Source: an uncultured Pirellulaceae bacterium (GTDB lineage Bacteria > Planctomycetota > Planctomycetia > Pirellulales > Pirellulaceae). Taken from it: 64,000 nucleotides of DNA. The stretch lies in contig CAYWSL010000001.1 in the NCBI GenBank assembly GCA_964460665.1, positions 24,032-88,031 on the forward strand. Direction: 5' to 3'. The notes beneath the pieces were generated by a model that was not told the DNA's origin, ran no database searches, and was given only the letters and a program-made list of their open reading frames with translations. The translations under genes were made by a program, and so were the position numbers. Shown piece by piece: positions 1 to 64,000 of the stretch; positions within the stretch are counted from its first letter, which is position 1; every line of letters begins with the position of its first letter.

Positions 1-629
1 AAACCGAATACGCATGCGGTCACTCCTAGCGACATCACAAAACCGTTCGCAACTGGGTTTAGCAACGGCCCGCGGCCACGACCAAGGAACTCCAACGAAG
101 CAGCCGGGTCGACGATGAATTTTGGGAACACGGCGGCGTGGAATCCCTTCACTTCAAAGATCGCTGTCACGGCCAAATAAAGGCTTAGCAGGATCGTCGT
201 CAGCGAAAGCCAACGAAAGTCGATTTTGCGGATGTCAGCCACTCGAGCGATGAAGTAAATGCCGGCTGGCATCACAAAGTAAAACAGCCAGCGCGAAAAC
301 GCCTTGATCAGGTAAGGCCCCGATCCTGCCGACAGCGAACTGAGGAAAACGTAGCCGACCAGAGCGATCACTAACCAGTCGATACGAGTCAGTTTCGGTA
401 GCTTGAAATTCCCCATTCGCCAGTGAACGGCTGCCAGACCCAACATTCCGAACCAAAGGATTCGGTCCAGGCTGAACTGAATCACACCGTCAATGTTAAA
501 GAACGGTGGTCCCAAAGCCGTACCAATCAAAAGCACGATCATGGCGATGCGAATCAGCCGACCGGAATGAATGATGGGGATCATCCAAACCAATGCAGCA
601 AACGCAAACAGTAGAATCAAGAATTCCAT
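1..629 (-). CDS. O-antigen ligase (Wzy_C/WaaL-like) family membrane protein, 3' end runs off the window
   Basis: Not in the ORF track because it has no stop inside the window. Manual translation from ATG at 629 gives an open, multi-TM hydrophobic frame: MEFLILLFAFAALVWMIPII...DRILWFGMLGLAAVHW...RWLFYFVMPAGIYFIAR...EFLGRGRGPLLNPVANGFVMSLG. The R-x-x-GP-x-x-NP-x-x-x-G segment is typical of O-antigen ligase/polymerase-like proteins. Confidence 0.7.
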   Translation of the reverse strand, partial: MEFLILLFAFAALVWMIPIIHSGRLIRIAMIVLLIGTALGPPFFNIDGVIQFSLDRILWFGMLGLAAVHWRMGNFKLPKLTRIDWLVIALVGYVFLSSLSAGSGPYLIKAFSRWLFYFVMPAGIYFIARVADIRKIDFRWLSLTTILLSLYLAVTAIFEVKGFHAAVFPKFIVDPAASLEFLGRGRGPLLNPVANGFVMSLGVTACVFG

Positions 630-780
630 ATCGATCTCGCGCAAAGCCCATGGCTCTGTCGTCACAGCTCGGGTCGTAACAGTTTCAACGATCGTGAAGC
701 CGGATAACCCGACCGTTCACGATATTCAGTCGGTGTCTACCGGCTGATACTGAAACATAGGTCACTCGCAAAGCTACGCG

Positions 781-807
781 AGGGATTTGGAACGCGTTGA
801 AATCCCT
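781..807 (-). terminator. Hairpin overlapping the stop of the M16 peptidase gene (possible terminator or stabilising stem)
   Basis: Perfect 8-bp inverted repeat agggattt (781-788) / aaatccct (800-807) with an internal palindrome aacgcgtt. There is no strong U-tract. Confidence 0.4.
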
Positions 808-3635
808 TATTTGGCTTCCACTGCTTCCTTGCTGTCGTCTTCGGTGTCGGTTTCTGAGTCTTTGCCAGCCCCAGCAAAGTCACCAGCCGCCGCCATCACC
901 AATCGATCAGGATCGATGTAGCTGCGAATGGCCTGATTAACCGACTCCACCGTTGCCGCCTGAATCCGTTTTTCGTGCTCGTCGACAAACTTCATCGTGC
1001 GGTCGTTCATGATCGACCCAATCAATTGACCAGCAAGCGACGTATCATCCGTCCGGCGAACACGAGCCGCCTGTAGGTAGCCAGCTTTAGCCTTGGCCAG
1101 TTCCTCTGCCGTCACACCATCGTTGCGGATCTTTTCGACCTCTTCGCGGATGACTTCGATCAGCCGTTCTTTGTTCTTGGGATTCGTGATCGCATAGATT
1201 GTGAAATCCACGCGTTTATCCTTTGCCTTGGCGACCACGCTACTGCGAATACCGTACGACAATCCTTCCTGCTGACGCACTCGGTCAGCCAAGCGACTGC
1301 TAAGCGATCCGCCACCCAAAATGAAGTTCCCCAGTACCAGGGGAGCGTACGAAGGGTCGTCATCCTGCATCGCGTAATGCTGCGTGCTGAAGAACATCGC
1401 GTTCGCCTTGTCTGGTGTTTCGATGTTCTCAAGCGACCCTTCGACTTCGGGATGAGGGGCGCGACCGACGCGCACATACGCTTCGTCGCAATTCCAATCA
1501 GCCAGGCTCTTCTTCCACAGCGTTTTCACTTCTTCGGCATCGAAGTCTCCGACTACCGCCAATTCACCGGCCTGACTACTAAGGAAGCTCTTGTGAAGTT
1601 CGCGAATTTCTTCGATCGTCACGCTTTCATACATCGCGACCTCTTCGTCGATCGACATTACGTAGCGAACATCATCTTTGTCGTAGGGAGCCAGTTTCTT
1701 CTTCACCGCTCGCGGAGCAAGTGACTGCGGGTCGTTTGCTCCTTGCTGCAAGCTACTGATAACTTGGCCGCGAATGACTTCAAGCTCGTCCGCATCGAAA
1801 CGCGGATTACGAAGCACATCCCCCATCAATTCAGTCGCTTCGGAGACAAACTCACGCTTCGTCTTCACCGACACTTGTAGTAATCCCAGCGTGCTGTTGA
1901 CCGACGATCGGGCACGAAGCCGGGTCCACTCATCCTGCAATTGCTGGTTGTCCAGGCTTTTCGTCCCCTTGGACATCATCCAGCCCATTAGTTCGACAGC
2001 GCCCATTTTGCCTTTCAAAGATTCGGCCGCTCCGAATCGCAGCGTCAGCATTAACGATACCGCCCCGCCACGGGTCTTTTTTGGGACCAACGCGTACTTA
2101 ATTCCATTGACCAAGTCGCCACGTTCGGTGCGCCCTTCGATCACCAACGGCGAAGGATCGAATTGCTCACCCGCTTGAATGGCTTCGCGCCCTTTGTAAC
2201 CATCCAGCAGTTTTGCCAAGTTGGGTGCCTCGGGTATCTCAATGCGTTCTGCTTTCTCCGACGGAATAAACAGACCAACAGTGCGGTTGTTGCGCACAAA
2301 GTACTTTTCGGCAACCGCTTGAACCTGTTCGGCCGTCAGCGCTTCGACGCTGTCGCGGTACAAGAAGTACAAACGCCAATCACCTTGGGCCGCCCAGTCG
2401 CTTAGCGACACGGCGATGCGATCGCTATTGGATGCTTCCAGTTCTCGCTGCTTCAAAATGTTTTGTTTCGCCCGTTCGACTTCTTTTGCGGTCACAGGGT
2501 TTTCCAGCAACTCCTGCTCCATACCGGCTAGCAGCCCGGCACGAGCTTCTTCTAGTGATTTGTCTTCGGACGTCTCGGCGATCGCCATGAACAGACCTGG
2601 TTCGGCAAATGCATAGGCAAGCGCGTACACGTTGCTGGCGATTTTGGTTTCGACCAAACGCTTGTACAGACGCCCGCCTGGTTCATCACCCAACACGTAA
2701 ACTAACGCTTTCGCAGCCGCAAAATCAGCATGACTACTAGCTGGAATGTGGTAGGCCGCACCACAAAGCTGAACGTCACCAACGCGGCGCAGTACGACAG
2801 TCCGCTCGCCATCTTGCGCGGGTTCAACGGTGTAAGTCGGATCGATCGGCGTATCTGGCGACTCGAGTTTTCCGAACGTCGCCTTGATCTTCTTCAATGC
2901 CGTTTCCGGATCGAACTTCCCGGCCACGATCAGCATGACATTGTCAGGGCGGTAGTACTTGCGATAAAACTGACGCAGCTTGACAACGGGAACACGTTCG
3001 ATGTCGCTGCGGTTACCAATCGTACTTTGGCCGTAATTGTGCCATTCGTAGGCGGCGGCCTGCATTCGTTGCATCATGATCCGGATCGGTGAGTTCTCGC
3101 CACTCTCGAATTCGTTTCGTACAACCGTCATTTCGCTTTCCAAGTCCTCGCCCTTGATAAAGCTATTGACCAGTCGGTCCGACTCCAGTTCCAGCGCGAA
3201 CTGCAAGTTTTCGTCTGTCGCGGGCAGCGTTTCGTAGTAGTTCGTACGGTCCATCCATGTGGTTCCGTTGAACCTCGCGCCGCGTTCATTCAGTACTTCA
3301 GGTACGTTCGGATGGTCTGGTGTTCCTTTGAACAACATGTGCTCCAGCAAGTGGGCCATGCCAGCTTCGCCGTACCCTTCGTGCCGCGAACCGACGAAGA
3401 CCGTCATGTTGACCGTCACGAGTTCTTTACTTGGGTCGGGAAACAAGAGGACGCGAACCCCGTTTTCCATTTTGTATTCAGAGATACCCTCGATTTCAGT
3501 GACTTTCATGATTCCGTTCTCGGTTTTGGTATCTTCAGAATGCACGCTCTGTGGCGCTGCAAGGAATGCAAGAACTAGCGTGAAGCAGGTCAGAAAGCGA
3601 TAAAGTGGTTGGGCTTGATCGACTGTGGACGTCAC
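807..3635 (-). CDS. M16 (pitrilysin/insulinase) family zinc metallopeptidase, single-chain two-lobed, probably exported
   Basis: Inverted zinc motif HLLEH (MAHLLEHMLFKG), NGTTWMDRTNYY, VVRNEFE, and C-terminal R..GLSY pair. N-terminal hydrophobic signal-like segment. GTG start preceded by AAGGAG. Confidence 0.93.
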   Translation of the reverse strand: MTSTVDQAQPLYRFLTCFTLVLAFLAAPQSVHSEDTKTENGIMKVTEIEGISEYKMENGVRVLLFPDPSKELVTVNMTVFVGSRHEGYGEAGMAHLLEHMLFKGTPDHPNVPEVLNERGARFNGTTWMDRTNYYETLPATDENLQFALELESDRLVNSFIKGEDLESEMTVVRNEFESGENSPIRIMMQRMQAAAYEWHNYGQSTIGNRSDIERVPVVKLRQFYRKYYRPDNVMLIVAGKFDPETALKKIKATFGKLESPDTPIDPTYTVEPAQDGERTVVLRRVGDVQLCGAAYHIPASSHADFAAAKALVYVLGDEPGGRLYKRLVETKIASNVYALAYAFAEPGLFMAIAETSEDKSLEEARAGLLAGMEQELLENPVTAKEVERAKQNILKQRELEASNSDRIAVSLSDWAAQGDWRLYFLYRDSVEALTAEQVQAVAEKYFVRNNRTVGLFIPSEKAERIEIPEAPNLAKLLDGYKGREAIQAGEQFDPSPLVIEGRTERGDLVNGIKYALVPKKTRGGAVSLMLTLRFGAAESLKGKMGAVELMGWMMSKGTKSLDNQQLQDEWTRLRARSSVNSTLGLLQVSVKTKREFVSEATELMGDVLRNPRFDADELEVIRGQVISSLQQGANDPQSLAPRAVKKKLAPYDKDDVRYVMSIDEEVAMYESVTIEEIRELHKSFLSSQAGELAVVGDFDAEEVKTLWKKSLADWNCDEAYVRVGRAPHPEVEGSLENIETPDKANAMFFSTQHYAMQDDDPSYAPLVLGNFILGGGSLSSRLADRVRQQEGLSYGIRSSVVAKAKDKRVDFTIYAITNPKNKERLIEVIREEVEKIRNDGVTAEELAKAKAGYLQAARVRRTDDTSLAGQLIGSIMNDRTMKFVDEHEKRIQAATVESVNQAIRSYIDPDRLVMAAAGDFAGAGKDSETDTEDDSKEAVEAK

Positions 3636-3715
3636 AGGGATGCTCCTTGCAAGAATGATTGGTTAAGTATCGGCCAGAAAATCGTGTCGACTCAGTCCTA
3701 AGACACGACCCTCCC

Positions 3716-3787
3716 GATTGTATCGTGCATCTTGTATTGTGCACGCGGTCAGGCACGAGATTGTCCTGTGCGTGATTGTCCTTTGTA
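3716..3787. repeat. Four imperfect 14-bp direct repeats (consensus GATTGT-N3-GTGC) in the divergent M16/Rieske promoter region
   Basis: gattgtatcgtgca (3716), tcttgtattgtgca (3730), gattgtcctgtgcg (3759), gattgtcctttgta (3774). There is also a 7-bp inverted repeat tcgtgtc/gacacga at 3682-3708. Confidence 0.45.
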
Positions 3788-3841
3788 TGGGCGGGACGCC
3801 ATACTGGACGATAACCGCCGCAACTTCTTGATCACGAATCA

Positions 3842-4183
3842 ATGACAGCACACAACGAAGAATCCAACATCAACCCCGGCAAGGAATGGGTCGACGCAGT
3901 AGCCGCGGACTCGATAGCCGGTGGCTGTGCCTCAGAAGTGGTTGTCCAAGGGCAAGTGCTGGCGATCTTTCGATCTGATGGGCGCTTGTTCGCAATGGAC
4001 GGCATGTGTGCCCATCAAGGGGGGCCCATTGCACAAGGCGAAGTTCAGCATGGCTGCGTAACCTGCCCCTGGCATGGCTGGCAGTACGAATTGGACTCCG
4101 GAATCCAAACCATCAATCGCCAACCGCTACAACAGACATTCCCAGTCCGCGAACAAAACGGAATGATCCAAGTTCAGTTGTAA
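3842..4183 (+). CDS. Rieske [2Fe-2S] ferredoxin (NirD/dioxygenase-ferredoxin-like)
   Basis: C-x-H (CAHQGG) and C-x-x-H (CPWHGWQY) Rieske ligand motifs in a 113-aa protein. Confidence 0.92.
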   Translation: MTAHNEESNINPGKEWVDAVAADSIAGGCASEVVVQGQVLAIFRSDGRLFAMDGMCAHQGGPIAQGEVQHGCVTCPWHGWQYELDSGIQTINRQPLQQTFPVREQNGMIQVQL

Positions 4184-4226
4184 GTGTGCGGTAGAAATAA
4201 GCATGCGGTAGAAAAGAAGCTGCCTA

Positions 4227-5231
4227 TCATCGCCAACGCCCAGTCGGCCACGCCTGAACACCTTCGGCGTAGTTATTTGGCCCCAACGCCATCAAGTCCC
4301 GGCGGCCTGCGATCCTTCCCTCTTCAATCAATTGCTCTGGCCTAGAGAAGTCGAACCACATTCGCTTGCCAACGTCAGGACGAATCACGATGTCCGCCAG
4401 TTCCATCTTTTGGCGACGAATCATCCGCTCGGCGATCTCATCCATCCGCATCATCACTTCGATCGTGGTTCCACATTCCTCAATCGGTGTGTGATCGCTG
4501 CCAACATCCACGCCGATCACCAACTGACTTGAGTGTGCACGTGCCACGGTCGTCGGCAAAGAATCCAGAACGCCGATATCGACCAACATGCCGTCGCCCC
4601 AAGGCACCGGCGGAAAGAACCCGGGAATCGACGTGGACGCTTTCACTGCTTCACGAAGCGATCCGCGTTCCAAGACAACGCGATGCCCGCTGTGCAAGTC
4701 AGCCGCCACGATACTTAGCGGTATCTCTGTATCGGCGATGTCGATATCCGGCAGCAAGTGATCGATCGTTTCACGCAACAAATTGTCACGCATTAACGAC
4801 GGACCGGTTAGCGCGCGTCGCAATCGGCGACTGTTTGCCACCGTTCGCTTCAAACGCTTGTACCAACTGCCACACCAGTTTTCAGAAAAGCCACTTTGAC
4901 TAGGCAGACCGTCACGTTCAGACAGTCGCGCAGCAGGTCCAGCCAGCAATCCAGACCTTTCCAGAAAGATCGGCGAGTACAGGAGTTCGATCGCTTTCGC
5001 CTGCACTCGATAAATGTCGGGATCGACAGCAAACAAGGCGCCGACCAGACTTCCAATGCTGACTCCAACGATGCGCTCGGTTCGAATTCCAAACTCGCCG
5101 ATCAGTTCCAATGCACCTAGATGCGCAAGTCCCCTCGCCCCGCCGCCGCCTAACGCGACGACCGCCTGACGTTCTCCCCCGGGCGTCAACACTTCTTCCT
5201 TGCGGAAATTGAATAGCTCAATGAGCTTCAT
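4227..5231 (-). CDS. Patatin-like phospholipase/lipase (start probably MKLIELF at 5231 rather than 5282)
   Basis: GGGGARGLAHLG oxyanion motif, GVSIG nucleophile elbow, ASTSIPGFFPP, and the catalytic Asp in a D-I-G variant (MLVDIGVLDSLP). Confidence 0.9.
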   Translation of the reverse strand: MKLIELFNFRKEEVLTPGGERQAVVALGGGGARGLAHLGALELIGEFGIRTERIVGVSIGSLVGALFAVDPDIYRVQAKAIELLYSPIFLERSGLLAGPAARLSERDGLPSQSGFSENWCGSWYKRLKRTVANSRRLRRALTGPSLMRDNLLRETIDHLLPDIDIADTEIPLSIVAADLHSGHRVVLERGSLREAVKASTSIPGFFPPVPWGDGMLVDIGVLDSLPTTVARAHSSQLVIGVDVGSDHTPIEECGTTIEVMMRMDEIAERMIRRQKMELADIVIRPDVGKRMWFDFSRPEQLIEEGRIAGRRDLMALGPNNYAEGVQAWPTGRWR

Positions 5232-5300
5232 GACGAACCCTTTGCAATGCGATTGACGGCGGCACAATCCGCCGCCAATCAACGTTTCTCCATCGGATGC

Positions 5301-7331
5301 CTATTTATACTTCTGCAGAATGCCGGTCGATTTGACGCCTTTCAATTCGGACCAACCTTCTTCAGCAATCTTGCCGCCCAAAGCGGTGACCTGCCGGAAA
5401 TCTGCGTCACTTGGCTTGGCGCCAGTGATGCTGCGACGCAGGTCCCGGCAGACGGTGTCCGCGGCGGACTTGGTCGTTTCGTCGCCGCTTCGGGATGCGT
5501 ACAACGCCGTGACCAAGATCACGATTGCACTTTGCAGATCCGAGGACAACGCTGACATGCGACACTGACGATCAGCAAGTTTCAACTGATGCTTTCGCAT
5601 CGTTCCGCTGATATTGAAGCCTGACTTGGACAACAATTTCTGAGCAAACTTTACGTGCCCAGCCAGCTTCGCATCGACGCCGTCAAACTTGGACCAACTT
5701 GATCCCGCGACGGCACTGCCTGCGAACCACTTGGTGTACGCCATCATCGGGCCTTTCAACGCCCACAAGTGCATCGGGTTCACCAAGTTGGGCTGCTTGA
5801 TTCCCAATGCGTGAAGCGTCCGTCCAATCGGCTCGAAGAATCGTTTTCCGTGATCCTTCACCAGCGACTTGAAGAACGCCATGCCAAGCATCTCACCCTC
5901 GCCTTCGTAAATGCACGGTGCTAGGAACTCATGAACGTTGTCACCAAACAAGTGGCCTTCCAAAAAGGATCGACCGCCGTGCGTCTTCATGAACAACTCG
6001 ATCGCGGCTTCCTTCTGCATTTCGCTGCCAAAAATTTTGGCCACGATGCATTCCATCTCGCCACGATATCCTTGGTCGATCAAACCAGCGCACCAACGTG
6101 AAAGTGCATCGCAGGCCACGATCATGCCAGCCATTCGGCCAACACGTCGGCGAACCAATTCGCGTTTTTCGATCTGCTGACCGTAGGTCTCGCGGTACTC
6201 GGCCCACGGCAGCATCTCTGCCAGCATCCACCGCATCGCTCCGGCCGCATTGGCACACAAGGAAACACGTCCCAAGTTCAGACCGTGATACGCGATCGTC
6301 AATCCATCACCCCGCGATGGCACCAGTAGGTTGCTGGCGGGAACGCGGAAGTCCTTGAAAATCAGACCGTTATTGTTGGCTCGACGCAGAGCGTAGATGC
6401 CGTAACGATTCAGCTGAAAGTGCTCGTTTTCTTCCTCGGGCAAGTCCACGATCAAGACCGATGGCACGCCATCAATCTTGCAGACCAGTCCAATGGTCCG
6501 CCCGGGGATCGCGTTGGTAATGAACAGCTTTTCGCCGTTCACAACGTACTCGTCACCGTCCAAGACCGCCGTGGTTTTTAGCGCCGTTAAGTCACTACCG
6601 GCTCCCGGTTCGGTTAGCGCGAACGCCGACAAACGTGTGCCATCAGCAAGCTTCGGAAGGAAACGACGTTTTTGTTCATCGGTCCCGAACGCACGCACGG
6701 GGTCCACTGCGCCGATGCAGCCGTGCACCGATGCCAGCCCAGCCACCGTGGGATCGATGGTTGCCATTTGCGTGATCATCCAAGCGAACTCGCGCATCGT
6801 CGCGCCGCTACCACCGTGCTTGGTGTCGACTAGCAGTCCCCAGTAGCCAACGTCGCCCAATTCCTTCATCACGATGTCGGCGATTCGATCGTCATCGTTG
6901 AACAGCGTTCCCGCGTCGCGATGGCGACTTACCAGTGCCAATGAATCGGCCACAACTTTTGCGACCAGCGGCGAACCTTCAGGCATGTCGCTGTAAAACA
7001 ATTCGGTCGGCACGTTGCTGTCCCAGACCGCACGGTGAACGGGACTGTTCACGGTTTTGTACTGTTCAGCAAACAGCGATTCGACTTGATCGTCGGCTGT
7101 ATCCACCACACCTGTCCGCTTCGCCTCGTCGGCAGAAGCTCCACCCAGACGCAATGCGACTTCGGCAAACGATTCCTCTTGCACAGGATTAGGCTTAACC
7201 GGCGCAGACGGCTTCACCTCCTCCATCTTCGGTGCAGGTTTCGCATTGGGAACCGATGGGGATACGGGCGGGGAAACAGGGACATCGGTGGAAGCGTCGA
7301 CCGATGCATTGGCGTCAAATTCAAGGCTCAT
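5301..7331 (-). CDS. fadE: Acyl-CoA dehydrogenase (FadE-like) with N-terminal extension (start MSLEFD at 7331)
   Basis: [17 protein letters not shown]-type [28 protein letters not shown], and CIYEGEGE with the catalytic Glu. AAGGAG lies upstream of the 7331 ATG. Confidence 0.9.
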
Positions 7332-7457
7332 GACTGAACTCCTTCGGAAAAGTGATTCGTTGTTGTCTTGTTGGCGAAAACGTTTCAGCGCGGCTAGCGA
7401 CACTTTTGGAGGTAAATAGTTGTCGCCGCCAGCCGCGCCTCTACGTTTCAAGGATCG

Positions 7458-9659
7458 TTATGGGGAAACGGATGCGTGTGATTCGCTGGAATCGTCCATC
7501 GCAAAAAACGTCTCGCCGGAATCCGCAAACTTCACCAAGCTTTTTGGCGGTTCAAATCGCGGACCACACATCGATTTAAGTCGCCGCATGTTGCCAAGCA
7601 GGCGGTGCGCGCCGATCGCATCGACAACGTGCAGTGGCCCGCCCAAGTGTGGGGCGAATCCAGTCCCCAGCACCATTGCTAGATCAATCGCCCAAGGCTG
7701 CTGGACCACACCTTCTTCGTAGCAGCGAATCGATTCGGCCAGCATCGGATAGACCAGCCGACGCTGAATCGCAGTCAGCCCATCATCCGGAAAATCATCT
7801 GGGAAGATGCCTCGCAGCGTTCCCGTGGTTCGCATGGAATCCAACGACGACTCGCCGCGTTTTCCTTTGCTGTAACGGTAGAAACCTAAGCTCGACTTCT
7901 TGCCAAGTTTTCCTTCTGCGACCATTTCGGAAAGCGTTTCCACAACTGGCTCGACTCCCACCAGCACGTCGCTTAGCGAAGTCGCCACGTGCAACGCGAC
8001 ATCCAAACCAACTTGATCCAGTAGTTCCAGCGGCCCCATCGGCATGCCGAAGCGACGTAATTCCTTGTCCATCGCAGCGACGTCAAACCCTTCGCGGACC
8101 ATCAACACGGCTTCACCCAAATAAGGGAACAACACGCGATTGACCAAGAATCCTGGTGAATCGGACGTCACGATGGGCGTCTTTCCCAGAGCGCGAACGA
8201 AGGCGACCAGCCGCGCGACCGTGGCAGGATCCGTCGCCGCTCCGCGAACCACTTCCACCAACTCCATTCGATGAACGGGGTTGAAGAAGTGCAGTCCGCC
8301 AAAGCTGCCTGGGCGCGAAACGACCGACGCCATTTCGTCCACAGAAAGCGACGATGTGTTGGTCGCCAGAATCGTTGTGTCGCTAACGATCCCATCCAGA
8401 GATTTAAATACGCTTTGCTTGACGTCCATGCGTTCAACGATCGCTTCGACAACCAAATCGGCATCCGCAAGCGGGGCGTCTTCACAGGTAACGGTGATCT
8501 TGTTTTCAAGATTCAAACGCCGCTTATCGCTCCAGCCTTTGCGATCAGCCAGTGATCGAATCAACCCATGGATGCGGTTTCGGCCCGCTTCAGCAGCCGA
8601 TTCGTCGATCTCTTTCATGACGACATCGAATCCGCGAAGTGCGGCGAGCTGCCCGATCCCAGCGCCCATCGCACCAGCGCCGATCACGGCGACTTTCTGA
8701 ATTGGCACATCGTGCGCAGCATGGGCACTACCGGCTGACCACGTCTTCAAGCTCCTGGCCTTTTCGCGGGCAAAGAATAGTTGCAGCAGGTTCCGACAAG
8801 TCGGAGTCGACAGCAGTTTCACGAACTCGTCACGTTCCACCCTGAACCCGTCGATGCTGTGCTGGAAACCAACTTCAATCGCCTTCACAGCCGCCGCCAA
8901 AGCGGGGAACTGTTTCGTTTTCGACGCGATCTTTTTCCGCGTTGTACGTAGGACCAACGCACGACCCAGTTTGGTTCCTTCCAATAGACGCGTGGTCAGC
9001 TTCCGACGTTTCTTTGTCGATACATTGACATGTCCCTTCAACACGTCGTAGACGAACGAATCGACTTCGGTCTCCCAATCCTCGGGAGTGATCGATCGAT
9101 CGACCAAGCCAATCTTGAACGCTTCTTGCGCGTTCAGGTGCTTGCCTTGCAGGATCATCGATAATCCAGACGTCAGTCCGACCAGTTTCGGTAATCGCTG
9201 CGTCCCGCCCCAACCTGGGATCACACCCAGTTTGATTTCGGGAAGCCCAATTTTGGTACTGCTGTTGTCGCGAGCGATTCGGTGGTTGCAGGCAAGCGAA
9301 AGCTCCAACCCGCCGCCCAAACATGGGCCGTGTATCACCACGACCGTCGGCATGGGCAACCATTCGATTCGCTGAAACAGCAGCTGCCCGTCTTCGATCA
9401 ATCGGCCGGCCTTTTGCGGAGTGTCGATTTCGGCAATCGCGTTGACATCCGCACCGGCCAGGAATCCGCTTTCCTTTCCGCTGCTGAACACCACGACCTT
9501 GACGTCGCGACTGTTTTCCAGGTCCGTGACGATGCTCTCTAGCTCCGTCATCACGCTACGGTCCAGAACGTTCATCGGCCGACTTGGTACGTCCAACGTG
9601 ACCATGCAGACGCCGCGATCATCCGTCGCGACAGTAAAGTTTTCGTAGGCACTATTCAT
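7458..9659 (-). CDS. fadJ: Multifunctional fatty-acid oxidation protein: enoyl-CoA hydratase plus 3-hydroxyacyl-CoA dehydrogenase (start MNSAYE at 9659)
   Basis: GGGLELSLAC and GLPEIKLGVIPGWGGTQRL (hydratase); GAGAMG, TNTSSL, GLHFFNP and GFLVNR (dehydrogenase). The ATG lies 1 nt after the thiolase stop, with GGAGG upstream. The fadJ versus fadB naming is a judgement call. Confidence 0.9.
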   Translation of the reverse strand: MNSAYENFTVATDDRGVCMVTLDVPSRPMNVLDRSVMTELESIVTDLENSRDVKVVVFSSGKESGFLAGADVNAIAEIDTPQKAGRLIEDGQLLFQRIEWLPMPTVVVIHGPCLGGGLELSLACNHRIARDNSSTKIGLPEIKLGVIPGWGGTQRLPKLVGLTSGLSMILQGKHLNAQEAFKIGLVDRSITPEDWETEVDSFVYDVLKGHVNVSTKKRRKLTTRLLEGTKLGRALVLRTTRKKIASKTKQFPALAAAVKAIEVGFQHSIDGFRVERDEFVKLLSTPTCRNLLQLFFAREKARSLKTWSAGSAHAAHDVPIQKVAVIGAGAMGAGIGQLAALRGFDVVMKEIDESAAEAGRNRIHGLIRSLADRKGWSDKRRLNLENKITVTCEDAPLADADLVVEAIVERMDVKQSVFKSLDGIVSDTTILATNTSSLSVDEMASVVSRPGSFGGLHFFNPVHRMELVEVVRGAATDPATVARLVAFVRALGKTPIVTSDSPGFLVNRVLFPYLGEAVLMVREGFDVAAMDKELRRFGMPMGPLELLDQVGLDVALHVATSLSDVLVGVEPVVETLSEMVAEGKLGKKSSLGFYRYSKGKRGESSLDSMRTTGTLRGIFPDDFPDDGLTAIQRRLVYPMLAESIRCYEEGVVQQPWAIDLAMVLGTGFAPHLGGPLHVVDAIGAHRLLGNMRRLKSMCGPRFEPPKSLVKFADSGETFFAMDDSSESHASVSP

Positions 9660-9660
9660 C

Positions 9661-10959
9661 TCATTTACCTCCCAATGTGGTTTCGACGACCATTGCAACG
9701 CCTTGTCCCCCACCGACACACAGCGTTGCCAAACCCCGACGTCCCCCCGACGCCTTCAGTGCTCGTAGCAAAGTCAAAATCAGCCGCGTTCCCGTTGCAC
9801 CCACTGGGTGCCCGAGCGCGATCGCTCCACCATGAACATTCAGTTTTTCGACCGGGAACTCTCCCATCGCTTCGCTCATCCCAAGCTCTTCCTGGGCGAA
9901 CGACTTGGAAGCCGCCGCACGCTGGCAAGCGATCACTTGCGCCGCGAATGCTTCGTTGATTTCGATCAAGTCAAAGTCGGACATTTTTAATCCGGTTTGC
10001 TTCATCAATTTGGCGGTCGCATAGACCGGCCCCAGTCCCATTCGGTGCGGATCGCAACCCGCCACTGCGTACGACGTGATGAAGCCCAGCGGTTCCGACT
10101 CGAATCGCGAAACATCCTCGGGGTTGGTCATCACCAAAGCGGCAGCACCGTCTGTCAGCGGGCAACTATTGCCAGGCGTCACACTACCGTCCTTTTTGAA
10201 GAACGGACGAAGCTTCGCTAGCTGCTGCATCGACTGTTCGTGACGCGGACAGTTGTCCTTGTCCACCGCCTTGCCTGACTTCGATTCCAGTGGTGCAATC
10301 TCGCCGGACAAGAAACACTTTTGCTGCGCTGCCGATCCCTTTCGATGGCTTTCCAATGCGTACTCGTCTTGTTCCTGACGTGTAATGCCGAATTCTTCGA
10401 CCAGTACTTCGGCGGTTTCGCCCATGTTCATGCCACTGACCGGATCGGTCAGCCCCATTTCAATTCCGACCAAAGGCTTGAAGTGCTTAGGGCGAAATGA
10501 CGCGAGCGTTTTAAGCTTTTGGGACATGGTTTTGCTGCGAGCCAACTTCATCCACAGTTTCGCGGCACTGGGCCGATAGAGCATTGGGATGTTGGTCATC
10601 GATTCAGCGCCGCCGGCAATCACCAGCTTAGCGCGTCCCAGTTCGATCGCCTGCCACGCACCGATGATCGACTCCATTCCCGAAGCACAGTTTCGGTTTA
10701 CCGTGTGGGCAATTCGGTCCTTGGGAATACCAGCCTTCAATGCGATGACTCGTGCGATGTTGGCAGCGTCCGGCGGACCGGCGACGTTGCCCATCACGAC
10801 TTCGTCGATGTCATCGCCAGACAATCCGGCACGGCGCAGCGCGTCGACGATGACGTGGCGTCCCAGTTGAACAGCAGAAAATTCGTTTAATACAGTGAAC
10901 GCTTTGCCGAACGGCGTTCGAGCGCCAGAGACAATCGCGATTGGTTTTAAGTGACTCAT
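9661..10959 (-). CDS. fadI: Acetyl-CoA C-acyltransferase (3-ketoacyl-CoA thiolase)
   Basis: NRNCASG (active Cys), EINEAFAAQ, GGAIALGHPVGATG and CVGGGQG. The start overlaps the fadD stop (TAATG). The fadI versus fadA naming is a judgement call. Confidence 0.92.
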   Translation of the reverse strand: MSHLKPIAIVSGARTPFGKAFTVLNEFSAVQLGRHVIVDALRRAGLSGDDIDEVVMGNVAGPPDAANIARVIALKAGIPKDRIAHTVNRNCASGMESIIGAWQAIELGRAKLVIAGGAESMTNIPMLYRPSAAKLWMKLARSKTMSQKLKTLASFRPKHFKPLVGIEMGLTDPVSGMNMGETAEVLVEEFGITRQEQDEYALESHRKGSAAQQKCFLSGEIAPLESKSGKAVDKDNCPRHEQSMQQLAKLRPFFKKDGSVTPGNSCPLTDGAAALVMTNPEDVSRFESEPLGFITSYAVAGCDPHRMGLGPVYATAKLMKQTGLKMSDFDLIEINEAFAAQVIACQRAAASKSFAQEELGMSEAMGEFPVEKLNVHGGAIALGHPVGATGTRLILTLLRALKASGGRRGLATLCVGGGQGVAMVVETTLGGK

Positions 10960-12761
10960 TAGTTGACCTCCTCGTTAGAATCCGCAGTAGGAACATGCGC
11001 CGGTGCGTCGCGAAGCTCGCGACGTACGACTTTCCCAAGGAAGTTCTTGGGCAATTCGCCTTTGCAGTGCTCGAAAACCCTCGGGCGTTTGTGCTTGGAA
11101 AGCGTTCGATGGCAGTGTTCTTCCAACACGTCCTCGTCCCACGTGCAACCTGATTTCAGCGTGATCACGGCTTTGACGATTTCCCCGCGTCGCGTGTCTG
11201 GTTTGCCGACCACCGCGACGTCTTTGACGATCTCGCATCCGCGTATCGCTTCTTCTACTTCGCAGGGATAAACGTTGTACCCCGATGTGATGATCAGGTC
11301 CTTCTTGCGACCAACGATGCTGTAGTAGCCATCGCGATGACGTACGGCCAAGTCACCGGTATGCAGCCAACCATCACGAATCGCTTCGCCTGTTGCGGTT
11401 GGCTCATTCCAGTAGCCCAACATGACCTGAGGTCCACGGATGATCAGTTCGCCAACGTCACCGTCGGTCACATCACGTCGTCCATGATGCGTCTCCACGA
11501 TTCGGCACTGCGTCTCGGGAAGCGGTAATCCAATCACCCCGTATCGTGGCTCGCGGAACAAATGTCCAACGTGCGTGACCGGTGATGCTTCGGACAACCC
11601 GAAGCCCTCAACCACGAGGGCGCCGCTGTGCAAAGAGAACTCACGCCCGACCTCTTCTAGCAACGGCGCACCGCCAGAAATCACCCACTCAATGGATGAC
11701 AATTCCGCTGGATGGCTTCGCAAACGTTGGTTCAAGGCGACCAGCATCGCTGGCACCGCGTGCAGTACGGTTGGTCGATGTTCTTCGATCAGCCGGATCA
11801 CCTTTCGAGTGTTGTACCGATGATGCAGAACCAACGTGGCTCCCATCGCGGTTCCACCCATCACCGTGGCCGACATTCCGTAGCTGTGAAAGAACGGTAG
11901 GACCGCCATCATCGTTTCGGTTCCAAACGAACGATCCGTCCAAACGTATTGTTGCCAAGCATTGGCGACCAAGTTCGTGTGGCTAAGCGTGACGGCTTTT
12001 GGTGTACCGGTCGTTCCACCGGTTGGCAAGATGTAAGCAGAGTCAATCTTGGGATCAATCGTGATCGGCTGCCAACGATTGTCGGCTTCGTCCATCGCGT
12101 CCCAAAACCATCTGGAAACGCAGTTCGATGGGGACTTCCAAAGTCCAGTGTTGCGATGACGCAACCACAGGTAACCCAACTGTTTGAATGCAGGCAAGTG
12201 CTTGCGGATCGACACCAACAACACCTGATCAACTAGTTCTGAATCGTTATCACAAAGTTCAGTTAGCAGATCCAGACAGACAACGGTGCGGCAATGCGTT
12301 GCGCGCAGCAAGCGTTCTACTTCTTCTTGGACCATCAGCGGGCTGATCGCAACCACGACGGCGCCTGCCCGCCATGCACCATTGCAAGCGATAATGTATT
12401 CAGGAACGTTCGGCAGTAGCACTCCCACACGATCGCCAGGGCGGATTCCCATTCGCTGGAACATCGCGGCGCAGCGTATCGCGGCGGCATTCAGTTCTTC
12501 ATACGAATAGACTTCATCGCCATAGCGAACCGCGTCGCGATTCGGCAGTTTTTCTGCGGCATGCTGCAACAGCCCAAAGGCTGGCACATCACGGTAGTCA
12601 GCGATTCCGCTTGGACCTTCCACAGGATTTCGATTCGACACCGGAATCGATAGCGGTGCGACGCCATGCTCGACCGCTGAGGCATCGTTTGGCGAAACGC
12701 CTATTTTGGGCTTACGCCCGTCCCCACCTGTGTCTCCGACTGAATCAAAAAGCTGACTCAT
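10959..12761 (-). CDS. fadD: Long-chain fatty-acid--CoA ligase (start MSQLFD at 12761)
   Basis: Adenylation motifs TGGTTGTPKAV, EGFGLSE, TGDL, RKKDLIITSGYNVYP and LPKNFLGKV. AAGGAG lies upstream of the 12761 ATG. Confidence 0.92.
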   Translation of the reverse strand: MSQLFDSVGDTGGDGRKPKIGVSPNDASAVEHGVAPLSIPVSNRNPVEGPSGIADYRDVPAFGLLQHAAEKLPNRDAVRYGDEVYSYEELNAAAIRCAAMFQRMGIRPGDRVGVLLPNVPEYIIACNGAWRAGAVVVAISPLMVQEEVERLLRATHCRTVVCLDLLTELCDNDSELVDQVLLVSIRKHLPAFKQLGYLWLRHRNTGLWKSPSNCVSRWFWDAMDEADNRWQPITIDPKIDSAYILPTGGTTGTPKAVTLSHTNLVANAWQQYVWTDRSFGTETMMAVLPFFHSYGMSATVMGGTAMGATLVLHHRYNTRKVIRLIEEHRPTVLHAVPAMLVALNQRLRSHPAELSSIEWVISGGAPLLEEVGREFSLHSGALVVEGFGLSEASPVTHVGHLFREPRYGVIGLPLPETQCRIVETHHGRRDVTDGDVGELIIRGPQVMLGYWNEPTATGEAIRDGWLHTGDLAVRHRDGYYSIVGRKKDLIITSGYNVYPCEVEEAIRGCEIVKDVAVVGKPDTRRGEIVKAVITLKSGCTWDEDVLEEHCHRTLSKHKRPRVFEHCKGELPKNFLGKVVRRELRDAPAHVPTADSNEEVN

Positions 12762-13031
12762 GATGGACTCCTTCAAGAAGCCTTCATCCTTGAACCACGG
12801 CATTGCCCACATGGGCAACTCAACCGATCCACTGGTAGGCAGCGAATAGATGCCAACCAGAGGGTTGCCGGCTCTGCAACCAAAACGTTGGTAAGAAGTA
12901 AACTAAGGCACGAATGAAAAGATCACCGATGGTCCGGCAACGTCGTGCGCAGGCCGAGAAGAGCGGAATAACCGAGCCGAAATCTGCTCTTTCTCGCATG
13001 CAATGAATAGTAGTTCGAACAAGCCCGTTAG

Positions 13032-13086
13032 GCAAGTTATTTTCCCCGTATTGGATTATAAAGGAAAATACCGGATCTTTACTTGC
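13032..13086. promoter_or_regulatory. Nested inverted repeats in the AT-rich divergent fad/bpt control region (candidate operator)
   Basis: tattttcc (13038-13045) / ggaaaata (13063-13070), enclosed by gcaagt (13032-13037) / acttgc (13081-13086). Confidence 0.3.
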
Positions 13087-13220
13087 TTTTTCAAAATCAG
13101 CGGAACAGTCGTGAATTCCCGCTATTTAGGTTGGTTTGGTTGGTGTTTTTGGGGCAAAACCAAGCCGAATTACGATGTGGTGCGTAAGATGGACTGACGA
13201 TCTCGTTCCAGCAGATTTCA

Positions 13221-13964
13221 ATGAGCCATCCCAATTCCGAAAATCAACTGCACAAGAATACTGGACAGTTGAAGTTGATCGTTGTTCAAGACCAGCTTCA
13301 GGCCTGTCCCTATCTTGCAGACACAACCGCGCGAATGCCGCTGCGATTGCCGGTGGGAGATGTCACGCCTGCGGCAACCGATCATCTTCTGGAACTTGGC
13401 TATCGTCGCAGCGGTGACTTTGTCTACCGGACACAGTGCCCCGCGTGTGTCGCCTGCCAACCGACCCGTGTTCGACTAGGCAGCTTCAAAATGACGGGTT
13501 CGATGAAACGAGTCTTGAAGCGTGGTGATCGAGACCTAACTTGCAGCTGGGACCAACCAATTGTCGACCAACAGCGCGTCGACATGTTCAACCAGCATCG
13601 CGGACAGCGAAACCTAGGATCGGGCGAAGAGGTAGACGCACGGTCTTACGGTGCGTTTTTAAATGACAGCTGTTGTGACACGATTGAACTATCCATCCGT
13701 CTAAACAATCAGTTGATTGCCGTTGCGATCATCGACGTCGGCAGCACCAGTGTCTCAGCTGTCTACACCCACTTTGATCCAGCGATGAGCCGCTATAGTT
13801 TGGGAACGTACGCGATCCTAAAACAACTGCAGTGGGCCAAAGAAAGCGGCCGCAAGTTTGTTTACCTGGGAATGTACGTGGCAAACAATTCGCACCTGAA
13901 CTATAAAGCCCGCTTCGGGCCACAAGAACGTTTGTTCGATGGCAAATGGCAGGAAGTGACTTAG
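13221..13964 (+). CDS. bpt: ATE-like aminoacyl-tRNA-protein transferase (bacterial Asp/Glu leucyltransferase Bpt family, often annotated arginyltransferase)
   Basis: CPYL, GYRRSGDFVYRTQCPACVACQPTRV, YTHFDP, SLGTYAIL and YLGMYV..LNYKARF are all characteristic of the ATE_N/ATE_C family. Confidence 0.88.
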   Translation: MSHPNSENQLHKNTGQLKLIVVQDQLQACPYLADTTARMPLRLPVGDVTPAATDHLLELGYRRSGDFVYRTQCPACVACQPTRVRLGSFKMTGSMKRVLKRGDRDLTCSWDQPIVDQQRVDMFNQHRGQRNLGSGEEVDARSYGAFLNDSCCDTIELSIRLNNQLIAVAIIDVGSTSVSAVYTHFDPAMSRYSLGTYAILKQLQWAKESGRKFVYLGMYVANNSHLNYKARFGPQERLFDGKWQEVT

Positions 13965-14014
13965 TTGGTACGTGCGTTGGGTTGAGTGGCGGCAGACTGT
14001 AGCTGTGGCGATCG

Positions 14015-15676
14015 TTACTTTGCGTCCCACCACCAGCGCTGTAGCGTCTTTGGCTGCGATGGATCCGGTTTGGCGTAGGCGGCAAGCGATGGATAGTTGA
14101 TCAGCTTGGTTTTGATCGTATCCCGCGTGTTCACCGATACCCCTCCGCTTGCCAGGACAACGTGGTGGATCTTGCGGCCATGACGCACGCTATGGTGCGT
14201 TGCAATCGACTCAACCGATCGCGGAGTCGGCATGGTCCACGTCGTAGTTGACGCCTCGGACGCCAGATGATCGATCAAGGCAATCTGTGATTCGCTGGTG
14301 GCGTGTCGATGAACCAAAGCACTTACCGACGCGAGACGATAAACCGACTCCAACGCACCGTAGATCGGGTACTTTGCTCGAATCGCTTCCCAGTGCTGAT
14401 TGAACTCTTTGACAAACGCTTCGGATCGCGGATCACGAGTCACTTGGCCACGATCTCCGTTGGCCAAAGCCCGTTGGTTTTCGCCGCTTAGACGAATCAC
14501 GGGGCCTGCTATCTCGAAGACACTACGGTTGGCGTCCGTCCGTACGCTGCGCGGCTGGGAGGTAAACCAAAGACGCAGCAACAGCTGATCCGGTGTGCCC
14601 TGGGCAATCTGATCGTCGATCACATCCAGGTAGTTTTTCACTCCATCGGGCATTGGTTGTTGCCCCAAAGCCAATTGCTTCATGTGCCGGTCAGCTTCGA
14701 CCATCACGTAGCCGATCGGCGTGTCGCCAGCAGTGCCAAAAACCTCGACACGCTGCAGTCCCAAGGCTTCTCGCATCTTTTCAGCGGCTTTCCCGACTGG
14801 TATCGAATTGTTCTGAACGGCTTGTGCGACCAAGGCGGCTTGCTTTAGCCCTTGTGGGGTTGGATCGATCGTGCAACCGAATGGTCGATTGTTTCTTGCT
14901 GCGGCCAGGCATGTGAAAAGGAAATCGCTGCGAAGCGTGTTCCTTCCGGTTTGCTGATCGCGAAACCAACCATCCACCTTTTCAATTCCGCCGACTGGGC
15001 CAGCCAGCAAGACGTCATCGTCTCGCAAAATGACATACTGGATTCGCGAAAGTCCGCACAGATGCATGATCGATTCACTTGAACTTTGCCCCAACATTCG
15101 CAGTTGGCCGATTTCGTCTTTCAAGCGTCGCAGCGACACGACTCGCATCGGTGACGGTTGTCGCCATGATGTGTTACTGCCTGAGGTAGCGTTACGGTCG
15201 GAGCGAAGCAGTGTGTTCAAATCATCCAGCGCCTCTGATGGCACCAGAGCCTGGCAAGACTGAAGCGTTCCGTTTGGGTCTACATACACGCCTTGCGGAT
15301 ACGGCGCCATCGTGCTGGGGCCACCTAACGCTTCCCATGTATCGGGCACCACGGTGGTTTCGATCAACTGCATCAACGAACCAAAGTCGGCGAATCCACC
15401 ACCACCAGCACCACCGACTTCGCGAATCACCGAATCACGTTGCCCGCTCGATTGGATGTCGCGAATCGTTCGGGCCGCTGCGACCGGCTCGCCTGCATAG
15501 CTTTGCTGGGATGCGACCTGACCAAGAATCTGATCACGCTGCGTGATCGGGCTGCCAAGTGCCGCTTGATGGGCAACCGCAAACTCTCCTGCTGCTGCGT
15601 GTGTTCGCCGTTCCTGTGCATGGGACAGACACCCCATAGCAACCACACATGACAAAATCGCAAAGATACGTAGCAT
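14015..15676 (-). CDS. Exported planctomycete protein, DUF1598-type
   Basis: Signal-peptide-like N-terminus (MLRIFAILSCVVAMGCLSHAQ). Segments ADFGSLMQLIETTVVPDTWEALGG, GVYVDPNG, RPFGCTIDPT, VEADRHMKQLALG and LLLRLWFTS match my recollection of DUF1598 proteins; not confirmed by search. Confidence 0.65.
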   Translation of the reverse strand: MLRIFAILSCVVAMGCLSHAQERRTHAAAGEFAVAHQAALGSPITQRDQILGQVASQQSYAGEPVAAARTIRDIQSSGQRDSVIREVGGAGGGGFADFGSLMQLIETTVVPDTWEALGGPSTMAPYPQGVYVDPNGTLQSCQALVPSEALDDLNTLLRSDRNATSGSNTSWRQPSPMRVVSLRRLKDEIGQLRMLGQSSSESIMHLCGLSRIQYVILRDDDVLLAGPVGGIEKVDGWFRDQQTGRNTLRSDFLFTCLAAARNNRPFGCTIDPTPQGLKQAALVAQAVQNNSIPVGKAAEKMREALGLQRVEVFGTAGDTPIGYVMVEADRHMKQLALGQQPMPDGVKNYLDVIDDQIAQGTPDQLLLRLWFTSQPRSVRTDANRSVFEIAGPVIRLSGENQRALANGDRGQVTRDPRSEAFVKEFNQHWEAIRAKYPIYGALESVYRLASVSALVHRHATSESQIALIDHLASEASTTTWTMPTPRSVESIATHHSVRHGRKIHHVVLASGGVSVNTRDTIKTKLINYPSLAAYAKPDPSQPKTLQRWWWDAK

Positions 15677-15982
15677 CAGAAGATCCCAACCTAGTGACGA
15701 GTGAGAAGAGACACGAAACGAGTGTGAATTAAGCGTTCGCTGTACGTTTCGCCGCCTCTAGAGTACAGCAAATCTTGGTCCAAAGCCAAAGATGTTGTGA
15801 ACGACAAGGAATTCCGGTGTGGATGTAGCACTTTGCAACATCGACCTGCAGCAATCTGCCACGAAAGCAAAACCAGCCACGCTGTGAAGCGTGGCTGAAT
15901 TGAGAACGATTTCAACTAAGAACCGGACGGTTTGCGCCGCTACGGCACAGCCCTTCGGTCCCTTTAAGGACGTCAGACGGTA

Positions 15983-18900
15983 CTAGAACAAATCAGACAG
16001 CACAGCATCCACTGCAGCTATCTCATCCTGCTCATCTGTCTCTTCGTCGTCACCAGCGATCAAGTCAATGACTGAGAAGTCAGCTTGCTGTGCTACCGAA
16101 CTGGTCGTGATGACTTGGTCCGTTGAATCGCTGATCGACATCGCCGGCTCGAACTGATCGCCATTGCGATTCAGATTCGTGCCAAGCTCGATTGTGTCGG
16201 AACCAATCGGCTGGATTGGTGCGTCAACCTGTTCACCAAAGATGTCACTACGGTCGGCAATGAAATTGATTACCAAGATCGCATCGACAGCGGTAATCGC
16301 CTGAGAACCATCGACGTCCCAGAACAATGGTCCAAAATCGTCGTCCGGAATCGGGATAAATAGTCCTTCGTCAGCAATCATATTGATCACCAAAATCGCG
16401 TCCAACGGCGTAACAAGGCCGCTGGCATCCACGTCAAAGTTATCGACTTGGTTCTGGCGTCCGCCAACAACGAAGTTCAACGTAACCGTTCCTGGTAAAC
16501 TTCGCCGACCCGACGAGTCCTCTACCGAGTACGTGAACGAATCCTGACCGGTGAAGGGAGCCGTTGGCACATACCGCAGCTGGCCATTGGGCAAGATCGT
16601 GACCGTTCCGTTAGTTGGCTGAGTTTCAATCACCAATGTCGAAGCCAAGAAGTCACCTTCATCGTTGGCCAAAACATCAACGTCAAGCTGTCCAGCGACC
16701 GAGACACCACTTGCGACATCCGGATTCGCCGTTGGTAAATCTCCAACATCAACCGTTACGGTTGCTGGCTCACTCTGCTGTCCAAGATCGTCACCGACGG
16801 TGTAGCTGAACTCATCTGGCCCCGTGAAGCCAACGTCCGAGACGTATGTCACTGTGCCACTATTGTTCACAATCAGCGAACCGTTCTCGGGTTGCAAAGT
16901 GATGATGATCGAAGCAGGGTCAATCGAACCGTCGACGTCAAAGTCGTTGGCTAGGACATCAATGTCTAGCCCAACGTTTGGTGCAGCAAACACCGAATCG
17001 GCTACCGCAGTCGGCTCGTCATTGATTCCTTGTACATTCAGCAACACATTTGCTGTCGGCATCGGGTCTTCACCATCAGTATCCGTGATCATGTAAGTGA
17101 ATTGATCTACCAGTGAGGTGTTCGGTGGCAAAGCTTGAAGTATGGTTGAGGTTGTCGGATCGTAGATCAAATCACCATTTGAATCGCGTGTGATCGTCGC
17201 CCCTAAATCTGACACAAGCGGTGTCGAAATCACAACACTTAACACTTCGTTCGGATCGAAAGCACTGTCAGGATCAAAGTCGTTTGCCAACAGGTCAGCT
17301 GGATCGATCCGAAGCAATTCGTCTTCGTTAGCAAGCACTGTGTCATCGACCGCAATTGGGCTGTCGTCGACTGGATTGATCGTGATTGTCAGCGTTGCGG
17401 GCAATGATCGCCCAGCAACCGAGTCAACGGCTGTGACCAGAACGTCAACGGTTCCATTTGCATCTGGAGCTGGCGTGAAGGTTAGTTCTCCCGTTACTGA
17501 TACGTTAGGCAAAACTGCAAACAAATTTTCGCGTCCTGCAGGCACTTCGACCTCAAAGCGGTCGATCGTCTGTGTTGCTGCTTCGTCACCAGGCCCAGGT
17601 GAGATGTTCGTCGCCCAATTGCTCAGGGTGAACAATCCACTGTCCTCATCAACCAAAACAGGTGTAGGCGAAGCGGTAAATGTTGGCGGATCATTTTCGA
17701 CCCCAATAACGATTTGGAACGGATGCACGGTTTGATTCACGTCGCCGTTAGCAGCAATCGCCGGTCCGTTATCCGTCAGCACGAGTTGGAAATCGGCAAC
17801 ACCGCTCTGATCCTGTGCTGTCTCAAACGACAGGCTCAACGTCGTCCCCACTAGCGTCACGGTCGGCTGCGTAGCGAAAAGCGACGAACTATTGCTTAGC
17901 GATGTCAAGCTAGCTGTCACTGTCTGTGCTGTCGCACCTGATACTTCATCGAGTGCTCCTAGTGGACCAGGTAGAACAGAAGTCGCCCAATCTGGAATCG
18001 TGACCACCCCTTCGTCTTCAAGGACGATGACATCGGCGGCTCCGGTGAAAATTGGCGGATCATTGACACCAACAACATTGATGGTGACCGTCACATCAGT
18101 GGTTCTTGGATCGGCCGTCGGCTGTCCGTTGGACGCAACTAAAACGGTTTCGCCGTCATCTTGCAGTTGGTAGACAAACGAATCTTGGCCAACAAAATTC
18201 ACGGGTGGTTGATAGTCATATCCAGTCAAGTTGCCAGCAGCATCTTGGACCGCAGTCAACGTGCCACCACTCACGGTAGTCAGTGGAACTACCCCCAAAG
18301 CCAGTGACTGATTTCCACCAGGGTCGGCGGTGCTCGCTTCGTTTGCCGGACCAACGGTGAAGGCCCCCAAAAGATCGCCGCTAACAATGGACCCATTGGC
18401 GCTGATAAACAACGTTGTGTTTTCAGAGTTGTTAAACGCCAACGATCCGGCAGCCGGATCAATTGCCGGCGGATCATTTACAGGACGGATATCGATTGTC
18501 AGTGTTTCGATATTCGATCGGTTGATGTCGCCACGTGTAGAAACATCCGCACCAAGACCGTCATCAACTAACGAGACCTCGAATACAAATTGTCCAAACA
18601 CATCAGGAGCCGATTCGTATTGCAAAACACCCGCTGCTGAAATGGTCGGTTCTGTCGTGAAGGAAGTCGGCAGATCGGCCGCAGTGATGTTCACTGGCGA
18701 AAGTTCAAAATCGATATTTTGTCCCAGAGCAAATTCGATTTCATCGGTCGCCGTTGCTGGGCCCGCAGCAAAATTAAACGCGAATCCAGCCACGCTCTGT
18801 AGCCCTGCGTCTTCGGCTGCCTGCACATTGTTAGTGCTTAACTGGTAAATAGGGGCGTCGTTGACTGGTGTTAAATTAAGCCTTACACGGTTCGAGGCCG

Positions 18901-21900
18901 TCAAAGGATCCGGTTCAAGTTGACCGCTAAACAACGAAAACGTTTCGCCGCCCGTCGTGCTAACGTCGTTAACCAGGTAATTGAACGAATCCGAAACGCC
19001 CTGCGTGTTGTTGTAGTCTGCTGGCGGTGTGTACTCCAAGCCAATCACATCACCTGAACCGTCAGTAACAGCAACAAGCGTTCCACCTAAGTCGGTTTGT
19101 GTCGGGAAGTTGAACAATTCCAGCACTTGCGATCCACCATCGGCTGCAGACACCTCGTTGGATGGACCAACCTCGAACAAGTCCAGCAATCCAATCGGAG
19201 CGAATCCAGCTCCAGTCGGGGCGCTGAGCGGAATCAGATACGGCGAAGCGACGCCATTAGAATCCGTGTTGTCCTCAGTCAGTGTGTATGTCACCTCACC
19301 GTTGCCAGCAACAGAATAGGCTGCATCAGGAGACGCCGAATCACTCGTGTTCAACACAGAAGATCGAATTTGTGGAGCGTCATTGACTGGACGCACATTG
19401 ACCGTGAACGTGATAAGTTGGGTCTGCGGCACAAAGCCCGGTGTCAAGTTGTCCAGGTCTTCGACTCGCATGACGATCGTCGCCGAACCAATGACATCAG
19501 GACTTGGGTGAACCGACAAGACGCCGGATGAACTTACTGATGGGGCTTGCAAGAACAGTCCAGGCTGAACGGTCGATTGATCTGGCAAGTACGTGAAGAC
19601 GACGCTTTCACGCTGTAGTTCGTCCAGCGCTGTAGCAGGCCCTGGGAATACGTTGGTTGCAAAATCGGAAATCGAAGTTGCCAAGCTGTCATCGCGTTCC
19701 AGAATGTCGACCACGCTTTGGAACTGGAAACTTGGTGGATCGTTTACACTCGTCACTGTTAATTCTACCGTTGCAGGAGCCGAACGCTGATCTGGCAAAT
19801 CTAGTACGGTGTCCACACCCGTGTCATCTACGTCTCCGGATCCGACAAGGGTTGTCACTCCGTCGTCTGCCACGACGTAGTCGAACAATTCAACAGCTGC
19901 AAACGGAGTTCGCTGGTTGTAATCTTGGCCTGGTAGATAGGTGCCATCAACAAAAGCCCCACTACTAAAGTTGAACGTCAGCAAACCACCCGAGACGGTG
20001 TTCAACGTAAGCGTTCCGGTGCCATTGAGCCCGATGGATGGGTCAAACAAGTCATTCACGTCAATTGATTCATCGCCATCAGAGAATGCAACGACGCGAA
20101 GCGACTGTTCGTTTTCAACAAACGGTGCTGGAGGTAGTGTTGAAGCATCAATGGCAATGGCCGGATTCGCACCACCCAATAGATCGGCTGCCGTGAAGCT
20201 GACCAAAGTGTCTTCCACACCGCCGAACGAACGGTCAAATGCCCTGGGGGCGTCGTTAATCGGTTCGATCAGAATCGAAACCGTTGCCGTGTCTGGCCTG
20301 GGCGACAATTGACGAGTTCCATTGACGTCTTCGTCGACGCCTTGGTCGGCTACCTGATATTCAAACGTATCCAAGCCGAACCGATCCGCTGGCGCTTCAT
20401 AGAGCAAGTCTCCATTTGGCAGCAGCGTCACGGTTCCGCCTAAAGCTGTTGTGAATACGGTGTTAACGATCGTCAGGTTGGACGTGTCATTGATACCGCC
20501 TAATTCGTCACCAGCGCTCGTTGGTGCATTCGTATCGTTGCTCAGCAAAAATGCTGCTGGAATGACCAGCGCCGAATCTTCGACTGGATTGATTGACGAG
20601 AACGAATTCCAAATCGACGAAGTGCTGGTGATCAAATCGTCCGACGCGACAGGGTCATCATTTTGTGGTGTCACAAAAATCGATACGAGGGCCTGAACTG
20701 ATTCAGGAGGATTGGTGAACGTTCCACCTGTGGGTAGCTGAGCAATTCCATCATCCGTCAGCGTGTACGAGAACTGGTCGATGGTACGACCGCCACCGGT
20801 CCGCGGATTATCCGCGTTGAAGTCCGGGTTCGGCGTGTACTGGAAGTCGATCAAGTTATCGTTTGTGTCAAAGTTCACGGCATCAATCGTGCCATTGGTT
20901 GTCGGAAACGGGCCATTGGCTGCATTCGCTGCCGTCACGGTTTCCGCACCAATGTTCAGAGCTGTAACCGTTGTGGTTGCATCCTGATTGGATTCGTCAA
21001 ACGGGAATGGAAGCACTGGATTGGCGTGCCCAACCGATCCTGTTCGCAGCATATCGGCTGTAATTGTTATCGGTGTGTCTTCCAGCGTGACGAAACCTTG
21101 GTCGTTAGCTGCCGGGGCGTCATTGACAGGGTCAATCGTCAGAGTAGCCGTGGCGATGTCGAACTTGTTTTGGACAACCGATGTACCATCTACGGCAACG
21201 TTCACACCCTGGTCGACAATCAGATACTCAAACGAATCTGGTCCGAAGTAATCCAGCGGTGGTGTGTAGACCAAATCACCAGTCGCGGAATCCAACGACA
21301 CGGTGCCACCACGATTCGTCGTCAGCGGGAACGCACGGAATTCAGTTGGGAACTCTGGGTCTGCTGACGTATCGAAGAACGTGCCTGAAACCAAGAACTC
21401 GCCTAAGTCTGGTTGCCCGCCAAACTGATTCGATTCGAACGTTAGGTCACTGGCCACAAAGCCTTGCTGAATCCCACTAACGGTTCCCGTTGCGTATAGC
21501 AAGCTGTCGATCGTGTCAAAGTCGAAGTTGACCGCCGCAATCAATCGGTCAGTCGGATCGGGAGTAAACGGAATCCAGTTCGAGTCATTGTTGTACTCCC
21601 ACGTGAACCCGTTGAACCGAGCAGCAACCAAGTTGCTGCTGTTGATAACCCCTGGCAAGTTCACTGGTGGTGCCGCGGCAAAACGTGTGAAGACGTTCAG
21701 TTCGCTGAACAGGATGTAACCCGTTCCGGTGGCCGTATCGTCCACTGCGATTCCCGAATTGACTGCTCCGATTAACGTCGTGTTTGTTGCACCCTGTGCA
21801 GTCACTAAAGACACAGCTGTGTCGTTGATGCCCAAGCTCTCGTCATCATCTGCCTGCGTGCCGGCGAAGTCGTTCGACAACAAGAAAGCTGTTGGAATCG

Positions 21901-24900
21901 TAAACGGCGTGTCTTCCTGCAACGCAACACCAAACGTCGAACTGTCGATCACGTCGTTGGCTGCGGTCGGCGGATCGTTTTGCGGCTGAACCAGGATCGT
22001 TACGGTTGCATCAACGGTCTGTGGCAATGGCTGTGGAACCGCTGGGTTTCCATCCGCAAGCGTCGTCGCACCATCATCGGCAACGGTGAATACAAACTGA
22101 TCAAACGATGGGAAGCCGCCGGCGTCAGGGTTATCTCGGTTGTAATCTTCTGCGGGCTGATACGTGACACTCTCAACACCACCATTAAGCACAGTGATCG
22201 AGACCGTTCCTGATTGGACGAAACCAGTTCCGTCAGCCACGTGTGTCGGCGCCGTGTAGGTGCCGTCAATCGGCGTTGTTGGATCAAGTAGTTGCGACGC
22301 ATCCACTAGTGGCGTCAAAACACCTGTCGAATCAAAGACAGAGACCTGCGATACCTTCAATGCCTGTTCTGATTCGTTGAATGGGCTGGGCAGTGACGCC
22401 ACGTCGACATGCGGAGTCGCACCAGTCAGTAACTGAGCACTTGTGAGCGTAATTGCCGTTAGCGTATTGGTGTCACTTGGTTCCGTAGTCACCACCGACT
22501 GGCTTAACGCGGTCGGCGGATCATTTTCTGCTTCGATTGTCAGGGTGACCGTTGCCGCCCGGCTACTGCGAACCGGCAAGGCAACCAGCACGCCACCGAC
22601 TTCCACGTCCTGGGTTCCGGTGATTCGATAAGTGAAGGTGTCGGTTCCAAAAAAGTCCGTTGCCGGGTCATAGGAAAACGATCCGTCAGGATTGAATACC
22701 AACGTTCCGTTAGATACATCGCTTTCCAGGACATATTCAACACCAGCAGCGCCCGAAAGCACGTCGTTGGCTCCGACCGCGTTAGCCGCTGTCAGCGTAA
22801 ACGGATTGTCTTCAAACAGGCCGTCTGCGCGTCCAAACTGATCGTCGTCTGGTTCTGGCAATGCTGCGCGTGCGATGAACACGTTGTAGTCTTCGACTTC
22901 ACCACCGACCACCAAGCCGATTGGTGATGGATTGCCCGCATCGCTTAAGCGGAACCTTGCAAAAGTTGTTCCGGTACCGTTAACACTGTTGGACAAGAAA
23001 CTGATGTCGCTAGGAGTCGAAATCTGCAGTCGGTTCTCACCGTCTAATACCGGCTGGCCGACCACCACACGCTCGTTAGCGTCCAGGAAGTCTCCGTCGT
23101 TATTGAAGTCAATCCATAGATCCAAAATTCCGCCGCCAATCGTGCTAACGACCAATTCGGCGCCATCTGGTGACAAGGGATTCAGATAGCTAAGCACTTC
23201 GTTCGTTGCGGGATCAGTAAAGACACCATCGATCGTTGTTGATCCAATCGTCACCTGACCAATCGATGCACCGTCTTCATCGTCTGCACCTCGCAGTTCA
23301 AATTGCGTTGCACCTGACTGAGTTACAGTCGCAAGCAAATTTTGGCTTGGCAAAGCGTTTGCCACTGCGTCTGCCAACGAAGTCGTGATGTCGGCCAAGG
23401 TATCGCTTGGTGCGAATTCAACAGGAATACGGCCAACTGTCGCTGTGCCGCCCTGCGGAACCAATTCGAAGACAGCCAAGCGGCCTGACGCAGTGATTTG
23501 CAAATTGTCGTTCAGGCTCGGTAGAGCGGTAAGATCGACCGTCGTGACTCCGCCAACTGTGGTAATGGCGAATGGTCCGCTACTGGCTTCGCCCACATTG
23601 CCTTGGGCCGTGACTACCGAAGGCACATCATCAGATCCAACGCCTGCCGAGTCCGTTTCGCCATCGACGAACCGCCCCAATCGCGGGCTGCCGAAATCAA
23701 TGATCGCGTGCCGCGCACCATTGTCGCCAAACGCCGTTCCGTATGAATCGGGAGCATCGCCCAAATCAAGCTCAACGCCAGGCATGACGATCGTGAATCT
23801 TGTTTGTCCATCAGCGCGGTTTGGCTGCAGCAAATTACCGGCCAAATCAGAAACACCCTCAACCACTACTCCGTTAGCAAGCGTGGCCGGCTGGTTTTGC
23901 AGGATGATTTCGTAGACAGCATCGTTTCGCCATGTACCACTTGGCGGGCTGAAGCGAAGCGTGCGATTGGACGCGTTGTAGCCAATCACCACATCAAGCC
24001 CGGGGAACAACTGCCGTCCATTTTCTAGAATCGTTAGCTGATTCGGGGTGATCGTCGATGAATCGGGGCCGATGCCGGTGCCATCGCTGATCAGAATTTC
24101 GAAAAAGCTGAAGATACCGTCGGTCAACTGCAAGAACGTATCCTCGCGATCAATGTCAGCGTTCAACGCATCGTTGTCCGTTGGCACGATGATAATGGCT
24201 TCTGGTCCAGTGGTATCCGACCGATCCAAGGCACCAATATCGATATTGACGTTACCACCTTGCCCAGCTGCAGTCGAACCATCACGGCGAATTTGCCCAG
24301 CCAAGTCGACTTCTGTGACAACAATCGGACTCTCTGGAATTCCAACGGAGTCCTTCACGGCAACCAAGTTGGGTCGATCTGGCTGACTTCCAATGCCAAT
24401 ATCAATCAGGGCGCTTCCAGCTGCCGGATAGAAATTAGGACTTCCTGCAAATGGGTCGAATATTCCAATATTTGGATTCACAAACAAGTCACCAACTGGG
24501 TCAACGATCGCCTCGGTGCCCATTCCGATTCCCGTTGTGTTCGAGTCATCGTTGTTGTCAAAAACGGTTCCGCGAATCACGGTCGGGCCTTCATTCACGG
24601 CACTGATACCTACGTCGTTGTTTGCCACAACATTGTTGATCAGCGTAGGTGCTGCTCGGTTGGCAATCGCAATCCCGGTGCCGGTTGAACCGAAGACCGT
24701 ATTGTTGACGATCCTGGTAAACACATCCGGCCCACCTTGGGCAGGATTGCCAGACAACGAAATTCCAGTGCCATTACTGATCAACAAGTTGTTCTGCACG
24801 ACGGCCCCATGCAGGGTGCCTGCCCCAGACTGCAAGGTTGGTAAGCTCTGAGGAACACCTGGCTTGGGTCGATCACCCTCGTTAGGAGCTTTGTTCCCTG

Positions 24901-27900
24901 GTCCCGTATCGCCAGCGCGGATATCAATGGCCGTATCAGCGGAGAAACTGATGACGTTCGAGTCGATGATAAACTGGCCTTGATTACGCACGCTATTGCG
25001 ATCGCCATTGTCTTCGCCAAGCAAGAAATCAGTGCCGGACACGATTCCTCGCAAGTGGGGTGATCCAAACGTCGATGAACCGGTTGCAGTGGCTGCGGCG
25101 TATCCATGGAAGAAGATCATGCGATCGGTCGGATCGTTTAACAAGCCGCCAGAACTGGTTGCCTCAATTCCAAGAATCGCGCGGACCGATGGGGAGTTGA
25201 TCGCGTTGCGAATCAAATCTGCCACTTCTCCAACGGTATCGGAAGTCACGTAGTCAATCGCGACGCTAGTTGACGCGACTGGCGTGTTGGACAACGTCGT
25301 GTCGTTGAATTCAAAACGGATCGTTTCGAATCCGTTTGAAAGTTCAAACGAATCTCCGTCCACCAGCTGCGCACCACTGCTTTCAACCAAGGCATTGAAC
25401 GCTCCAGCTAGGCGTTCATTCAGACGCCACCCTTCGGTTCCTGCAACACCGACCCCTATACCACCAACTCGGTTATCGATGGGCGGTGCAAAGGGATCGA
25501 TAACCTCTAGTTTTCCAGTGTTATCTACGCCCAAGTACTCTCGGCCAAGACGCACTTCTAATTGATAGGCACCACTGGTCACTTCGGAGGACGGAAAATA
25601 CGGGTTCGCAACAAGGCCTGAACCCGCTGTACTATTAGTGACGCTTTCGCCTCGTTCGGCGAGTCCAATCACGATGTCATCGATGTAGACGCCGTTATTG
25701 CCACCTACTCCGATTGAACGCTGGCCAGCACGCAATAAATCTTCAACGCTACTTACACCCCCGTTGAAAACGCCAAGCTCTGATGCGGGCAAGATGTCGT
25801 TGCTCCCAACAGGCGCAGTCAATTCCCCCGCAATAATAGGAAGTGCTGTCTGCCTGACAGTCAAGTCGTAGATGCGAATCCCACTGGTGCCATCGATCAA
25901 TGGGAACGCAGCGGGGTTTGGTCCCAGATCGGCATAGTGAATCTGGTTGACGATTGCGTCGTGAATTTGTGCTTGAACTTCATTGGCAGTCATATCCAGT
26001 TCGATTTCAATTGCCGTGCTTAGAAGATCAACACCAGGCTGACTGAGAATGAATCCATCATTTGGGTCACCAAATGTGTAGGTTCCAACTGCTGTCACGT
26101 TTGTAAATCCAACCCAGTCGGGGTGGTCGCTACTCCGAACGACACTAGGACCAAACCTTGCCGCAACCCTGTCCGCAACATCCTCTGCAGAGTCGGTATC
26201 TAGAACCAAGACTTGATTCCCCGTAGGCGTACCACTTGAAATCAACTCAACGACTGTGCCACCTGGGCCAGCCAACGTGAGTGGAGCCCCGACATCCTGC
26301 CCAGCTGGTAATCGGACAACCAAGCCAAGGTCAAACTCAAATACTTCAGTCCGATCAAGCAGAACATCACCCTGGATACTCGTTAGAGCATCTGGCATTT
26401 CTCCACTAAGCTCAATGGTGTCGCCGTCAAGAATTTGATCTGCGTCAACGGCATAAATCTCGGTCTGGTCTGGCCGAGTTTCGCCAGCCGTAGAGAATTC
26501 GTAACGGATGGTGACATCTTCGTCGCCGGCCCAAGGGCCAAGGTCAATCCTGGCCTGTCGGAATCCTTCGCCATCAAACAACTCTTGAACGAAAACCTGA
26601 GTAGATAAGTCAGTGTATCCGCTGACGTCTGGCCCAAACTCATCAATGGTGCTGTTGAAGTTTCGACCAGCAATGTTGCCGACAACGTTGTTGGTCGCGA
26701 CCAACGCCCACTGTCCATCGCTGCCAGATACATAAACACGCAATGTATCCCGCGCCGACACCGAAGCGTCGCCAAGATTAGTATTTACGTTCTCGGTATC
26801 CAACAGGTAAGTGAAATACAGTGTCGGCAAATCATCGCTACTGAATCCCGACAAGTCCAAAGCGTTGCTTTGAACGGTCCCGTGAGCTCCGCCTAGGAAG
26901 TTGTATCCCGAGAAGTTCTGAAGATCCGAAGCTGCCAAGCTGTTGACTGGAACATCTGACACATGATTGAAATCCGTGTCCAACGAATCGAACCCGAATC
27001 GCAAACTTGCACCACCTCCCACATTTCCACGATCTTGCAATGCGCCCAGTCCATGGCCAGGGATGTTGTTCGATGTGTTCGAATTGTGCCAAAGTGTTTG
27101 ATCCAATGGGCTGAAGAAGAAACCTGCATATCCAGCACCCGCATTCGCTGTATCAAGCTGAATCGATTCCGCACCAAACTCAAAGACAGGCTCGGCCACA
27201 TTAACGCCATCAAAGGCGTCTAATCGGAATGCAAACAAGCGATCAGTGCCTGACTGAATACCAAAGTACAGGTCACTAATTCCAATCGTGTCATTCACAT
27301 CGGTATAGTTAGCTGGCCCCTTAGTTACCTCGTCAAAGATAAGCAGAGTTCCTTGCGAATCGTAAATCCCTGGTAGCGTTCCAAACGGTGTTGCTACGCT
27401 TGGATTCAGCAAGAGTTCCGTATCGCTTACCCTAAACCCTGTTGGCGAGGCGAAGGTTGGCACCGTGTCCACTTGCAAATCACCAGGGGAATAATCAGCA
27501 CCGTCCCCATCTGCGTTTATGTCAAAGCTCCAAACGGCCCCTTGATCGGTAAATGCAAGTAGCGATTGCCCGCCATTGATATCTGTCACTAGGCTATTCA
27601 CGATTCCAGCAGTCGTCGGCACTTGAATTTGCGCAATAACGTCTGTGCCCGCCCACGGGGCTTCAAGTGGAATGTTAAAGTTGGCGTCGTTTTGCAGCCG
27701 TGGGTCAAGTGGACTGGCGGACTGGAACCCAGCACGCATATCGGTTTGGTTTCGACTAACCGCTTGTCCTGTGTCAGGATCCAAAAGATAGATCAGGTTG
27801 TCTGCATTGATGTCTCCAGCAAAGCCACCAATGATGTCAGCACCACCGGCATTCGCGATCACCTGACTACCACGGAATTCGGTACGATCGGCCAACCCAT

Positions 27901-30900
27901 ACAGAAACGACGTCTCAGAAATTGTGTCGTTGTAGTACGCCAGACTTCTGAACTCCACGCCATCGCCGTCCAAGGAGACACGGTTCGAGTTTGTTGTGGG
28001 ATCAGCGTCACCGTTGTCGAAATTTTCGTATGTGACAATTTCGGTTGTCCCGATGTCAGTTAAGGTCCCGTTGGAATCGATGCTGTAAACCGTATTGGTA
28101 TTGTTATCGGTCAAGTTTGGGACGGTTGGGCGTTCGATAGCCAACGTAACATTGCGCGGACTCTGCGCAGCAGCACCAATCGCGTCCGTGCCCCGGTCAA
28201 TAATCGCGTCGTGACGTCCAGTGAATGGGTTGAAAATATTCAACTGTGAATTATCACCAGCCGAACCCTGACGCCCGAAGACGATCAGCGGCAGGTCACC
28301 GAATTGCCAGGGAATGATATTTCCAGACCCATCGTCCTGGAAGCCGACCTGCAGCGCAGCGGGGGTTTGAAATGGATTGCCCGTTGGAGAGTCATTCGGT
28401 ATGTCGAACCGATCATCAGTCACTCGAATCGCTGAATCGATGGGCTCCAGTCGAGCGTTTGGGTTGGCGGGATTGCTTAACGTGAATTGCTGCAAGTCTG
28501 GTGCCATTAACGAGTTGTTGGCAACAACGACTTGGTAATTGATATTCGGTAATAGTTCCAAAGGCCCGATGAACGGGTCTCTTGCGCCTTGTGAACCGCG
28601 TGAAAGGTCATCTTGTGTTGTGGCGGGCAGCCCTGGAATGAATGGTGTGATCCTATCATCGGCGATATTCGAATCGGTACCAATCGCGATCAAATTGTTG
28701 TTGCCATCGAACAAGTACAAATTTGTGTCAGGACGCGTCAGGCCATCAGAGTAGTCCACATCGAACACCAAACTTTGAGCATTCGTGGTTGGAGGAACTC
28801 CCGGAAGAGGTGGCTGCAACCCATCACGCCCCGTGCTGAATTGGAACGTGTCGGTCGTGCCCGAATTGCCAGAGATGGAAACTGCACCTTGGTCTGTGTT
28901 GGCGAACGATCCAATGTTAACTGTTCCGCCAGGATTGCTGGCGACCTCGCCAGCGATTGTTGAATGGATGGGTAGCCCGACGACGTCGATTGCTGTTGTT
29001 GCATAGCGAATGTCAGCGTAACGAACGACAGAACCAGCGAACTGGTCGACTTCCTGCAGGCGAATCTGCACTCGATAACCACCCTGTGTCAAACCACCGG
29101 TATCAAGACTGGCATCAATTCCGGCTTCTGTTGTCAGGTCGAAAGCGGCATTGTTGCTACGAACACGAACAAAGAATGTTTGCTGGGTTCCGGTTGTCCC
29201 CGGCAGCACAATTCGCAGGCCAGAGTCACCATCATTGGTGGTGTACAGATCCCGATACTCACCAGTGGCATTTGTTGGTGCGTTGTGATCTAGCCGCATT
29301 GGAAGCGCATGACCGTCACGGATAATCCCAGTGTCAGTGTATGTCAGCTCTCCATTGTTCGATTCCGTACGTGAGTCTTGGCTGAGGGCAAGAACGCGAC
29401 CGTTTCCGTCCAAGATTTCCAATACCGTATCCAGCTGTGGATCGGTTTCGTCAATATCGATCCAGACCAGCGTGCCCCCAAACCCTTCAAAGCTATACAG
29501 GTCTTGGTCGTTGTTGTCCGCAATAGCGCCGTGAACGGTATAGCCAAGTCGAATTGTCTCGTCGCCGGATTCTGCATTGGGCGCCAGAATCCCCAGATCT
29601 TGCTGGCTACCGATCGTTGCATTCAGGTCGCCAAAGCCACCAATTTCGCCTTCATTTTCAATCACAACACTAATGTTTTGGTCGTGGCTGAACTCGTCAA
29701 ACTTCAATCCCTGCCAATCACCTGGCGCAGGGGTATTGGGCGTATTGGATGAAAGCGTCTGTGTTTGCACGCTGCCATCGGGCGCAAACGATGCTCCCAC
29801 CGTATCGTCATTGATCGAAGTCAGAATCACGGGGAAACCTGGCTGTCCTAAGACATGCAGACGTCCACCAATTCGGTCTGTGATATCAAGTGGGCGACCG
29901 GTCGCCAGAATTTCGGCATTGTCAAACTTGACGACCAACGACTCAGTCGCACTACTTTCCAACCGCAATCCACCGTAGGTGTGGAAATCGGGAATCTCGA
30001 TATCGTTTCGTAGCACGTGGACAATATCGGTATCATCCCAAACGACTTCGGTGGTCAGCACCTCGCCGCGAACGACCAAGCCATTGACGCCATTTCCAGC
30101 GGTTTGGTTGCCACGAATAACCGGGCCCGTGTTGGCAGGCGGGATATCGAACGTGTCGATATCGCCAGTTTGTCGACCAAGGTCACGATTGAATGTGGCA
30201 TTCAATGCGTTGACGTTGATGTCAATGGTCGCCCCAGCATTGTCCAGAAAGGTGTTGCCAACGATCGTGGGCTGCGTTCCTGTCACGTGAATCGTCGCAG
30301 CCGAGTTTCGAACAAAATCACTGCGTGAATTCAATTGCCCGCCACCTAGTCCGCTGGCGTTGTCACGCAAAACGCTGTTTGCAATTCGCGCGTCGGCTTG
30401 GTGGATTTGAATCGCATTGAAGGCAGCGGTACCACCACCGGCGCCAGTGATGCCACCAGCATAGGCCAGCAGCGCCCGGTCAATGCTTAGCGCACTGGTT
30501 GGTGAAGCATAAATACCGCCCCAATCTCCGGCGGCTTCTGTCGTTGCATCGCCATCTCCGTTGGTATCAAACGTACCACCAGCACCAAACTCGTCATCAT
30601 TTCGCGACGTCAGGATCACTTCATTGCCCGCGACACCCTCGGCAATCAAATTGGCTCCAAACCCAAGCTCAATCCGCGCACCTTGCGACTTCAGAATCGT
30701 ACCTGGATCCAGGACAAGGCTACCCGCAACATTACCGTGGCGAACAGAACCAACACTGGGATCTAGTACAGCTGCTGAGGTACTTGGGGTAGCCAGATTG
30801 TCAGTAAAGTCGGGTGAAGTCCGATCCAGTTGAGCAACGAGTTCGAAACTACCGCCACCAACACTTCGGTACAAACGTCGCCCAACGAAGTCGCCAGTCG

Positions 30901-33900
30901 CGGCGGGAATGTTGGTAAGTTCAATCTGGCTATTGGCAGAAACACCGAACACATCTTGCTGCACAGACCCGGGCGTCTCATTGCCTGCGGCATCCACAAA
31001 CGTGTAGCTGTACTGATAGTTTCCAGCCGCCAGATTTCCGCCAGCAACGGGGGTCAGGCCAATGATTGGAGCTGGACGTGTTGACTGTTGGACGCCGCCA
31101 CCAGCGGCTCCTTGAATGATCAAGTTTTCGTTCAACGCGTGAACAATGTCCGTGTCGTCGAACCGTGCGGTAACCTGCAAGGTTTCCAAACCACCACCTG
31201 GTGGCGTATCGATACGCACAAAAATCCCGTTGGTCGAATTATTAACTAGCGTATTGCCAAAGATGCTGGGCCCAACACGTTCATAGTCGGCAACAAATCC
31301 ATTGCCGCTAACGGATTCACTCTGGAAGCGAGGTTCAGTAAACGTCGTGACCTCGAACGTATTGGGGTCAGCCGACACCGCTGCATCCGAACTAAGCGTG
31401 ATCGTGTTGTAGGAAATTTCGGCACGTGCTTGCGAAAGATGAACTGGATCGATCACGCGATTGATGGTCGAAACTTCTCCACCGCCGTAACTGATCTGAG
31501 CGTGGTTGATGTAGTTCTGGAAGATCCCCAAACGCTCGACATCCAGTCGACCTTGTTCACGATCGACATCGTTTCGGATTTCGATGCCGCCCCAGTCACC
31601 AGCGGAAACTGGCAAGTTCAAGATGTTGCTGTTCGCTCCCAGTGTGCGATCGTTGAAGCTGGTGAAGTAGACAGGCAATTCAGGCGTGCCCTGAACCGAA
31701 ATCGTCGACTCGCTTCGATCAAAACCGTCGTCATCACTACCAACAGAAATGCGGCTGTCCAAGAACTTCATGATCACGCCTGCGTCAACCACCAACTGGA
31801 TTCCGCCAGGCAGATTCAAGTTGCGACCATCGGCCAAGGTCTGATTCAGCGACGAAATGATTCCAATTTCGTAAGCAATATTGTCACCTGGTGTCGTGAC
31901 ATCACCATCAGCACCGCCATTAGGCAGTAGCCTTACAACGACACCATCGGTGCCCGAAGCGGTCAGTGCTTCGGCGGCAGCAAGAGCGGCTGGAATATTG
32001 GTGAACGGGTTGGCCTGAGAACCAAGCGTGCTAACGCCATCTCCGGCTTCCTTGTTGACAAAGATCGTATTGGGCGCAGTTGGCTCGAACCAAAAATCAT
32101 AGATCCCGCCCGCTTCGCCATCTCGGTCGCCATCCAACAAGCTACCATCGGCGTCGATCATCGCCCCCGTGGCTTCGGATGTAAAGTCAACGCGTAAGTC
32201 ATAGACTCCTTCGGTTGTGCCACCAGGGGCTGGCACACCGGAATTAGGATTAAACGACGTGTTACCATCCGAGGCAACACCAATATAGTAGGTCGCGCCT
32301 GCGTCGACATCGTACTGAATGAACGAATCTGTCCCAAAGTAGTCGTTGTTGCTGGCGACAAGTTCAAGGCTACCGCCTTCTTCCCGGTAAAGCGTCAGGC
32401 TGGTGTCCAACAAACTGGAGTTGGGCAATCGTTTGGCAATTGCGTTGATTTCCAAGACACCTGTTTCGGCCACATCGATTTGATAAAGGTCCACGTCCCG
32501 CGACTCGTTTTGCATGAGCAGCAAGCCGTGAACGATATCATTGTCACCAGGAAACACCGGCTCAACACGAGGTTCGTTCACCGTCCGTACAGTATCTGGG
32601 TAGGGAAGGCCGTTTCCAAGTCTATCTCCCAGAACCGTACCTGGCGGCAAGTCATAGGCATGGCTAAGCCCGAGTGCGTGACCTACTTCGTGAAACGCCA
32701 CCTCGAAGAAACCACCACCGAAAACATCGTTTGCAGGATTACTGAAATCAGCCGTGTCTAAGATGGATAGACCGGGTGCCCCCAGTCCTGCGACGCCGCC
32801 GGGTCCGCTAACGAATCCCGGAGCGACTGCTGCAAAGTCTCCAACAAGCAAACGCAACCCACCCGCCGCATCGTCTTCAAAGAACTGGACACCCAACAGA
32901 TCCGCGTAAATGTCTAAAATCTCTAAGTAACGTTGCTCTTGGGCCGCATTGATGTCATTGAACAGCGGATCACCCTGGCTATTGAAACCATAAGGTGCAT
33001 TTCGCAAAAACGTGTAGGAGATCGTCCTGATCGCATTATCAGCGTCTCGACTGCGAGGTACTCCAAGATGATCTACGATTTCGATGTCACGGTGCCCCGG
33101 TTCATTGGTGCTGCCGGGATTGTCGACTTGTAGAGGAAGTCCAACGTTACGAATTTCTTCGCTTAGGCTGATCGACCAGCTTCCGCTGCTGGCGACAGGC
33201 AGTGTGTTGGCTGTCGCCGTTGTGAACCCAGGATCAGCAAAGACATTGTGTGGGGTTACATCTAACGCTGAAAAATCGGTGCCTTCGCCAATTCGCAAAC
33301 GCAGCGAGTCGCCTTGATCGGCAACGAAGTTATCCAGGTTTGCCGCAAACGTCAGCGTCACCTTTCGGTTAATCGGGTCAACGGCGACTCCACCGGCAAT
33401 CGGATTGACAATCACATCGTCTTCGGTGGTCACGGTATTACCAGTGTCTACCAACTGATAGAACGTTGGGTCGGCTATGGTGCTACCGTTGCGGAACAAG
33501 TCGTCGTCGTCAAAGTAAACATCGATTTGATCTAGTCGTGCTGTGCCATTCGTGTCGATGGGCTGGGGGACAACCGAAATGACCTTCGCACCCAACTCGA
33601 TCTCGAAGCTTATGACTTCACGCTCTAAGGTTGGGTCGCCTTCAACGGGCTGTGGAAAATTGGGCGCAAACGGCAGCAGAGACGTACTCTGCAATTCTGA
33701 AGTAATTGAAAGCTGGTAAAAGCCGTCCGCCAGATTTTCAGCGAAACGCAATGTCGCAATGCGCTGGGAGTCGTCCAGTCCGATGAACCCAATTGCCACT
33801 TGCTCAGAATCCAAAGCGAAGTTGCCCGACTCGCTGAACTCGACAGTGATCGCGGAATCCAAATTGGCTGGATCAATTCCATCGTTGCCACCAAACGTCA

Positions 33901-35350
33901 GCACTAATTCCGTCGGCGCGCGGTCTCGTACATTGGCTAGTACCTGATCTTGAGGATCCAAATCGAATAGATCCGAAGCGTTGGCCGCTACAGCCAATAG
34001 ATTAGGGTTCCCCGAGTTGCCTTCGGTGATGTTTAGATCGTACAGCTGGGTCGGCGTGACCGCACCCGATGCAGGTCCAATTGCTGAATCACCAAACACG
34101 CCAACCGTGTAGGTGCCGTCTTGCACAATGGGCAACGAGAACAGGAATTCTGGCTCGCCAATGAGATTGTTCGACTGGTTGGAAATCAGTGCCCCTGTCG
34201 GGTCATACAGTTCAAATCGCAGATCACTGTAAAGCGACGAATTCACAGTCGACACAATACCGCCGTCAACGCCCACATCGTAAACTTCACCTACTGGGAA
34301 AACAGTTAGATTGAGTAACTGGCCAGTGGTGGCGTCGAAACTGAACCAGTCAGCATCTGCGTTTTCATCAATCGACAGGTTCGTTTCCGTATCGATCGAC
34401 CCCAGAGCCCCCAGCGGCACTGCGGTTGCCTGGGTGTCATTGTCGCCGTAACGATCGCCATAAAGTGTGTGGGCTCCTAATATGTCGTCATGCTGCGGGC
34501 CCCGGAAAGCAAATGTAATATTGGGCTCCAGCAAAGCGTTGTTCGCAAAATTTGGCGCGACATGTCCCAGCCCGATCGAATGCCCTATTTCGTGCGTGAG
34601 CGTGTTGTGAAAACCCAAGTTTGGCCCGGCCGCCGTCGTGTCTGCATTGGCTGCATAAAACGGGTTCTGCGTATCGAATACGATGTCGCCAGCGGTTGGA
34701 AAGAATGCGAATGCCAGCACGCCAGGTTCGGCACTGCCATCGCCACCACTGATTCGAATGTCGCCACGCACCCCCAATTCACCCTCTCGACCTGCGTCGC
34801 CCAAAAAGTTGTCGACAGGCACGCCGTCATCGTTCGGTTCGTACACAAAGTCGATGCCGCTGGCATCTTCCCAGTCATCAAAGCCTCGCTGGAGCAGTTC
34901 AAACCACGGACGATTTTCAACTGGGTCGTTGGGCGCCGCGCCATTGTTTCCATAAATTCCATCCAAAAATGCGATCAGGTCACTTTGCTCGCCCGCCGCT
35001 AAATCGACCACCTCTGTTCCATCAGGAACGATGCTCCAAGTGATGACGGTAGAATCACCCAAGTTTGGACTTGTGCCACTGGCCGTTTGTGTCCATCGAC
35101 TTGGGTTGACCCCGATGTTGGCCGCCTGCGGGATATTTACAGGATCCGCGTTCCGCTGTTGATATTGCTCGATCTGCTCCTGAGTCGTTCCTGGAGCAAA
35201 CGCAGGTTGCAAAATTTCAGCAGCAAGCAACTCGCGACGTTCTAGCGTTTCGTGATTGAGCGAACGCTGAGACTCGGTAGCCGAACGCTTCCGCGCGCCT
35301 CGAAGTGACTTGCGTTTAGTGCGACGTAGTGGGAGAGATTGGTGGCTCAT
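15983..35350 (-). CDS. Giant secreted multidomain protein A (~6,455 aa; start MSHQSL at 35350): planctomycete leader, two matrixin/M10-type zinc domains, PPC, beta-helix, GEVED, ~13 cadherin/Ig-like (VNDxP) repeats, dockerin-like C-terminus
   Basis: One open frame of 19.4 kb. Motifs RSLNHETLERRELLAA, HEIGHSIGLGH, HEVGHALGLSH, TSxxDxxxG..GDWGG beta-helix segments, GDAPDSY...WIDFNNDGDF...GEVEDY, repeated PxNDxP, and DVDASGLVTPLDAILVIN..DVDGSQAITAVDAILVIN. Confidence 0.93.
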   Translation of the reverse strand: MSHQSLPLRRTKRKSLRGARKRSATESQRSLNHETLERRELLAAEILQPAFAPGTTQEQIEQYQQRNADPVNIPQAANIGVNPSRWTQTASGTSPNLGDSTVITWSIVPDGTEVVDLAAGEQSDLIAFLDGIYGNNGAAPNDPVENRPWFELLQRGFDDWEDASGIDFVYEPNDDGVPVDNFLGDAGREGELGVRGDIRISGGDGSAEPGVLAFAFFPTAGDIVFDTQNPFYAANADTTAAGPNLGFHNTLTHEIGHSIGLGHVAPNFANNALLEPNITFAFRGPQHDDILGAHTLYGDRYGDNDTQATAVPLGALGSIDTETNLSIDENADADWFSFDATTGQLLNLTVFPVGEVYDVGVDGGIVSTVNSSLYSDLRFELYDPTGALISNQSNNLIGEPEFLFSLPIVQDGTYTVGVFGDSAIGPASGAVTPTQLYDLNITEGNSGNPNLLAVAANASDLFDLDPQDQVLANVRDRAPTELVLTFGGNDGIDPANLDSAITVEFSESGNFALDSEQVAIGFIGLDDSQRIATLRFAENLADGFYQLSITSELQSTSLLPFAPNFPQPVEGDPTLEREVISFEIELGAKVISVVPQPIDTNGTARLDQIDVYFDDDDLFRNGSTIADPTFYQLVDTGNTVTTEDDVIVNPIAGGVAVDPINRKVTLTFAANLDNFVADQGDSLRLRIGEGTDFSALDVTPHNVFADPGFTTATANTLPVASSGSWSISLSEEIRNVGLPLQVDNPGSTNEPGHRDIEIVDHLGVPRSRDADNAIRTISYTFLRNAPYGFNSQGDPLFNDINAAQEQRYLEILDIYADLLGVQFFEDDAAGGLRLLVGDFAAVAPGFVSGPGGVAGLGAPGLSILDTADFSNPANDVFGGGFFEVAFHEVGHALGLSHAYDLPPGTVLGDRLGNGLPYPDTVRTVNEPRVEPVFPGDNDIVHGLLLMQNESRDVDLYQIDVAETGVLEINAIAKRLPNSSLLDTSLTLYREEGGSLELVASNNDYFGTDSFIQYDVDAGATYYIGVASDGNTSFNPNSGVPAPGGTTEGVYDLRVDFTSEATGAMIDADGSLLDGDRDGEAGGIYDFWFEPTAPNTIFVNKEAGDGVSTLGSQANPFTNIPAALAAAEALTASGTDGVVVRLLPNGGADGDVTTPGDNIAYEIGIISSLNQTLADGRNLNLPGGIQLVVDAGVIMKFLDSRISVGSDDDGFDRSESTISVQGTPELPVYFTSFNDRTLGANSNILNLPVSAGDWGGIEIRNDVDREQGRLDVERLGIFQNYINHAQISYGGGEVSTINRVIDPVHLSQARAEISYNTITLSSDAAVSADPNTFEVTTFTEPRFQSESVSGNGFVADYERVGPSIFGNTLVNNSTNGIFVRIDTPPGGGLETLQVTARFDDTDIVHALNENLIIQGAAGGGVQQSTRPAPIIGLTPVAGGNLAAGNYQYSYTFVDAAGNETPGSVQQDVFGVSANSQIELTNIPAATGDFVGRRLYRSVGGGSFELVAQLDRTSPDFTDNLATPSTSAAVLDPSVGSVRHGNVAGSLVLDPGTILKSQGARIELGFGANLIAEGVAGNEVILTSRNDDEFGAGGTFDTNGDGDATTEAAGDWGGIYASPTSALSIDRALLAYAGGITGAGGGTAAFNAIQIHQADARIANSVLRDNASGLGGGQLNSRSDFVRNSAATIHVTGTQPTIVGNTFLDNAGATIDINVNALNATFNRDLGRQTGDIDTFDIPPANTGPVIRGNQTAGNGVNGLVVRGEVLTTEVVWDDTDIVHVLRNDIEIPDFHTYGGLRLESSATESLVVKFDNAEILATGRPLDITDRIGGRLHVLGQPGFPVILTSINDDTVGASFAPDGSVQTQTLSSNTPNTPAPGDWQGLKFDEFSHDQNISVVIENEGEIGGFGDLNATIGSQQDLGILAPNAESGDETIRLGYTVHGAIADNNDQDLYSFEGFGGTLVWIDIDETDPQLDTVLEILDGNGRVLALSQDSRTESNNGELTYTDTGIIRDGHALPMRLDHNAPTNATGEYRDLYTTNDGDSGLRIVLPGTTGTQQTFFVRVRSNNAAFDLTTEAGIDASLDTGGLTQGGYRVQIRLQEVDQFAGSVVRYADIRYATTAIDVVGLPIHSTIAGEVASNPGGTVNIGSFANTDQGAVSISGNSGTTDTFQFSTGRDGLQPPLPGVPPTTNAQSLVFDVDYSDGLTRPDTNLYLFDGNNNLIAIGTDSNIADDRITPFIPGLPATTQDDLSRGSQGARDPFIGPLELLPNINYQVVVANNSLMAPDLQQFTLSNPANPNARLEPIDSAIRVTDDRFDIPNDSPTGNPFQTPAALQVGFQDDGSGNIIPWQFGDLPLIVFGRQGSAGDNSQLNIFNPFTGRHDAIIDRGTDAIGAAAQSPRNVTLAIERPTVPNLTDNNTNTVYSIDSNGTLTDIGTTEIVTYENFDNGDADPTTNSNRVSLDGDGVEFRSLAYYNDTISETSFLYGLADRTEFRGSQVIANAGGADIIGGFAGDINADNLIYLLDPDTGQAVSRNQTDMRAGFQSASPLDPRLQNDANFNIPLEAPWAGTDVIAQIQVPTTAGIVNSLVTDINGGQSLLAFTDQGAVWSFDINADGDGADYSPGDLQVDTVPTFASPTGFRVSDTELLLNPSVATPFGTLPGIYDSQGTLLIFDEVTKGPANYTDVNDTIGISDLYFGIQSGTDRLFAFRLDAFDGVNVAEPVFEFGAESIQLDTANAGAGYAGFFFSPLDQTLWHNSNTSNNIPGHGLGALQDRGNVGGGASLRFGFDSLDTDFNHVSDVPVNSLAASDLQNFSGYNFLGGAHGTVQSNALDLSGFSSDDLPTLYFTYLLDTENVNTNLGDASVSARDTLRVYVSGSDGQWALVATNNVVGNIAGRNFNSTIDEFGPDVSGYTDLSTQVFVQELFDGEGFRQARIDLGPWAGDEDVTIRYEFSTAGETRPDQTEIYAVDADQILDGDTIELSGEMPDALTSIQGDVLLDRTEVFEFDLGLVVRLPAGQDVGAPLTLAGPGGTVVELISSGTPTGNQVLVLDTDSAEDVADRVAARFGPSVVRSSDHPDWVGFTNVTAVGTYTFGDPNDGFILSQPGVDLLSTAIEIELDMTANEVQAQIHDAIVNQIHYADLGPNPAAFPLIDGTSGIRIYDLTVRQTALPIIAGELTAPVGSNDILPASELGVFNGGVSSVEDLLRAGQRSIGVGGNNGVYIDDIVIGLAERGESVTNSTAGSGLVANPYFPSSEVTSGAYQLEVRLGREYLGVDNTGKLEVIDPFAPPIDNRVGGIGVGVAGTEGWRLNERLAGAFNALVESSGAQLVDGDSFELSNGFETIRFEFNDTTLSNTPVASTSVAIDYVTSDTVGEVADLIRNAINSPSVRAILGIEATSSGGLLNDPTDRMIFFHGYAAATATGSSTFGSPHLRGIVSGTDFLLGEDNGDRNSVRNQGQFIIDSNVISFSADTAIDIRAGDTGPGNKAPNEGDRPKPGVPQSLPTLQSGAGTLHGAVVQNNLLISNGTGISLSGNPAQGGPDVFTRIVNNTVFGSTGTGIAIANRAAPTLINNVVANNDVGISAVNEGPTVIRGTVFDNNDDSNTTGIGMGTEAIVDPVGDLFVNPNIGIFDPFAGSPNFYPAAGSALIDIGIGSQPDRPNLVAVKDSVGIPESPIVVTEVDLAGQIRRDGSTAAGQGGNVNIDIGALDRSDTTGPEAIIIVPTDNDALNADIDREDTFLQLTDGIFSFFEILISDGTGIGPDSSTITPNQLTILENGRQLFPGLDVVIGYNASNRTLRFSPPSGTWRNDAVYEIILQNQPATLANGVVVEGVSDLAGNLLQPNRADGQTRFTIVMPGVELDLGDAPDSYGTAFGDNGARHAIIDFGSPRLGRFVDGETDSAGVGSDDVPSVVTAQGNVGEASSGPFAITTVGGVTTVDLTALPSLNDNLQITASGRLAVFELVPQGGTATVGRIPVEFAPSDTLADITTSLADAVANALPSQNLLATVTQSGATQFELRGADDEDGASIGQVTIGSTTIDGVFTDPATNEVLSYLNPLSPDGAELVVSTIGGGILDLWIDFNNDGDFLDANERVVVGQPVLDGENRLQISTPSDISFLSNSVNGTGTTFARFRLSDAGNPSPIGLVVGGEVEDYNVFIARAALPEPDDDQFGRADGLFEDNPFTLTAANAVGANDVLSGAAGVEYVLESDVSNGTLVFNPDGSFSYDPATDFFGTDTFTYRITGTQDVEVGGVLVALPVRSSRAATVTLTIEAENDPPTALSQSVVTTEPSDTNTLTAITLTSAQLLTGATPHVDVASLPSPFNESEQALKVSQVSVFDSTGVLTPLVDASQLLDPTTPIDGTYTAPTHVADGTGFVQSGTVSITVLNGGVESVTYQPAEDYNRDNPDAGGFPSFDQFVFTVADDGATTLADGNPAVPQPLPQTVDATVTILVQPQNDPPTAANDVIDSSTFGVALQEDTPFTIPTAFLLSNDFAGTQADDDESLGINDTAVSLVTAQGATNTTLIGAVNSGIAVDDTATGTGYILFSELNVFTRFAAAPPVNLPGVINSSNLVAARFNGFTWEYNNDSNWIPFTPDPTDRLIAAVNFDFDTIDSLLYATGTVSGIQQGFVASDLTFESNQFGGQPDLGEFLVSGTFFDTSADPEFPTEFRAFPLTTNRGGTVSLDSATGDLVYTPPLDYFGPDSFEYLIVDQGVNVAVDGTSVVQNKFDIATATLTIDPVNDAPAANDQGFVTLEDTPITITADMLRTGSVGHANPVLPFPFDESNQDATTTVTALNIGAETVTAANAANGPFPTTNGTIDAVNFDTNDNLIDFQYTPNPDFNADNPRTGGGRTIDQFSYTLTDDGIAQLPTGGTFTNPPESVQALVSIFVTPQNDDPVASDDLITSTSSIWNSFSSINPVEDSALVIPAAFLLSNDTNAPTSAGDELGGINDTSNLTIVNTVFTTALGGTVTLLPNGDLLYEAPADRFGLDTFEYQVADQGVDEDVNGTRQLSPRPDTATVSILIEPINDAPRAFDRSFGGVEDTLVSFTAADLLGGANPAIAIDASTLPPAPFVENEQSLRVVAFSDGDESIDVNDLFDPSIGLNGTGTLTLNTVSGGLLTFNFSSGAFVDGTYLPGQDYNQRTPFAAVELFDYVVADDGVTTLVGSGDVDDTGVDTVLDLPDQRSAPATVELTVTSVNDPPSFQFQSVVDILERDDSLATSISDFATNVFPGPATALDELQRESVVFTYLPDQSTVQPGLFLQAPSVSSSGVLSVHPSPDVIGSATIVMRVEDLDNLTPGFVPQTQLITFTVNVRPVNDAPQIRSSVLNTSDSASPDAAYSVAGNGEVTYTLTEDNTDSNGVASPYLIPLSAPTGAGFAPIGLLDLFEVGPSNEVSAADGGSQVLELFNFPTQTDLGGTLVAVTDGSGDVIGLEYTPPADYNNTQGVSDSFNYLVNDVSTTGGETFSLFSGQLEPDPLTASNRVRLNLTPVNDAPIYQLSTNNVQAAEDAGLQSVAGFAFNFAAGPATATDEIEFALGQNIDFELSPVNITAADLPTSFTTEPTISAAGVLQYESAPDVFGQFVFEVSLVDDGLGADVSTRGDINRSNIETLTIDIRPVNDPPAIDPAAGSLAFNNSENTTLFISANGSIVSGDLLGAFTVGPANEASTADPGGNQSLALGVVPLTTVSGGTLTAVQDAAGNLTGYDYQPPVNFVGQDSFVYQLQDDGETVLVASNGQPTADPRTTDVTVTINVVGVNDPPIFTGAADVIVLEDEGVVTIPDWATSVLPGPLGALDEVSGATAQTVTASLTSLSNSSSLFATQPTVTLVGTTLSLSFETAQDQSGVADFQLVLTDNGPAIAANGDVNQTVHPFQIVIGVENDPPTFTASPTPVLVDEDSGLFTLSNWATNISPGPGDEAATQTIDRFEVEVPAGRENLFAVLPNVSVTGELTFTPAPDANGTVDVLVTAVDSVAGRSLPATLTITINPVDDSPIAVDDTVLANEDELLRIDPADLLANDFDPDSAFDPNEVLSVVISTPLVSDLGATITRDSNGDLIYDPTTSTILQALPPNTSLVDQFTYMITDTDGEDPMPTANVLLNVQGINDEPTAVADSVFAAPNVGLDIDVLANDFDVDGSIDPASIIITLQPENGSLIVNNSGTVTYVSDVGFTGPDEFSYTVGDDLGQQSEPATVTVDVGDLPTANPDVASGVSVAGQLDVDVLANDEGDFLASTLVIETQPTNGTVTILPNGQLRYVPTAPFTGQDSFTYSVEDSSGRRSLPGTVTLNFVVGGRQNQVDNFDVDASGLVTPLDAILVINMIADEGLFIPIPDDDFGPLFWDVDGSQAITAVDAILVINFIADRSDIFGEQVDAPIQPIGSDTIELGTNLNRNGDQFEPAMSISDSTDQVITTSSVAQQADFSVIDLIAGDDEETDEQDEIAAVDAVLSDLF

Positions 35351-35431
35351 GGAAGCAACACGCAGTTCAAAAAGGCAGTGAATGAAGTCAGAGGATGAAA
35401 TGCAAACTCTGAGAACAAAAATCAAAAATGG

Positions 35432-35460
35432 AAAAACTCAAATACCGATATCTTACCGGT
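35432..35460 (-). terminator. Weak hairpin plus U-rich tract ~95 nt upstream of the giant gene A start
   Basis: Minus strand accggta-aga-tatcggt followed by atttgagttttt. Confidence 0.3.
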
Positions 35461-35500
35461 TTCCCTCTGAGGCAACCTGCTTCAGAAGCGGAACACAACG

Positions 35501-35518
35501 GGGCTAGCGAACCAGCCC
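35501..35518 (-). terminator. GC-rich hairpin just after the giant gene B stop
   Basis: Minus strand gggctgg-TTCG-ctagccc (7 bp, UUCG loop) 16 nt after the stop, followed by cgttgtgtt (weak U-tract). Confidence 0.45.
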
Positions 35519-35534
35519 TGTCGCGATCCAAAAA

Positions 35535-38500
35535 CTAAATCAAATCTCCGAATGCAGCGTCTAACGCTTCCACTCGGTCGGCTTCTTCGTCTTCGTCGTC
35601 GTCATCAAACGCGATCAAGTCGATCACGTTGTTGTCGTTGTCTAGCGAATCTTCAACGGATGCATCAACCAGATTCGCTGACGGTTGGGTGACCGTAGTG
35701 ATTGGTTGCTCGGTCAATTCAAACGCGGCGTCGTTTGAATCGATGTCAACAAAGTCAACTACTACCGGGTCAACTACAGGCTGCGAAATGGAGACTTGTT
35801 CTCCAAATGCCCCGCCTTCAGCTGCCCGATCGGCCAAGAAATTAATCACCAAAATCGCATCCACCGGGTCGATGTCTTGATCGCCCTGAGTGTCGTAGAA
35901 ATTGGGACCTCGGTCCGTTTCAGCGACAGGCGTGAACAACCCATTGTCGGCGATGAAGTTAATGATCAGCAATGCATCAAGCGGCGAAACGTTACCGTTC
36001 CCATTGACGTCTAAGAACTCGTCCGGATTCTGCAGTCGGCTGTTTGAAACCCGTACGCTTACGGTAGCAGGTTCACTGAAGCGACCTTCTTGATCCGGGA
36101 TCGAATACACAAACGTGTCCGTTCCCACAAAGTCCAGATTTGGAACGTACCGAATCGTACCGTTGTTCTGTGGAATCGCTTGCCCACGTTGTGGCTGTTC
36201 CAAGACGATGATGCCAGCCAGATCAAGCTGACCATCTGGATCCATGTCATTGGCTGCCACGTTCACGTCAATCGGCTCGCCTATAAACGTTTCAGCGATA
36301 TCGCCGACCGCAATCGGTGCAACGTTGGCAGCGATGGAAACGATTCCCTCGCTTCCACGCAGCCCCAAGTTGTCAGCCACGGTGTAACGGAACTGATCTT
36401 CAGTAGAGAAGCTTCCAAATGGCGTGTAGGTGATGATTCCATTGTCGGCAACGGCAATGGTTCCAAATGCTGGCTGCAACGTGATCGAAATCGAGCTTGG
36501 ATCAATGAACCCATCGATGTCGGTGTCGTTATCAAGCGGTCGAATCACTGTAGGACCGTTGGGATTCAACGTTGGTTGGTCGATGTTCAACACAGGTGCG
36601 TCGTTCACACCTGCAACGGTTACGTTGACCAGTACAGGAGTACTGGTAGCCCCTGCTGCATCCACCACGCTATACGTGAAGGAGTCTACGATGGACTCTC
36701 CTGGAGCCAAGGACTGCAGGCTAACCGAGTTGGTCGGATCGTAGGTGATCGATCCAGTCGCCGCATCGAAGCTGACCAATGCCCCTTCGATCGAACGCTC
36801 GCCATTTTGTGGAACGACGGTCAAGAACTCGTTCGGGTTCGTGATCAAATCAGGGTCAATGTCGTTACCGAGCAACGTTGCTGATGTGATTGTGAATACA
36901 ACATCCTCGTTCGTTAGGATGTCATCCTCCACTGCCCGTGGCGTGTCGTTGACTTCATCGATGATGATCCGAAGCGTCACTGAGTCAGACTCACCACCGT
37001 CGGAATCGAACGCTTGAACGTCCAGGTCGACTGTACCGTTGGCGTTAGCGGCAGGCGTGAATCGTAGGAACCCAGTGTCGCTAATTTCCGGAGGCGACCG
37101 GAACAAGTCGACTGCGTCATCGGGAACTGTCACCTCGAATCGCACATTCTGTGATGATTCGTCATTCGGTCCTGCCGACACATTGCCCGCCCATGGTTCC
37201 GACTGGCTGAATGGCCCGCTGTCCTCGGCAACCTGAATAATGCCGCCAGGAGTAAATGACGGTGGATCATTCACGGCGTTCACGCGAATTGTGAATGTCT
37301 GCGTGATACTGACGTTGTCATCGCCATTGCCTGCGTCCGGTCCGTCATCCAACAAGAAGACTTCAAAGACGGCCACGCCGTTTGCGTCTGCTGCAGCTTG
37401 GAACGAAAGCGATGCCGTGTTGGTAAGGCTATCGATCACAGCAGTTGGCGAATCGGCGAACAGAGCTGGGCTTCCCGCCGTCTGCGTGAACACAAACGAC
37501 AAATTCTGATTCGCGATTTCGTCACCAGCCGTTGCAGGGCCAGCTAGCACGCTGGTTGCCCAGTCGTTGACGACGACAGGTCCAAAGTCCTCGCTGGTAA
37601 CAACGTTGCCGGCTCCACTAAAGATTGGTTCGTCGTTCACCGGTAAGACCGTTAGGTTCACCGTGTTGGACGCAAACCGTGGATCAAGTTGAGCAATATT
37701 GCTGCCAACGTCCACCGTGATTCCATCGTCAGTTACCGTGTAGATGAACGAATCTTCGCCGGTAAAGTCAGGTCGCGGCGTGTAACGCAAGTTCGTCAAA
37801 CCAGTTTCATCGAAGATCTGCGTCAACGAACCACCCGACGTCGTCGAAGTCGTAATCGGTGTTGCCAGGCTAACGGTTTGGTTTCCACCCGGCGTGATGT
37901 CATCTGATTCGTTGTCCGGCCCCGGCAAGAATACATCCAAAAGACCAGCGGTCACTGTGTCACCGACGATCTGAATATCGATAGTCGAATTTTCAAGCAG
38001 AGTGAACGACAAGTCGCCAGCATTCGGGCTCAACACAGGCGAATCGTTCACCGGAAGAACACTGATTGTGATCGTTTGCGGATCAGACGAAATCAAGTCG
38101 CCACGTGTGGCATTTCCGATTCCGTCATCGTTCAAGACGACCTCAAACACGAATTCACCAAATACGTTCTCAGCCGGCTCAAACGTCAATGTCCCATCGG
38201 GGGTGATCGCAGGCGATTCTTCAAAGAACTGCGAAACTCTGGATGGTGGAATGTTGACCAGGGCCAACGAGAAATTCACCTCTTGGCCAGTTTCACTGCC
38301 AATGGTGGCGTCGACTTCGTCAAATGCAGTCGCTTGCGGACCAGCAGCAATATTGACCGCATAACCTTGGACGGTGCTGAGACCACTGTCTTCGGCTACC
38401 TCAATGAAATTGTTGATCAATGTGAATTCGGGCCTGTCGTTGACCGGCGTCAAGTCAAAGAAAACAGTGTTCGATGTACGAAGATTGTCTTCAGTCAAGA

Positions 38501-41500
38501 CATTGGTGCTCAAGACAAATGTCTCACCACCAACCGTGCTGTTGTCAATCACTTCGTAAGTGAACGAATCAAAAGTGCCGATCTCGTTATTGAAATCCTG
38601 TGGTGGTGTGTAGAAGAAGCCAACCAAGGTTCCGTTGACCGTTTCTCGCTCAATCGTTCCGCCAAGTGTTGTTGTCGATACATTGCCTGGCGAGCTAATC
38701 GTCAGTTGCTGGCTGCCACCTTCCTGACTGCTATCTAGTTCGTTGTCGGGTCCGACGGTAAAGACATCCAGCAGTCCAATTTGGCTGTAGCCGATCACGC
38801 TTGTGTCGCGTTGCAATGGGATGAAGTAGCGTTCCAGCAATCCCTGTGCCTGCGTATTGTCTTCACGCAAGGTGTAAGTGATTGGAGCCGCACTGCCGTC
38901 AGCCGCGACTACCACCGAATACGCCTCATCCGGGCTTAGGCTGTCACTGCTGGTTGCCAGTGGATCGAATCGCGGCGCGTCATTGACCGGGCGAACCTGA
39001 ACGGTAACCGTGGCATCCGTACTTGCTGATAAGAAGTTTGGATTGTTTGGATCAGCGTCCGTTCCACGGATGACATACACCGCCGTGCCGATTTGATCGG
39101 TAGCCGGGAAGAATGTTAGTCCGCCGTTTAGATCAATGATCGGATCTTGTGTCATCAATCCCGCTGGTACCGTCGAAAGTGACGGAACGATTTGGAATGA
39201 AACCGTTTGGTTGGCGACTTCGTCCAGGGCGCTAGCCATCGATGGCAGCACGTTCGTGATGACTCCGGGTACCGTGAAGCCGACGACGTCTTCCAAGATG
39301 TTAATCTCGATCGGAGTGTCGAATGTCGGCGGATCATTGGTCTCGTTCACCGTGATGGTAACGGTCGCTGGCAATAGCGATCGTTCAACTGGCAACGTCA
39401 CCGTCGCGTTGGAGCCGGGGATCGTGGTTTGGCCATTGTCTTCAATGGTGTACGTGAATAGATCATTAGGCTGAAACGGTGCCTGCTGGTTGTAGTCAAT
39501 CGGCGGCTCGTAGCTACCCGTGGTGAATGCGCCACCGGCAAAAGTAAAGGTCAGTAACCCACCTGCGGATGTAGTAAGAGTGTGAGTGCCGTTACCATCA
39601 ACAGCAACGTCGATCGTTCCCAAGCTCGTTTCAAACGCGACGACTCGCAGCGACTGTTCGACTTCGTTGAATGGGGCCGCAAGGGTTTCGGGGAAGTTGC
39701 CTGCTGTGTTGGGGTTTTCTTCTACAGCGACCGACACGGTATTCACGAATGAAACCAAACCGCCGGCTGCTGTTGCTGCGTAGCTATTCGATCGCAGTTC
39801 AGCCTCCAAGCGGCTGGCGATTGTCGTGCTACTATCAAGCGGATTGAACAGCACTGTGAAGTCGGCATCGGCAGAGAAGACGCCGTCTGTCGTGAACTCA
39901 GCAATCGCGGTCAAGCCACCGTCAAACGTGATCGTGATTCTTTCGCCGTCGATTAATGATGCTCCCGCAGGAAGCAAAATGGAATCGTTGGAGACAACCA
40001 CTGATGTCAGCGGCTCAGTCGCAATCGCGTCATCGACCGCGACGAACGCAACGTCAGCACCAGTCGCAATCACTCCAAAGCCCTGGGAACGCAATGTTGC
40101 CTGCAGGCTTGCCGCAACGGCATCAGCCGTATCGGTAGCCGTGACGACGACCACAAAGTCGGTACCAGCCGATGGAGTCCCTGTCGTATTGAATTCGACT
40201 ACTCGAATGGTACCTGCACCATCGTCAATGGTAATCGTTTCACCGTTGACCACGCTGCCACCTTCTGGAAGCGTGATGACGTTTCCATCTCGCGCGATCT
40301 GAGATGTAGGATCGTTGATCGCGACAGCTTGGATATTGACGAAGCGAGCAATCCAGTCGCCGCCTGCGCCAGCCAGTATTGCTGACCCAAAGCCATTGTT
40401 CGCCAAAGCGGTTTGCAATGCGCCCGCAATGTTCTCGGCAGTATCCGTGCGATTGAACGGAACCAATACATCCGCTCCGCTCATGGACAGTCCCGTTGCC
40501 GAAAATTCAAACGTTACCGTTCGTCCATCCGTATCGGTTACCGTCAACACTTCGCCGCCAGTAAGGGACTGGCCATCCAAAACGCTAACGCTAGTTGCAG
40601 TAGCCGTAACGCCAGAGTTGTAAGTGTCAGTGGCAATCGAATCGACTTCGATAAACGAAATCGTGTCGTTCAGGACGCTCCCACCCAATCCGGCTCCGCG
40701 AAGTACGGCAGCCAAATTCCCGGCGATCACATCGGCTGTGTCTGTCAACGTGTAGCTAACGAAAACGTCCGTTCCGACGGATGCGGATCCACTTGTTGTT
40801 AACTCAACCACTCGGCTGACGCCATCACTACCGACAATCGAGAACGTTTCGCCATCAATCAGATCGATTCCGTCAGGGATCGTCACGCTGGTACCAGTGA
40901 TCGTGATCGGCGAATTGGCGTTCAGTCCACCGCCATTGATAAGGTCCAGTGATGTAAAGCTAAGGACAGCCGGTCCAGCTGGTTCAATCGCTTCGTCAAT
41001 CGATAGCGATCGGTCAAAGGCAAATGGGTTGTCGTTGATTGGTTCCAAGAAGATCGTGGCGGTGACTTCGCTGATCAATGGATTCGCTGTCCGCGTCCCA
41101 TCAGCCGCTTCATCAACTCCCTGGTCGACAACTTGGTAGACGAATTCAACGTCACCAAAAATATCATCAGCAGGGATGAAGTTAACATCGCCAGCAACCA
41201 AAGAGATTTGTCCCGTTGCCGGGTCCACTAGCGAAACGTCAACAATGCTGACTGCGCCGTCGTTACTGCGGACGAAGGTGACTTCATCAGCGGCAGTGGA
41301 CGGACCACTGAAGTCGTTCGCAAGCAAGAAGGCCGTGGGGATCACGAGCGCCGTGTCCTCCGTCGGCACCGGAGCCACAGCGTTGATCGATGCGTAAAAC
41401 GCAAGGTAGTCCGTATCGTTTTGATTGATGGTCTCGCCGGTCAGGTCAGGCGGATCGTTTGTTGGTGTCACCGTCACCGTCGCGGTAGCCGTTACTTGTC

Positions 41501-44500
41501 GGGCTACACCGCTGATGACTGAACCATCGTCAAGGAAAAGTTCGCCGTCGTCGGTAAGCGTGAATTCAAACTCATCCGTTCTTAAGCTGCCATCGGCGAG
41601 CGGAAGATTGTCGCTGTTGAAGTCCACCGCGGGCGTGTACAGCACAGTCGTGATGAAACCTTGAGCGTCAAACAGCGCGCTGATCGTGGCGCCTTCATCA
41701 GTAGTCGCCGTGGCGTTCGCGCTGCTAACGATAACCCCGCCTGAACTGATGGATTCCACGTGTAGAATCTGGTCCGATTCGTCTTGCGGTGGCGTCGTGA
41801 TTGCTGGCGATGCATGTCCTGTAGCACCAGCTAGTAATTCGGCAGCCGAAATCGCCAGCGTTGTATCCTCAACACCAATGAAGCTCTGGTTTTGTGCTCC
41901 AGGGATATCGTTGATTGGCTGGACATCAATCGTGACGGTCGCGAAAGTCGAAGTCGTCGGCGATCCAGGGCCTGAATTCTGCTGCGTGCTCAATCGATAC
42001 GTGAAGGTATCAATTCCAAAGAAGTCTTCGTTGGGTTCGTAGGTGAACTCGCCTGTCAATTCATCCAGAACGGTCAACGTTCCGTTTTGAGGCTGATCAC
42101 CAACGAAATAGCGAACAGGAAGGATCTGAGTGGCTAGGTCTTGGTCGTTGGACAACAAGTTGCGCTGGGGACTTAGTGCATCGACTACCAATGTCGTGTC
42201 TTCGATCGCTGTGTACTGATCATTGACAGGTACTGGCAAGGCAATTGGCAGAACAGAAATTTCAAAGTCTTCGACCTCTCCGCCGACGCTAACGCCGGTA
42301 GGCGTCAAGTTGCCTGATTCGCTGATGCGAACTCGCATCCATGTATCACCTTGGGTAGCATTGCTTGGAGCAAAGAAGTTGACGATGTTCTCTCCGTTAA
42401 CAACAGCTACGTTAGAGATCACCTGCTCGTCAGCTTCAAAGAAACCGTTGCGGTCAAAGTCAACCCAGGCGTCTAGTAAACCAGCCCCAACCACGTTGAC
42501 GATCGTGGAAGTTCCAGCCGGATCAAGTGGGTTCAAGAACCCGATGACGTCATCTCCTGACACGTTGTTCGGTGGAGTCCCCGGTGTCGTAAAGACGTGG
42601 AATGGGATTCCAGCGTTGTTGACAAAGATCCCGGTCGAAATACCGTCTTCGTCATCGATCGCTTCCAATATGATCGCTCCGTCAACCGTGTCGACCGTCA
42701 TGATGATGGACTCATCAATCCCGTCGATCTCTGCTCGAATGGCTTGCGAAAGGTTGCGAGCGATGTTTCCTGCGGTGTCGCCAGCGACGAAATTGACCGG
42801 AACGTTTCCTTGAGCCGGGTTGGATGTCGACAACGTCAACTCAAACGTCGCCGTAACGTCCCCCGCTTGAATCGTCAGCGTTTCACCACCGAGTGGTTGG
42901 ATGTTTGCGATGTTGATGCTACGTGTGCTGGCGTTTGGTGCAACGACCGTGAAGACCAGCCCAGTCTCGGTTGCGTTCAAGACGAGAGGTGTATCATCAC
43001 CGTTGGGAGTAGACGCCCCGTCAGTCTCCGTATCCAAGAAGTTGCCCAATCGCGGCACCCGGTCGCTGGACACTGTGTGTCGTGCACCATTGTCCGCGTC
43101 CAGCGTTCCGAAAGAAGCCGGAGCGTCACCGTAGTCGAAAACGACATCTGGCATGATGATCGTAAAGCGAGTTTCGTCAGTGATGCGAGTTTCGCGAACT
43201 GGGTTGCCGGCCAAGTCGGAAACAGCAGGCAACAGAGTCCCGATGCTCGATGGCACACTGCCGCCAAACGTTGCCTGAATAAGCTGCGTGTCGGAGATCA
43301 GAAGCGTGCCTGCTCCGGGGCTGGTCACAGTCACACCCGCTGCGGAATTTCTGATGGCGGCTTGCAGGGCAGCTGCTGTTGAGGCGGAAGTGAACTGGGT
43401 CGTTGGTATGAATGGAACGACAACTGCATCTGTCGTGACACCGGGCGAACCCAGCAAAGTCATGCCCGACTGGTCCAATGTCAAAACGTCTCCTACAACA
43501 CCACCTACCAAGACGGTTCCATTTCCAACCGCCTGCGCCGTGCCCAAGCCAAGGCCGTGAACGTCCAAAGCAATTTCCGCGGCAATTGCCTGCGCGATTT
43601 CATCCGGTGTGTCCGTGTTCGAAATCGCGATTGGAACGAAGCTTGGATCGCTTACCAGAGCGTCTTCGGTTAACTGAAATGTCACCGACTGAGTGCCACT
43701 GGTGTAGGTGAACGTGTCTCCATCTGCCAAACCTTGATCGACCCCTGTTACGTCGGCAGAGGCAATCGTGCTGGTGATGGTGTGTCCGGTTACCGTACCG
43801 AGCTGAAGTTGGCTTGCACCAATCGATCTAGGTGTCAGCCCTAGGACTTCAGCGGTTGTCATCGTCGGATCAAGCGGGTCCGCCGAATTCAGCAAATTCA
43901 AGAATGCGTCACGAACTTGTACAACCGTTCCGGCGTCTCGTGCATCAAATATGATATTGGACGACCCTGCCGTGATGAAGTTATCAAGGTCCACTTCGAT
44001 CGTGCGAGTGATGCCTGATGGCGACGTGATCGTCAATGTTTCTTCGTCCGTCAAATCCGCATTCGTTCCACTGAATGTCAAAAGCGTTGATTGAGGGACC
44101 TGCAAGCTGAATCCACTGTCGAATTCAAAGACCGTTGCCGTGCCGTCTTCTTCGATCGTGGTGACTTGGTCACCATCCAAGATTTGATCACCAGCCGGCA
44201 GTGTCACTTCGATACGCGGCCTGTTATTTATCGTGATCTCATAAACCGAATCCGATCGCCACAAACCGGTCAAGGGTGTCAAGCGAATGGTTCGGCTATT
44301 TGAACTGTAGCCAAAGATGTAATCTTCATCTGGAGTTAGCTGACGTCCGTTTTCGGTAAGGATCACGTTGCTGGAGTTGATCGTCAGTGGGTCCAAACCG
44401 GTGCCGGCGGTGTCAGTCAACTGAACATCAAAGAACTCAACGATGCCTTCAGCCAATCGCACAAACGACTGGTCGACATCCTGGTCGCCGCCAGCAACAG

Positions 44501-47500
44501 CAAGGCCAACTGCATCTTGTGGCCCAACCAAAACCGCAACTGGCCGTTCAGTATCCGCACGGTCAATCGCACCGCGGTCAATGAAGACGTTGATACCGAC
44601 ACCACCCGGAGTTGCAACCAATGGATCATCCACGCGAGCTTGACCGTAAACGTCAAACCCAGGGGCGATAATCGGTGATGGAGAAATGCCAACCGGTTCT
44701 TTGACCGTTTGCAAGAAGTCTGCGCGATCGGGCAGTGATGCAAACGAGCTGTCGATCACATTGGATCCCGTCGCTGGGATGTAGATTCGTCTCGCCGGAT
44801 CCTCGAACAACTCCACTTCTTGTGGGACGACGATCGCCGATGTTGAGATCGGAATCGTCGCGTTTGTTGTGTTGTTTTGGTAAGCATTGTTACCAATGAT
44901 CACATCGCCGAATTGGTCAGCGGTCGTCACGATCCCTTCATCGAAGAACGCAACCACGTTGTTCAAAATCGTTGGACTGGCCGATCCAGCGACACGAATT
45001 CCGTCACCAACGCCTTGGCCGACGACCGTGTTGTTGACGATTCGACCAAACAAGGAACTGGTCGCGACACTGCCATTCGCATTCGTATCGCCCTGCAACA
45101 AGATGGCAGCATCGCCGGATGCGACCACCACGTTGTTGCTAATCACAACACCAGGAATTAGGGAATCCGTATTCTGGTTGCGCAGAAGCGCCGCCGAACC
45201 CGGAGTAGGCAGGTCCCCAGGCACAGCAATTGCATTTGTGCCCGGTATGCCAACTAGCCGCACGTCACGATCGGCGTTCGTTGCACGAATTCCGACCTGA
45301 GCTGAATCACTAACGAAGTTGCTGGAGATGATGATCTGCCCTTGAGGACTGACTCGATTGGTATCACTGATGCCGAACTGATAGTCAACCATCAAGACAT
45401 CACGATCCGGCACAGCAGCCGATGTCGCTGCGTTCGGTCGCACCGTCAACTGGTACTCGCCAAAATCAGTGATTAGTTGATCGGGAAGGAATAATGCCGT
45501 GCTGCTGACGACGATGTCGTAGTATGCCGATGTGGGAGCTTGGAACTGCAGGAAGGCACCGGCTTGTGATTCGCCAGGAGCAGATGTCGGTGCGAGCAGC
45601 GATGTCTGCGCTAAGATTTCAGTCTGTGGCAGATCGACGAATTGTCCCGAAATGGTTGTGGCACCAAATCTTCCTTGTTCCAAAACCGTGATGACGGGCA
45701 AGTCCAGGACTTCGCCTGCCTTCGTGAACCCTAATGTATCGACATCAATATCGATGTTGTCACCGGCTTCCAAGTAGACGCGAATGGAATCCCAGTCTAG
45801 TGACGGATCAGAGGCCACAATGACAGCACCGTCTTGCAGGTTGCCGACTTCTAAGCCAGTTGCCACGTTGTCGCCGATCCTACCAACAGCAACCAACGTA
45901 TCGGCCCCACCATCCACGAACTGCGTCACGGCGGACCGAGGCAGTTCATCGCGGTTGATGGCACTGGTAACCGTTTGCGTCGTGTGATCAACAACAGGGA
46001 TTTGCCTGGAACTCTCGCGACCTTGGAAATTCTCTTCGTCGACCAAGTCGACCTTCAGGAAACGACCGCCAGAGTGGTTCACCGCGATGTTCTCGCCAAA
46101 CAGTTCGACGCGATTACCCGTTGGAACGCCAGATTCAAGGCTGTCGCTGGTCGCAGCAGTGATATTGAGAACGCTTTGGACTTGTGCCGAATTGATGGCA
46201 TCACGCACGGCACGTGCCACGAACGCAGAGTCCGAATTCGCATTATTGAACGCAACACGCACGTTGCCTGGCGTGACGGTACCATCGGTGGTACTGTCGA
46301 ACTCGAACGTCAGCAAGCGGTCGCCGTCATCCAGCGTAAACGTGTCTCCGTCGATCAACGACGATGGCGGAGGCACGATCAGGGTAACGGCACCATCGAC
46401 TAAGCGATCGTTTGTATCAAACGAACGCCCCAGTCCTAGCTGCTCAGACAGTTGCAGGTTGATTGGGTTATAGTCTTCTTCGACACCATATTCATCACTG
46501 GTGCGGATTTCTAGCGAGTACCCACCCACTAAAATCTCGTTCTGGCGTTCTGGCTGAACCGCTTGCGGGTGAGTGTCGGGCAACGTCTCAGGGTTGAACA
46601 CGAACGACGTGTCATTGAACGGAGCATTCAGGACCAGTTCACCACGTTCGGCAAAACCGACGATGATGTCATCGATGAACACGCCTTGAACTTCGTTGTC
46701 CAACGCACCGTTGCGGCGAACGCCACCTCCTCCATAAAAACTAGCTTGGTCTTCGCCAAACTCGTCACCTGGAACTGGAGTGGTTGTGAACCCGCCGCCA
46801 GAGAAAATTTCGAAGCCGGATACTCCGAAAGCACCGGCATCTTGTGGAGTGACATTGAACAACTTAATTCGGTCACCTCCATACACCTTGTAGTTGTCGC
46901 TCGTTGCGGTGGTGACACCATCGATGGTCGCAAACCGACCAAACCCGTCGGCAAATCCAGCCTGCAGTCGCTCCGCCACTTCGACGGTTGTCATGGTGGA
47001 CGTTACCAGAATTGGTGACGAATTGAGCGACGACTGATAGCTGATCACATGCGATCCTGGAGTTGTCTGCACCGAACTTGCATTCAGCAGATAGATCTCG
47101 CGTGTTCCAACCAAATACGGCTGCAATTCAATCGGAAGTTGGGCAAAGATATCGGCAGCAACCACATCAGCCGGTGCAAGCGGATCAAAAGTCAATTCGC
47201 TTGGGGCACCAGTCTGTAGGTTCACGTCAACCAAGGTGAAGGTTTGCGCATTGGCTCCAGTCAGGTCATCCTGGGTCGTCACTGTCAACGTTTCACCCGA
47301 AGTGATCTCCGAGCCATTCGGAATGGTTACAGGGATCGCGTATGTGACGACGTCTTCCACGCCAACCAACGTTGCAACGGGGCTGACTCCCAACGTCGCA
47401 AACGTTGAATTGAATTCATCGAAGATGTTGATGCCAGCACCAGTCGGATCGATATAGACCTGATGGTTGACGGACAAGCCGTCGACGATTTGTGCATACA

Positions 47501-50500
47501 GATCCTCAGCCAAGTCGGTTGGATCGTAAAAGACTTGAATCGTCCCAGCATCCGGGACAGTCGATCCGCGAAGGATGAACGTGATTGTATCGGTCGGGAA
47601 GAACCCAAAGTTGCTGATGTCAATCTGCTCACCATTTCGCAGTTCGGTTGCATCAGGAATGTCGAGGTTCACCACGTTCTCGGTAAACACACCTGGAACA
47701 ACCTGGATATCGCTAGCACCCAGTTGATGCACAACCGTATCGGCGACAAAGAAAACGGTGTTGCCTGAAAGTGTTGGGTTCCAAGCTGTCTCCGTTGCAG
47801 CCAGCAATCTGGTTGCGACCTGACCGGCCGAATCCGTTGCTTGAAATGCAACTTGGTTAGGGCCGACAGGTCCTGCTGTGTCTACAAACTGGATGGTCGT
47901 AACCACACCGCCAACGGTTACATCAATCGACTCGCCGTCGATCAGATCTGCCCCTGCCGGTGGCGTGATTGACTGCCCATTGGTGAACGCACTACTGATT
48001 TGCGAAGTCGGCTCGGATGCAGCAACAGCTGTGGCACCATAGACGATCAAGCCCCCCGCACTGTTGACGGTTGGGAACGCAAGCGCGGCGGCAACGCGAG
48101 CACGAATGACCGCTGCGCTATCGGTAGTCAGATAGCTAATCGTTCCAGGAGGCCCCGGAACCGCACTTGGAAAGAACTGCAAGTCGGTGAAGCCACTGGC
48201 CGAATTCAACCGTATGGATTCTCCCGGAATCAAATTCGCTCCCGAGGGGAACGAAATCGTTTGCGATGGTACCTGGGCCAAGACCAATTCAGTACCTGCG
48301 ACATCGGTGATTGCACCGGACGCGACGACCAAAATGTCATTGCCCTGTCGGATCGACAGAAGCTCATCTGGCAAAGCCGCTAACAATCGCGTGGCAATCG
48401 TCGCAACAGTGTCTCCTGCCTGGAAGCTGACGGCACCTGGTCCGCTAGGATTGGCGGTATCAGTAAACGTGACAACCGTTGTTCCAGCCGGTGATGTCAG
48501 CGTCAGCGTTTCACCATCAATCAGATCGTCACCGCTGGCAGGCGTAATACGGATCCGGCTCTCGTTCACTGTCCTGGCATTGTCAATCACAATTTGTGAA
48601 GTGGATGCAGTGGTAAATGCCGTGACAGGATTCAGGAAATTGATGACGCCGTTGCCGTCAAAGATCGCACCAAAATCGCTTGGTAGAAGCGAAACGACCC
48701 GGCGAGCAATGTCATCAGCCGTATCTGCATTGGCAAAAACGACTTCCCCAGGTGCCCCCGTTGGGAAATTGACATACGTCAATTGGATAACCGAAGTCTC
48801 ACCAAACAGAGTGAACGATTCGCCAGCGGTCAGATCACTGCCATCGGGGATCACTAGCTGAGTCGCGCCGGGACTGCCCGGATCAAAGAAAGGAGGCTCA
48901 TTTAGGAACGAGGGTGGGGTTTCCGATACATCGATCTGTACGGGATTCGACTGTCCAACTGGAATGTCACCAATCAAACCGATGTCGGTTGCAGCCAAGA
49001 AGCTTAGACTTCCATCGCCATTGTTTGCCGGGTTTAACGAACCCGGAATGATCCTCAGCACTTCTTCGGCAACGTCATTCGCTGACATAAACGCATTAAT
49101 CTGAACATCCCCTAACTGCGAAGGGGGACCAGTCACAAAACGAATCGTGAATGGACCATCGGGGCCAGTGACTGTGAACTGGTCGTTGTTGTCCAAGTCG
49201 ACACCGCCTGGGAACACAACGTCACGTCCAACAATGGTCTCCAATACAATCTGATTGAGATTGTTGTCGGTAAAGAAAAGTTGCTCTCGGTCGATGACTT
49301 CATCACCAGGAACCGCTACGAAATCGACCGAACCGAACTGGGTTCGCATTGAACCGGCTGTTGAGAAATCGAATCGAATACGAACGTTTTCGCTTCCCGC
49401 GAGCGGCCCCAGGTCCACACGTGACTGACGCCACTCTTGCGTGTCGTCGAACAGTTCTTGGACAGGGATGTTCGTGTCGTTGAAGTAATCGAATTCATCA
49501 TCCGCGACCAATTCGCGGAAGTTGTTGTTCGTCGCCAGCAATTGCCATTCGCCGTCATCGCCTGAACCGAACACTCGGAAGCTATCGTTCTGATTGCGAA
49601 CAAAGTTAGAGTCGTCGTTTTCTTCAACTTCCAAGAAGTAGGTGAAGTACAGCGTCGGCTGGTCCGCAGGGCTGTAGCCTTCCAGGCTGAAAGCGCGTGA
49701 AATGATAGAACCGTGGCTACCACCTGGCGCGATATCTCCATTTGCGTCATCTGGCGATCCGATGGTGTTGTCGTCTGGGTCGTTTGCGGTGACGCCAAAA
49801 TACAGGCTTTGCCCACCAAAAGTTCCGGTTCGACTTCGGTCTTCCGGAACGTCTAGCCCGTGTCCGGGTTCGAGTCCGCGGCTACCTGTTTGTTGGAACA
49901 GGCTTTCCTCTAAATGGCTAAAGGCAATTCCGGTCGGAGATGTGAACAACGGCAATCCTGCGAAACCATCGTTGAACGTAATCGGAATTGCAGCACGGCC
50001 GTTGTAGAAGACATTGGCGGGCTCAACTTCGCCCGCCTCGTTGATTTCCAACGCGTACAACCAGCCGTCCTCGGTCGAGGCAAAAATCGTTTGTCGATAG
50101 AGACCGTTTTCGATTACTCGTGGTCCCATCGCCATTCCAGTGAACACTGGCGAGGTTGCGAAACCAAACGTTGACGCTGCGTGTATTGGATCCAAAGGCA
50201 CGACACCATGGAACGTTGTCGGAATCACTGAGTCGTATCCGAACGCCGGGCTGGTGTTCGGCGCTGGGACGGTCACACCCGGTATAAACGAGTGCACACC
50301 ACCATTGTCAGTGACTGCAAAGAACGTATCGAAAACCGAAGATCCGTCGGCCTCGATTCCGATTCCGGTAATGGTACCTTCATCGCCACCGGTATTGAAA
50401 ATCGCACCCGTGTCGATGATTCCCCACTCGAGGTCAGCCGAAGCGGGCCCTTGGTTGGGGAAGTAGGGAACGTTCCCTGTAAATTGACGGTGTGCATTCG

Positions 50501-53500
50501 CGTTCGTGTTACCCCGGCTGGTGATCTCACCATCACTAGCAATCGTTTGGTAGAAAATATTGCGAGTCAGCTCAGTAGGGATCTCGAAACCACGGCCGTT
50601 GTTGTCACGTGAGCCAACGATGAAACCAGGGCTGTTTGCTGCGGCAGCAGATTGACCGTCAGACAAAGGGAACGTGACCGCGTGTACGTCTAACTGCGCT
50701 GCATTGTCAGCAACGAGGTCCGTAAACTGTTGGTTGCTCGACTGGAAAACAATGGTGTCGTCACCTTCGTTCGATGCCGCTGCATCAACAGGGCTAATGT
50801 TCAGGAAGTTTCCAACGTTCTGGCTGGTTTCGGCTCCGGTCTCAGGTCCCAGGCTGAAGGAGAACAGCTCCCCATCGCGACGTAGCGCAATGTCGTCGGT
50901 AGGCTGTCCGGACTGCCCAATCACGCGTTCGACTTCGCCTGTGAAAGGATTGACGCTGATCAAACCGCTCTGGTTGGTACCCGTATAGCCCGAGTCCAAA
51001 CTGACAAACAATCGAATGTCATCCAGTGTGTACGGAACGATCGAGTCTTGATCAAAAATCGGTTCGATAATTGGGCGTTCAGCCGTGTAATTGAATTGAT
51101 CGGAAAAGACAACCGTGGGATTTTCTGGATCAAAGTTAGCAATGTCGTGCTCATCCAATGTGTCCTCTGCAATTCGGCGGACCGAGTTGATTGGCACCAC
51201 CCGAACATCGGTGTTGGCGCTTTCTGGATCAAAGAACTGATCCAACGCAGTAGGCACGGTGGCGGCGTTACCAACCACAACGAAATAACTTCCCTCTGGA
51301 AGTTCAACAGGGCCGATAAAAGCGTCTAATACCGCAGCCGATCCACCGGCCAGGTTGGTGCTGTCGACACCTTCAAGCGGACGTCCAACGTCGTCGGCGA
51401 TGTTGGAGTCACGACTGTGAAGGATCAACTGGCCGAATGAGTTGTAAACAGAAATCGACGTGTTGACGCGTCCTAGACCATCTGCATAGTCAATGTCAAA
51501 GGTGACTGGAACGAACCGGTTTTCGCTATCGAAGACATCAGGTTCGATTTGTTGTGTGAAAAGATCAACCTGGTAAACGTCGACGTCCTCTAGGCGGATG
51601 TCAGCGTCGGTAACGTTGATATTGCCGATCTCGCCAGTAACGAGAAGTGATCCACGATCGGATGTCAGTAGGTTACCGATTTGGTCCACGTCAGCGGGGA
51701 CGAAGCCCAGTCGGTTGTTTGCTGATTCTTGCACAAATTCATCGCCACTTTCCGGATTTTCTGGAGTCGGGTCGACGATGGTCGTGAAGTCCAAGCTTTC
51801 CTGAGCGTCAGCGGTCAGCGGCGAATGCAATGGTGCGCCAGTTACATTGATTGCGTTGGTTGCAAAACGAATGTCGGCGAACTGCACGGTGGAACCGGAA
51901 ACTTCATCGGCTTCGCGCAGACGGATGCCCAGTGTGTATTGCCCGGACGTATTCCCATTGGCACTTCGTACACGCACGAAATACAGGTTTTCGCTGTTAT
52001 TGGATCCTGGCAGGATCACTCGGAATCCAGCATCCAATGGGTTCGGTCCCTCTGCGTTGCCAACACCAGTTAGGAACAGCGGGCGAACAACATTGTCCGG
52101 CAGATTGCTGATCAAAGTCGACGGGTCAGAGGATTCGGCAAACGAATTGTCGCTGCTTGCCAGTACATTGTCATTGACATCAACCAGTTCCAAGACTGTA
52201 TCCAGGCCGAAGCTGGTGTCGTCGATATCGAAAAATACTGTTGTGCCACCGGTTGCGGTGAAGCTGTACACGTCAACATCATTTTCGTCTGCCAGCGTTC
52301 CGCGAATGTTGAAACCAAGTCGTTCGGTTTCGTCACCAGCGAATTCGTCTGCCGCTAGGTCACCGATACGCTGCGAATCATCTGCAATCGCATTACGTGC
52401 ATTCGCCGCAGGAATTGCGTCTTCTGTTTCAATTATGTGAGCAACGTTTCGATCATTCGCGAATGCGCCGATCGTGACCCCTTGCCAGTCACCTTGCGTC
52501 CCCTGGTTAGTGTTTCCACCACCGCCAGCCTGGTCGACGATCGATGCAATCAAAGCCTGACCAAAGACAGCAGCTGTCGCTGGCGATGTCCCGATTTGGC
52601 TTAGGTCACCAGCGATTCCGCCAGTCGCTTGTACCAACGGCAGGTAATCAGCCACACCCGACCCGCCGATAACGACACCGCCTGGCTGGGTCGTAAAACC
52701 ACCAGGCCCCGCTGGGTCTTCGATAAACACGTCGGTGCTGTCAATCGCCAACGCTCTGAGACCATTATTGTCTTGAATATTGATACCCAAAATACCTTGC
52801 AGCGCAATATCATTGGCTTGCAAGTTAGCGATCGTGCTGGTCAACGTGAGCGATCGATCCTCATCGTCCCTGTCTTCATCGGTCGCCAAAATGATGAACC
52901 TCGCAGCATCCGCCCTAAACGAATAATTGTCTAGCGCGAAGTCAATTCCGGCAAATCCGTCCTCAATAGCACCCGTTGTGACAAACTGCGAAGTCGCAGT
53001 TGCGTATTCGTCTGCTGTCCCAAACAGTCCGCCGCCAACCAAAATGGATCTACCTAGATTGTCGGCACCACCACCGCCAAATCCGACGGCACCATATCGG
53101 TTGCCACTGACGTTGCCCACGCCTGCCGCCAAAAGCCCGGCTTCTAGATCCTGCACAAACTGTGCAGTGAACGCCTGAGTCGGCCCCAACGAAGCGGATT
53201 CGTCCACCACCAAGACGATATCGACATGGGGAACTGTCGGCGGTGGAACGACCACTTCGACCGAGCAGGCTCCGCCAAGCAAGGTGTCGTTCATCGGGCG
53301 GCCGTCAGGTGTAAACCCAGCGCCAACAGTACAGTCGTTGATGGAAGTTAGAACGACAGGATTACCGGGAGTACCCAGCACCTGAATCGTTCCGCCAACT
53401 CGGTCTTCGATATCCAATGGGACACCGGTACCAATCAATTCCGCCCCTGTGTCGTGTTTGACGACCAAGCTTTGCTCGGGGTCACTCTTTAGACGCAAGC

Positions 53501-56500
53501 CACTGTTCAGGTGGTGTGTCGCGCTAATGACTTGACCGTCCACATAGTGAACGATGTCGGTGTCATCCCAGACGCTTTCGGTCGTCAACACTTCACTACG
53601 TACATGCAGTGCATTGATCGAGTTAAGGTCCAGGCGGTTTCCTGAAATCAGTGGTCCTTGATTGTCCTGGTCGGTGGTGATTTGCGATAGCGAACCGGTC
53701 GACCGTCCCACATCAAGTAGATCGTGAAAATCCAAGGCATTTGGGTTGATGCTGATCGCCGCCCCTTCATTTCCTTGGATGATATTGTCCACGATAATTG
53801 GCTGGCTGCCACGAACGAAAATTGCAGCCTCGTCGTTGAATCCAATGCCATCTCGTGTCGATGTGCTAACAAAACCAGCGCCGTTGTCTTGGATCGTCGA
53901 ATTCGCAATCCGAACATCGGCTTGCAAGATCTCGATGGCGTTAAAGTCGGTGAAGGCACCTTGGGTTGGCGTGGAACCGCCACCAAAGCGAACGGTTGCA
54001 AAGTCCAAGCTGCCGATACTGTCTTGCCTGAAAATCAGACCACCCCAGTCGGCCGGCGCGGCGTTATCAGAAACGCCATCATTATTGGTATCAAAGGTTC
54101 CACCAGCACCAAACGTGTCGTCCAATCGGCTAGTGAATACGACTTCCTGTCCGTCTACACCTTCGGCGTAAAAGTCGGCTCCAAAGCCGGCTTCGATTCG
54201 AGCATTCTGAAGCTTGACAATCGTGCCAGGGTCAATCGACAAACGAGCATTCAGTCGCGGTATCAGGGTATTGCCACCGTTTCCATCTCGTTCCAGAAGG
54301 CCACCGATTTGGTCGCCGTTGTCCAAATACTGTGTCGTCCCAGTATCTTGTTCCACTACCAGCACGTAGTCACCGGTGGCAACATCCAGTCGGTAGATAC
54401 GGATACCCACGTACGACTCGGGTACTGCTGGAAGGTTCGATAATAGAATCGAACCATTCGCTGGGGTCAGGAACGAAGATGACGGATCGCTAGCCAAGCT
54501 TTCGCCGCCGATCGAATCGACGAACGTAAAGCGATAGTTCAGAGCATTTCCAGGGAACAATGTGCCTGGAGCGAAACTGTCGCTTAAGAGGACAGGCGCG
54601 GCATTAGGCGACTGCTCGCTTCGCAAAATTCCGCCGCGCGTCTCGCCCGTATCTTCAAAAGAGGATGAACCACGATCTAGTTGCTGTACGAAAACATAGT
54701 TTCCACTAGCGGCATCAAAGCGGTAAAGGCGACGGCCTGAAAATTCATCCGGTGCTGGAGCCAAGTTGTTCAGCGTGATGCTGCTTCCGCTTACTACGGA
54801 TACCGGTAGTGTCGGCAAACTGGCCAAAGACTCGTTGCCCAGTAGGTCGACGAATGTCAAACGGTAGTCATAAGTGCCAGCTGCCAATGTCCCAGCTGGA
54901 TCGCCAGCAGCATCCAACGCGTCAGCGGTCAACTGCACGCTTAAGACATCTGGTCGTTCCTCTGACAAGATCGGACCACCCGGCTGTCCCTGCAATACAA
55001 GCACTTGGCTTATGGAGTGCACCACATCAGTGTCATCGAAGCGCCCGCTAACGGTTAGCGGCTCCAGTTCTCCAGCTGCAGGTGTATTCACACGAACAAA
55101 AAGCCCGTTGATACTGTTGTTGATCAGTGTGTTACCAGCGATCTCGGGGCCAACGCGATCGTAGTCGCTGGTAAACAACGCCACTCGTTGGAAAACCGGT
55201 GAGTGGAAGTTGGTTTCAAGGAAGCTATTCGGGTCAGCGCTCAAGGCAGCGTCAGCACTGTCTGTGATCGTGTTGTAGATAATTGTTGGACGACTTTCAG
55301 CCACTTGAATCGGTGTCACGATTGGTTCGTTTACCGCAATCGATCCACCGCCGTAGCTGATGTTGGCGTGCGAGACGTAGTCCAAGAAGATGCCTTCTGT
55401 TTCCCAGACAGGGCGTCCTTCAGCATTATCGAAGTCATTTCGGAATTCGATTCCTGCCCATTGGCCGGGGGCTGGCGTTGTTGCCAACGGATTGGTGTCT
55501 ACAGCGACGGCTTCGTTGCTATAGCTGGTGAAGATCACTTCACCTGAACCGACAACCGAACCATTGGCTTCGGAAATCACGGGGCTACCAAGCACCTGTA
55601 GTGATGCCAATGAACGATCCTCGTCAACCGATTCACTACCAACACTGATCTTGGCCTGCTGCAATTTTAGGATTGCCCCGGCGTCAATCATGACCGTGAC
55701 ACCGCGCGGCACCTCAAACTCGGCCCCGTCACTAAGCGGAACATTGGCGCTACCACCGATACCAATTTCGTATGCAAGGTTGTCGTCGGTTGTCGTGATC
55801 AGCCCGTCCGCTCCGCCATTGGGCAGCAATCGCACCAAGTCACCTGGTCGGGCAATGGCGAAGGCTGCTGAAATCGTTTGCAGCGGCGTACCCAAGGCAC
55901 CATCGTTGTTCACGTCGTCGCCCAGCTTGTCGACAAAAATCGTCCTAGGCTCATCAGTCCCAGCAGTGGACAAGTCTCGTGCAACACGGAACCAAAAGTT
56001 GAAATCGCCGCCTTCGCGACCATCGGCATCACCGTCCAATCTGGTGCCAGTTGTATCGGTAATCGTTCCGCCTGCGGTCGAAGTGAATGTCACACGCAAT
56101 TCGTAGCGACCTTCTGAAACGCCACCTAAGCCCGACCCAGAGACTTCACCACTGTAGTTCTCGTTGCCTGTCGAACTAATTCCGATGATATAACTGCCCA
56201 GTTCAACGTCGATTCCAACAAACGAATCGTCACTGTAGAAGTCGTCGTTTCGCGCGATCAAGATGTATTCGCCATCCGCGTCTCGCTGGTAAACATTTAT
56301 ATGCGTGTCCAGCAAGCTACTTCCATCGAGTCGCTCAGCAAACGTCTCGACCGACAAACGACCGGCTGACGCAGCAGTGAAAGAGTAGAAGTCGACGTCG
56401 TTGCTCTCGGGTCGATGCAATGCTTGGCCAAGCGTTACGTCACTTTGACTTAAGAACGATGGCTCAACAGGCAGATCGGGATAGAACTGCTCGCTAAACG

Positions 56501-58124
56501 AAACCGAATTGGGTTCATCTGGTGACGAACCTCCAGCGCCGACGCCTTCAGGTAGATGGAATAGATTTCCGATTCCAAGCAAACTACCGATTCCACGTAC
56601 CGCTTCTACGAACCAGCTAGGACGCGCATCAGGCGACAGCCCGTATCCATCAAACCAGTTTTCAGCAGCATCGAGAACCAGGACTCCTTGAGTCGGGTCG
56701 GCGTCATTGCTGCGATAGATACTTAGCGGTGTATCGGTTCCGGCACCGGTATCGGCAGAGATAACGATGGCCCGAAGGTCACCGGTGACAATCTGAAGAC
56801 CTTCGTTCTCGGTTTCAACGAACGAAACGCCCAGACGTTCCGAGTACAGGTCCAGGACTTCACGCGCACGCTGTTTCTGCGCTTCGGTAATCGCGTTTTC
56901 GGCAAGATTCTGCTGAGGGTCCTCGCCGTACAGACTGGCGAAGTTGTATGGGAAGACATTGATACCAGTTACCGTATCAAAACGTCCGACGATCTCCGCG
57001 TCACGCCGCTGGTCTCGGGAGCCGACGGCATCAGCCGCACCTGGCCAATCCGAAAGGAACGGTTCAGTTGCTTGGATCAGTCCATCAGTGACCAGAATAC
57101 TTTGCGTACCCGCACCAAACGTCACTCCAAGTGGCAGTGCGGCATCGAATGTGTCGTCAGAACCACCGCCACTGGGCAGCACCTGCGGCGCCGCCGGAAG
57201 TGCTTCGCCGCTACCAACCCGCAGTCGGAAGGTCCCGCTGTGTTCATTGGCTACTGCAGGAGCAAGTTCGGACAGATCATTCGCGAATGTCAAAACCGCT
57301 CGATTCAATAGCGGATCGTACGTCACATCTGTCGGAATGAACGGCGCCGGGTCGTCGGTCGATTCAATCGTATCGCCGGTGTAAATCAGCTTGTAAAAGT
57401 CAGGCGTCACAACCGGTAACGTACTGCCGGCGGCAGACGAGATTGGCCCTGCGTTCGGATTTGATAGCGGGTCTTCGTTAAAGTAAACCCAGACTTGGTC
57501 ACGTCGTTGAATTCGGTTTCCGTTGACAAGTTCAACGGGTTGCGGAACCACCCCCACAACACGTGGTCCCACTTCGATATCAAACCGAACTTCCTGAATA
57601 GGACGCAATTCATCCAGCGGATTGGGTGGACAAAGCAAGTCGCCATTCACATCGCGCAGTCCGACAATTCCCATGGTGGTATCGTCGAACCCGGCGAACT
57701 CGATGATGAACTGGTCATCAGGCAGGGTTTCAGCGAAACGCGCCACAATGATGTTCGAATTGCCATCCTGCTCGAATCCAATGAAGCCAGGCGTGACTTG
57801 GATTTCGTTGCCTTCATTGAACGAACCATCGCCACCAGAACGCCGGAACTGAATTCCAGCCAACGTGGATTCGTCAATCAACTCGCCTCCAAACCGAAGA
57901 GTTAATTCGGTGGGTGCGACTGGTAAAAGGTTATTACCTTCTAAGTCGAATTGTTCGCCCGAGTTCGCGGAGATCGAAATCAATCGCGGACCTTCATTGA
58001 TACCTAGACCCGCAGCGAGCAATTCGCGGCGTTCTAAAGTTTCGTGAGTTAATCGCCGATCAGACTTTTTCTTCGCAGCAGACTTGCGATTGAACTTGCG
58101 GCGTACTGGCTTTTTCAGGGTCAT
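35535..58124 (-). CDS. Giant secreted multidomain protein B (7,529 aa), paralog of A: planctomycete leader, degenerate M10 domain, PPC, beta-helix, VWA, ~17 nested repeat modules, GEVED, ~11 cadherin/Ig-like repeats, dockerin-like C-terminus
   Basis: One open frame of 22.6 kb. Motifs RRLTHETLERRELLAA, DIVLVVDESAS (VWA MIDAS), GDAPASF...WVDFDRNG...GGEVEDF, PxNDxP repeats, and DVNGNGNVSPLDALLIIN..DTQGDQDIDPVDAILVIN. Collinear with gene A throughout. Confidence 0.93.
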   Translation of the reverse strand: MTLKKPVRRKFNRKSAAKKKSDRRLTHETLERRELLAAGLGINEGPRLISISANSGEQFDLEGNNLLPVAPTELTLRFGGELIDESTLAGIQFRRSGGDGSFNEGNEIQVTPGFIGFEQDGNSNIIVARFAETLPDDQFIIEFAGFDDTTMGIVGLRDVNGDLLCPPNPLDELRPIQEVRFDIEVGPRVVGVVPQPVELVNGNRIQRRDQVWVYFNEDPLSNPNAGPISSAAGSTLPVVTPDFYKLIYTGDTIESTDDPAPFIPTDVTYDPLLNRAVLTFANDLSELAPAVANEHSGTFRLRVGSGEALPAAPQVLPSGGGSDDTFDAALPLGVTFGAGTQSILVTDGLIQATEPFLSDWPGAADAVGSRDQRRDAEIVGRFDTVTGINVFPYNFASLYGEDPQQNLAENAITEAQKQRAREVLDLYSERLGVSFVETENEGLQIVTGDLRAIVISADTGAGTDTPLSIYRSNDADPTQGVLVLDAAENWFDGYGLSPDARPSWFVEAVRGIGSLLGIGNLFHLPEGVGAGGSSPDEPNSVSFSEQFYPDLPVEPSFLSQSDVTLGQALHRPESNDVDFYSFTAASAGRLSVETFAERLDGSSLLDTHINVYQRDADGEYILIARNDDFYSDDSFVGIDVELGSYIIGISSTGNENYSGEVSGSGLGGVSEGRYELRVTFTSTAGGTITDTTGTRLDGDADGREGGDFNFWFRVARDLSTAGTDEPRTIFVDKLGDDVNNDGALGTPLQTISAAFAIARPGDLVRLLPNGGADGLITTTDDNLAYEIGIGGSANVPLSDGAEFEVPRGVTVMIDAGAILKLQQAKISVGSESVDEDRSLASLQVLGSPVISEANGSVVGSGEVIFTSYSNEAVAVDTNPLATTPAPGQWAGIEFRNDFDNAEGRPVWETEGIFLDYVSHANISYGGGSIAVNEPIVTPIQVAESRPTIIYNTITDSADAALSADPNSFLETNFHSPVFQRVALFTSDYDRVGPEIAGNTLINNSINGLFVRVNTPAAGELEPLTVSGRFDDTDVVHSISQVLVLQGQPGGPILSEERPDVLSVQLTADALDAAGDPAGTLAAGTYDYRLTFVDLLGNESLASLPTLPVSVVSGSSITLNNLAPAPDEFSGRRLYRFDAASGNYVFVQQLDRGSSSFEDTGETRGGILRSEQSPNAAPVLLSDSFAPGTLFPGNALNYRFTFVDSIGGESLASDPSSSFLTPANGSILLSNLPAVPESYVGIRIYRLDVATGDYVLVVEQDTGTTQYLDNGDQIGGLLERDGNGGNTLIPRLNARLSIDPGTIVKLQNARIEAGFGADFYAEGVDGQEVVFTSRLDDTFGAGGTFDTNNDGVSDNAAPADWGGLIFRQDSIGSLDFATVRFGGGSTPTQGAFTDFNAIEILQADVRIANSTIQDNGAGFVSTSTRDGIGFNDEAAIFVRGSQPIIVDNIIQGNEGAAISINPNALDFHDLLDVGRSTGSLSQITTDQDNQGPLISGNRLDLNSINALHVRSEVLTTESVWDDTDIVHYVDGQVISATHHLNSGLRLKSDPEQSLVVKHDTGAELIGTGVPLDIEDRVGGTIQVLGTPGNPVVLTSINDCTVGAGFTPDGRPMNDTLLGGACSVEVVVPPPTVPHVDIVLVVDESASLGPTQAFTAQFVQDLEAGLLAAGVGNVSGNRYGAVGFGGGGADNLGRSILVGGGLFGTADEYATATSQFVTTGAIEDGFAGIDFALDNYSFRADAARFIILATDEDRDDEDRSLTLTSTIANLQANDIALQGILGINIQDNNGLRALAIDSTDVFIEDPAGPGGFTTQPGGVVIGGSGVADYLPLVQATGGIAGDLSQIGTSPATAAVFGQALIASIVDQAGGGGNTNQGTQGDWQGVTIGAFANDRNVAHIIETEDAIPAANARNAIADDSQRIGDLAADEFAGDETERLGFNIRGTLADENDVDVYSFTATGGTTVFFDIDDTSFGLDTVLELVDVNDNVLASSDNSFAESSDPSTLISNLPDNVVRPLFLTGVGNAEGPNPLDAGFRVILPGSNNSENLYFVRVRSANGNTSGQYTLGIRLREADEVSGSTVQFADIRFATNAINVTGAPLHSPLTADAQESLDFTTIVDPTPENPESGDEFVQESANNRLGFVPADVDQIGNLLTSDRGSLLVTGEIGNINVTDADIRLEDVDVYQVDLFTQQIEPDVFDSENRFVPVTFDIDYADGLGRVNTSISVYNSFGQLILHSRDSNIADDVGRPLEGVDSTNLAGGSAAVLDAFIGPVELPEGSYFVVVGNAATVPTALDQFFDPESANTDVRVVPINSVRRIAEDTLDEHDIANFDPENPTVVFSDQFNYTAERPIIEPIFDQDSIVPYTLDDIRLFVSLDSGYTGTNQSGLISVNPFTGEVERVIGQSGQPTDDIALRRDGELFSFSLGPETGAETSQNVGNFLNISPVDAAASNEGDDTIVFQSSNQQFTDLVADNAAQLDVHAVTFPLSDGQSAAAANSPGFIVGSRDNNGRGFEIPTELTRNIFYQTIASDGEITSRGNTNANAHRQFTGNVPYFPNQGPASADLEWGIIDTGAIFNTGGDEGTITGIGIEADGSSVFDTFFAVTDNGGVHSFIPGVTVPAPNTSPAFGYDSVIPTTFHGVVPLDPIHAASTFGFATSPVFTGMAMGPRVIENGLYRQTIFASTEDGWLYALEINEAGEVEPANVFYNGRAAIPITFNDGFAGLPLFTSPTGIAFSHLEESLFQQTGSRGLEPGHGLDVPEDRSRTGTFGGQSLYFGVTANDPDDNTIGSPDDANGDIAPGGSHGSIISRAFSLEGYSPADQPTLYFTYFLEVEENDDSNFVRNQNDSFRVFGSGDDGEWQLLATNNNFRELVADDEFDYFNDTNIPVQELFDDTQEWRQSRVDLGPLAGSENVRIRFDFSTAGSMRTQFGSVDFVAVPGDEVIDREQLFFTDNNLNQIVLETIVGRDVVFPGGVDLDNNDQFTVTGPDGPFTIRFVTGPPSQLGDVQINAFMSANDVAEEVLRIIPGSLNPANNGDGSLSFLAATDIGLIGDIPVGQSNPVQIDVSETPPSFLNEPPFFDPGSPGATQLVIPDGSDLTAGESFTLFGETSVIQLTYVNFPTGAPGEVVFANADTADDIARRVVSLLPSDFGAIFDGNGVINFLNPVTAFTTASTSQIVIDNARTVNESRIRITPASGDDLIDGETLTLTSPAGTTVVTFTDTANPSGPGAVSFQAGDTVATIATRLLAALPDELLSIRQGNDILVVASGAITDVAGTELVLAQVPSQTISFPSGANLIPGESIRLNSASGFTDLQFFPSAVPGPPGTISYLTTDSAAVIRARVAAALAFPTVNSAGGLIVYGATAVAASEPTSQISSAFTNGQSITPPAGADLIDGESIDVTVGGVVTTIQFVDTAGPVGPNQVAFQATDSAGQVATRLLAATETAWNPTLSGNTVFFVADTVVHQLGASDIQVVPGVFTENVVNLDIPDATELRNGEQIDISNFGFFPTDTITFILRGSTVPDAGTIQVFYDPTDLAEDLYAQIVDGLSVNHQVYIDPTGAGINIFDEFNSTFATLGVSPVATLVGVEDVVTYAIPVTIPNGSEITSGETLTVTTQDDLTGANAQTFTLVDVNLQTGAPSELTFDPLAPADVVAADIFAQLPIELQPYLVGTREIYLLNASSVQTTPGSHVISYQSSLNSSPILVTSTMTTVEVAERLQAGFADGFGRFATIDGVTTATSDNYKVYGGDRIKLFNVTPQDAGAFGVSGFEIFSGGGFTTTPVPGDEFGEDQASFYGGGGVRRNGALDNEVQGVFIDDIIVGFAERGELVLNAPFNDTSFVFNPETLPDTHPQAVQPERQNEILVGGYSLEIRTSDEYGVEEDYNPINLQLSEQLGLGRSFDTNDRLVDGAVTLIVPPPSSLIDGDTFTLDDGDRLLTFEFDSTTDGTVTPGNVRVAFNNANSDSAFVARAVRDAINSAQVQSVLNITAATSDSLESGVPTGNRVELFGENIAVNHSGGRFLKVDLVDEENFQGRESSRQIPVVDHTTQTVTSAINRDELPRSAVTQFVDGGADTLVAVGRIGDNVATGLEVGNLQDGAVIVASDPSLDWDSIRVYLEAGDNIDIDVDTLGFTKAGEVLDLPVITVLEQGRFGATTISGQFVDLPQTEILAQTSLLAPTSAPGESQAGAFLQFQAPTSAYYDIVVSSTALFLPDQLITDFGEYQLTVRPNAATSAAVPDRDVLMVDYQFGISDTNRVSPQGQIIISSNFVSDSAQVGIRATNADRDVRLVGIPGTNAIAVPGDLPTPGSAALLRNQNTDSLIPGVVISNNVVVASGDAAILLQGDTNANGSVATSSLFGRIVNNTVVGQGVGDGIRVAGSASPTILNNVVAFFDEGIVTTADQFGDVIIGNNAYQNNTTNATIPISTSAIVVPQEVELFEDPARRIYIPATGSNVIDSSFASLPDRADFLQTVKEPVGISPSPIIAPGFDVYGQARVDDPLVATPGGVGINVFIDRGAIDRADTERPVAVLVGPQDAVGLAVAGGDQDVDQSFVRLAEGIVEFFDVQLTDTAGTGLDPLTINSSNVILTENGRQLTPDEDYIFGYSSNSRTIRLTPLTGLWRSDSVYEITINNRPRIEVTLPAGDQILDGDQVTTIEEDGTATVFEFDSGFSLQVPQSTLLTFSGTNADLTDEETLTITSPSGITRTIEVDLDNFITAGSSNIIFDARDAGTVVQVRDAFLNLLNSADPLDPTMTTAEVLGLTPRSIGASQLQLGTVTGHTITSTIASADVTGVDQGLADGDTFTYTSGTQSVTFQLTEDALVSDPSFVPIAISNTDTPDEIAQAIAAEIALDVHGLGLGTAQAVGNGTVLVGGVVGDVLTLDQSGMTLLGSPGVTTDAVVVPFIPTTQFTSASTAAALQAAIRNSAAGVTVTSPGAGTLLISDTQLIQATFGGSVPSSIGTLLPAVSDLAGNPVRETRITDETRFTIIMPDVVFDYGDAPASFGTLDADNGARHTVSSDRVPRLGNFLDTETDGASTPNGDDTPLVLNATETGLVFTVVAPNASTRSINIANIQPLGGETLTIQAGDVTATFELTLSTSNPAQGNVPVNFVAGDTAGNIARNLSQAIRAEIDGIDESIIMTVDTVDGAIILEAIDDEDGISTGIFVNNAGIPFHVFTTPGTPPNNVSGDDVIGFLNPLDPAGTSTIVNVVGAGLLDAWVDFDRNGFFEADEQVISNVAVVNGENIVNFFAPSNATQGDTWMRVRISESGNLTPTGVSVGGEVEDFEISVLPIALPVPVNDQYTAIEDTTLVVDALSPQRNLLSNDQDLATQILPVRYFVGDQPQNGTLTVLDELTGEFTYEPNEDFFGIDTFTYRLSTQQNSGPGSPTTSTFATVTIDVQPINDIPGAQNQSFIGVEDTTLAISAAELLAGATGHASPAITTPPQDESDQILHVESISSGGVIVSSANATATTDEGATISALFDAQGFITTVLYTPAVDFNSDNLPLADGSLRTDEFEFTLTDDGELFLDDGSVISGVARQVTATATVTVTPTNDPPDLTGETINQNDTDYLAFYASINAVAPVPTEDTALVIPTAFLLANDFSGPSTAADEVTFVRSNDGAVSIVDVSLVDPATGQISLVAGDVNFIPADDIFGDVEFVYQVVDQGVDEAADGTRTANPLISEVTATIFLEPINDNPFAFDRSLSIDEAIEPAGPAVLSFTSLDLINGGGLNANSPITITGTSVTIPDGIDLIDGETFSIVGSDGVSRVVELTTSGSASVGTDVFVSYTLTDTADVIAGNLAAVLRGAGLGGSVLNDTISFIEVDSIATDTYNSGVTATATSVSVLDGQSLTGGEVLTVTDTDGRTVTFEFSATGLSMSGADVLVPFNRTDTAENIAGALQTALANNGFGSAILAGAGGDWIARFVNIQAVAINDPTSQIARDGNVITLPEGGSVVNGETITIDDGAGTIRVVEFNTTGTPSAGTDFVVVVTATDTADAVAASLQATLRSQGFGVIATGADVAFVAVDDAIATEPLTSVVVSNDSILLPAGASLIDGERITITFDGGLTAIAEFTTDGVFSADADFTVLFNPLDSSTTIASRLEAELRSNSYAATAAGGLVSFVNTVSVAVEENPNTAGNFPETLAAPFNEVEQSLRVVAFETSLGTIDVAVDGNGTHTLTTSAGGLLTFTFAGGAFTTGSYEPPIDYNQQAPFQPNDLFTYTIEDNGQTTIPGSNATVTLPVERSLLPATVTITVNETNDPPTFDTPIEINILEDVVGFTVPGVITNVLPSMASALDEVANQTVSFQIVPSLSTVPAGLMTQDPIIDLNGGLTFFPATDQIGTAVYVIRGTDADPNNPNFLSASTDATVTVQVRPVNDAPRFDPLATSSDSLSPDEAYSVVVAADGSAAPITYTLREDNTQAQGLLERYFIPLQRDTSVIGYSQIGLLDVFTVGPDNELDSSQEGGSQQLTISSPGNVSTTTLGGTIERETVNGTLVGFFYTPPQDFNNEIGTFDSFTYEVIDNSTVGGETFVLSTNVLTEDNLRTSNTVFFDLTPVNDRPEFTLINNFIEVAEDSGLSTVQGYAVNIAAGPQATAFDEVDATIGSETGQEVNFSLALVNIPPSRVSQFFEESPAITPDGTLTFEPAENVFGEFVFEVVLNDDGIGNATRGDLISSDPQTITISVLPVNDSPVLSPNAGDLSFTLLENSTIDIQIVGDTVTAGLLDVFLPGPDNESDDITPGGNQTVSLATPITTSTTSGGSLTQIFDETGLTNLRYTPRPDFTGEDSFIYTVTDDGITVDVGSNIAQLDPRFASNTVNLTVLPVNDEPIFSGAGNVVTSEDFGPVVVNDWATSVLAGPATAGDEIANQNLSFVFTQTAGSPALFADSPTAVIDSLTNTASLSFQAAADANGVAVFEVFLLDDGPDAGNGDDNVSITQTFTIRVNAVNDPPSFTPGGIIQVAEDSGPFSQSEPWAGNVSAGPNDESSQNVRFEVTVPDDAVDLFRSPPEISDTGFLRFTPAANANGTVDLDVQAFDSDGGESDSVTLRIIIDEVNDTPRAVEDDILTNEDVVFTITSATLLGNDIDPDLITNPNEFLTVVPQNGERSIEGALVSFDAATGSITYDPTNSVSLQSLAPGESIVDSFTYSVVDAAGATSTPVLVNVTVAGVNDAPVLNIDQPTLNPNGPTVIRPLDNDTDIDGFIDPSSISITLQPAFGTIAVADNGIITYTPFGSFSTEDQFRYTVADNLGLRGSEGIVSIAANVAPIAVGDIAETFIGEPIDVNVAANDMDPDGQLDLAGIIVLEQPQRGQAIPQNNGTIRYVPNLDFVGTDTFVYSIPDQEGRFSEPATVSVRVSNSRLQNPDEFLDVNGNGNVSPLDALLIINFIADNGLFTPVAETDRGPNFYDTQGDQDIDPVDAILVINFLADRAAEGGAFGEQVSISQPVVDPVVVDFVDIDSNDAAFELTEQPITTVTQPSANLVDASVEDSLDNDNNVIDLIAFDDDDEDEEADRVEALDAAFGDLI
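39712..40906 (-). repeat. Four tandem copies of the same module inside a cadherin-like repeat of gene B
   Basis: LIDGETFSI..DTADVIAGNL; LTGGEVLTV..DTAENIAGAL; VVNGETITI..DTADAVAASL; LIDGERITI..DSSTTIASRL. Confidence 0.75.
46945..49330 (-). repeat. Protein-level tandem/nested repeats (~75-85 aa module, 7 inner copies plus 1 split outer copy) inside gene B
   Basis: Recurring pattern IP-x-G-x-x-L-x-x-GE-T/S-hydrophobic...TF-x-F...G-x-V-x-F-x-x-x-DTA-x-x-IA-x-x-L, e.g. LIDGETLTLT..VSFQAGDTVATIATRLL and LIDGESIDVT..VAFQATDSAGQVATRLL. The copies are diverged at the DNA level. Confidence 0.75.
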
Positions 58125-58175
58125 ATGACCTGACCTAAAACTAAAGGCGTAAAAATGAAATCACTGCGATTGCAG

Positions 58176-58210
58176 CACAAAACCGAATCGAACTTCAGTG
58201 TTCAATTCGG
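58176..58210 (-). terminator. Intrinsic terminator-like hairpin between giant genes C and B
   Basis: Minus strand ccgaattgaac-actgaa-gttcgattcgg (11 bp including one G-U) followed by ttttgtg. It lies ~125 nt after the C stop and ~55 nt before the B start. Confidence 0.5.
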
Positions 58211-58334
58211 TGGCGAAATAAAAAGGTAGGGCCCCAAAAATGGGTGACTTACGAATCATCCAGTGAAACTTCTCGTTCTTGTTTTTTGCTAAATCATAGT
58301 TGTTACTACTCGGCTCTGCCCAACATAGGTGGGG

Positions 58335-61300
58335 TCATCTTAACTCGTATTCGGATTCGCTAAGCAAATCAACTAGTGCATCGTCGATGTTTCGGCTGAC
58401 ATCGTCAGCTGAATCGTCATTGCCCAAGGCAATCAAGTCCGAGACTTGCGCCACAGGACTATTGGAAATCTCTAATCCAGTTGTCAAAAGGTTGTCCCGA
58501 GCGTCGTTTTCCAGAACAGGTGCATCGACCCTTTCTCGATTCGAGTTCGGTAGGTTGGCCGTGGAGATTGCGGCGAACGCGGTCGTCACCGCGAAACTGG
58601 TGGAAACCAACTCCCCTTGGGCAGGGGCATTTACAACTAATTCACCAGCTGCTTCTTCTGCGCGGTCGGCCAAGAAATTGATCACCAAAATGGCGTCAAC
58701 TGCACCAATGAATCCGTTCCCGTCGACGTCCAGGAAGTCTGGCGGTGGAGTACCGATCTGACTGACCGGAGTGAATAGCCCATTTTCACTGATGAAGTTG
58801 ATCACGCGAATCGCATCGAGCGGCGAAACAATTCCGTTGCCCGTCACGTCGGCTGCTAAATCCTGTAGCGGATTTTGAAAACTGGATTGATTCAGATTCA
58901 GCGTCACTGTAACTGGCTGCCCAACACGGCCAGTCGAATCGACTGCTCGGTACGTAAACGAATCCGTGTCACCAACATTGCCACCGGTGTTGACGTATGT
59001 AAACGTTCCGTCTTCAGAAATCGACAACGTACCCAATGACGGCTGCGTCACGGTTGGCAAGTCAACTAGGATGGTGTCACCGTCGGCGTCACTATCGTTT
59101 CGCAATACTCCGTCCGCGGGATTCAACACAGGCAGTTGTGATCCAACCGGGACGTTGTAGACATCGCCAACGGTAATCGGTGCATCAGCCACTGGCGTAA
59201 TCGTCAGCGTAAATACGTCAAACGGACTTTGCGAACCATCGGTTGCTGACACCTCAAGTTCAATGGCACCTGATTGATCAGGTTCCGGAACGATCACGAT
59301 GTTGTCACCCGAGAAAGAGATGGAGGCGATCAACGGATTCTGACTGATCTGAGCTTGAGTTGGATTCACAATGTTGCCCAACCGGGTGACCGTGTAAGTC
59401 AGTTGTTCCGGATCTGGATCGGCAAATACAGTGCCCAAGTCGGCAACAATCGTCTGGTCCTCGCGTCCAACAAGTGGTTCCAGGGTTCCGATTCGTACAG
59501 GTGGATCCGGTGTATTGCGAACCGTCACAGGGACTCGCTGAGTAACCGATCCACCCTGGCCATCATCAGCAGTGATCACCAAAGCTGTTTCGCCTGGCCT
59601 AAACGAAGGCAGTTCGATTGTCAGTTCTGAATCAACCAAAACAGCCGATACGATCGTGGAGTCTTCGGAAATGGCGGTGAACGTCAACGGATCCGCTTCA
59701 GGGTCACTGAACCAGGTGTTCAAGTCGAACGTGAACACCTGTGGAATCGCTTTGCTTTCGTCCAGCTCCAAGGACGTGACGCCATTGACGCCATTGACTC
59801 CTTCGAAGACAGGATTGTCGTTGGTTCCCGCTACATCCAAGTTGACGGTACCAGTAGCGGTTGCACCAAACTCGTCTTCAATGATGTAAGTGAAGCTGTC
59901 GGAACCACTGAAGAACGGGCTAGGCGTGTACACCAAAGCGCCGTTTGTGAAATCAACGGATCCACCCTGGAAGCTGAATCTTGGGAATTGAGCCGGAATC
60001 GTTTGTAAGCGAACCTGAGCACCAGCAGTGACTTCGTTTTGTGGACCAACCGAATCGTTGTCAAAAATGCCAGGCATGCCTGGGATCCCATTCAACGGAA
60101 TCTGCAATGTCATTCGTTCGGTCACCGAGAAATTGTCCGTGCCCGCGATCGGAGGATCATTCACCGGTGTGATGGCAATCGAAACGGTGCCCTGGCGCGT
60201 CGCTTGTTCAACGACTTGCCCTGGCCCCGGTTGATCGGCCACCACGTAGGTGAACGTATCTGCCTGAGCACCGTTGAAATTCAACGGTGGTGTGTATTGG
60301 ATGGCGGTCCCGCCATTGATGATTTCAACTATACCACCCTGCGTCGATGCGGCGTTGGTGATCACACCAAGCGTATCGGGGAAGCTAGCGGCCGACTGAA
60401 TGATCAAGCCTTGGCCGGCCTCGTTGGCGGGCCCCGCAACAAAGAACGGGTCAATCAACTCCGATACGTCAAAAATCTGTACCTCGTCTTCATTGATCGC
60501 TCGGTTGACCTCCACATTAATCGACGTGGCGATCGGAGGATCATTGACAGGCAAGACTTCAATCGTGCCCGTGATCGCTCGGGTGTTGGTGATTTGCGCC
60601 GTCGGATCGATCGGATTGATGTCGGTTACGCGAGCGGTAAACGTTGTCGTTCCAACGAAGTCAGGTTCTGGGATGAACGTGAATGTTCCATCGCTGGCTA
60701 ATGAAAACGCACCAGCAATCGTGCCGTTTGGAGTTGTCAGTGTTCTATCCCCAACGTCCGCTGGGAAAATGGCAACCGTCTGACCATCAGGATCGACTAC
60801 ACCGGACAGCAGGCCATCGTCGTTTTGGCTAGCGGTCAATGTTCCTGCACCATCAAGAACTTGTAACGCCACGTCTTCAGGAACTGTAAACGTACGGTCG
60901 GCTTGTGCATCGGTCAGCGCTGGCGGGTTGCCAGGCAACAATCGCAGTGCGTAGTCTTCGACCTCGCCACTAAGTGCTAGGCCTGTCGGAGTTAGGCCGC
61001 CTTCACGCGACACGCGGAAACGTGCGAACGTCGTCACTGGTGCAACCGGTGCAGCAATGACATCTGGAATGCTGACCTCAAAGACTCGCGTCACACCGGA
61101 ACCTGTGTCGCTGAAAATCGCGCCAGGCGTGTTGGCGTTGATAATCTGTTCGCCCGAATCGTCCCAATCGCCGTCGCCATTGAAATCAACCCACGCTTCC
61201 AAGATTCCAGATCCTGTTACCGTAACCGAAATGGGCGTCACGACGCCCCTGTTCAGCACGCCTTCAGGGTTGATTTCGCTTGTCAGTACGACACCGTCTT

Positions 61301-64000
61301 CATCATCGACACTGAGGGAAATCGTGTCGCCACTGAGTACTACGTCTGCTGGACGCAGTGGGCTTTCGTTGATCGCGTTAAAGATCGCAGTGGCAATTGA
61401 TTCATTGGTGAACGGCACGGTAGGCGAGATCGCGTAGTGGTCTTCGTCAAAAATACCGAGTCCATCGGTATCGAATTCCAGAATCGCTTCATCAACAAAC
61501 GTGTTAATCACGATCAGGTCGCCGTCACGAAGCACCGCATCTTCACCACTAATGTCGACTGTGATTTCAGCCAAGCCATTCGCTGTCACAACTGAAATCA
61601 GTGGGCTGTCAGAAAAGACGTCTACGACGTTGTCGTCGCCATCGGCGTTCGGTGACGGACGTCCATCCAAATCGACATCCACTGTGTTTCCTAGAAACAG
61701 CGTGTTGTCGACTAGGTGACGCGGACCATCATTCGCCAATGTTGTTGGGTATCGCCCTGATTCATCAAAGAACGGGTCAGGAGCGTCACCAAAGTCGAGC
61801 GCTGTTCCAGGCAGCAGAATGGTGAACTCGGTCGTGTCGCCACGATTGGCTTCTAGCGGATTGCCCGAAAGGTCTTGAATCGCTGGCAGGAAGAATGTCG
61901 TGATTCCTTCGCCCAAGAAAATCGTTCCGTTCTCGACAAACAACGACGCACCACCACGGTCGGTCGCAGAAAGCGTTGTCGAAGGCTGTTCACCAGGGAT
62001 GTTGACGCTGTTGATGGCACTCAGGATCGCCTGCCTTACCTGGACGTCGCTGAACGCAGGAGTCACTCGTACCGGAATCGCACCACCAGGAACCCCGATG
62101 ACATTCAATGTTGGAGCTGAGGTGACATCCACAGTGGTTCCAGGAATGTCATTCAAGAGAACTTGTCCTGTCGGCACACCCGAGGCATCCAGCTCTGCAA
62201 TCGCAAAGACTCGCAGGTTGGCCGAGTTGTTGTTGATTGCGGCTGCCAAACTATTGGCGACGTCACCCACGCTGCTGCCCGCTTGGAAAGTGACTGCAAC
62301 ATTACCGATGGTCACACCGCCACCGTTGGATGCTTCCTCGAACTCGAATCGTACTTCGTTATCGCCCTGTCGGATCACTAACACTTCTTGGTCGGAAACG
62401 ATTCCTCGCTGAGTTGTGATTTGAGGCGCCCCCGGAATCCCGAGTGCCAAGTCACCGCCCACATTAACTTGACTGTCGTCGATTCTACCAAGTGAAACTT
62501 GGCCGTTTCCAATCGGTGCGGCAGTCACTCCAATGCCTGCGGCATTGATTGCTGCGGAAAGATTGGTGGCGACTACATCGCTGGTGTCGAACGAGTTGTA
62601 CGCAACAACATTAGAGACGGGCGTCAAGTTACCGTTGGCATCTGGGCTACCATCAAAAGTCTGGGCCTGACCATTCAAGACAAACTCAAACAAGACATCA
62701 TTGCCCAATTCATCTTCGATCAAAACGACTTCGCCGGACTGGATCGCTCCACCACCAACGGCAGGCAGGTTAAGCAAAAGCGGTCCAAACACTTGAATGG
62801 TCGAAGCGCCCGTCACTGACGGTGATCCAACGACTTCTAGTGTGCTGCCAAGCACACTCAAACCCAAGCCTTGCTGTCCGCCAATGGACAGCAAACCACC
62901 ACCAACAGGCAGCACATCATTCGAGCTCAAACCGCTGATGAATTCCGTCTGAATCGCGTTACCTAATATCGCAGCAAATTCTTCGCTGGTAGTTGATCGT
63001 GTAACGTTGACTGGAATGCTGTTTTGGTCAACGCCGTCATCACCAGTAGGCTCATCCGTGCGATTGACCTCAAATGTCACAACGGGCGAACCGTCATCTG
63101 GCAGCAGGTTAATCAGATCGCCATCGACTGGCGTGCGACTCACACCCACCACACGCAATAGGCCATTGGCCACACTGACCGAGCCATTTTCTGGCAGGTT
63201 CAAGTAGACATCGGTGCCAATCAACTGAGCATTCAGGTCAAGTGGTGAAGACAGAACGGCAAGCTGGATCGCTTGTGCGACTTCCAGAGCCGATAGGGGC
63301 GTCTGGCTTGCAATGTCGACTGGGATGTTTCCACCGGCCGTGTTGGTCGTGCCATCATTGAACTCGAAAATGATGTTAACACTTCCGTTGTTGATGACAA
63401 ACGTCTCGCCTGATTGAACACCGTTGACCGGGTCGGTTCCGGCGTTTGGCACTTGCAATGCCAACGTGCGTGCAGACTGTAGCAAGCCGCTGCCTGCCGT
63501 TTGTACCGTAGCACCAGCTTCTGCACCCAAGACAATACGTTCGTCAATCACACGAATATCTAGGTCAAGCAAACCTGCATCCACCTGGCTTTGAATTGCG
63601 ACCTGAGTATTCAGGGCGATGTCATTCAAGAAAGCTGGGATCAAGTCCGAATCAAGCGGTGTGCCGCTGGTGGGAAGCGTGACGGGGACTGTTCCCGGCA
63701 GCGTCGCAGAATCCGAGTTGTATTCAAATGTGATCGGTGGATTGTTTCCGTCGTCGATCACAAACACATCGCCATCACGAACACCGCCCGCATTGGTGCC
63801 CTGCGGTGGCACCGATAGGGTCAACGGTTCGGGCAGCAACAATTGGAAGCCGGTCTCGAATTCGAACACGACGGTACCGCCGGTCGAATCTGTGATCGAA
63901 AACTGACTACCGTCCGAGATCGCCGATGGATCCGATGCAATCAAGACCGTGCGGTCGCGATTGTTCAATGCGATTCGATAGGCATTATCGTCACGCCAAA
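58335..64000 (-). CDS. Giant secreted multidomain protein C, C-terminal >=1,887 aa only (5' part beyond the window), paralog of A and B
   Basis: The frame stays open to the window edge (..WRDDNAYRIALNNRDR..), matching WRNDAVYEIILQN in A and WRSDSVYEITINN in B. It contains GDAPDP...GEVEDY, ~5 PxNDxP/Ig repeats, and a dockerin-like pair (DVTGNGIVSPLDAIRVIN..DVDGNGFIGAVDAILVIN). Confidence 0.92.
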   Translation of the reverse strand, partial: WRDDNAYRIALNNRDRTVLIASDPSAISDGSQFSITDSTGGTVVFEFETGFQLLLPEPLTLSVPPQGTNAGGVRDGDVFVIDDGNNPPITFEYNSDSATLPGTVPVTLPTSGTPLDSDLIPAFLNDIALNTQVAIQSQVDAGLLDLDIRVIDERIVLGAEAGATVQTAGSGLLQSARTLALQVPNAGTDPVNGVQSGETFVINNGSVNIIFEFNDGTTNTAGGNIPVDIASQTPLSALEVAQAIQLAVLSSPLDLNAQLIGTDVYLNLPENGSVSVANGLLRVVGVSRTPVDGDLINLLPDDGSPVVTFEVNRTDEPTGDDGVDQNSIPVNVTRSTTSEEFAAILGNAIQTEFISGLSSNDVLPVGGGLLSIGGQQGLGLSVLGSTLEVVGSPSVTGASTIQVFGPLLLNLPAVGGGAIQSGEVVLIEDELGNDVLFEFVLNGQAQTFDGSPDANGNLTPVSNVVAYNSFDTSDVVATNLSAAINAAGIGVTAAPIGNGQVSLGRIDDSQVNVGGDLALGIPGAPQITTQRGIVSDQEVLVIRQGDNEVRFEFEEASNGGGVTIGNVAVTFQAGSSVGDVANSLAAAINNNSANLRVFAIAELDASGVPTGQVLLNDIPGTTVDVTSAPTLNVIGVPGGAIPVRVTPAFSDVQVRQAILSAINSVNIPGEQPSTTLSATDRGGASLFVENGTIFLGEGITTFFLPAIQDLSGNPLEANRGDTTEFTILLPGTALDFGDAPDPFFDESGRYPTTLANDGPRHLVDNTLFLGNTVDVDLDGRPSPNADGDDNVVDVFSDSPLISVVTANGLAEITVDISGEDAVLRDGDLIVINTFVDEAILEFDTDGLGIFDEDHYAISPTVPFTNESIATAIFNAINESPLRPADVVLSGDTISLSVDDEDGVVLTSEINPEGVLNRGVVTPISVTVTGSGILEAWVDFNGDGDWDDSGEQIINANTPGAIFSDTGSGVTRVFEVSIPDVIAAPVAPVTTFARFRVSREGGLTPTGLALSGEVEDYALRLLPGNPPALTDAQADRTFTVPEDVALQVLDGAGTLTASQNDDGLLSGVVDPDGQTVAIFPADVGDRTLTTPNGTIAGAFSLASDGTFTFIPEPDFVGTTTFTARVTDINPIDPTAQITNTRAITGTIEVLPVNDPPIATSINVEVNRAINEDEVQIFDVSELIDPFFVAGPANEAGQGLIIQSAASFPDTLGVITNAASTQGGIVEIINGGTAIQYTPPLNFNGAQADTFTYVVADQPGPGQVVEQATRQGTVSIAITPVNDPPIAGTDNFSVTERMTLQIPLNGIPGMPGIFDNDSVGPQNEVTAGAQVRLQTIPAQFPRFSFQGGSVDFTNGALVYTPSPFFSGSDSFTYIIEDEFGATATGTVNLDVAGTNDNPVFEGVNGVNGVTSLELDESKAIPQVFTFDLNTWFSDPEADPLTFTAISEDSTIVSAVLVDSELTIELPSFRPGETALVITADDGQGGSVTQRVPVTVRNTPDPPVRIGTLEPLVGREDQTIVADLGTVFADPDPEQLTYTVTRLGNIVNPTQAQISQNPLIASISFSGDNIVIVPEPDQSGAIELEVSATDGSQSPFDVFTLTITPVADAPITVGDVYNVPVGSQLPVLNPADGVLRNDSDADGDTILVDLPTVTQPSLGTLSISEDGTFTYVNTGGNVGDTDSFTYRAVDSTGRVGQPVTVTLNLNQSSFQNPLQDLAADVTGNGIVSPLDAIRVINFISENGLFTPVSQIGTPPPDFLDVDGNGFIGAVDAILVINFLADRAEEAAGELVVNAPAQGELVSTSFAVTTAFAAISTANLPNSNRERVDAPVLENDARDNLLTTGLEISNSPVAQVSDLIALGNDDSADDVSRNIDDALVDLLSESEYELR

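Follow-up and report, generated by a model that had tools for sequence, protein, structure and literature searches.

What kind of proteins are encoded by the three neighbouring giant ORFs (A, B and C), all on the minus strand, in a 64-kb stretch of DNA from an uncultured marine Pirellulaceae bacterium (the whole of which we call the window), and is the set special to this locus? Giant genes occupy a sizeable share of planctomycete genomes, and their products are uncharacterised. Giant leader/cadherin-like/dockerin proteins of Planctomycetota have been described (Kohn 2016, PMC5177795; Amaral & Devos 2024, PMC11573180), the published accounts listing their InterPro domains only, and reviews call them "apparently" surface or calcium-binding (PMC12673574). 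A, B and C share with these proteins the phylum, the size class, the Big_9, Cadherin_4, Cadherin_5 and tandem-95 repeats, Dockerin_1 and a matrixin-annotated member, and A and B carry an N-terminal motif of the export type that scores below the Pfam cut-off; they differ in stemming from another genus, with ~50-65% identity to their nearest named relatives. Judged by sequence comparison, the collinear scaffold, the live and dead states of the protease motif and the variable junctions go beyond the published accounts.

Three collinear paralogs of a large planctomycete family

The coordinates of the giant genes and their parts are given in the table. The ORF of A reaches 35425 with a TTG start, and the Met at 35350 is its likely start, with a resulting length that agrees with most independent gene calls. 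The remaining genes of the window encode a DUF1598 protein, ATE, a beta-oxidation set, a patatin and an M16 peptidase; neither tandem DNA repeats nor Rfam families were found at the locus.

Features of the giant genes A, B and C (nucleotide positions in the window)
Feature	Position	Strand	Remark
Terminator-like hairpin 3' of A	15873..15898	(-)	
Gene A	15983..35350	(-)	6455 aa counted from Met start
A dockerin type I-like pair of EF-hand-like segments and acidic tail	15986..16438	(-)	dockerin 16259-16438
A stalk, cadherin-like/Big_9/tandem-95 repeats	16478..22819	(-)	12 detected
A GEVED	22880..23122	(-)	head-stalk boundary
A propeller-like region	27101..28303	(-)	model, moderate confidence
A FN3-like unit and beta-helix 1	29753..32053	(-)	best-conserved part of family
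A second metzincin-like domain and PPC	32270..32953	(-)	HEVGHALGLSH at 32660-32692
A-specific extra matrixin-like domain and PPC	34091..34933	(-)	HEIGHSIGLGH at 34562-34594; no B counterpart
A planctomycete export motif	35213..35269	(-)	LNHETLERRELLAAE following basic stretch; PF07595 19.7 bits
Terminator-like hairpin 3' of B	35501..35518	(-)	
Gene B	35535..58124	(-)	7529 aa, collinear with A
B dockerin-like domain and acidic tail	35538..36011	(-)	
B array 2, ~100-aa module	39714..40895	(-)	4 copies, within stalk
B ~100-aa module, further site	43548..44210	(-)	2-3 copies; none in A (3821/3833 junction)
B array 1, ~100-aa 'DGExF...FEF' module	47022..49223	(-)	7 copies; one copy here in A
B VWA	52524..53279	(-)	MIDAS-like DESAS; between beta-helix 1 and PPC tandem
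B degenerate metzincin-like domain	56535..56867	(-)	VEAVRGIGSLLGIGN aligned to A's HEVGHALGLSH
Terminator-like hairpin 3' of C	58182..58211	(-)	
Gene C	58335..64000	(-)	C-terminal 1887 aa inside window; N-terminus beyond window edge
C dockerin	58671-58853	(-)	then acidic tail
C GEVED	60945-61202	(-)	

In a global alignment, A and B are collinear over their full length, with 26-54% identity per merged block, 40-52% in the long blocks and BLAST E-values down to 0. C aligns collinearly to the C-terminal half of either protein (25-39% identity). A homolog search with C returned just a fragment of C; a scan of the genome collection returned a 51% ortholog in a Pirellulaceae MAG (L007; 49-51% identity). 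This ortholog is at least 5404 aa long, so that it exceeds 5000 aa as A and B do, and it is collinear with A and B, head included. The sequence-only reading, which had described at least three collinear giant paralogs differing by whole modules at fixed positions, is upheld for these three.

DNA-level similarity among the paralogs is almost nil, and orthologs in other genera share 60-72% identity vs 34-39% between paralogs. As orthologs are closer to each other than paralogs are, the triplication is old, in agreement with the age proposed for it earlier. The 60-72% orthologs in other genera and their invariant residues speak for selection.

With the shared head as query, there are 2927 matching cluster representatives at E <= 1e-3 and 921 at E <= 1e-30, and most of the best 150 of the 2927 are 4000-7900 aa long. 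Named matches come from Pirellulaceae, Rhodopirellula, Rubripirellula, Novipirellula, Stieleria, Aureliella, Blastopirellula and Gimesia; one Hydrogenedentota MAG stands outside Planctomycetota, to which the homologs are mainly confined. Tandem arrays of family members recur in other genomes, and the order of a C-like followed by a B-like gene is repeated in two other assemblies. The closest known case is that of Stieleria varia, for which three adjacent giant genes have been published (Pla52n_17480/17490/17500; PMC7717043, Table 2), with products of 6271/7630/6858 aa vs about 5200-5400/7529/6455 aa here. The last of that trio (P0143, 6858 aa, Matrixin-annotated) has HExxH at aa 228 and 882, the A protein at aa 253 and 887. 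Orthologs in cultured strains are found in Stieleria varia Pla52n and, for the A type, in Novipirellula aureliae Q31b. With thousands of family members, recurring arrays and a published trio, the set is no peculiarity of this locus. On present comparisons the locus is an ordinary one for its group, belonging to a known but uncharacterised large planctomycete family, and it brings no new kind of system. What is gained are handles, namely a family now defined by its conserved ~4000-aa head, a precise domain-hosting junction, a stepwise module copy number, and live and dead metzincin-motif states. The cross-genus ortholog trio in cultured strains makes knock-outs, proteomics and imaging feasible.

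Protease motifs and variable junctions of the head

From its amino terminus, A consists of the leader, two successive matrixin+PPC modules, beta-helix 1, an empty slot and a PPC tandem, followed by the propeller-like region, jelly-roll-like domains, beta-helix 2, GEVED, the stalk, the dockerin and the acidic tail. An FN3-like unit stands before the first beta-helix. The extra N-terminal matrixin+PPC module (aa 45-437) belongs to A alone, and the second metzincin-like+PPC module is one that A shares with B and C. Both of A's modules carry an intact HExxHxxGxxH motif, and the metzincin assignment is well above the Pfam threshold (M10, E = 3e-14, 53.6 bits, cut-off 24). No such motif occurs in B or in the ortholog of C, and the claim that the protease state differs between A and B stands at the level of the motif, the zinc motifs being intact in A and degenerate at the homologous site of B. 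A Met-turn Met is absent within ~45 residues C-terminal to either zinc motif in A. At the place of the Met-turn Met in MMP sequences there is a Leu (NNALLEP, GTVLGD), and because Leu replaces the Met in both domains, the protease activity of A is uncertain.

Pfam gave no match over ~1200-2500 aa of each head, and the central regions and most inserts matched nothing in Pfam or NCBIfam. A word-indexed homolog search with the central 1200 aa of A gave just four proteins, and the model of this region that came of it has a moderate confidence (pLDDT 62.6). A sequence search of the PDB with A matched the two metzincin domains only, and one with the first 5000 aa of B gave no match. A beta-helix profile matched one PDB entry alone, a phage virion protein (8jov_A), and there only its FN3-like unit; the further matches from a viral fold library were limited to VWA and FN3-like folds.

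The VWA domain of B (aa 1616-1867) has a Pfam E-value of 3.5e-4 and 21.3 bits, under the gathering cut-off of 23.8. Its AlphaFold model has a mean pLDDT of 83, with an alpha/beta fold at model residues 474-707, and Foldseek matched it to integrin I-domains and the LapA vWFA domain with probability 1.0; the DESAS at insert position 26 fits the DxSxS MIDAS pattern. In A, the homologous slot at aa 1866/1867 (nt 29752/29753) is empty. Across the family the same junction is occupied by VWA, by a subtilase including its prodomain, by a metzincin-like HExxH domain and by at least three unassigned types. The slots had been pictured as swappable loops. This finds no support: the VWA follows the end of a beta-helix and precedes a PPC domain, with low-confidence linkers on either side. 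Insertion of a loop into a single fold was rejected, and the variable sites are junctions that separate domains rather than loops inside one fold.

A second kind of variation concerns the ~100-aa module, which occurs as single copies in A and whose copy number varies widely overall. In addition, A has a specific aromatic insert in its stalk (aa 4543-4684, nt 21299-21724) with 15.5% F/W/Y vs 7.3% overall. Each of the whole-domain inserts named in the earlier reading (VWA, aromatic, PPC, FN3-like and repeat modules) could be located in the sequence.

Export motif, stalk and C-terminus

An RRLxxExLExRxLLA-type motif (HETLERRELLAA) occupies aa 22-46 in A and B. The leader motif scores 17.4-24.5 bits with PF07595, under the cut-off of 25.5, and a classical signal peptide or hydrophobic core is absent from the N-terminal region of A. 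The source for this planctomycete N-terminal motif is said to be Studholme in 2004. The motif is considered to be a signal for export in planctomycetes, and Tuwongella proteomes contained proteins with a related motif, a number of them solely in the SDS-soluble fraction (PMC8567305).

GEVED directly precedes the first stalk repeat, and in CshA-type fibrillar adhesins it is likewise found just before the stalk (PMC10952558). A locally built HMM finds 12, 10 and 4 stalk repeats in A, B and C. The earlier counts were about 13, 11 and 5, and the difference in stalk length that they described is supported. Pfam E-values of the repeats go down to 1e-53, and NCBIfam tand_rpt_95 scores are 139-220 bits (cut-off 90). 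Dockerin_1, GEVED, Big_9, Cadherin_4, Cadherin_5 and tandem-95 all lie above curated cut-offs, Dockerin_1 with whole-piece scores of 24.3-36.7 bits in A, B and C (cut-off 22.9), and both EF-hand-like segments of the dockerin are conserved in the alignment of the three proteins.

Two conserved motifs, VIDLIA and D.A..DL, lie in the acidic C-terminal tail of A. A simple pattern finds a dockerin-like motif in 51 of the 107 long family members, only about half, and in seven of the 107 a hydrophobic stretch that leads into an Arg-rich end takes the place of the acidic amphipathic tail. This alternation of ends suggests that the C-terminus is the attachment end. No known surface-anchor motif, including the sortase type, was found, the C-terminal dockerin and acidic tail being candidates only, and no cohesin or other anchoring partner is encoded within the window. 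The proteins have ~14% Asp+Glu vs ~4% Lys+Arg; their mature parts contain no Cys in A and C, and three in B.

A fibrillar-adhesin-like model and its alternatives

We consider it reasonably probable that A, B and C are anciently triplicated, very acidic, extracellular proteins resembling fibrillar adhesins, with an N-terminal head, a C-terminal attachment and different payloads. They would be exported by means of the planctomycete N-terminal RRxxxExLExRxLLA-type motif and form a long fibre. Its N-terminal head of ~4000 aa would bear enzymatic and binding domains, namely metzincin+PPC, two beta-helices, tandem PPC/collagen-binding-like domains, the propeller-like region and jelly-roll-like domains. 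GEVED would link this head to the long cadherin-like/Big_9 stalk, which, going by its domain families, is probably stiffened by calcium, and the C-terminal dockerin-like EF-hand pair and acidic tail may fasten the protein to a partner or the envelope. The payloads would be two metzincin sites whose zinc motifs are intact, possibly with catalytic activity, along with an empty slot in A; a dead metzincin site and a VWA in B; and, judged from its ortholog, a dead site and an empty slot in C. They would likely serve to attach to polymers on marine particles or algal surfaces and to process them. The domain content (export motif, PPC, VWA, GEVED, Big_9/cadherin-like/tandem-95 stalk repeats and dockerin) fits extracellular proteins of a fibre or adhesin kind, and the surface fibre or adhesin proposed in the sequence-only reading is consistent with it. 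Its further suggestions of a multi-subunit fibre, alternative expression and a holdfast or stalk role find no support in this analysis.

There is also a likeness to CshA-type and 'FA-like' adhesins (Monzon et al., PMC8286594, PMC10952558), which also have a binding head, GEVED and then a repetitive stalk, a presumed C-terminal attachment end, VWA as a common adhesive domain and diversification by domain shuffling. Of the features by which 'FA-like' proteins are recognised (Monzon et al. 2021), repeated stalk domains are present in A, B and C. For the adhesive domain, B has its VWA, by fold and DESAS with the Pfam score below the cut-off, and A has PPC and GEVED only, none of them a listed adhesive domain. 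However, A, B and C are far larger, their ~4000-aa head combines metzincin-like domains with two beta-helices and a propeller-like region, their export motif is a different one, and no sortase signal or known anchor and no CshA NR2 domain was detected in them.

Several other explanations have to be weighed. The proteins could be released and dock through their dockerins on a cohesin scaffold encoded elsewhere in the genome, giving a cellulosome-like, multi-subunit enzyme/adhesin complex. Dockerin_1 exceeds the Pfam cut-off in all three proteins with both EF-hand-like segments conserved, it is reported to be enriched in huge Planctomycetota proteins (PMC11573180), and the duplicated type I dockerin-like EF-hand segment lies near the C-terminus as in cellulosomal enzymes. 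We nevertheless regard this as unlikely, since the window contains no cohesin or scaffoldin, none of the three proteins showed a glycoside hydrolase domain, just 51 of the 107 long members have the dockerin-like motif (the seven with a hydrophobic/Arg-rich end pointing the same way), and the dockerin is followed by a conserved acidic tail, which classical dockerins lack. The proteins are also 10-15 times longer than cellulosomal dockerin enzymes. RTX-type adhesins exported by type I secretion (LapA, MpIBP, SiiE) resemble A, B and C in being giant and acidic with Ig-like extender repeats, in having a vWFA domain structurally like the VWA of B (LapA), and in the acidic, unstructured-looking C-terminal tail; their extender repeats depend on calcium, as the stalk here may do by its domain families. 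Such adhesins would have a C-terminal export signal and N-terminal outer-membrane retention. In A, B and C, by contrast, the stalk lies on the C-terminal side of the head, the opposite of the LapA type, and a planctomycete export motif stands at the N-terminus of A and B. RTX nonapeptide repeats are lacking (GGxGxD matches: A 0, B 1, C 0; no HemolysinCabind match), and none of the genes for type I secretion (ABC transporter, membrane fusion protein, TolC) is present in the window. We rejected this explanation as very improbable.

Slightly less credible still, and also rejected, is the idea that the junction carries exchangeable toxic payloads for neighbouring cells, as in polymorphic effector or competition proteins. 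One precise junction does hold several unrelated domain types, proteases among them, which recalls the cassette exchange of polymorphic toxins and MARTX toxins. However, its occupants are adhesive or hydrolytic (VWA, subtilase with prodomain, metzincin-like HExxH) and not known toxin domains, the site is internal rather than C-terminal, small genes of an immunity-like kind are absent downstream of the giant genes, and orthologs are stable across genera. Least probable of all is that the genes are silent or decaying relics or assembly artefacts, without current function. Their reading frames are unbroken for 6455 (A) and 7529 (B) codons, intact ORFs of 19-22 kb were recovered from several independent assemblies, and the locus DNA recurs in these with 0-4 differences over 9.7 kb, too few for a dN/dS from population variants. 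There are no DNA-level repeats able to cause a collapse, and the conserved orthologs with their invariant residues speak against decay. What favours relics or artefacts is that homologs in a related long-read assembly are split by frameshifts; three small metatranscriptomes of the same study (contigs only), an uninformative sample, had no contig on A. This explanation, too, was rejected.

Within the fibrillar-adhesin-like model, a more far-reaching and rather doubtful reading is that the fixed junctions are cassette sites for unrelated catalytic and adhesive domains, with the ~100-aa module changing stepwise, and that the conserved trio forms one functional set of surface fibres. If true, the trio would combine a member with intact protease motifs, a VWA member whose site is dead and a further, third one, and the fibres of such Pirellulaceae trios would serve, for example, attachment or polymer capture.

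Scaffold of the giant proteins

Each of the neighbouring giant genes A, B and C encodes a paralog of the same protein, and C lies only partly inside the window. High-scoring BLASTP segments between A and B form a collinear chain, and global alignment preserves this collinearity from leader to last residue, with 26-54% identity in merged blocks and 40-52% in long ones. C matches the C-terminal halves of both at 25-39% identity (BLASTP), and its ortholog in another Pirellulaceae MAG, a protein of at least 5404 aa that shares 49-51% identity with C, lines up collinearly with A and B across the head as well. These alignments bear out the collinearity of giant paralogs claimed in a sequence-only reading of the window. 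At the DNA level, A and B match in two short stretches, at no more than 79% identity, A and C in none, and TRF found no tandem DNA repeats. The near absence of DNA similarity and of such repeats indicates that the duplication is old and that the protein repeats are not assembly artefacts. A, B and the C ortholog are 60-72% identical to their counterparts in other genomes, versus 34-39% between paralogs over the same region, so the triplication is older than these genera and has been retained. The proposal of an old, maintained duplication thus holds on both counts.

Pfam and NCBIfam matches, together with the alignments, give a layout of ten parts. The N-terminus is basic and carries HETLERRELLAA, the "extracellular" motif of planctomycetes (slightly below the Pfam cut-off); it is followed by metzincin+PPC, an FN3-like unit with the first beta-helix, tandem PPC/collagen-binding-like domains, a long stretch without Pfam matches, a second, NosD-like beta-helix, and GEVED. 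Then come a stalk of ~2000 aa with Cadherin_4, Cadherin_5, Big_9 and tandem-95 repeats, Dockerin_1, and an acidic tail of ~100 aa with conserved terminal VIDLIA and D.A..DL motifs. The giant proteins are extremely acidic (885 Asp+Glu versus 237 Lys+Arg in A) and nearly devoid of Cys, Lys, Met and Trp.

For B aa 1160-2359, AlphaFold predicts (mean pLDDT 83) a beta-sandwich followed by a beta-helix, an alpha/beta domain and further beta-sandwich domains. In Foldseek searches the alpha/beta domain matches integrin I-domains and the LapA vWFA domain, and the domains after it match the ColG collagen-binding tandem. For A aa 2290-3489 (mean pLDDT 62.6), the model tentatively suggests a seven-bladed propeller-like region, then jelly-roll-like domains and small beta-alpha-beta modules. 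Beta-helix 1 is preceded by the FN3-like unit (B aa ~1182-1275, window ~54300-54580, with an equivalent in A), whose motif is Y.Y..TFVD..G.ES..S; this unit matches the phage virion-associated protein 8jov_A (E = 1.7e-5) and small domains in many predicted phage tail proteins.

Junctions and their occupants

The module differences listed in the sequence-only reading are borne out: aa 45-437 of A form an additional N-terminal matrixin+PPC module, the A stalk contains a 142-aa aromatic-rich insert, B carries a VWA insert of 252 aa (aa 1616-1867) with DESAS, and a nested ~100-aa module (DGExF...FEF...DTA..IA) differs in copy number, with arrays of 7 and 4 copies plus 2-3 elsewhere in B and single copies in A. 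The stalk shortens from A through B to C as described, but our local HMM counts 12, 10 and 4 repeats rather than 13, 11 and 5. As for the proteases, the zinc motifs are intact in A (HEIGHSIGLGH and HEVGHALGLSH) and degenerate in B, which has VEAVRGIGSLLGIGN aligned to HEVGHALGLSH; that of the C ortholog is degenerate too. Judged from these motifs, activity of the two metzincin-like domains of A, asserted earlier, is plausible; it is not assured, because Leu replaces the Met-turn Met in both.

The idea of a scaffold with loop slots is right in substance, but the variable sites are interdomain junctions: the B model places the VWA after the final turn of beta-helix 1 and ahead of the first PPC domain, joined to each by a low-confidence linker. 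A search with A aa 1090-2289 against 1.84 billion cluster representatives gave 2927 matches at E <= 1e-3, of which 921 reach E <= 1e-30; the best 150 are mostly 4000-7900 aa long, and their alignments cover the 1200 query residues wholly or for the most part. When insert length at the VWA site (A aa 1866|1867, nt 29752/29753) was measured by anchoring on both flanks in 143 representatives, 109 had no insert (-6 to 16 aa) and the other 34 had 247-432 aa; lengths in partial family proteins are likewise bimodal. In a flank-based tree, insert presence or absence requires 12 changes versus ~30 with shuffled states, which speaks for several gains or losses that are yet clustered by lineage.

The VWA site, empty in A, holds other domain types elsewhere, for example in the family representatives P0220, P0214 and P0246. 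Its occupants comprise VWA with DESxS motifs, a complete subtilase including prodomain (Pfam E = 1e-55), an HExxH-motif domain, also in a degenerate version, a common ~280-aa type without assigned family, and a weak DUF3344 match. One further type we take, from its sequence motifs, to be choice-of-anchor-L-like; in all, at least three of the domain types at this site have no assigned family. At a second junction (A 3821|3833), insert lengths are stepped across the family at ~0, 100, 205, 320, 430 and 650 aa; this is copy-number variation of the ~100-aa module, of which A has no copy there and B about three (2-3). What deserves further work is this comparison of junctions across the family, for which cultured strains with the same trio are suited.

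Polarity and competing explanations

We favour the reading that A, B and C would be exported, fibrillar-adhesin-like proteins. Their working, possibly catalytic, end would be the N-terminal head; the stalk would supply reach and, like related repeat families, would probably be made stiff by calcium; the dockerin and acidic tail would tether the protein. The three would then display different payloads, for which we infer an ecological role. The N-terminal planctomycete motif is regarded as an export signal (PMC8567305). GEVED immediately precedes the stalk, the same placement as in CshA-type adhesins (PMC10952558), and 7 of the 107 long family members have a hydrophobic stretch and Arg-rich end in place of the acidic tail; both observations argue for a head-out protein attached at its C-terminus. 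From their sequences, the two ends look like alternative signals for attachment or sorting in a single family. P0162, P0174, P0178, P0182, P0188, P0195 and P0218 have the C-terminal hydrophobic stretch followed by RRRR-type residues, and no acidic D.A..DL tail.

Other explanations are less well supported. Cellulosome-like docking would call for a cohesin, and none was found in the window. An RTX or type I adhesin fits poorly with the reversed head-stalk polarity, and the window showed neither RTX repeats nor type I secretion genes. Toxin or immunity features expected of a polymorphic toxin are missing, and the intact, conserved ORFs speak against dead genes.

The locus and its neighbours

This DNA is of marine metagenomic origin, and its closest relatives are Pirellulaceae. 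Transcription runs in the order C, B, A; a terminator-like hairpin (consensus matches only) 3' of each gene is a hint that they may be separate transcription units.

Features of the window
Feature	Position	Strand	Remarks
M16 (insulinase-like) peptidase	807-3635	minus	942 aa; active-type and inactive-type halves
Small Rieske-domain ORF	3842-4183	plus	
Beta-oxidation set	4227-12818	minus	acyl-CoA synthetase, thiolase, FadB-like hydratase/dehydrogenase, acyl-CoA dehydrogenase, patatin-like lipase
Arginyl- or leucyl-tRNA-protein transferase (ATE_N/ATE_C)	13221-13964	plus	between DUF1598 and beta-oxidation genes
DUF1598 protein	14015-15676	minus	553 aa; classical signal peptide; directly downstream of A
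Gene A	15983-35350	minus	6455 aa from Met; TTG start would be 35425; ORF listing
Gene B	35535-58124	minus	7529 aa; ORF listing
Gene C	from 58335 past window end	minus	no stop; 1887 aa inside; ORF listing

The earlier interpretation is partly supported: its collinear paralogs and module differences hold, its loop slots do not. The A-B-C locus is quite ordinary for its group. The MAG with the C ortholog continues with a B-like gene, a frameshifted long-read contig has C-like then B-like genes with small genes ahead of them, and another genome has at least three consecutive family members. In Stieleria varia, the adjacent giant genes Pla52n_17480, 17490 and 17500 encode 6271, 7630 and 6858 aa, the last annotated Matrixin (PMC7717043); its product is our family match P0143, with two HExxH sites (aa 228 and 882), as in A. 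Planctomycetota are known for giant genes (PMC5177795; PMC12673574), and in their huge proteins Big_9, Cadherin_4, Cadherin_5 and Dockerin_1 are reported to be characteristic (PMC11573180). No functional study of the giant family was found in the literature searched, and the locus is an added member of a known, functionally uncharacterised kind of protein.

The length of 6455 aa for A is the majority among independent gene calls from several metagenome assemblies. The TTG start lies 25 codons upstream of the Met and would add window 35351-35425, LIFVLRVCISSSDFIHCLFELRVAS; both Cys residues of the ORF lie in this extension, which is probably untranslated. On ENA ERZ23487491 scaffold_217, a 74-kb contig, the A gene (upstream of 10001) is called as 6287 aa, a difference of 168 aa that may reflect strain-level length variation or another start call; the part compared differs from the window by only 2 bases. 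By content, the beta-oxidation set is unrelated to the giant genes. The DUF1598 gene adjoins A in all six assemblies shown, whose strains are the same or near-identical.

What the first reader, a model, noticed from the sequence alone, without database searches (positions are those of the whole stretch)
43230..44220. Slot 2: graded Russian-doll insertion of 0, 3 and 6 modules at the same loop in A, B and C
Between WRxDxxYxIx(L/I)xN and (S/Q)DL(A/S)GN, A has ~13 aa (23835-23932), B ~330 aa and C ~690 aa (61870-63960). In B and C the first module is split: its N-half (..DG.Q/F..I..G..TVFEF(D/E)(S/T)G) and C-half (PGV/PGG..V.V.F/V..T....V/A..A(L/I)..AI) enclose 2 (B) or 5 (C) complete inner modules. 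Recursive insertion of a domain into its own loop, as in flagellin outer domains or phage sheath protrusions, would build telescoping arms of paralog-specific length. I know of no description of this architecture; the structural interpretation is inference.
Basis: partly seen in the sequence, partly recalled or inferred. Interest (0 to 1): 0.8.

Follow-up and report, generated by a model that had tools for sequence, protein, structure and literature searches.

The report
Self-nested domain array in giant planctomycete protein
Three neighbouring giant surface-protein genes of a marine planctomycete carry 0, 3 or 6 copies of an unannotated ~100-residue domain in the same loop of a small beta-sandwich domain, and the first copy is itself split open to hold the others, an unusual but not unprecedented way of building a side branch on a protein fibre.

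Summary
On the minus strand, paralogs A (15983-35425), B (35535-58124) and C (58335 to beyond 64000) share a host beta-sandwich domain. Between its strand WRxDxxYxIxLxN and its motif (S/Q)DL(A/S)GN, A has 14 residues, B about 335 and C about 695.

HMMs built only from modules outside the slot map the B and C inserts as N-half, then 2 or 5 whole modules, then C-half. Natural homologs hold one unsplit module at the same point. In 64 family members the slot length is quantised at 0 to 7 modules.

AlphaFold2 models the B slot confidently (pLDDT 88, pTM 0.77). No coordinates were returned, so contact between the two halves is inferred, not seen.

The module matches no Pfam or NCBIfam model at threshold, yet occurs in more than 2000 protein clusters, mostly giant proteins. 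It is marginally similar to the external D3 domain of myophage tail sheaths and to the flagellin/FliD "IN" domain.

In the window the nesting is two levels deep: host, then module 1, then a linear run of modules. Two relatives show 5-6 levels at another site. Function is unknown; a lateral display or binding branch is the best guess.

Precedents are the split domains of RTX adhesins and a flagellin outer domain inserted into its own duplicate.

The parts
15983..35425 (-). Gene A, giant paralog (6480 aa), slot 2 empty
   Evidence: ORF list; colinear with B at 33-45% identity
35535..58124 (-). Gene B, giant paralog (7529 aa). Planc_extracel motif at the N-terminus; GEVED, Cadherin-like/Big_9 and Dockerin_1 domains towards the C-terminus
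58335..64000 (-). Gene C, giant paralog. The N-terminal part lies beyond the window end; 1887 aa are visible
23771..24058 (-). A: intact host beta-sandwich domain (aa 3790-3885). The empty slot loop QPATLANGVVVEGV is at 23852-23893
44223..44372 (-). B: host domain, N-terminal strands (aa 4585-4634, ends ...WRSDSVYEITINN)
   Evidence: AF2 strands E18-64, pLDDT about 90
44103..44222 (-). B: module 1 N-half (aa 4635-4674), a beta1-beta2 hairpin DGDQVTTIEEDGTATVFEFDSG
   Evidence: Matches module HMM positions 2-31 only. AF2 strands 84-88 and 94-100, pLDDT about 95
44058..44102 (-). B: outgoing linker strands (aa 4675-4689; the motif GFxLxVP, here GFSLQVP, starts at aa 4671 in the preceding part)
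   Evidence: Conserved in all split homologs and absent from the unsplit P0003. AF2 strands 103-106 and 112-115
43752..44057 (-). B: inner module 2, whole (aa 4690-4791)
   Evidence: HMM 2-100, i-E 2e-21. Positional ortholog of module 2 in P0011, P0014 and P0016
43491..43751 (-). B: inner module 3, whole (aa 4792-4878)
   Evidence: HMM 2-100, i-E 2e-24. Single-module AF2 model: pLDDT 90.5, pTM 0.82
43437..43490 (-). B: return linker strands (aa 4879-4896, DVLTLDQSGMTLLGSPGV; motif xTLxVxGxPG)
   Evidence: Conserved motif before every C-half. AF2 strands 311-313 and 320-322
43227..43436 (-). B: module 1 C-half (aa 4897-4966), beta3-alpha-beta4-beta5-beta6
   Evidence: HMM 34-90 only. AF2 E332-335, H344-356, E363-383 in the same order as a whole module
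43149..43226 (-). B: host domain, C-terminal strands (aa 4967-4992, SDLAGN...RFTIIMP)
   Evidence: Aligns to A 3857-3885
63852..63998 (-). C: last host strand before the slot (aa 1-13) and module 1 N-half (aa 14-49)
   Evidence: HMM 5-29
63795..63851 (-). C: outgoing linker GFQLLLPEPLTLSVPPQGT (aa 50-68)
62124..63794 (-). C: five whole inner modules, 2 to 6 (aa 69-186, 187-285, 286-400, 401-524, 525-625)
   Evidence: Each covers HMM positions about 3-100, i-E 4e-20 to 3e-27. Positional orthologs in P0013
61884..62123 (-). C: return linker (aa 626-637, APTLNVIGVP) and module 1 C-half (aa 638-705)
   Evidence: HMM 36-63 and half-HMM C hit 638-686
61803..61883 (-). C: host domain C-terminal strands (aa 706-732, QDLSGN...EFTILLP)

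Best explanation
Slot 2 is a domain-insertion hot spot in a small beta-sandwich ('split') domain of a family of giant secreted or surface proteins of Pirellulaceae (Planctomycetota).

The loop between the strand ...Y.I.L.N and the strand carrying DLAGN holds a side branch. The branch is built from one kind of ~100-residue alpha/beta module, with the order beta1-beta2 hairpin, beta3, helix, beta4-beta6.

Module 1 sits on the host domain. Further modules are not added after it. They are inserted inside it, between its beta2 and beta3, through a conserved pair of linker strands (outgoing GFxLxVP, returning xTLxVxGxPG). The chain therefore reads host-N, M1-N, M2...Mn, M1-C, host-C. A has no module, B has three and C has six.

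Because entry and exit of both the host loop and the M1 loop are adjacent, the whole array must be a lateral protrusion whose size, not the fibre length, is set by the module number.

The module is a distant relative of decoration domains: the external D3 domain of myophage tail sheaths and the flagellin/FliD 'IN' outer domain. The likeliest role is display or binding (adhesion, or protein or glycan contacts) at a set distance from the fibre axis.

Shown: the slot, the module, the split order, the quantised copy number, and a confident fold of each element.
Inferred: physical pairing of the two M1 halves, the geometry of the branch, and the function.
For: Slot and motifs.

Independent HMMs map N-half, whole modules and C-half.

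BLASTP of B against P0003: P0003 10-110 matches B-query 2-102, and P0003 110-215 matches B-query 323-432. Relative to a natural one-module protein, B therefore has a single 220-residue insertion at one point inside the module. P0006 is likewise unsplit.

Graded series in homologs: 0, 1, 2, 3, 4 or 5 inner modules.

Census of 67 candidate motif pairs, of which 64 are under 900 aa and treated as slots. Lengths cluster at about 28, 118, 225, 345, 430-495, 545-577, 630-710 and 836 aa.

Half-HMMs built from modules outside the slots give N(NC)kC. The full string NNCNCNCC occurs in 15 or more proteins, and 35 of 54 multi-module slots end in 'CC' at score >= 8. Arrays elsewhere are mostly NC, NCNC or NCNCNC.

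AF2 model of B aa 4570-5010: mean pLDDT 88.4, pTM 0.77. The N-half hairpin has pLDDT about 95, and the secondary-structure order of the two M1 halves equals that of a whole module.

Module family size: 2028 cluster representatives at E<=1e-3, mostly 2000-8000 aa with 5-24 modules each.

Remote relatives:
- Profile against PDB sequences: phiTE tail sheath 9cb9, E=5.2e-4 over module positions 15-93; sheaths 9hz7 (7.8e-3) and 8fop (0.076); FliD 6iwy (8.6e-3); flagellin 4nx9 (0.1).
- Pfam Flagellin_IN is the family hit by most modules (5 of 100, best E 2.8e-4).
- PHROG tail sheath, E 5.5e-4.
- BFVD Foldseek: best E 1.8e-3, TM 0.53, with several sheath, nozzle and baseplate proteins in the list.
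[quoted passage not shown] The module model has the same order.

Surface-protein context: Planc_extracel, GEVED, Cadherin-like, Big_9 and Dockerin_1.

The assembly is sound.
Against: No coordinates or contact map were returned by the structure tool. Packing of the N-half against the C-half is inferred from confidence values and secondary-structure order, not observed.

Foldseek against the PDB found nothing significant, either for the whole slot model (best E 0.09) or for a single module (best E 0.56; A-1(L) sheath at E 2.4). All links to sheath D3 and Flagellin_IN are marginal and below the curated thresholds.

Detection of the halves is weak in individual proteins (i-E 1e-3 to 5e-2 for the N-half in B and C). 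The pattern is convincing only across many proteins.

Nothing bears on function: no expression data, no ligand, and no cultured host.
Confidence: 0.72

Rival explanations
1. Linear tandem array with decayed ends. The first hairpin and the last beta-alpha-beta piece are remnants of two different, partly deleted modules and do not assemble with each other.
For: Scores of the halves are low in single proteins. No contact map is available.
Against: The one-module homologs P0003, P0006, P0117, P0132 and P0143 carry N and C contiguous at the same place, and P0003 is colinear with both halves of B. The halves cover complementary, non-overlapping HMM ranges. They always occur together and are conserved across genera. 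Specific linker motifs flank the insertion point. pLDDT is about 95 for the hairpin and pTM is 0.77. Arrays outside slots do not begin with NN or end with CC as a rule.
Confidence: 0.08
2. The branch has no binding role. It is a structural spacer, steric shield or cross-linker, with modules packing against neighbouring fibres or the cell envelope. Copy number then tunes the thickness of a surface coat rather than any binding.
For: Sheath D3 domains often have no conserved function, and some only stabilise the assembly (PMC11972413; PMC9230969). Modules are positionally conserved and old, not diversifying like receptor-binding tips. The same module also forms long linear runs elsewhere in these proteins.
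Against: None directly. In RTX adhesins, domains projected from split domains are typically ligand-binding (PMC12077191).
Confidence: 0.3
3. Artefact: a mis-assembly between paralogs, or a gene-calling error, creates apparent insertions.
For: The sequence comes from a metagenome and there are three similar paralogs in tandem.
Against: Contigs from three independent runs span the B slot identically. The reading frames are open for 6480 and 7529 aa. The same architectures recur in dozens of proteins from other assemblies.
Confidence: 0.01

Closest known systems
[quoted passage not shown] 2024, Proteins 92:933, cited there)
   Same: An Ig-like beta-sandwich in a giant fibrillar surface protein is interrupted by an inserted domain whose N and C termini are adjacent, so the insert buds sideways from the fibre axis. 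Nested budding occurs there too (beta-roll, then vWFA, then an insert).
   Different: Here the insert is made of 1 to 7 copies of a single module family, and the first copy is itself the split domain for the rest. The copy number at one slot varies between paralogs and species. There is no RTX beta-roll or type I secretion signal; the context is planctomycete (Planc_extracel motif, Dockerin-like C-terminus). No ligand is known.
Flagellin outer domains, in particular G. thiophilus flagellin D4/D5 (PMC11532411)
   Same: [quoted passage not shown] This is the same principle: a domain inserted into a copy of itself. The module profile weakly hits FliD (6iwy, E 8.6e-3), flagellin (4nx9, E 0.1) and Pfam Flagellin_IN (5 of 100 modules).
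   Different: This is not a flagellin: there are no D0/D1 helices. The flagellin case has one level and one extra copy, whereas here up to 6 inner copies sit in one loop, and relatives nest 5-6 levels deep. The sequence relationship is below family thresholds.
External D3 domain of myophage tail sheath proteins (phiTE 9cb9, Milano, A-1(L); PMC11972413, PMC9230969)
   Same: It is a small, non-essential decoration domain inserted into a conserved core. It is a beta-sandwich with a helix between strands 3 and 4. The best sequence-profile match of the module is E 5.2e-4 over about 80 residues. Sheath proteins also acquire additional domains by nested insertion.
   Different: Foldseek does not confirm the fold match at a significant level. 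The host protein and its biology are unrelated. Sheath external domains are not known to be inserted into copies of themselves.

Membership tests
RTX-adhesin split-domain / projected-domain unit | A beta-sandwich extender domain interrupted by an inserted domain, with adjacent entry and exit | tested here: met
   A has the intact domain. B and C have the insert between the same two strands. AF2 places strands on both sides of the insert with pLDDT about 90.
RTX-adhesin split-domain / projected-domain unit | [quoted passage not shown] | tested here: not met
   Pfam scans of B and C show Planc_extracel, GEVED, Cadherin-like, Big_9 and Dockerin_1, and no RTX/HemolysinCabind.
RTX-adhesin split-domain / projected-domain unit | The projected domain binds a ligand | not testable with these tools
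   Needs binding assays.
Myophage tail-sheath external domain D3 (class I) | Significant sequence similarity to D3 of phiTE, Milano or A-1(L) | tested here: inconclusive
   Profile A5 against PDB sequences: 9cb9 E 5.2e-4, 9hz7 7.8e-3, 8fop 0.076. PHROG tail sheath for 1 of 100 modules, E 5.5e-4. Pfam Phage_sheath_1 for 1 of 100 modules, E 0.025.
Myophage tail-sheath external domain D3 (class I) | [quoted passage not shown] | tested here: inconclusive
   The AF2 module reads b1 b2 b3 helix b4 b5 b6, so the order agrees. However, six strands rather than seven were called. Foldseek gives the A-1(L) sheath only at E 2.4 and BFVD sheaths at E 0.6-1.2.
Pfam Flagellin_IN (PF07196) / FliD D2-like outer domain | A score above the Pfam gathering threshold | tested here: not met
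   No module reaches significance in whole-protein scans. Per-module scans: 2 of 18 (best E 0.09) and 5 of 100 (best E 2.8e-4). It is the most frequent family, but most modules do not hit it.
Self-inserted duplicated domain (as flagellin D4/D5 of G. thiophilus) | A copy of a domain lies inside a loop of another copy of the same domain | tested here: met
   N-half, whole modules and C-half are mapped by HMMs that exclude slot sequences. There are unsplit natural homologs.
Known Pfam/NCBIfam module families | The module or host domain matches a curated model | tested here: not met
   No Pfam hit in B aa 4001-5200 other than GEVED and later domains. NCBIfam gives none for either slot. The host domain of A has no Pfam hit even at E<=5.

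The most novel reading that the evidence does not exclude
The module is a 'matryoshka' domain: a fold that tolerates, and has repeatedly fixed, insertion of copies of itself into its own beta2-beta3 (or beta3-helix) loop. In the window this gives one split module holding 2 or 5 whole ones. In colinear relatives (P0038 aa 3278-3788, P0092 aa 3491-3968) it gives five to six hairpins followed by five C-halves in mirror order, a polypeptide nested 5-6 levels deep. If the models hold, planctomycete giant proteins use self-insertion, rather than only tandem repetition, as a general way to grow branched side structures of defined size on a fibre. No paper found in the searches made here describes that architecture at this depth.
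Probability: 0.5. Interest if true: 0.75.

Novelty: new variant of a known kind. Interest (0 to 1): 0.6.

Why it matters
Giant genes are a hallmark of Planctomycetota, and most of their sequence matches no annotated domain. This defines a new, abundant ~100-residue module (over 2000 protein clusters) and shows how it is deployed.

It adds a clear natural series (0 to 7 copies in one loop, and 5-6 nested levels elsewhere) to the very few known cases of a domain inserted into a copy of itself. That is useful for understanding how multidomain proteins grow, for domain-boundary prediction in repeat proteins, and for protein engineering of insertion-tolerant scaffolds.

It also hints at a shared origin of surface 'decoration' domains in flagellins, phage tail sheaths and bacterial fibres. 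The split-domain criterion used to locate ligand-binding regions in RTX adhesins would point to this slot as the place to look for what these fibres bind.

Tried and rejected
- Foldseek of the 441-residue slot model against the PDB gave only weak Ig-like hits (best E 0.09).
- Foldseek of a single module against the PDB gave nothing significant.
- NCBIfam gave no family for the slots.
- Pfam on the intact host domain of A gave nothing even at E<=5, so calling the host 'Ig-like / Big_5-like' rests on the AF2 strand pattern, weak Foldseek Ig hits and my recollection of the D.AGN motif.
- An exact 50-mer from the window was not found in the GTDB genomes.
- A protein scan of the same collection found only one relative, a Pirellulaceae MAG at 68% identity.
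- DNA tandem-repeat search of both slots was empty, which rejects recent repeat expansion.
- I considered a register-shifted reading, in which the domain is C-half(i) plus N-half(i+1). I rejected it because it leaves more orphan pieces than the N+C reading.
- A literature search for 'Russian doll / nested domain' found nothing relevant.
- The second structure job went to a single module rather than the six-module C slot. Without coordinates, a C model would have added only confidence numbers.
Full report
**Context.** The right two thirds of the window hold three giant minus-strand genes in tandem: A (15983-35425, 6480 aa), B (35535-58124, 7529 aa) and C (58335 to beyond the window end, 1887 aa visible). 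A and B are colinear paralogs at 33-45% identity, and C aligns with their C-terminal third.

Pfam finds the Planctomycete extracellular motif at the N-terminus of B. It finds a weak right-handed beta-helix, then GEVED, Cadherin-like/Big_9 repeats and a Dockerin_1 domain near the C-terminus. Most of each protein has no hit. Neighbouring genes are housekeeping (beta-oxidation, an M16 peptidase) plus a DUF1598 protein.

The closest relatives are fragments from Pirellula, Rubripirellula and Rhodopirellula MAGs and one Pirellulaceae MAG in GTDB. The window sequence itself is present in four marine-metagenome runs. These are therefore giant secreted or surface proteins of a marine member of the Pirellulaceae.

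Between WRxDxxYxIx(L/I)xN and (S/Q)DL(A/S)GN, A has 14 residues, B about 335 and C about 695, at the stated coordinates. The A/B BLAST alignment breaks exactly there. Contigs from three independent runs cover 42900-44600 without a single difference. Neither slot contains DNA-level tandem repeats.

**The module.** Hand-cut repeats from the B and C inserts align with each other and with similar stretches elsewhere in A, B and C. The consensus reads roughly ..DG(D/E)TFxIxDG..xVTFEFDxxG....GNVPIxFxxxDTxxxIAxAIxxAINxxxLGLxAxxxGxGxVxLxG....

An AlphaFold2 model of module B3, using 100 diverse family modules as the alignment, is confident (pLDDT 90.5, pTM 0.82). Its element order is beta1, beta2, beta3, helix, beta4, beta5, beta6.

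An exhaustive HMMER search with the window's 18 modules finds 2028 cluster representatives at E<=1e-3 and 211 at E<=1e-30. Most are proteins of 2000-8000 residues with 5-24 modules each. The module matches no Pfam or NCBIfam model at threshold.

**Split versus whole.** I built HMMs that contain no slot-2 sequence or no artificial chimeras. In B they hit:
- aa 4641-4683 on HMM positions 4-29;
- two full-length modules (4684-4790 and 4792-4891, positions 2-100);
- aa 4892-4963 on positions 34-90.

In C they hit:
- aa 20-55 on positions 5-29;
- five full-length modules (66-173, 187-288, 283-400, 414-524, 527-631);
- aa 632-697 on positions 36-63.

The two end pieces are thus complementary parts of one module, cut between beta2 and beta3. 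The inner modules are contiguous and linear.

**The strongest evidence comes from natural variants.**
- P0003 and P0006 carry a single, unsplit module in the same slot.
- By BLASTP, P0003 residues 10-110 align to B-query 2-102 (host plus N-half). P0003 residues 110-215 align to B-query 323-432 (C-half plus host). B therefore differs from P0003 by one 220-residue insertion at one point inside the module.
- P0001, P0002, P0009, P0010 and P0015 have one inner module. P0011, P0012, P0014, P0016 and P0018 have three. P0005 has four. P0013 has five, like C.

Split forms share two linker motifs that the unsplit form lacks: GFxLxVP after the N-half and xTLxVxGxPG before the C-half. Both are predicted as strands.

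**Census.** In the 172 retrieved family proteins plus A, B and C, the regular expression found 67 candidate pairs of host motifs. Of these, 64 are under 900 aa and were treated as slots. Slot lengths fall into discrete classes:

| Slot length (aa) | Modules |
|---|---|
| about 28 | 0 |
| about 118 | 1 |
| about 225 | 2 |
| about 345 | 3 |
| 430-495 | 4 (the commonest class) |
| 545-577 | 5 |
| 630-710 | 6 |
| 836 | 7 |

Separate N-half and C-half HMMs, built only from modules outside any slot, read the slots as N(NC)kC:
- NC for one module and NNCC for two;
- NNCNCNCC in at least 15 proteins;
- NNCNCNCNCNCC for six modules.

At a stricter score, 35 of 54 multi-module slots still end in CC. Arrays outside the slot are mainly NC, NCNC and NCNCNC.

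**Age of the modules.** Each module resembles its positional counterpart in other species more than its neighbours in the same protein. B.M2 matches P0011.M2 and P0014.M2, B.M3 matches P0011.M3, and C.M2, M3, M5 and M6 each have the same-position module of P0013 as their best hit (C.M4 has none). Identity to neighbours in the same protein is only about 25-35%. The architectures are therefore old and fixed, not recent expansions.

**Structure prediction of the whole B slot.** The model covers aa 4570-5010 with 23 sequences in the alignment. Mean pLDDT is 88.4 and pTM is 0.77. The N-half hairpin has pLDDT about 95. The secondary-structure elements of the two M1 pieces (E84-88 and E94-100, then E332-335, H344-356, E363-368, E371-375, E379-383) reproduce the order seen in a whole module.

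A pTM this high for 441 residues argues for a defined, compact arrangement rather than beads on a string. The tool returns no coordinates, however. Physical pairing of the halves is an inference from these numbers and from the sequence evidence, not something I saw.

**What the module resembles.** Foldseek against the PDB is not significant for the slot model (best E 0.09) or for the single module (best E 0.56). Sequence profiles are more informative but marginal.

The 100-module profile against PDB sequences gives:
- phiTE tail sheath 9cb9, E 5.2e-4, over module positions 15-93;
- two other sheaths, 9hz7 (7.8e-3) and 8fop (0.076);
- the flagellar cap FliD 6iwy (8.6e-3);
- flagellin 4nx9 (0.1).

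Further weak signals point the same way:
- Pfam Flagellin_IN is the family hit by most single modules (5 of 100, best E 2.8e-4; 2 of 18).
- One module hits the PHROG tail-sheath family.
- Against predicted viral structures the best match has E 1.8e-3 and TM 0.53. Several sheath, nozzle and baseplate proteins follow.

The phiTE paper describes the non-conserved external sheath domain D3 as a beta-sandwich with a helix joining strands 3 and 4. It notes homologous domains in Milano and A-1(L) (PMC11972413). The strand-helix order agrees with the module model.

I read this as a probable distant relationship to a broad class of surface decoration domains. It is not established membership.

**How it probably works.** Both the host loop and the M1 loop have adjacent entry and exit points. 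The array must therefore leave and rejoin the fibre at one place, so it is a side branch and does not lengthen the fibre. A linear run of inner modules inside a loop must also bring its two ends together. This favours a folded-back or clustered arrangement over a telescoping rod. That point is inference.

The nearest functional analogy is the split domains of RTX adhesins. These project ligand-binding domains away from the adhesin axis and can be nested (PMC12077191). The nearest structural precedent for self-insertion is G. thiophilus flagellin, where D5 is a duplicate of D4 inserted in one of its loops and D4 is related to FliD D2 (PMC11532411).

I therefore propose a lateral display or binding branch whose size is set by the paralog: none in A, three modules in B, six in C. 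A purely structural or shielding role is a serious rival. Nothing here tests function.

**Beyond the window.** Two family members colinear with B carry a fully recursive arrangement at the position of an upstream slot: P0038 aa 3278-3788 and P0092 aa 3491-3968. P0038 2932-3331 aligns to B 2601-2996. There, five to six hairpins in a row are followed by five C-halves in a row.

The cut points match in mirror order:
- The inner N pieces include beta3, and their presumed partners start at the helix.
- The outer N pieces end after FEFD, and their partners start with beta3.

Outermost-with-outermost pairing predicts exactly this.

**Verdict.** The feature is real, well supported and general. It is a new variant of known principles (split-domain projection, and self-insertion of a duplicated outer domain) built from an abundant but unannotated module. 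The structural reading is likely (about 0.7). The function is open.

Noticed in passing
related proteins P0038 aa 3278-3788 and P0092 aa 3491-3968 (not in the window; colinear with B around aa 2996): Five to six consecutive N-half hairpins are followed by five consecutive C-halves (NNNNNCCCCC), with cut-point types matching in mirror order. This looks like a 5-6-level recursive nest of the same module.
   Followed up: partly
A has one hairpin followed by a divergent module. Its topology was not resolved.
   Followed up: partly
window 39705-40886 (B aa 5747-6140): Four linear tandem modules in B have no counterpart in A; the A/B alignment jumps from A 5097/5100 to B 5747/6150. This is another site where module number differs between paralogs, here without a split module.
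   Followed up: partly
window 42630-42923 (B aa 5068-5165), 23231-23533 (A aa 3965-4065), 61254-61565 (C aa 812-915): One whole module is conserved in all three paralogs about 100 residues downstream of slot 2, just before the GEVED domain. Its C-terminal part ends in a DDEDG motif that the slot modules lack.
   Followed up: no
window 44330-46124 (B aa 4001-4598): A weak right-handed beta-helix signal (Pfam Beta_helix E 0.025, NosD 0.12) lies directly upstream of the host domain. Homologs P0001 and P0007 show the same NNxxxN-rich region, so the host beta-sandwich follows a beta-helix.
   Followed up: no
window 14015-15676 (minus strand): A 553-aa protein with DUF1598, a domain I recall as largely planctomycete-specific, lies immediately downstream of gene A on the same strand. 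It may be functionally linked to the giant genes.
   Followed up: no
window 35426-35534 and 58125-58334: Only 109 and 210 bases separate the three giant genes, which lie head to tail on one strand. This suggests co-transcription of about 48 kb or more of coding sequence.
   Followed up: no
window 43230-44220: The region is held completely by four runs of one marine-metagenome study. Two algae-metagenome runs of another study hold 8-12% of its words, hinting at related strains on algal surfaces.
   Followed up: no
module profile (alignment A5) against PDB: Besides phage and flagellar proteins, the profile hits two computationally designed proteins (7m0q 'network hallucinated protein', E 1.9e-3; 8ka7 de novo design, E 0.04) through the beta-helix-beta element. 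That part of the module may simply be an idealised, low-information alpha/beta motif, which is a caution for the remote-homology claims.
   Followed up: no

What the first reader, a model, noticed from the sequence alone, without database searches (positions are those of the whole stretch)
46945..49330. Slot 1: nested expansion from 1 inner module (A) to 7 (B)
In A the outer module (AVDADQILDGDTIEL..FEFDLG / AIEIELDMTANEVQAQI, 25945-26460) encloses one inner copy. In B the equivalent outer halves (AVPGDEVIDREQLFF / PILVTSTMTTVEVAERL) enclose seven diverged copies (~795 aa). By-eye module totals are A ~4, B ~17 and C >=7, so this module is the main length and shape variable of the family.
Basis: partly seen in the sequence, partly recalled or inferred. 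Interest (0 to 1): 0.65.

Follow-up and report, generated by a model that had tools for sequence, protein, structure and literature searches.

The report
Seven protein modules nested inside one
In a giant surface protein of a marine planctomycete, an unannotated ~100-residue domain is split open at one hairpin loop and holds seven more copies of itself (one copy in the neighbouring paralogue), and the same loop holds from 0 to at least 13 copies in relatives, which is an unusual self-nesting way of building a protein side branch.

Summary
Observation confirmed. Window 46945-49330 (minus strand) encodes residues 2932-3727 of the 7529-aa protein B. It holds seven mutually homologous ~100-aa modules. 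Leave-one-out HMM scores are 21-65 bits, against a shuffle maximum of 9.6 bits. A lone N-half precedes the seven and a lone C-half follows them. With half-module HMMs the slot reads "(()()()()()()())". Paralogue A is collinear and has one inner module, which matches B's position 1.

The nesting reading is well supported by sequence. Co-variation over 849 modules shows one cooperative fold, and the split lies in its beta3-beta4 hairpin loop. 52 of 69 related slots end with a lone C-half. Some relatives nest five levels deep.

The whole array sits between the last two strands of a MAM/CBM-like jelly-roll. Relatives with an empty slot (15-24 aa) show that domain uninterrupted.

The array is old: 14-39 % identity between copies, no DNA repeat, and each position orthologous across genera. 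Growth from 1 to 7 is favoured but not proven.

The module has no Pfam, NCBIfam or PDB relative, yet it occurs in about 1680 protein clusters. I rate it a new variant of a known principle, the split domains of fibrillar adhesins. The function, a side branch on a surface fibre, is inferred.

The parts
49344..49832 (-). Host jelly-roll domain, N-terminal part (B ~2765-2927), ending in ...ENVRIRFDFSTAGSMR
   Evidence: Upstream-anchor HMM hit B 2796-2927, E 4e-73. Foldseek of the homologous A model hits MAM, Eph-LBD and CBM jelly-rolls over ~145 columns.
49227..49331 (-). Outer (split) module, N-half: beta1-beta3 (B 2932-2966, FVAVPGDEVIDREQLFF...IVLETIVG). Degenerate.
   Evidence: N-half HMM hit B 2935-2955, 5.1 bits. 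Aligns collinearly with A's outer N-half. Spliced with the C-half it scores 14.3 bits, against a control maximum of 10.5. Strands are predicted in the AF2 model but at pLDDT <50.
48870..49226 (-). Inner module p1 (B 2967-3085). Counterpart of A's single inner module.
   Evidence: HMM 44 bits. Leave-one-out 22 bits. BLASTP of A against B runs into it. Groups with single inner modules in the trees.
48564..48869 (-). Inner module p2 (B 3086-3187)
   Evidence: Leave-one-out 39 bits. pLDDT ~75-87 with the pattern b-b-b-b-a-b-b-b.
48270..48563 (-). Inner module p3 (B 3188-3285)
   Evidence: Leave-one-out 64.9 bits. Part of the p3-p5 clade supported at 98/95.
47985..48269 (-). Inner module p4 (B 3286-3380)
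   Evidence: Leave-one-out 30.1 bits. Position is monophyletic across genera at 98/88.
47682..47984 (-). Inner module p5 (B 3381-3481)
   Evidence: Leave-one-out 57.7 bits. 39 % identical to p3.
47346..47681 (-). Inner module p6 (B 3482-3593)
   Evidence: Leave-one-out 23.9 bits. Position is monophyletic at 100/97.
47034..47345 (-). Inner module p7 (B 3594-3697)
   Evidence: Leave-one-out 21.4 bits. Position is monophyletic at 98/92.
46845..47033 (-). Outer (split) module, C-half: beta4, helix and following strands (B 3698-3760, PILVTSTMTTVEVAERLQAGF...YKVYGGDRIKLFN)
   Evidence: C-half HMM hit B 3704-3724, 8.4 bits. An HMM built without the slot hits B 3702-3725 at model positions 41-64. The AF2 model gives a strand at 953-958 and a helix at 964-978 of the construct. 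The same lone C-half is present ~100 aa before GFAERGE in all non-empty slots.
46605..46844 (-). Linker and closing strand of the host jelly-roll (B 3761-3840, ...GVFIDDIIVGFAERGE)
   Evidence: The downstream anchor is invariant in alignment A1. In empty-slot relatives this strand follows the R-x-F-E-F strand after 15-24 aa.
25841..26461 (-). Counterpart in A: outer N-half (A 2989-3034), one inner module (A 3035-3131), outer C-half (A 3132-3195)
   Evidence: Half-HMM hits: N at 2994-3007 and 3024-3033, inner C at 3070-3091, outer C at 3138-3161. The AF2 model of A has the element order b-b-b / b-b-b-b-a-b-b / b-a-b-b with pLDDT 76-92.

Best explanation
Slot 1 of protein B is a homotypic nested domain insertion.

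Shown by sequence analysis:
- The building block is an uncurated ~95-100-residue alpha/beta module with the element order beta1, turn 'L-x-DGE', beta2, beta3 'FEF', beta4, helix 'DTAxxIAxxI', beta5-beta7.
- One copy, the outer module, is opened in the loop of its beta3-beta4 hairpin.
- A head-to-tail array of seven complete modules is threaded through that loop, after which the outer module is completed by its beta4, helix and last strands.
- The outer module itself lies between the last two strands of a MAM/CBM-like jelly-roll domain, so there are three levels of nesting.
- Paralogue A has the same arrangement with a single inner module, the counterpart of B's position 1.
- The array is ancient and each position is orthologous across genera, so it is a fixed structure and not a fast-varying repeat.
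- Across the family the same loop holds 0, 1, 2, ... up to at least 13 modules.

Inferred, not shown:
- The two outer halves re-associate into one fold.
- The array forms a lateral branch on an extracellular fibre or adhesin, and its length sets the reach or valency of that branch. The protein carries an N-terminal planctomycete extracellular motif, a beta-helix, cadherin-like and Big_9 repeats and a C-terminal dockerin. The analogy is with the split domains that project ligand-binding domains from RTX adhesins.
For: - Homology of the seven copies.
- Lone N-half before and lone C-half after the seven; string '()'.
- Spliced halves beat all 2000 random splices.
- In 21 one-inner loci the segment before the inner module always hits model positions ~3-37 and the segment after it ~33-77. 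13 of 21 N-side segments exceed the 99.9th control percentile; 16 of 21 C-side segments exceed the 99th.
- 52 of 69 slots end with '))', 37 start with '((', and 19 are perfectly balanced at depth >=2, including L055 '(((()))())(())'.
- DCA on 849 modules (Meff 753). The strongest coupling links F33 in beta3 to I62 in the helix (z 12.9), across the split point. Pairs 34-46, 32-44 and 30-44 show a beta3-beta4 antiparallel hairpin, so the insertion site is a hairpin loop with adjacent entry and exit.
- AF2 model of B: seven modules with the same element order at pLDDT 75-90, followed by a strand and a helix for the outer C-half.
- AF2 model of A: outer halves structured, pLDDT 68-89.
- Empty-slot relatives (L072, 15 aa; L073, 24 aa) show the host domain uninterrupted.
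- Slot lengths fall into discrete classes from ~250 to 1637 aa.
- Host fold resembles MAM, Eph-LBD and CBM jelly-rolls.
- Age of the array.
- Protein context.
Against: - No 3D contact evidence for closure.
- In the B model the outer N-half and the host jelly-roll have pLDDT <50, and pTM is 0.37.
- B's outer N-half is weak on its own (5.1 bits). A's outer halves score 7.7 and 6.4 bits.
- Co-variation across the split could not be tested, because outer modules almost all carry F33 with I, L or V at 62.
- How a seven-module array returns to its entry point is not known.
- There is no functional evidence. The module has no characterised relative.
Confidence: 0.72

Rival explanations
1. This is a plain tandem array with decayed ends. 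The seven modules are an ordinary head-to-tail repeat. The 'outer halves' are remnants of two partly deleted modules at the edges of the array, which now serve as linkers and do not fold together.
For: B's outer N-half is degenerate: 5.1 bits, and pLDDT <50 in the model. No 3D contact was checked.
Against: - The lone halves are conserved and complementary in nearly all non-empty slots across the phylum, whatever the inner count. N is always first and C always last.
- No 'outer-only' or 'array-only' state was seen among 69-72 slots.
- The strongest co-varying pair in the family bridges the two halves, so a lone N-half would expose its core Phe.
- Runs of five successive N-halves followed by runs of C-halves (L035, L055, L074) cannot arise from decayed ends.
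Confidence: 0.14
2. The pairing is daisy-chained (shifted) and not nested. Each N-half pairs with the C-half of the following module, so the extra N at the start and the extra C at the end come from a register shift along an interlocked chain.
For: The B model shows long continuous strands running from one module into the next: 430-445, 532-542, 628-638 and 725-739 of the construct. This hints at tight coupling between modules.
Against: - Contiguous N+C pairs are predicted as compact units with high pLDDT.
- Single modules with both halves adjacent are the norm elsewhere in A, B and C.
- With five N-halves in a row, shifted pairing would require crossed, intertwined chains.
- The beta3-beta4 hairpin couplings favour closure of a simple loop.
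Confidence: 0.08
3. The region is a rapidly varying repeat, for phase, antigenic or phage-evasion variation, whose copy number changes by slippage or recombination.
For: Slot occupancy differs widely across the family, from 0 to at least 13.
Against: - There is no DNA-level repeat.
- Copies are 14-39 % identical.
- Each of the seven positions is orthologous across Stieleria, Novipirellula, Rubripirellula and relatives. Slot length is ~890-950 aa in 12 B-type loci.
Confidence: 0.03

Closest known systems
Split domains of RTX fibrillar adhesins (MpIBP, FrhA, AhLap; PMC12077191 and Graham et al. 2024, cited there)
   Same: A domain of a giant fibrillar surface protein is interrupted in a loop, a folded insert buds out, and the chain then returns to finish the host domain. 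Multi-level cases exist: in AhLap a vWFA domain buds from the RTX beta-roll and is itself split by an insert.
   Different: In RTX adhesins the host is usually an Ig-like domain and the insert is a single, different ligand-binding domain. Here host and insert belong to the same family, and the insert is an array of 1 to at least 13 copies. Nesting can recur five levels deep. The protein has no RTX or type-I secretion features; it has a planctomycete N-terminal motif and a C-terminal dockerin.
Slot 2 of the same genes
   Same: Same module family, same split point after 'FEFxxG', same genes. I also see B's slot-2 N-half at 4636-4680 followed by two inner modules and a C-half near 4899.
   Different: Slot 2 lies in a different host domain and holds fewer copies. 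Slot 1 is the largest array in B and sits in a jelly-roll loop.
Tandem extender-domain arrays of giant adhesins (Big_9, cadherin-like, 'tandem-95 repeat protein')
   Same: Repeated ~100-residue modules that set the length of a giant surface protein. B itself carries such repeats at its C-terminus, and NCBI gives its orthologues this name.
   Different: Those repeats are all-beta Ig-like domains arranged strictly head to tail along the main axis. The module here has a helix, has no Pfam or NCBIfam model and is placed inside loops.
Classical heterotypic nested domains (for example the PH domain of PLC-gamma split by SH2-SH2-SH3; from my own knowledge, not checked here)
   Same: A domain split in a loop by an inserted array of domains.
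   Different: The inserted domains are of other families and there is no recursion.

Membership tests
Split-domain architecture of RTX adhesins | The host domain is interrupted in a loop by complete folded domain(s) and then completed | tested here: met
   Lone N-half, seven complete modules, lone C-half. Spliced halves score above all controls. This is sequence-level evidence only.
Split-domain architecture of RTX adhesins | The insert is a different, ligand-binding domain | tested here: not met
   The inserts are homologous to the host module.
Split-domain architecture of RTX adhesins | [quoted passage not shown] | tested here: not met
   Pfam finds Planc_extracel, Beta_helix (weak), Big_9, Cadherin_4/5, GEVED and Dockerin_1. 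It finds no RTX or HemolysinCabind.
Split-domain architecture of RTX adhesins | The two host halves pack into one fold in 3D | not testable with these tools
   Model coordinates are not returned. Only secondary structure and pLDDT are given.
Giant Pirellulaceae 'tandem-95 repeat' / GEVED / dockerin surface proteins | Big_9 and cadherin-like repeats, a GEVED domain and a C-terminal dockerin in a protein of more than 5000 aa | tested here: met
   for B and for C. Orthologues at 40-51 % identity carry this name at NCBI.
MAM / Eph-LBD / CBM-type jelly-roll (host domain) | Beta-sandwich jelly-roll fold | tested here: inconclusive
   Foldseek of the A model gives InhA2 MAM-like domain at E 2.8e-3 (probability 1.0), plus meprin, EphA4, reelin and CBM27 over ~145 columns. 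TM scores are low and the host region has modest pLDDT. No Pfam hit.
Beta-grasp / ubiquitin-like fold (for the module) | An individually significant sequence or structure match to ubiquitin-like domains | tested here: not met
   The profile hits poly-ubiquitin only as a sum of sub-threshold repeats ('stretches 0'; di-ubiquitin E ~0.05). Foldseek of the confident seven-module model finds no ubiquitin-like chain.
Any curated domain family (Pfam-A, NCBIfam) | A hit above the gathering threshold on the module | tested here: not met
   No family matches the slot-1 region or the four tandem modules at B 5742-6144.

The most novel reading that the evidence does not exclude
The module is a previously undescribed domain family (about 1700 protein clusters) with a built-in insertion-permissive beta3-beta4 hairpin. 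That hairpin allows recursive self-insertion: arrays of up to at least 13 copies and nesting up to five or six levels, well-formed like balanced brackets. This would be a natural 'fractal' way of branching a protein fibre that has not been described for any domain family.
Probability: 0.55. Interest if true: 0.72.

Novelty: new variant of a known kind. Interest (0 to 1): 0.55.

Why it matters
- Giant planctomycete surface proteins are almost wholly uncharacterised. This work defines a new domain family in them and a simple grammar for where the copies sit.
- Domain insertion is known, and split domains are used to locate ligand-binding parts of adhesins. Insertion of a domain into a copy of itself, repeated in arrays and recursively, is at most very rare.
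- If the fold is confirmed, it offers a natural scaffold that tolerates very large inserts in one hairpin, which is useful for protein engineering.
- It is a clean system for studying how domain insertions arise and grow: the same loop is seen with 0, 1, 2, 5, 7, 9-10 and 13 copies.
- It also gives a practical rule for annotating these 5000-8000-residue proteins, and a ready HMM for curation.

Tried and rejected
- The first genome scan, with the slot and its flanks as a single protein, found nothing because the patterns came from variable stretches. It was repeated with an alignment of the conserved flank.
- I tried to test Tyr33-Thr62 co-variation across the split. Outer modules are nearly all F with I, L or V, so the test is uninformative.
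- My first splice control reused real N-halves and unmasked segments, and gave inflated control scores. I discarded it and redid it with masked controls.
- Foldseek of the B model against PDB gave only noise: E > 0.06, probability <= 0.33.
- Profile hits to poly-ubiquitin and the designed 'Pizza' propellers are sums of weak per-repeat matches. I rejected them as repeat-on-repeat artefacts.
- BFVD hits to uncharacterised Caudovirales proteins reach E 5e-9 but have TM ~0.07 and rmsd > 20 A, so they say little.
- A text search for precedents of homotypic nested insertion found none, but the search was narrow.
Full report
CONTEXT. The window carries three giant ORFs in tandem on the minus strand. 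A is 15983-35425 (6480 aa from the first TTG; the real start is probably the ATG 25 codons further in). B is 35535-58124 (7529 aa). C is 58335 to beyond 63998 (at least 1887 aa, 5' end cut). B has a planctomycete extracellular N-terminal motif, a weak beta-helix match, and Big_9, cadherin-like, GEVED and dockerin domains at the C-terminus. Orthologues at 40-51 % identity occur in Stieleria, Novipirellula, Rhodopirellula, Rubripirellula and many Pirellulaceae MAGs, and NCBI names them 'tandem-95 repeat protein'. The genes downstream of A are unrelated: DUF1598, arginyl-transferase, a beta-oxidation cluster, patatin and an M16 peptidase.

OBSERVATION. The finding maps exactly to B residues 2932-3727, and its A counterpart to A 2989-3161.

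- A profile seeded from one module far outside the region (B 5742) converged in two rounds on 25 modules: A 3, B 16, C 6. Seven of them lie in the finding at a period of about 100 aa.
- A profile built only from the 18 modules outside the slot detects five of the seven above the best score of 200 shuffles of the region, 9.6 bits.
- In leave-one-out tests all seven score 21-65 bits.
- The copies are 14-39 % identical, with p3, p4 and p5 the closest.
- Neither Tandem Repeats Finder nor seed-based repeat search finds any DNA repeat.

EQUIVALENCE OF THE A AND B SLOTS. Both slots lie between the same two anchors. The upstream anchor is a ~130-aa segment ending R-x-R-[FY]-[DE]-F-S-T-A-G (A 2845-2983, B 2796-2927). 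The downstream anchor is the motif G-[FL]-A-E-R-G-E (A 3254, B 3823). BLASTP gives two collinear HSPs: A 2804-3087 with B 2770-3022 (35 %, E 3e-30) and A 3244-3428 with B 3813-3996. The first HSP runs through the outer N-half into the first inner module, so A's only inner module corresponds to B's position 1. The length difference between the slots, 634 aa, is six modules.

IS THE OUTER MODULE REALLY SPLIT? I have six lines of sequence-level evidence.

1. Spliced outer halves score 12.2 bits (A) and 14.3 bits (B) over the whole model. Both exceed all 2000 random splices, whose maximum is 10.5.
2. I examined 21 slots with one inner module, using an HMM built only from the window and controls masked for modules. 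The segment before the inner module always matches model positions ~3-37, and the segment after it ~33-77. 13 of 21 N-side segments exceed the 99.9th control percentile. 7 of 21 C-side segments exceed the 99.9th, and 16 of 21 the 99th.
3. With separate N-half and C-half HMMs, B reads '()'. One-inner slots read '()' and two-inner slots '()'. 52 of 69 slots end with '))', 37 start with '((', and 19 are perfectly balanced at depth 2 or more. Deviations are undetected weak halves, not reversed order.
4. Mean-field DCA on 849 non-redundant modules (Meff 753) gives as its strongest coupling by far F33 (beta3, 'FEF') with I62 (helix), z = 12.9. This pair lies across the split point. The pairs 34-46, 32-44 and 30-44 show that beta3 and beta4 form an antiparallel hairpin. 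The split therefore lies in a hairpin loop (model positions 35-43) whose entry and exit are adjacent, and the N-half cannot bury its core without the C-half.
5. The AlphaFold2 model of A (24-row alignment, mean pLDDT 62, slot region 76-92) has the element order b-b-b / b-b-b-b-a-b-b / b-a-b-b. The spliced outer halves thus reproduce the pattern of the inner module.
6. The B model (13 rows, mean pLDDT 64) predicts all seven modules at pLDDT 75-90 with one common pattern. A strand (construct 953-958 = B 3702-3707) and a helix (964-978) follow for the outer C-half. The outer N-half and the host domain are below pLDDT 50.

What is missing is a 3D contact check. The tools return no coordinates. A test of Tyr33/Thr62 co-variation across the split was uninformative, because outer modules nearly all carry Phe with Ile, Leu or Val.

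THE HOST. I took 80 related loci from species-representative genomes; at least 534 relatives were found. In them I measured the distance between the two anchors.

- Some relatives have an empty slot. L072 has 15 aa and L073 has 24 aa, and L048, L051 and L057 are similar. There the strand '...R-L-x-F-E-[FY]' is followed after a short loop by '...G-x-[FY]-[IV]-D-D-[IL]-I-I-G-F-A-E-R-G-E'.
- The whole array is therefore an insertion between the last two strands of one domain.
- Foldseek of the A model places that domain among MAM, Eph-receptor-LBD and CBM jelly-rolls. Hits include the InhA2 MAM-like domain (E 2.8e-3, probability 1.0), meprin beta, EphA4, reelin and CBM27, over ~145 columns.
- This gives three levels: jelly-roll, outer module, inner array.

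FAMILY-WIDE VARIATION. Slot lengths fall into classes: empty; 240-273 aa (18 loci; outer plus one inner; the commonest state, found across Pirellulaceae and Planctomycetaceae); about 320-360; 390-465; 530-560; 605-670; about 820; 894-997 (12 loci, the B type); about 1150; 1272; 1363-1484; and 1637 aa. No 'outer-only' state of ~150 aa was seen.

In the longest slots, five N-halves follow one another at 35-45-aa spacing, then come a complete module and a run of C-halves. L055 reads '(((()))())(())'. In L035 the lengths add up as 5 x 40 aa of N-halves, one full module, and 339 aa for five C-halves. Self-insertion at this hairpin is therefore recursive in the family.

AGE AND DIRECTION. In a tree of 60 modules, six of the seven B positions are monophyletic across six orthologues from several genera. 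The seventh, p5, falls inside a p3-p5 clade supported at 98/95. p2 is sister to that clade. A's inner module groups with p1 (86/86, on a long branch).

In a tree of 108 modules, all single inner modules and the first modules of intermediate slots fall on the same side as p1, and L017 and L028 fall inside the p1 group. p2-p7 and their orthologues in slots with 8-10 modules form the other side. A separate lineage (L015, L018, L025) expanded independently from its own p1-type copy.

The seven-module array therefore predates the divergence of these genera, and growth from one copy is the more likely history. The backbone support is weak (35-87 %), so loss in A's lineage is not excluded.

THE MODULE FAMILY. 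The module has no Pfam or NCBIfam model, no PDB relative by sequence and none by Foldseek. A profile of 20 window modules, run against 1.84 billion cluster representatives, finds 1680 proteins at E <= 1e-3, 605 at <= 1e-10 and 173 at <= 1e-30. Almost all are multi-copy (4-22 stretches) and very long.

'MAIN LENGTH VARIABLE'. Among 19 full-length proteins, length rises by 92 aa per detected module (r = 0.82, r2 = 0.67). A is a leverage point, and other cassettes also differ between A and B (and notes). This claim is partly supported.

MECHANISM. Shown: the architecture at sequence level, its conservation, and the range of occupancy. Inferred: the outer halves re-fold around the base of the array, so the array forms a side branch leaving and re-entering the main chain at one point. 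The closest documented principle is the split domains of RTX adhesins, which project ligand-binding domains away from the fibre axis and can be nested (PMC12077191).

Each of the seven positions is conserved as its own orthologous lineage. The branch therefore looks like a defined structure with position-specific roles, not an interchangeable spacer. Whether it binds something, and what, is unknown.

VERDICT. The expansion is ancient and stable. The module is a new, uncurated domain family. The principle of split-domain insertion is known, but homotypic, array-forming and recursive self-insertion is a new variant. An earlier follow-up in this scan reached the same reading for slot 2 of these genes. 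The present work adds slot 1, the host domain, the family census, the co-variation evidence and the bracket grammar.

Noticed in passing
L035, L055, L074, L037, L041, L071, L079 (slot 1 of relatives; for example L035 ORF-fragment aa 627-2015): There are up to five successive N-halves, then a full module, then runs of C-halves. L055 reads '((((())))(()))((()))'. This suggests self-nesting five or six levels deep in planctomycete MAG proteins.
   Followed up: partly
L072, L073, L048, L051, L057: In these relatives slot 1 is empty (15-24 aa between the two jelly-roll strands in L072 and L073). They show the host domain uninterrupted. No 'outer-only' state of ~150 aa was found among about 70 slots.
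   Followed up: yes
L015, L018, L025 (slot ~670 aa): These loci show an independent expansion to 4-5 inner modules. Their extra copies cluster with their own first module and not with B's p2-p7.
   Followed up: partly
module model positions 33 and 62 (for example B 'FEF' strands and 'DTAxxIAxxI' helices): There is strong Tyr33 <-> Thr/Ser62 co-variation: 35 of 57 Tyr33 modules have Thr or Ser at 62, against about 5 % overall. This is a likely side-chain contact between beta3 and the helix.
   Followed up: partly
window 42900-44220 (B ~4636-4940): This is a second nested site in B. An N-half at 4636-4680 ('FEFDSGFSLQVP') is followed by inner modules at 4689 and 4798 and a C-half near 4899. C starts with the same pattern at C 23-68 ('FEFETGFQLLLP').
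   Followed up: partly
window 39693-40907 (B 5742-6144): These four tandem modules are the best conserved in B (29-42 % identical to one another) and form their own clade in the module tree.
   Followed up: partly
window 35351-35425: ORF A as listed starts at a TTG. The first 25 residues (LIFVLRVCISSSDFIHCLFELRVAS) look non-coding, and the real start is probably the ATG giving MSHQSLPLRR. All A residue numbers in this report count from the TTG.
   Followed up: no
L049 and L066: Two relatives lie on contigs binned as Flavobacterium sp. and Chitinophaga sp. MAGs. Mis-binning of planctomycete contigs is the likely cause, but transfer was not excluded.
   Followed up: no
B model against BFVD: Several uncharacterised Caudovirales proteins (A0A516M7J7, A0A6J7VL40) match the seven-module model at E 5e-9 to 3e-6 but with very low TM. 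They may carry similar repeated modules.
   Followed up: no
window 14015-15676: A gene for the planctomycete-specific DUF1598 lies directly downstream of A on the same strand. A link to the giant genes is not known.
   Followed up: no
P0015 (7962 aa; slot 1227 aa): This orthologue has an enlarged slot 1 with a recent internal duplication of several modules. Near-identical phrases such as 'FPSGAVPLENDS' and 'FPDGSVPLRNDS' recur. The same module-bearing segment is apparently re-used later in the protein.
   Followed up: no
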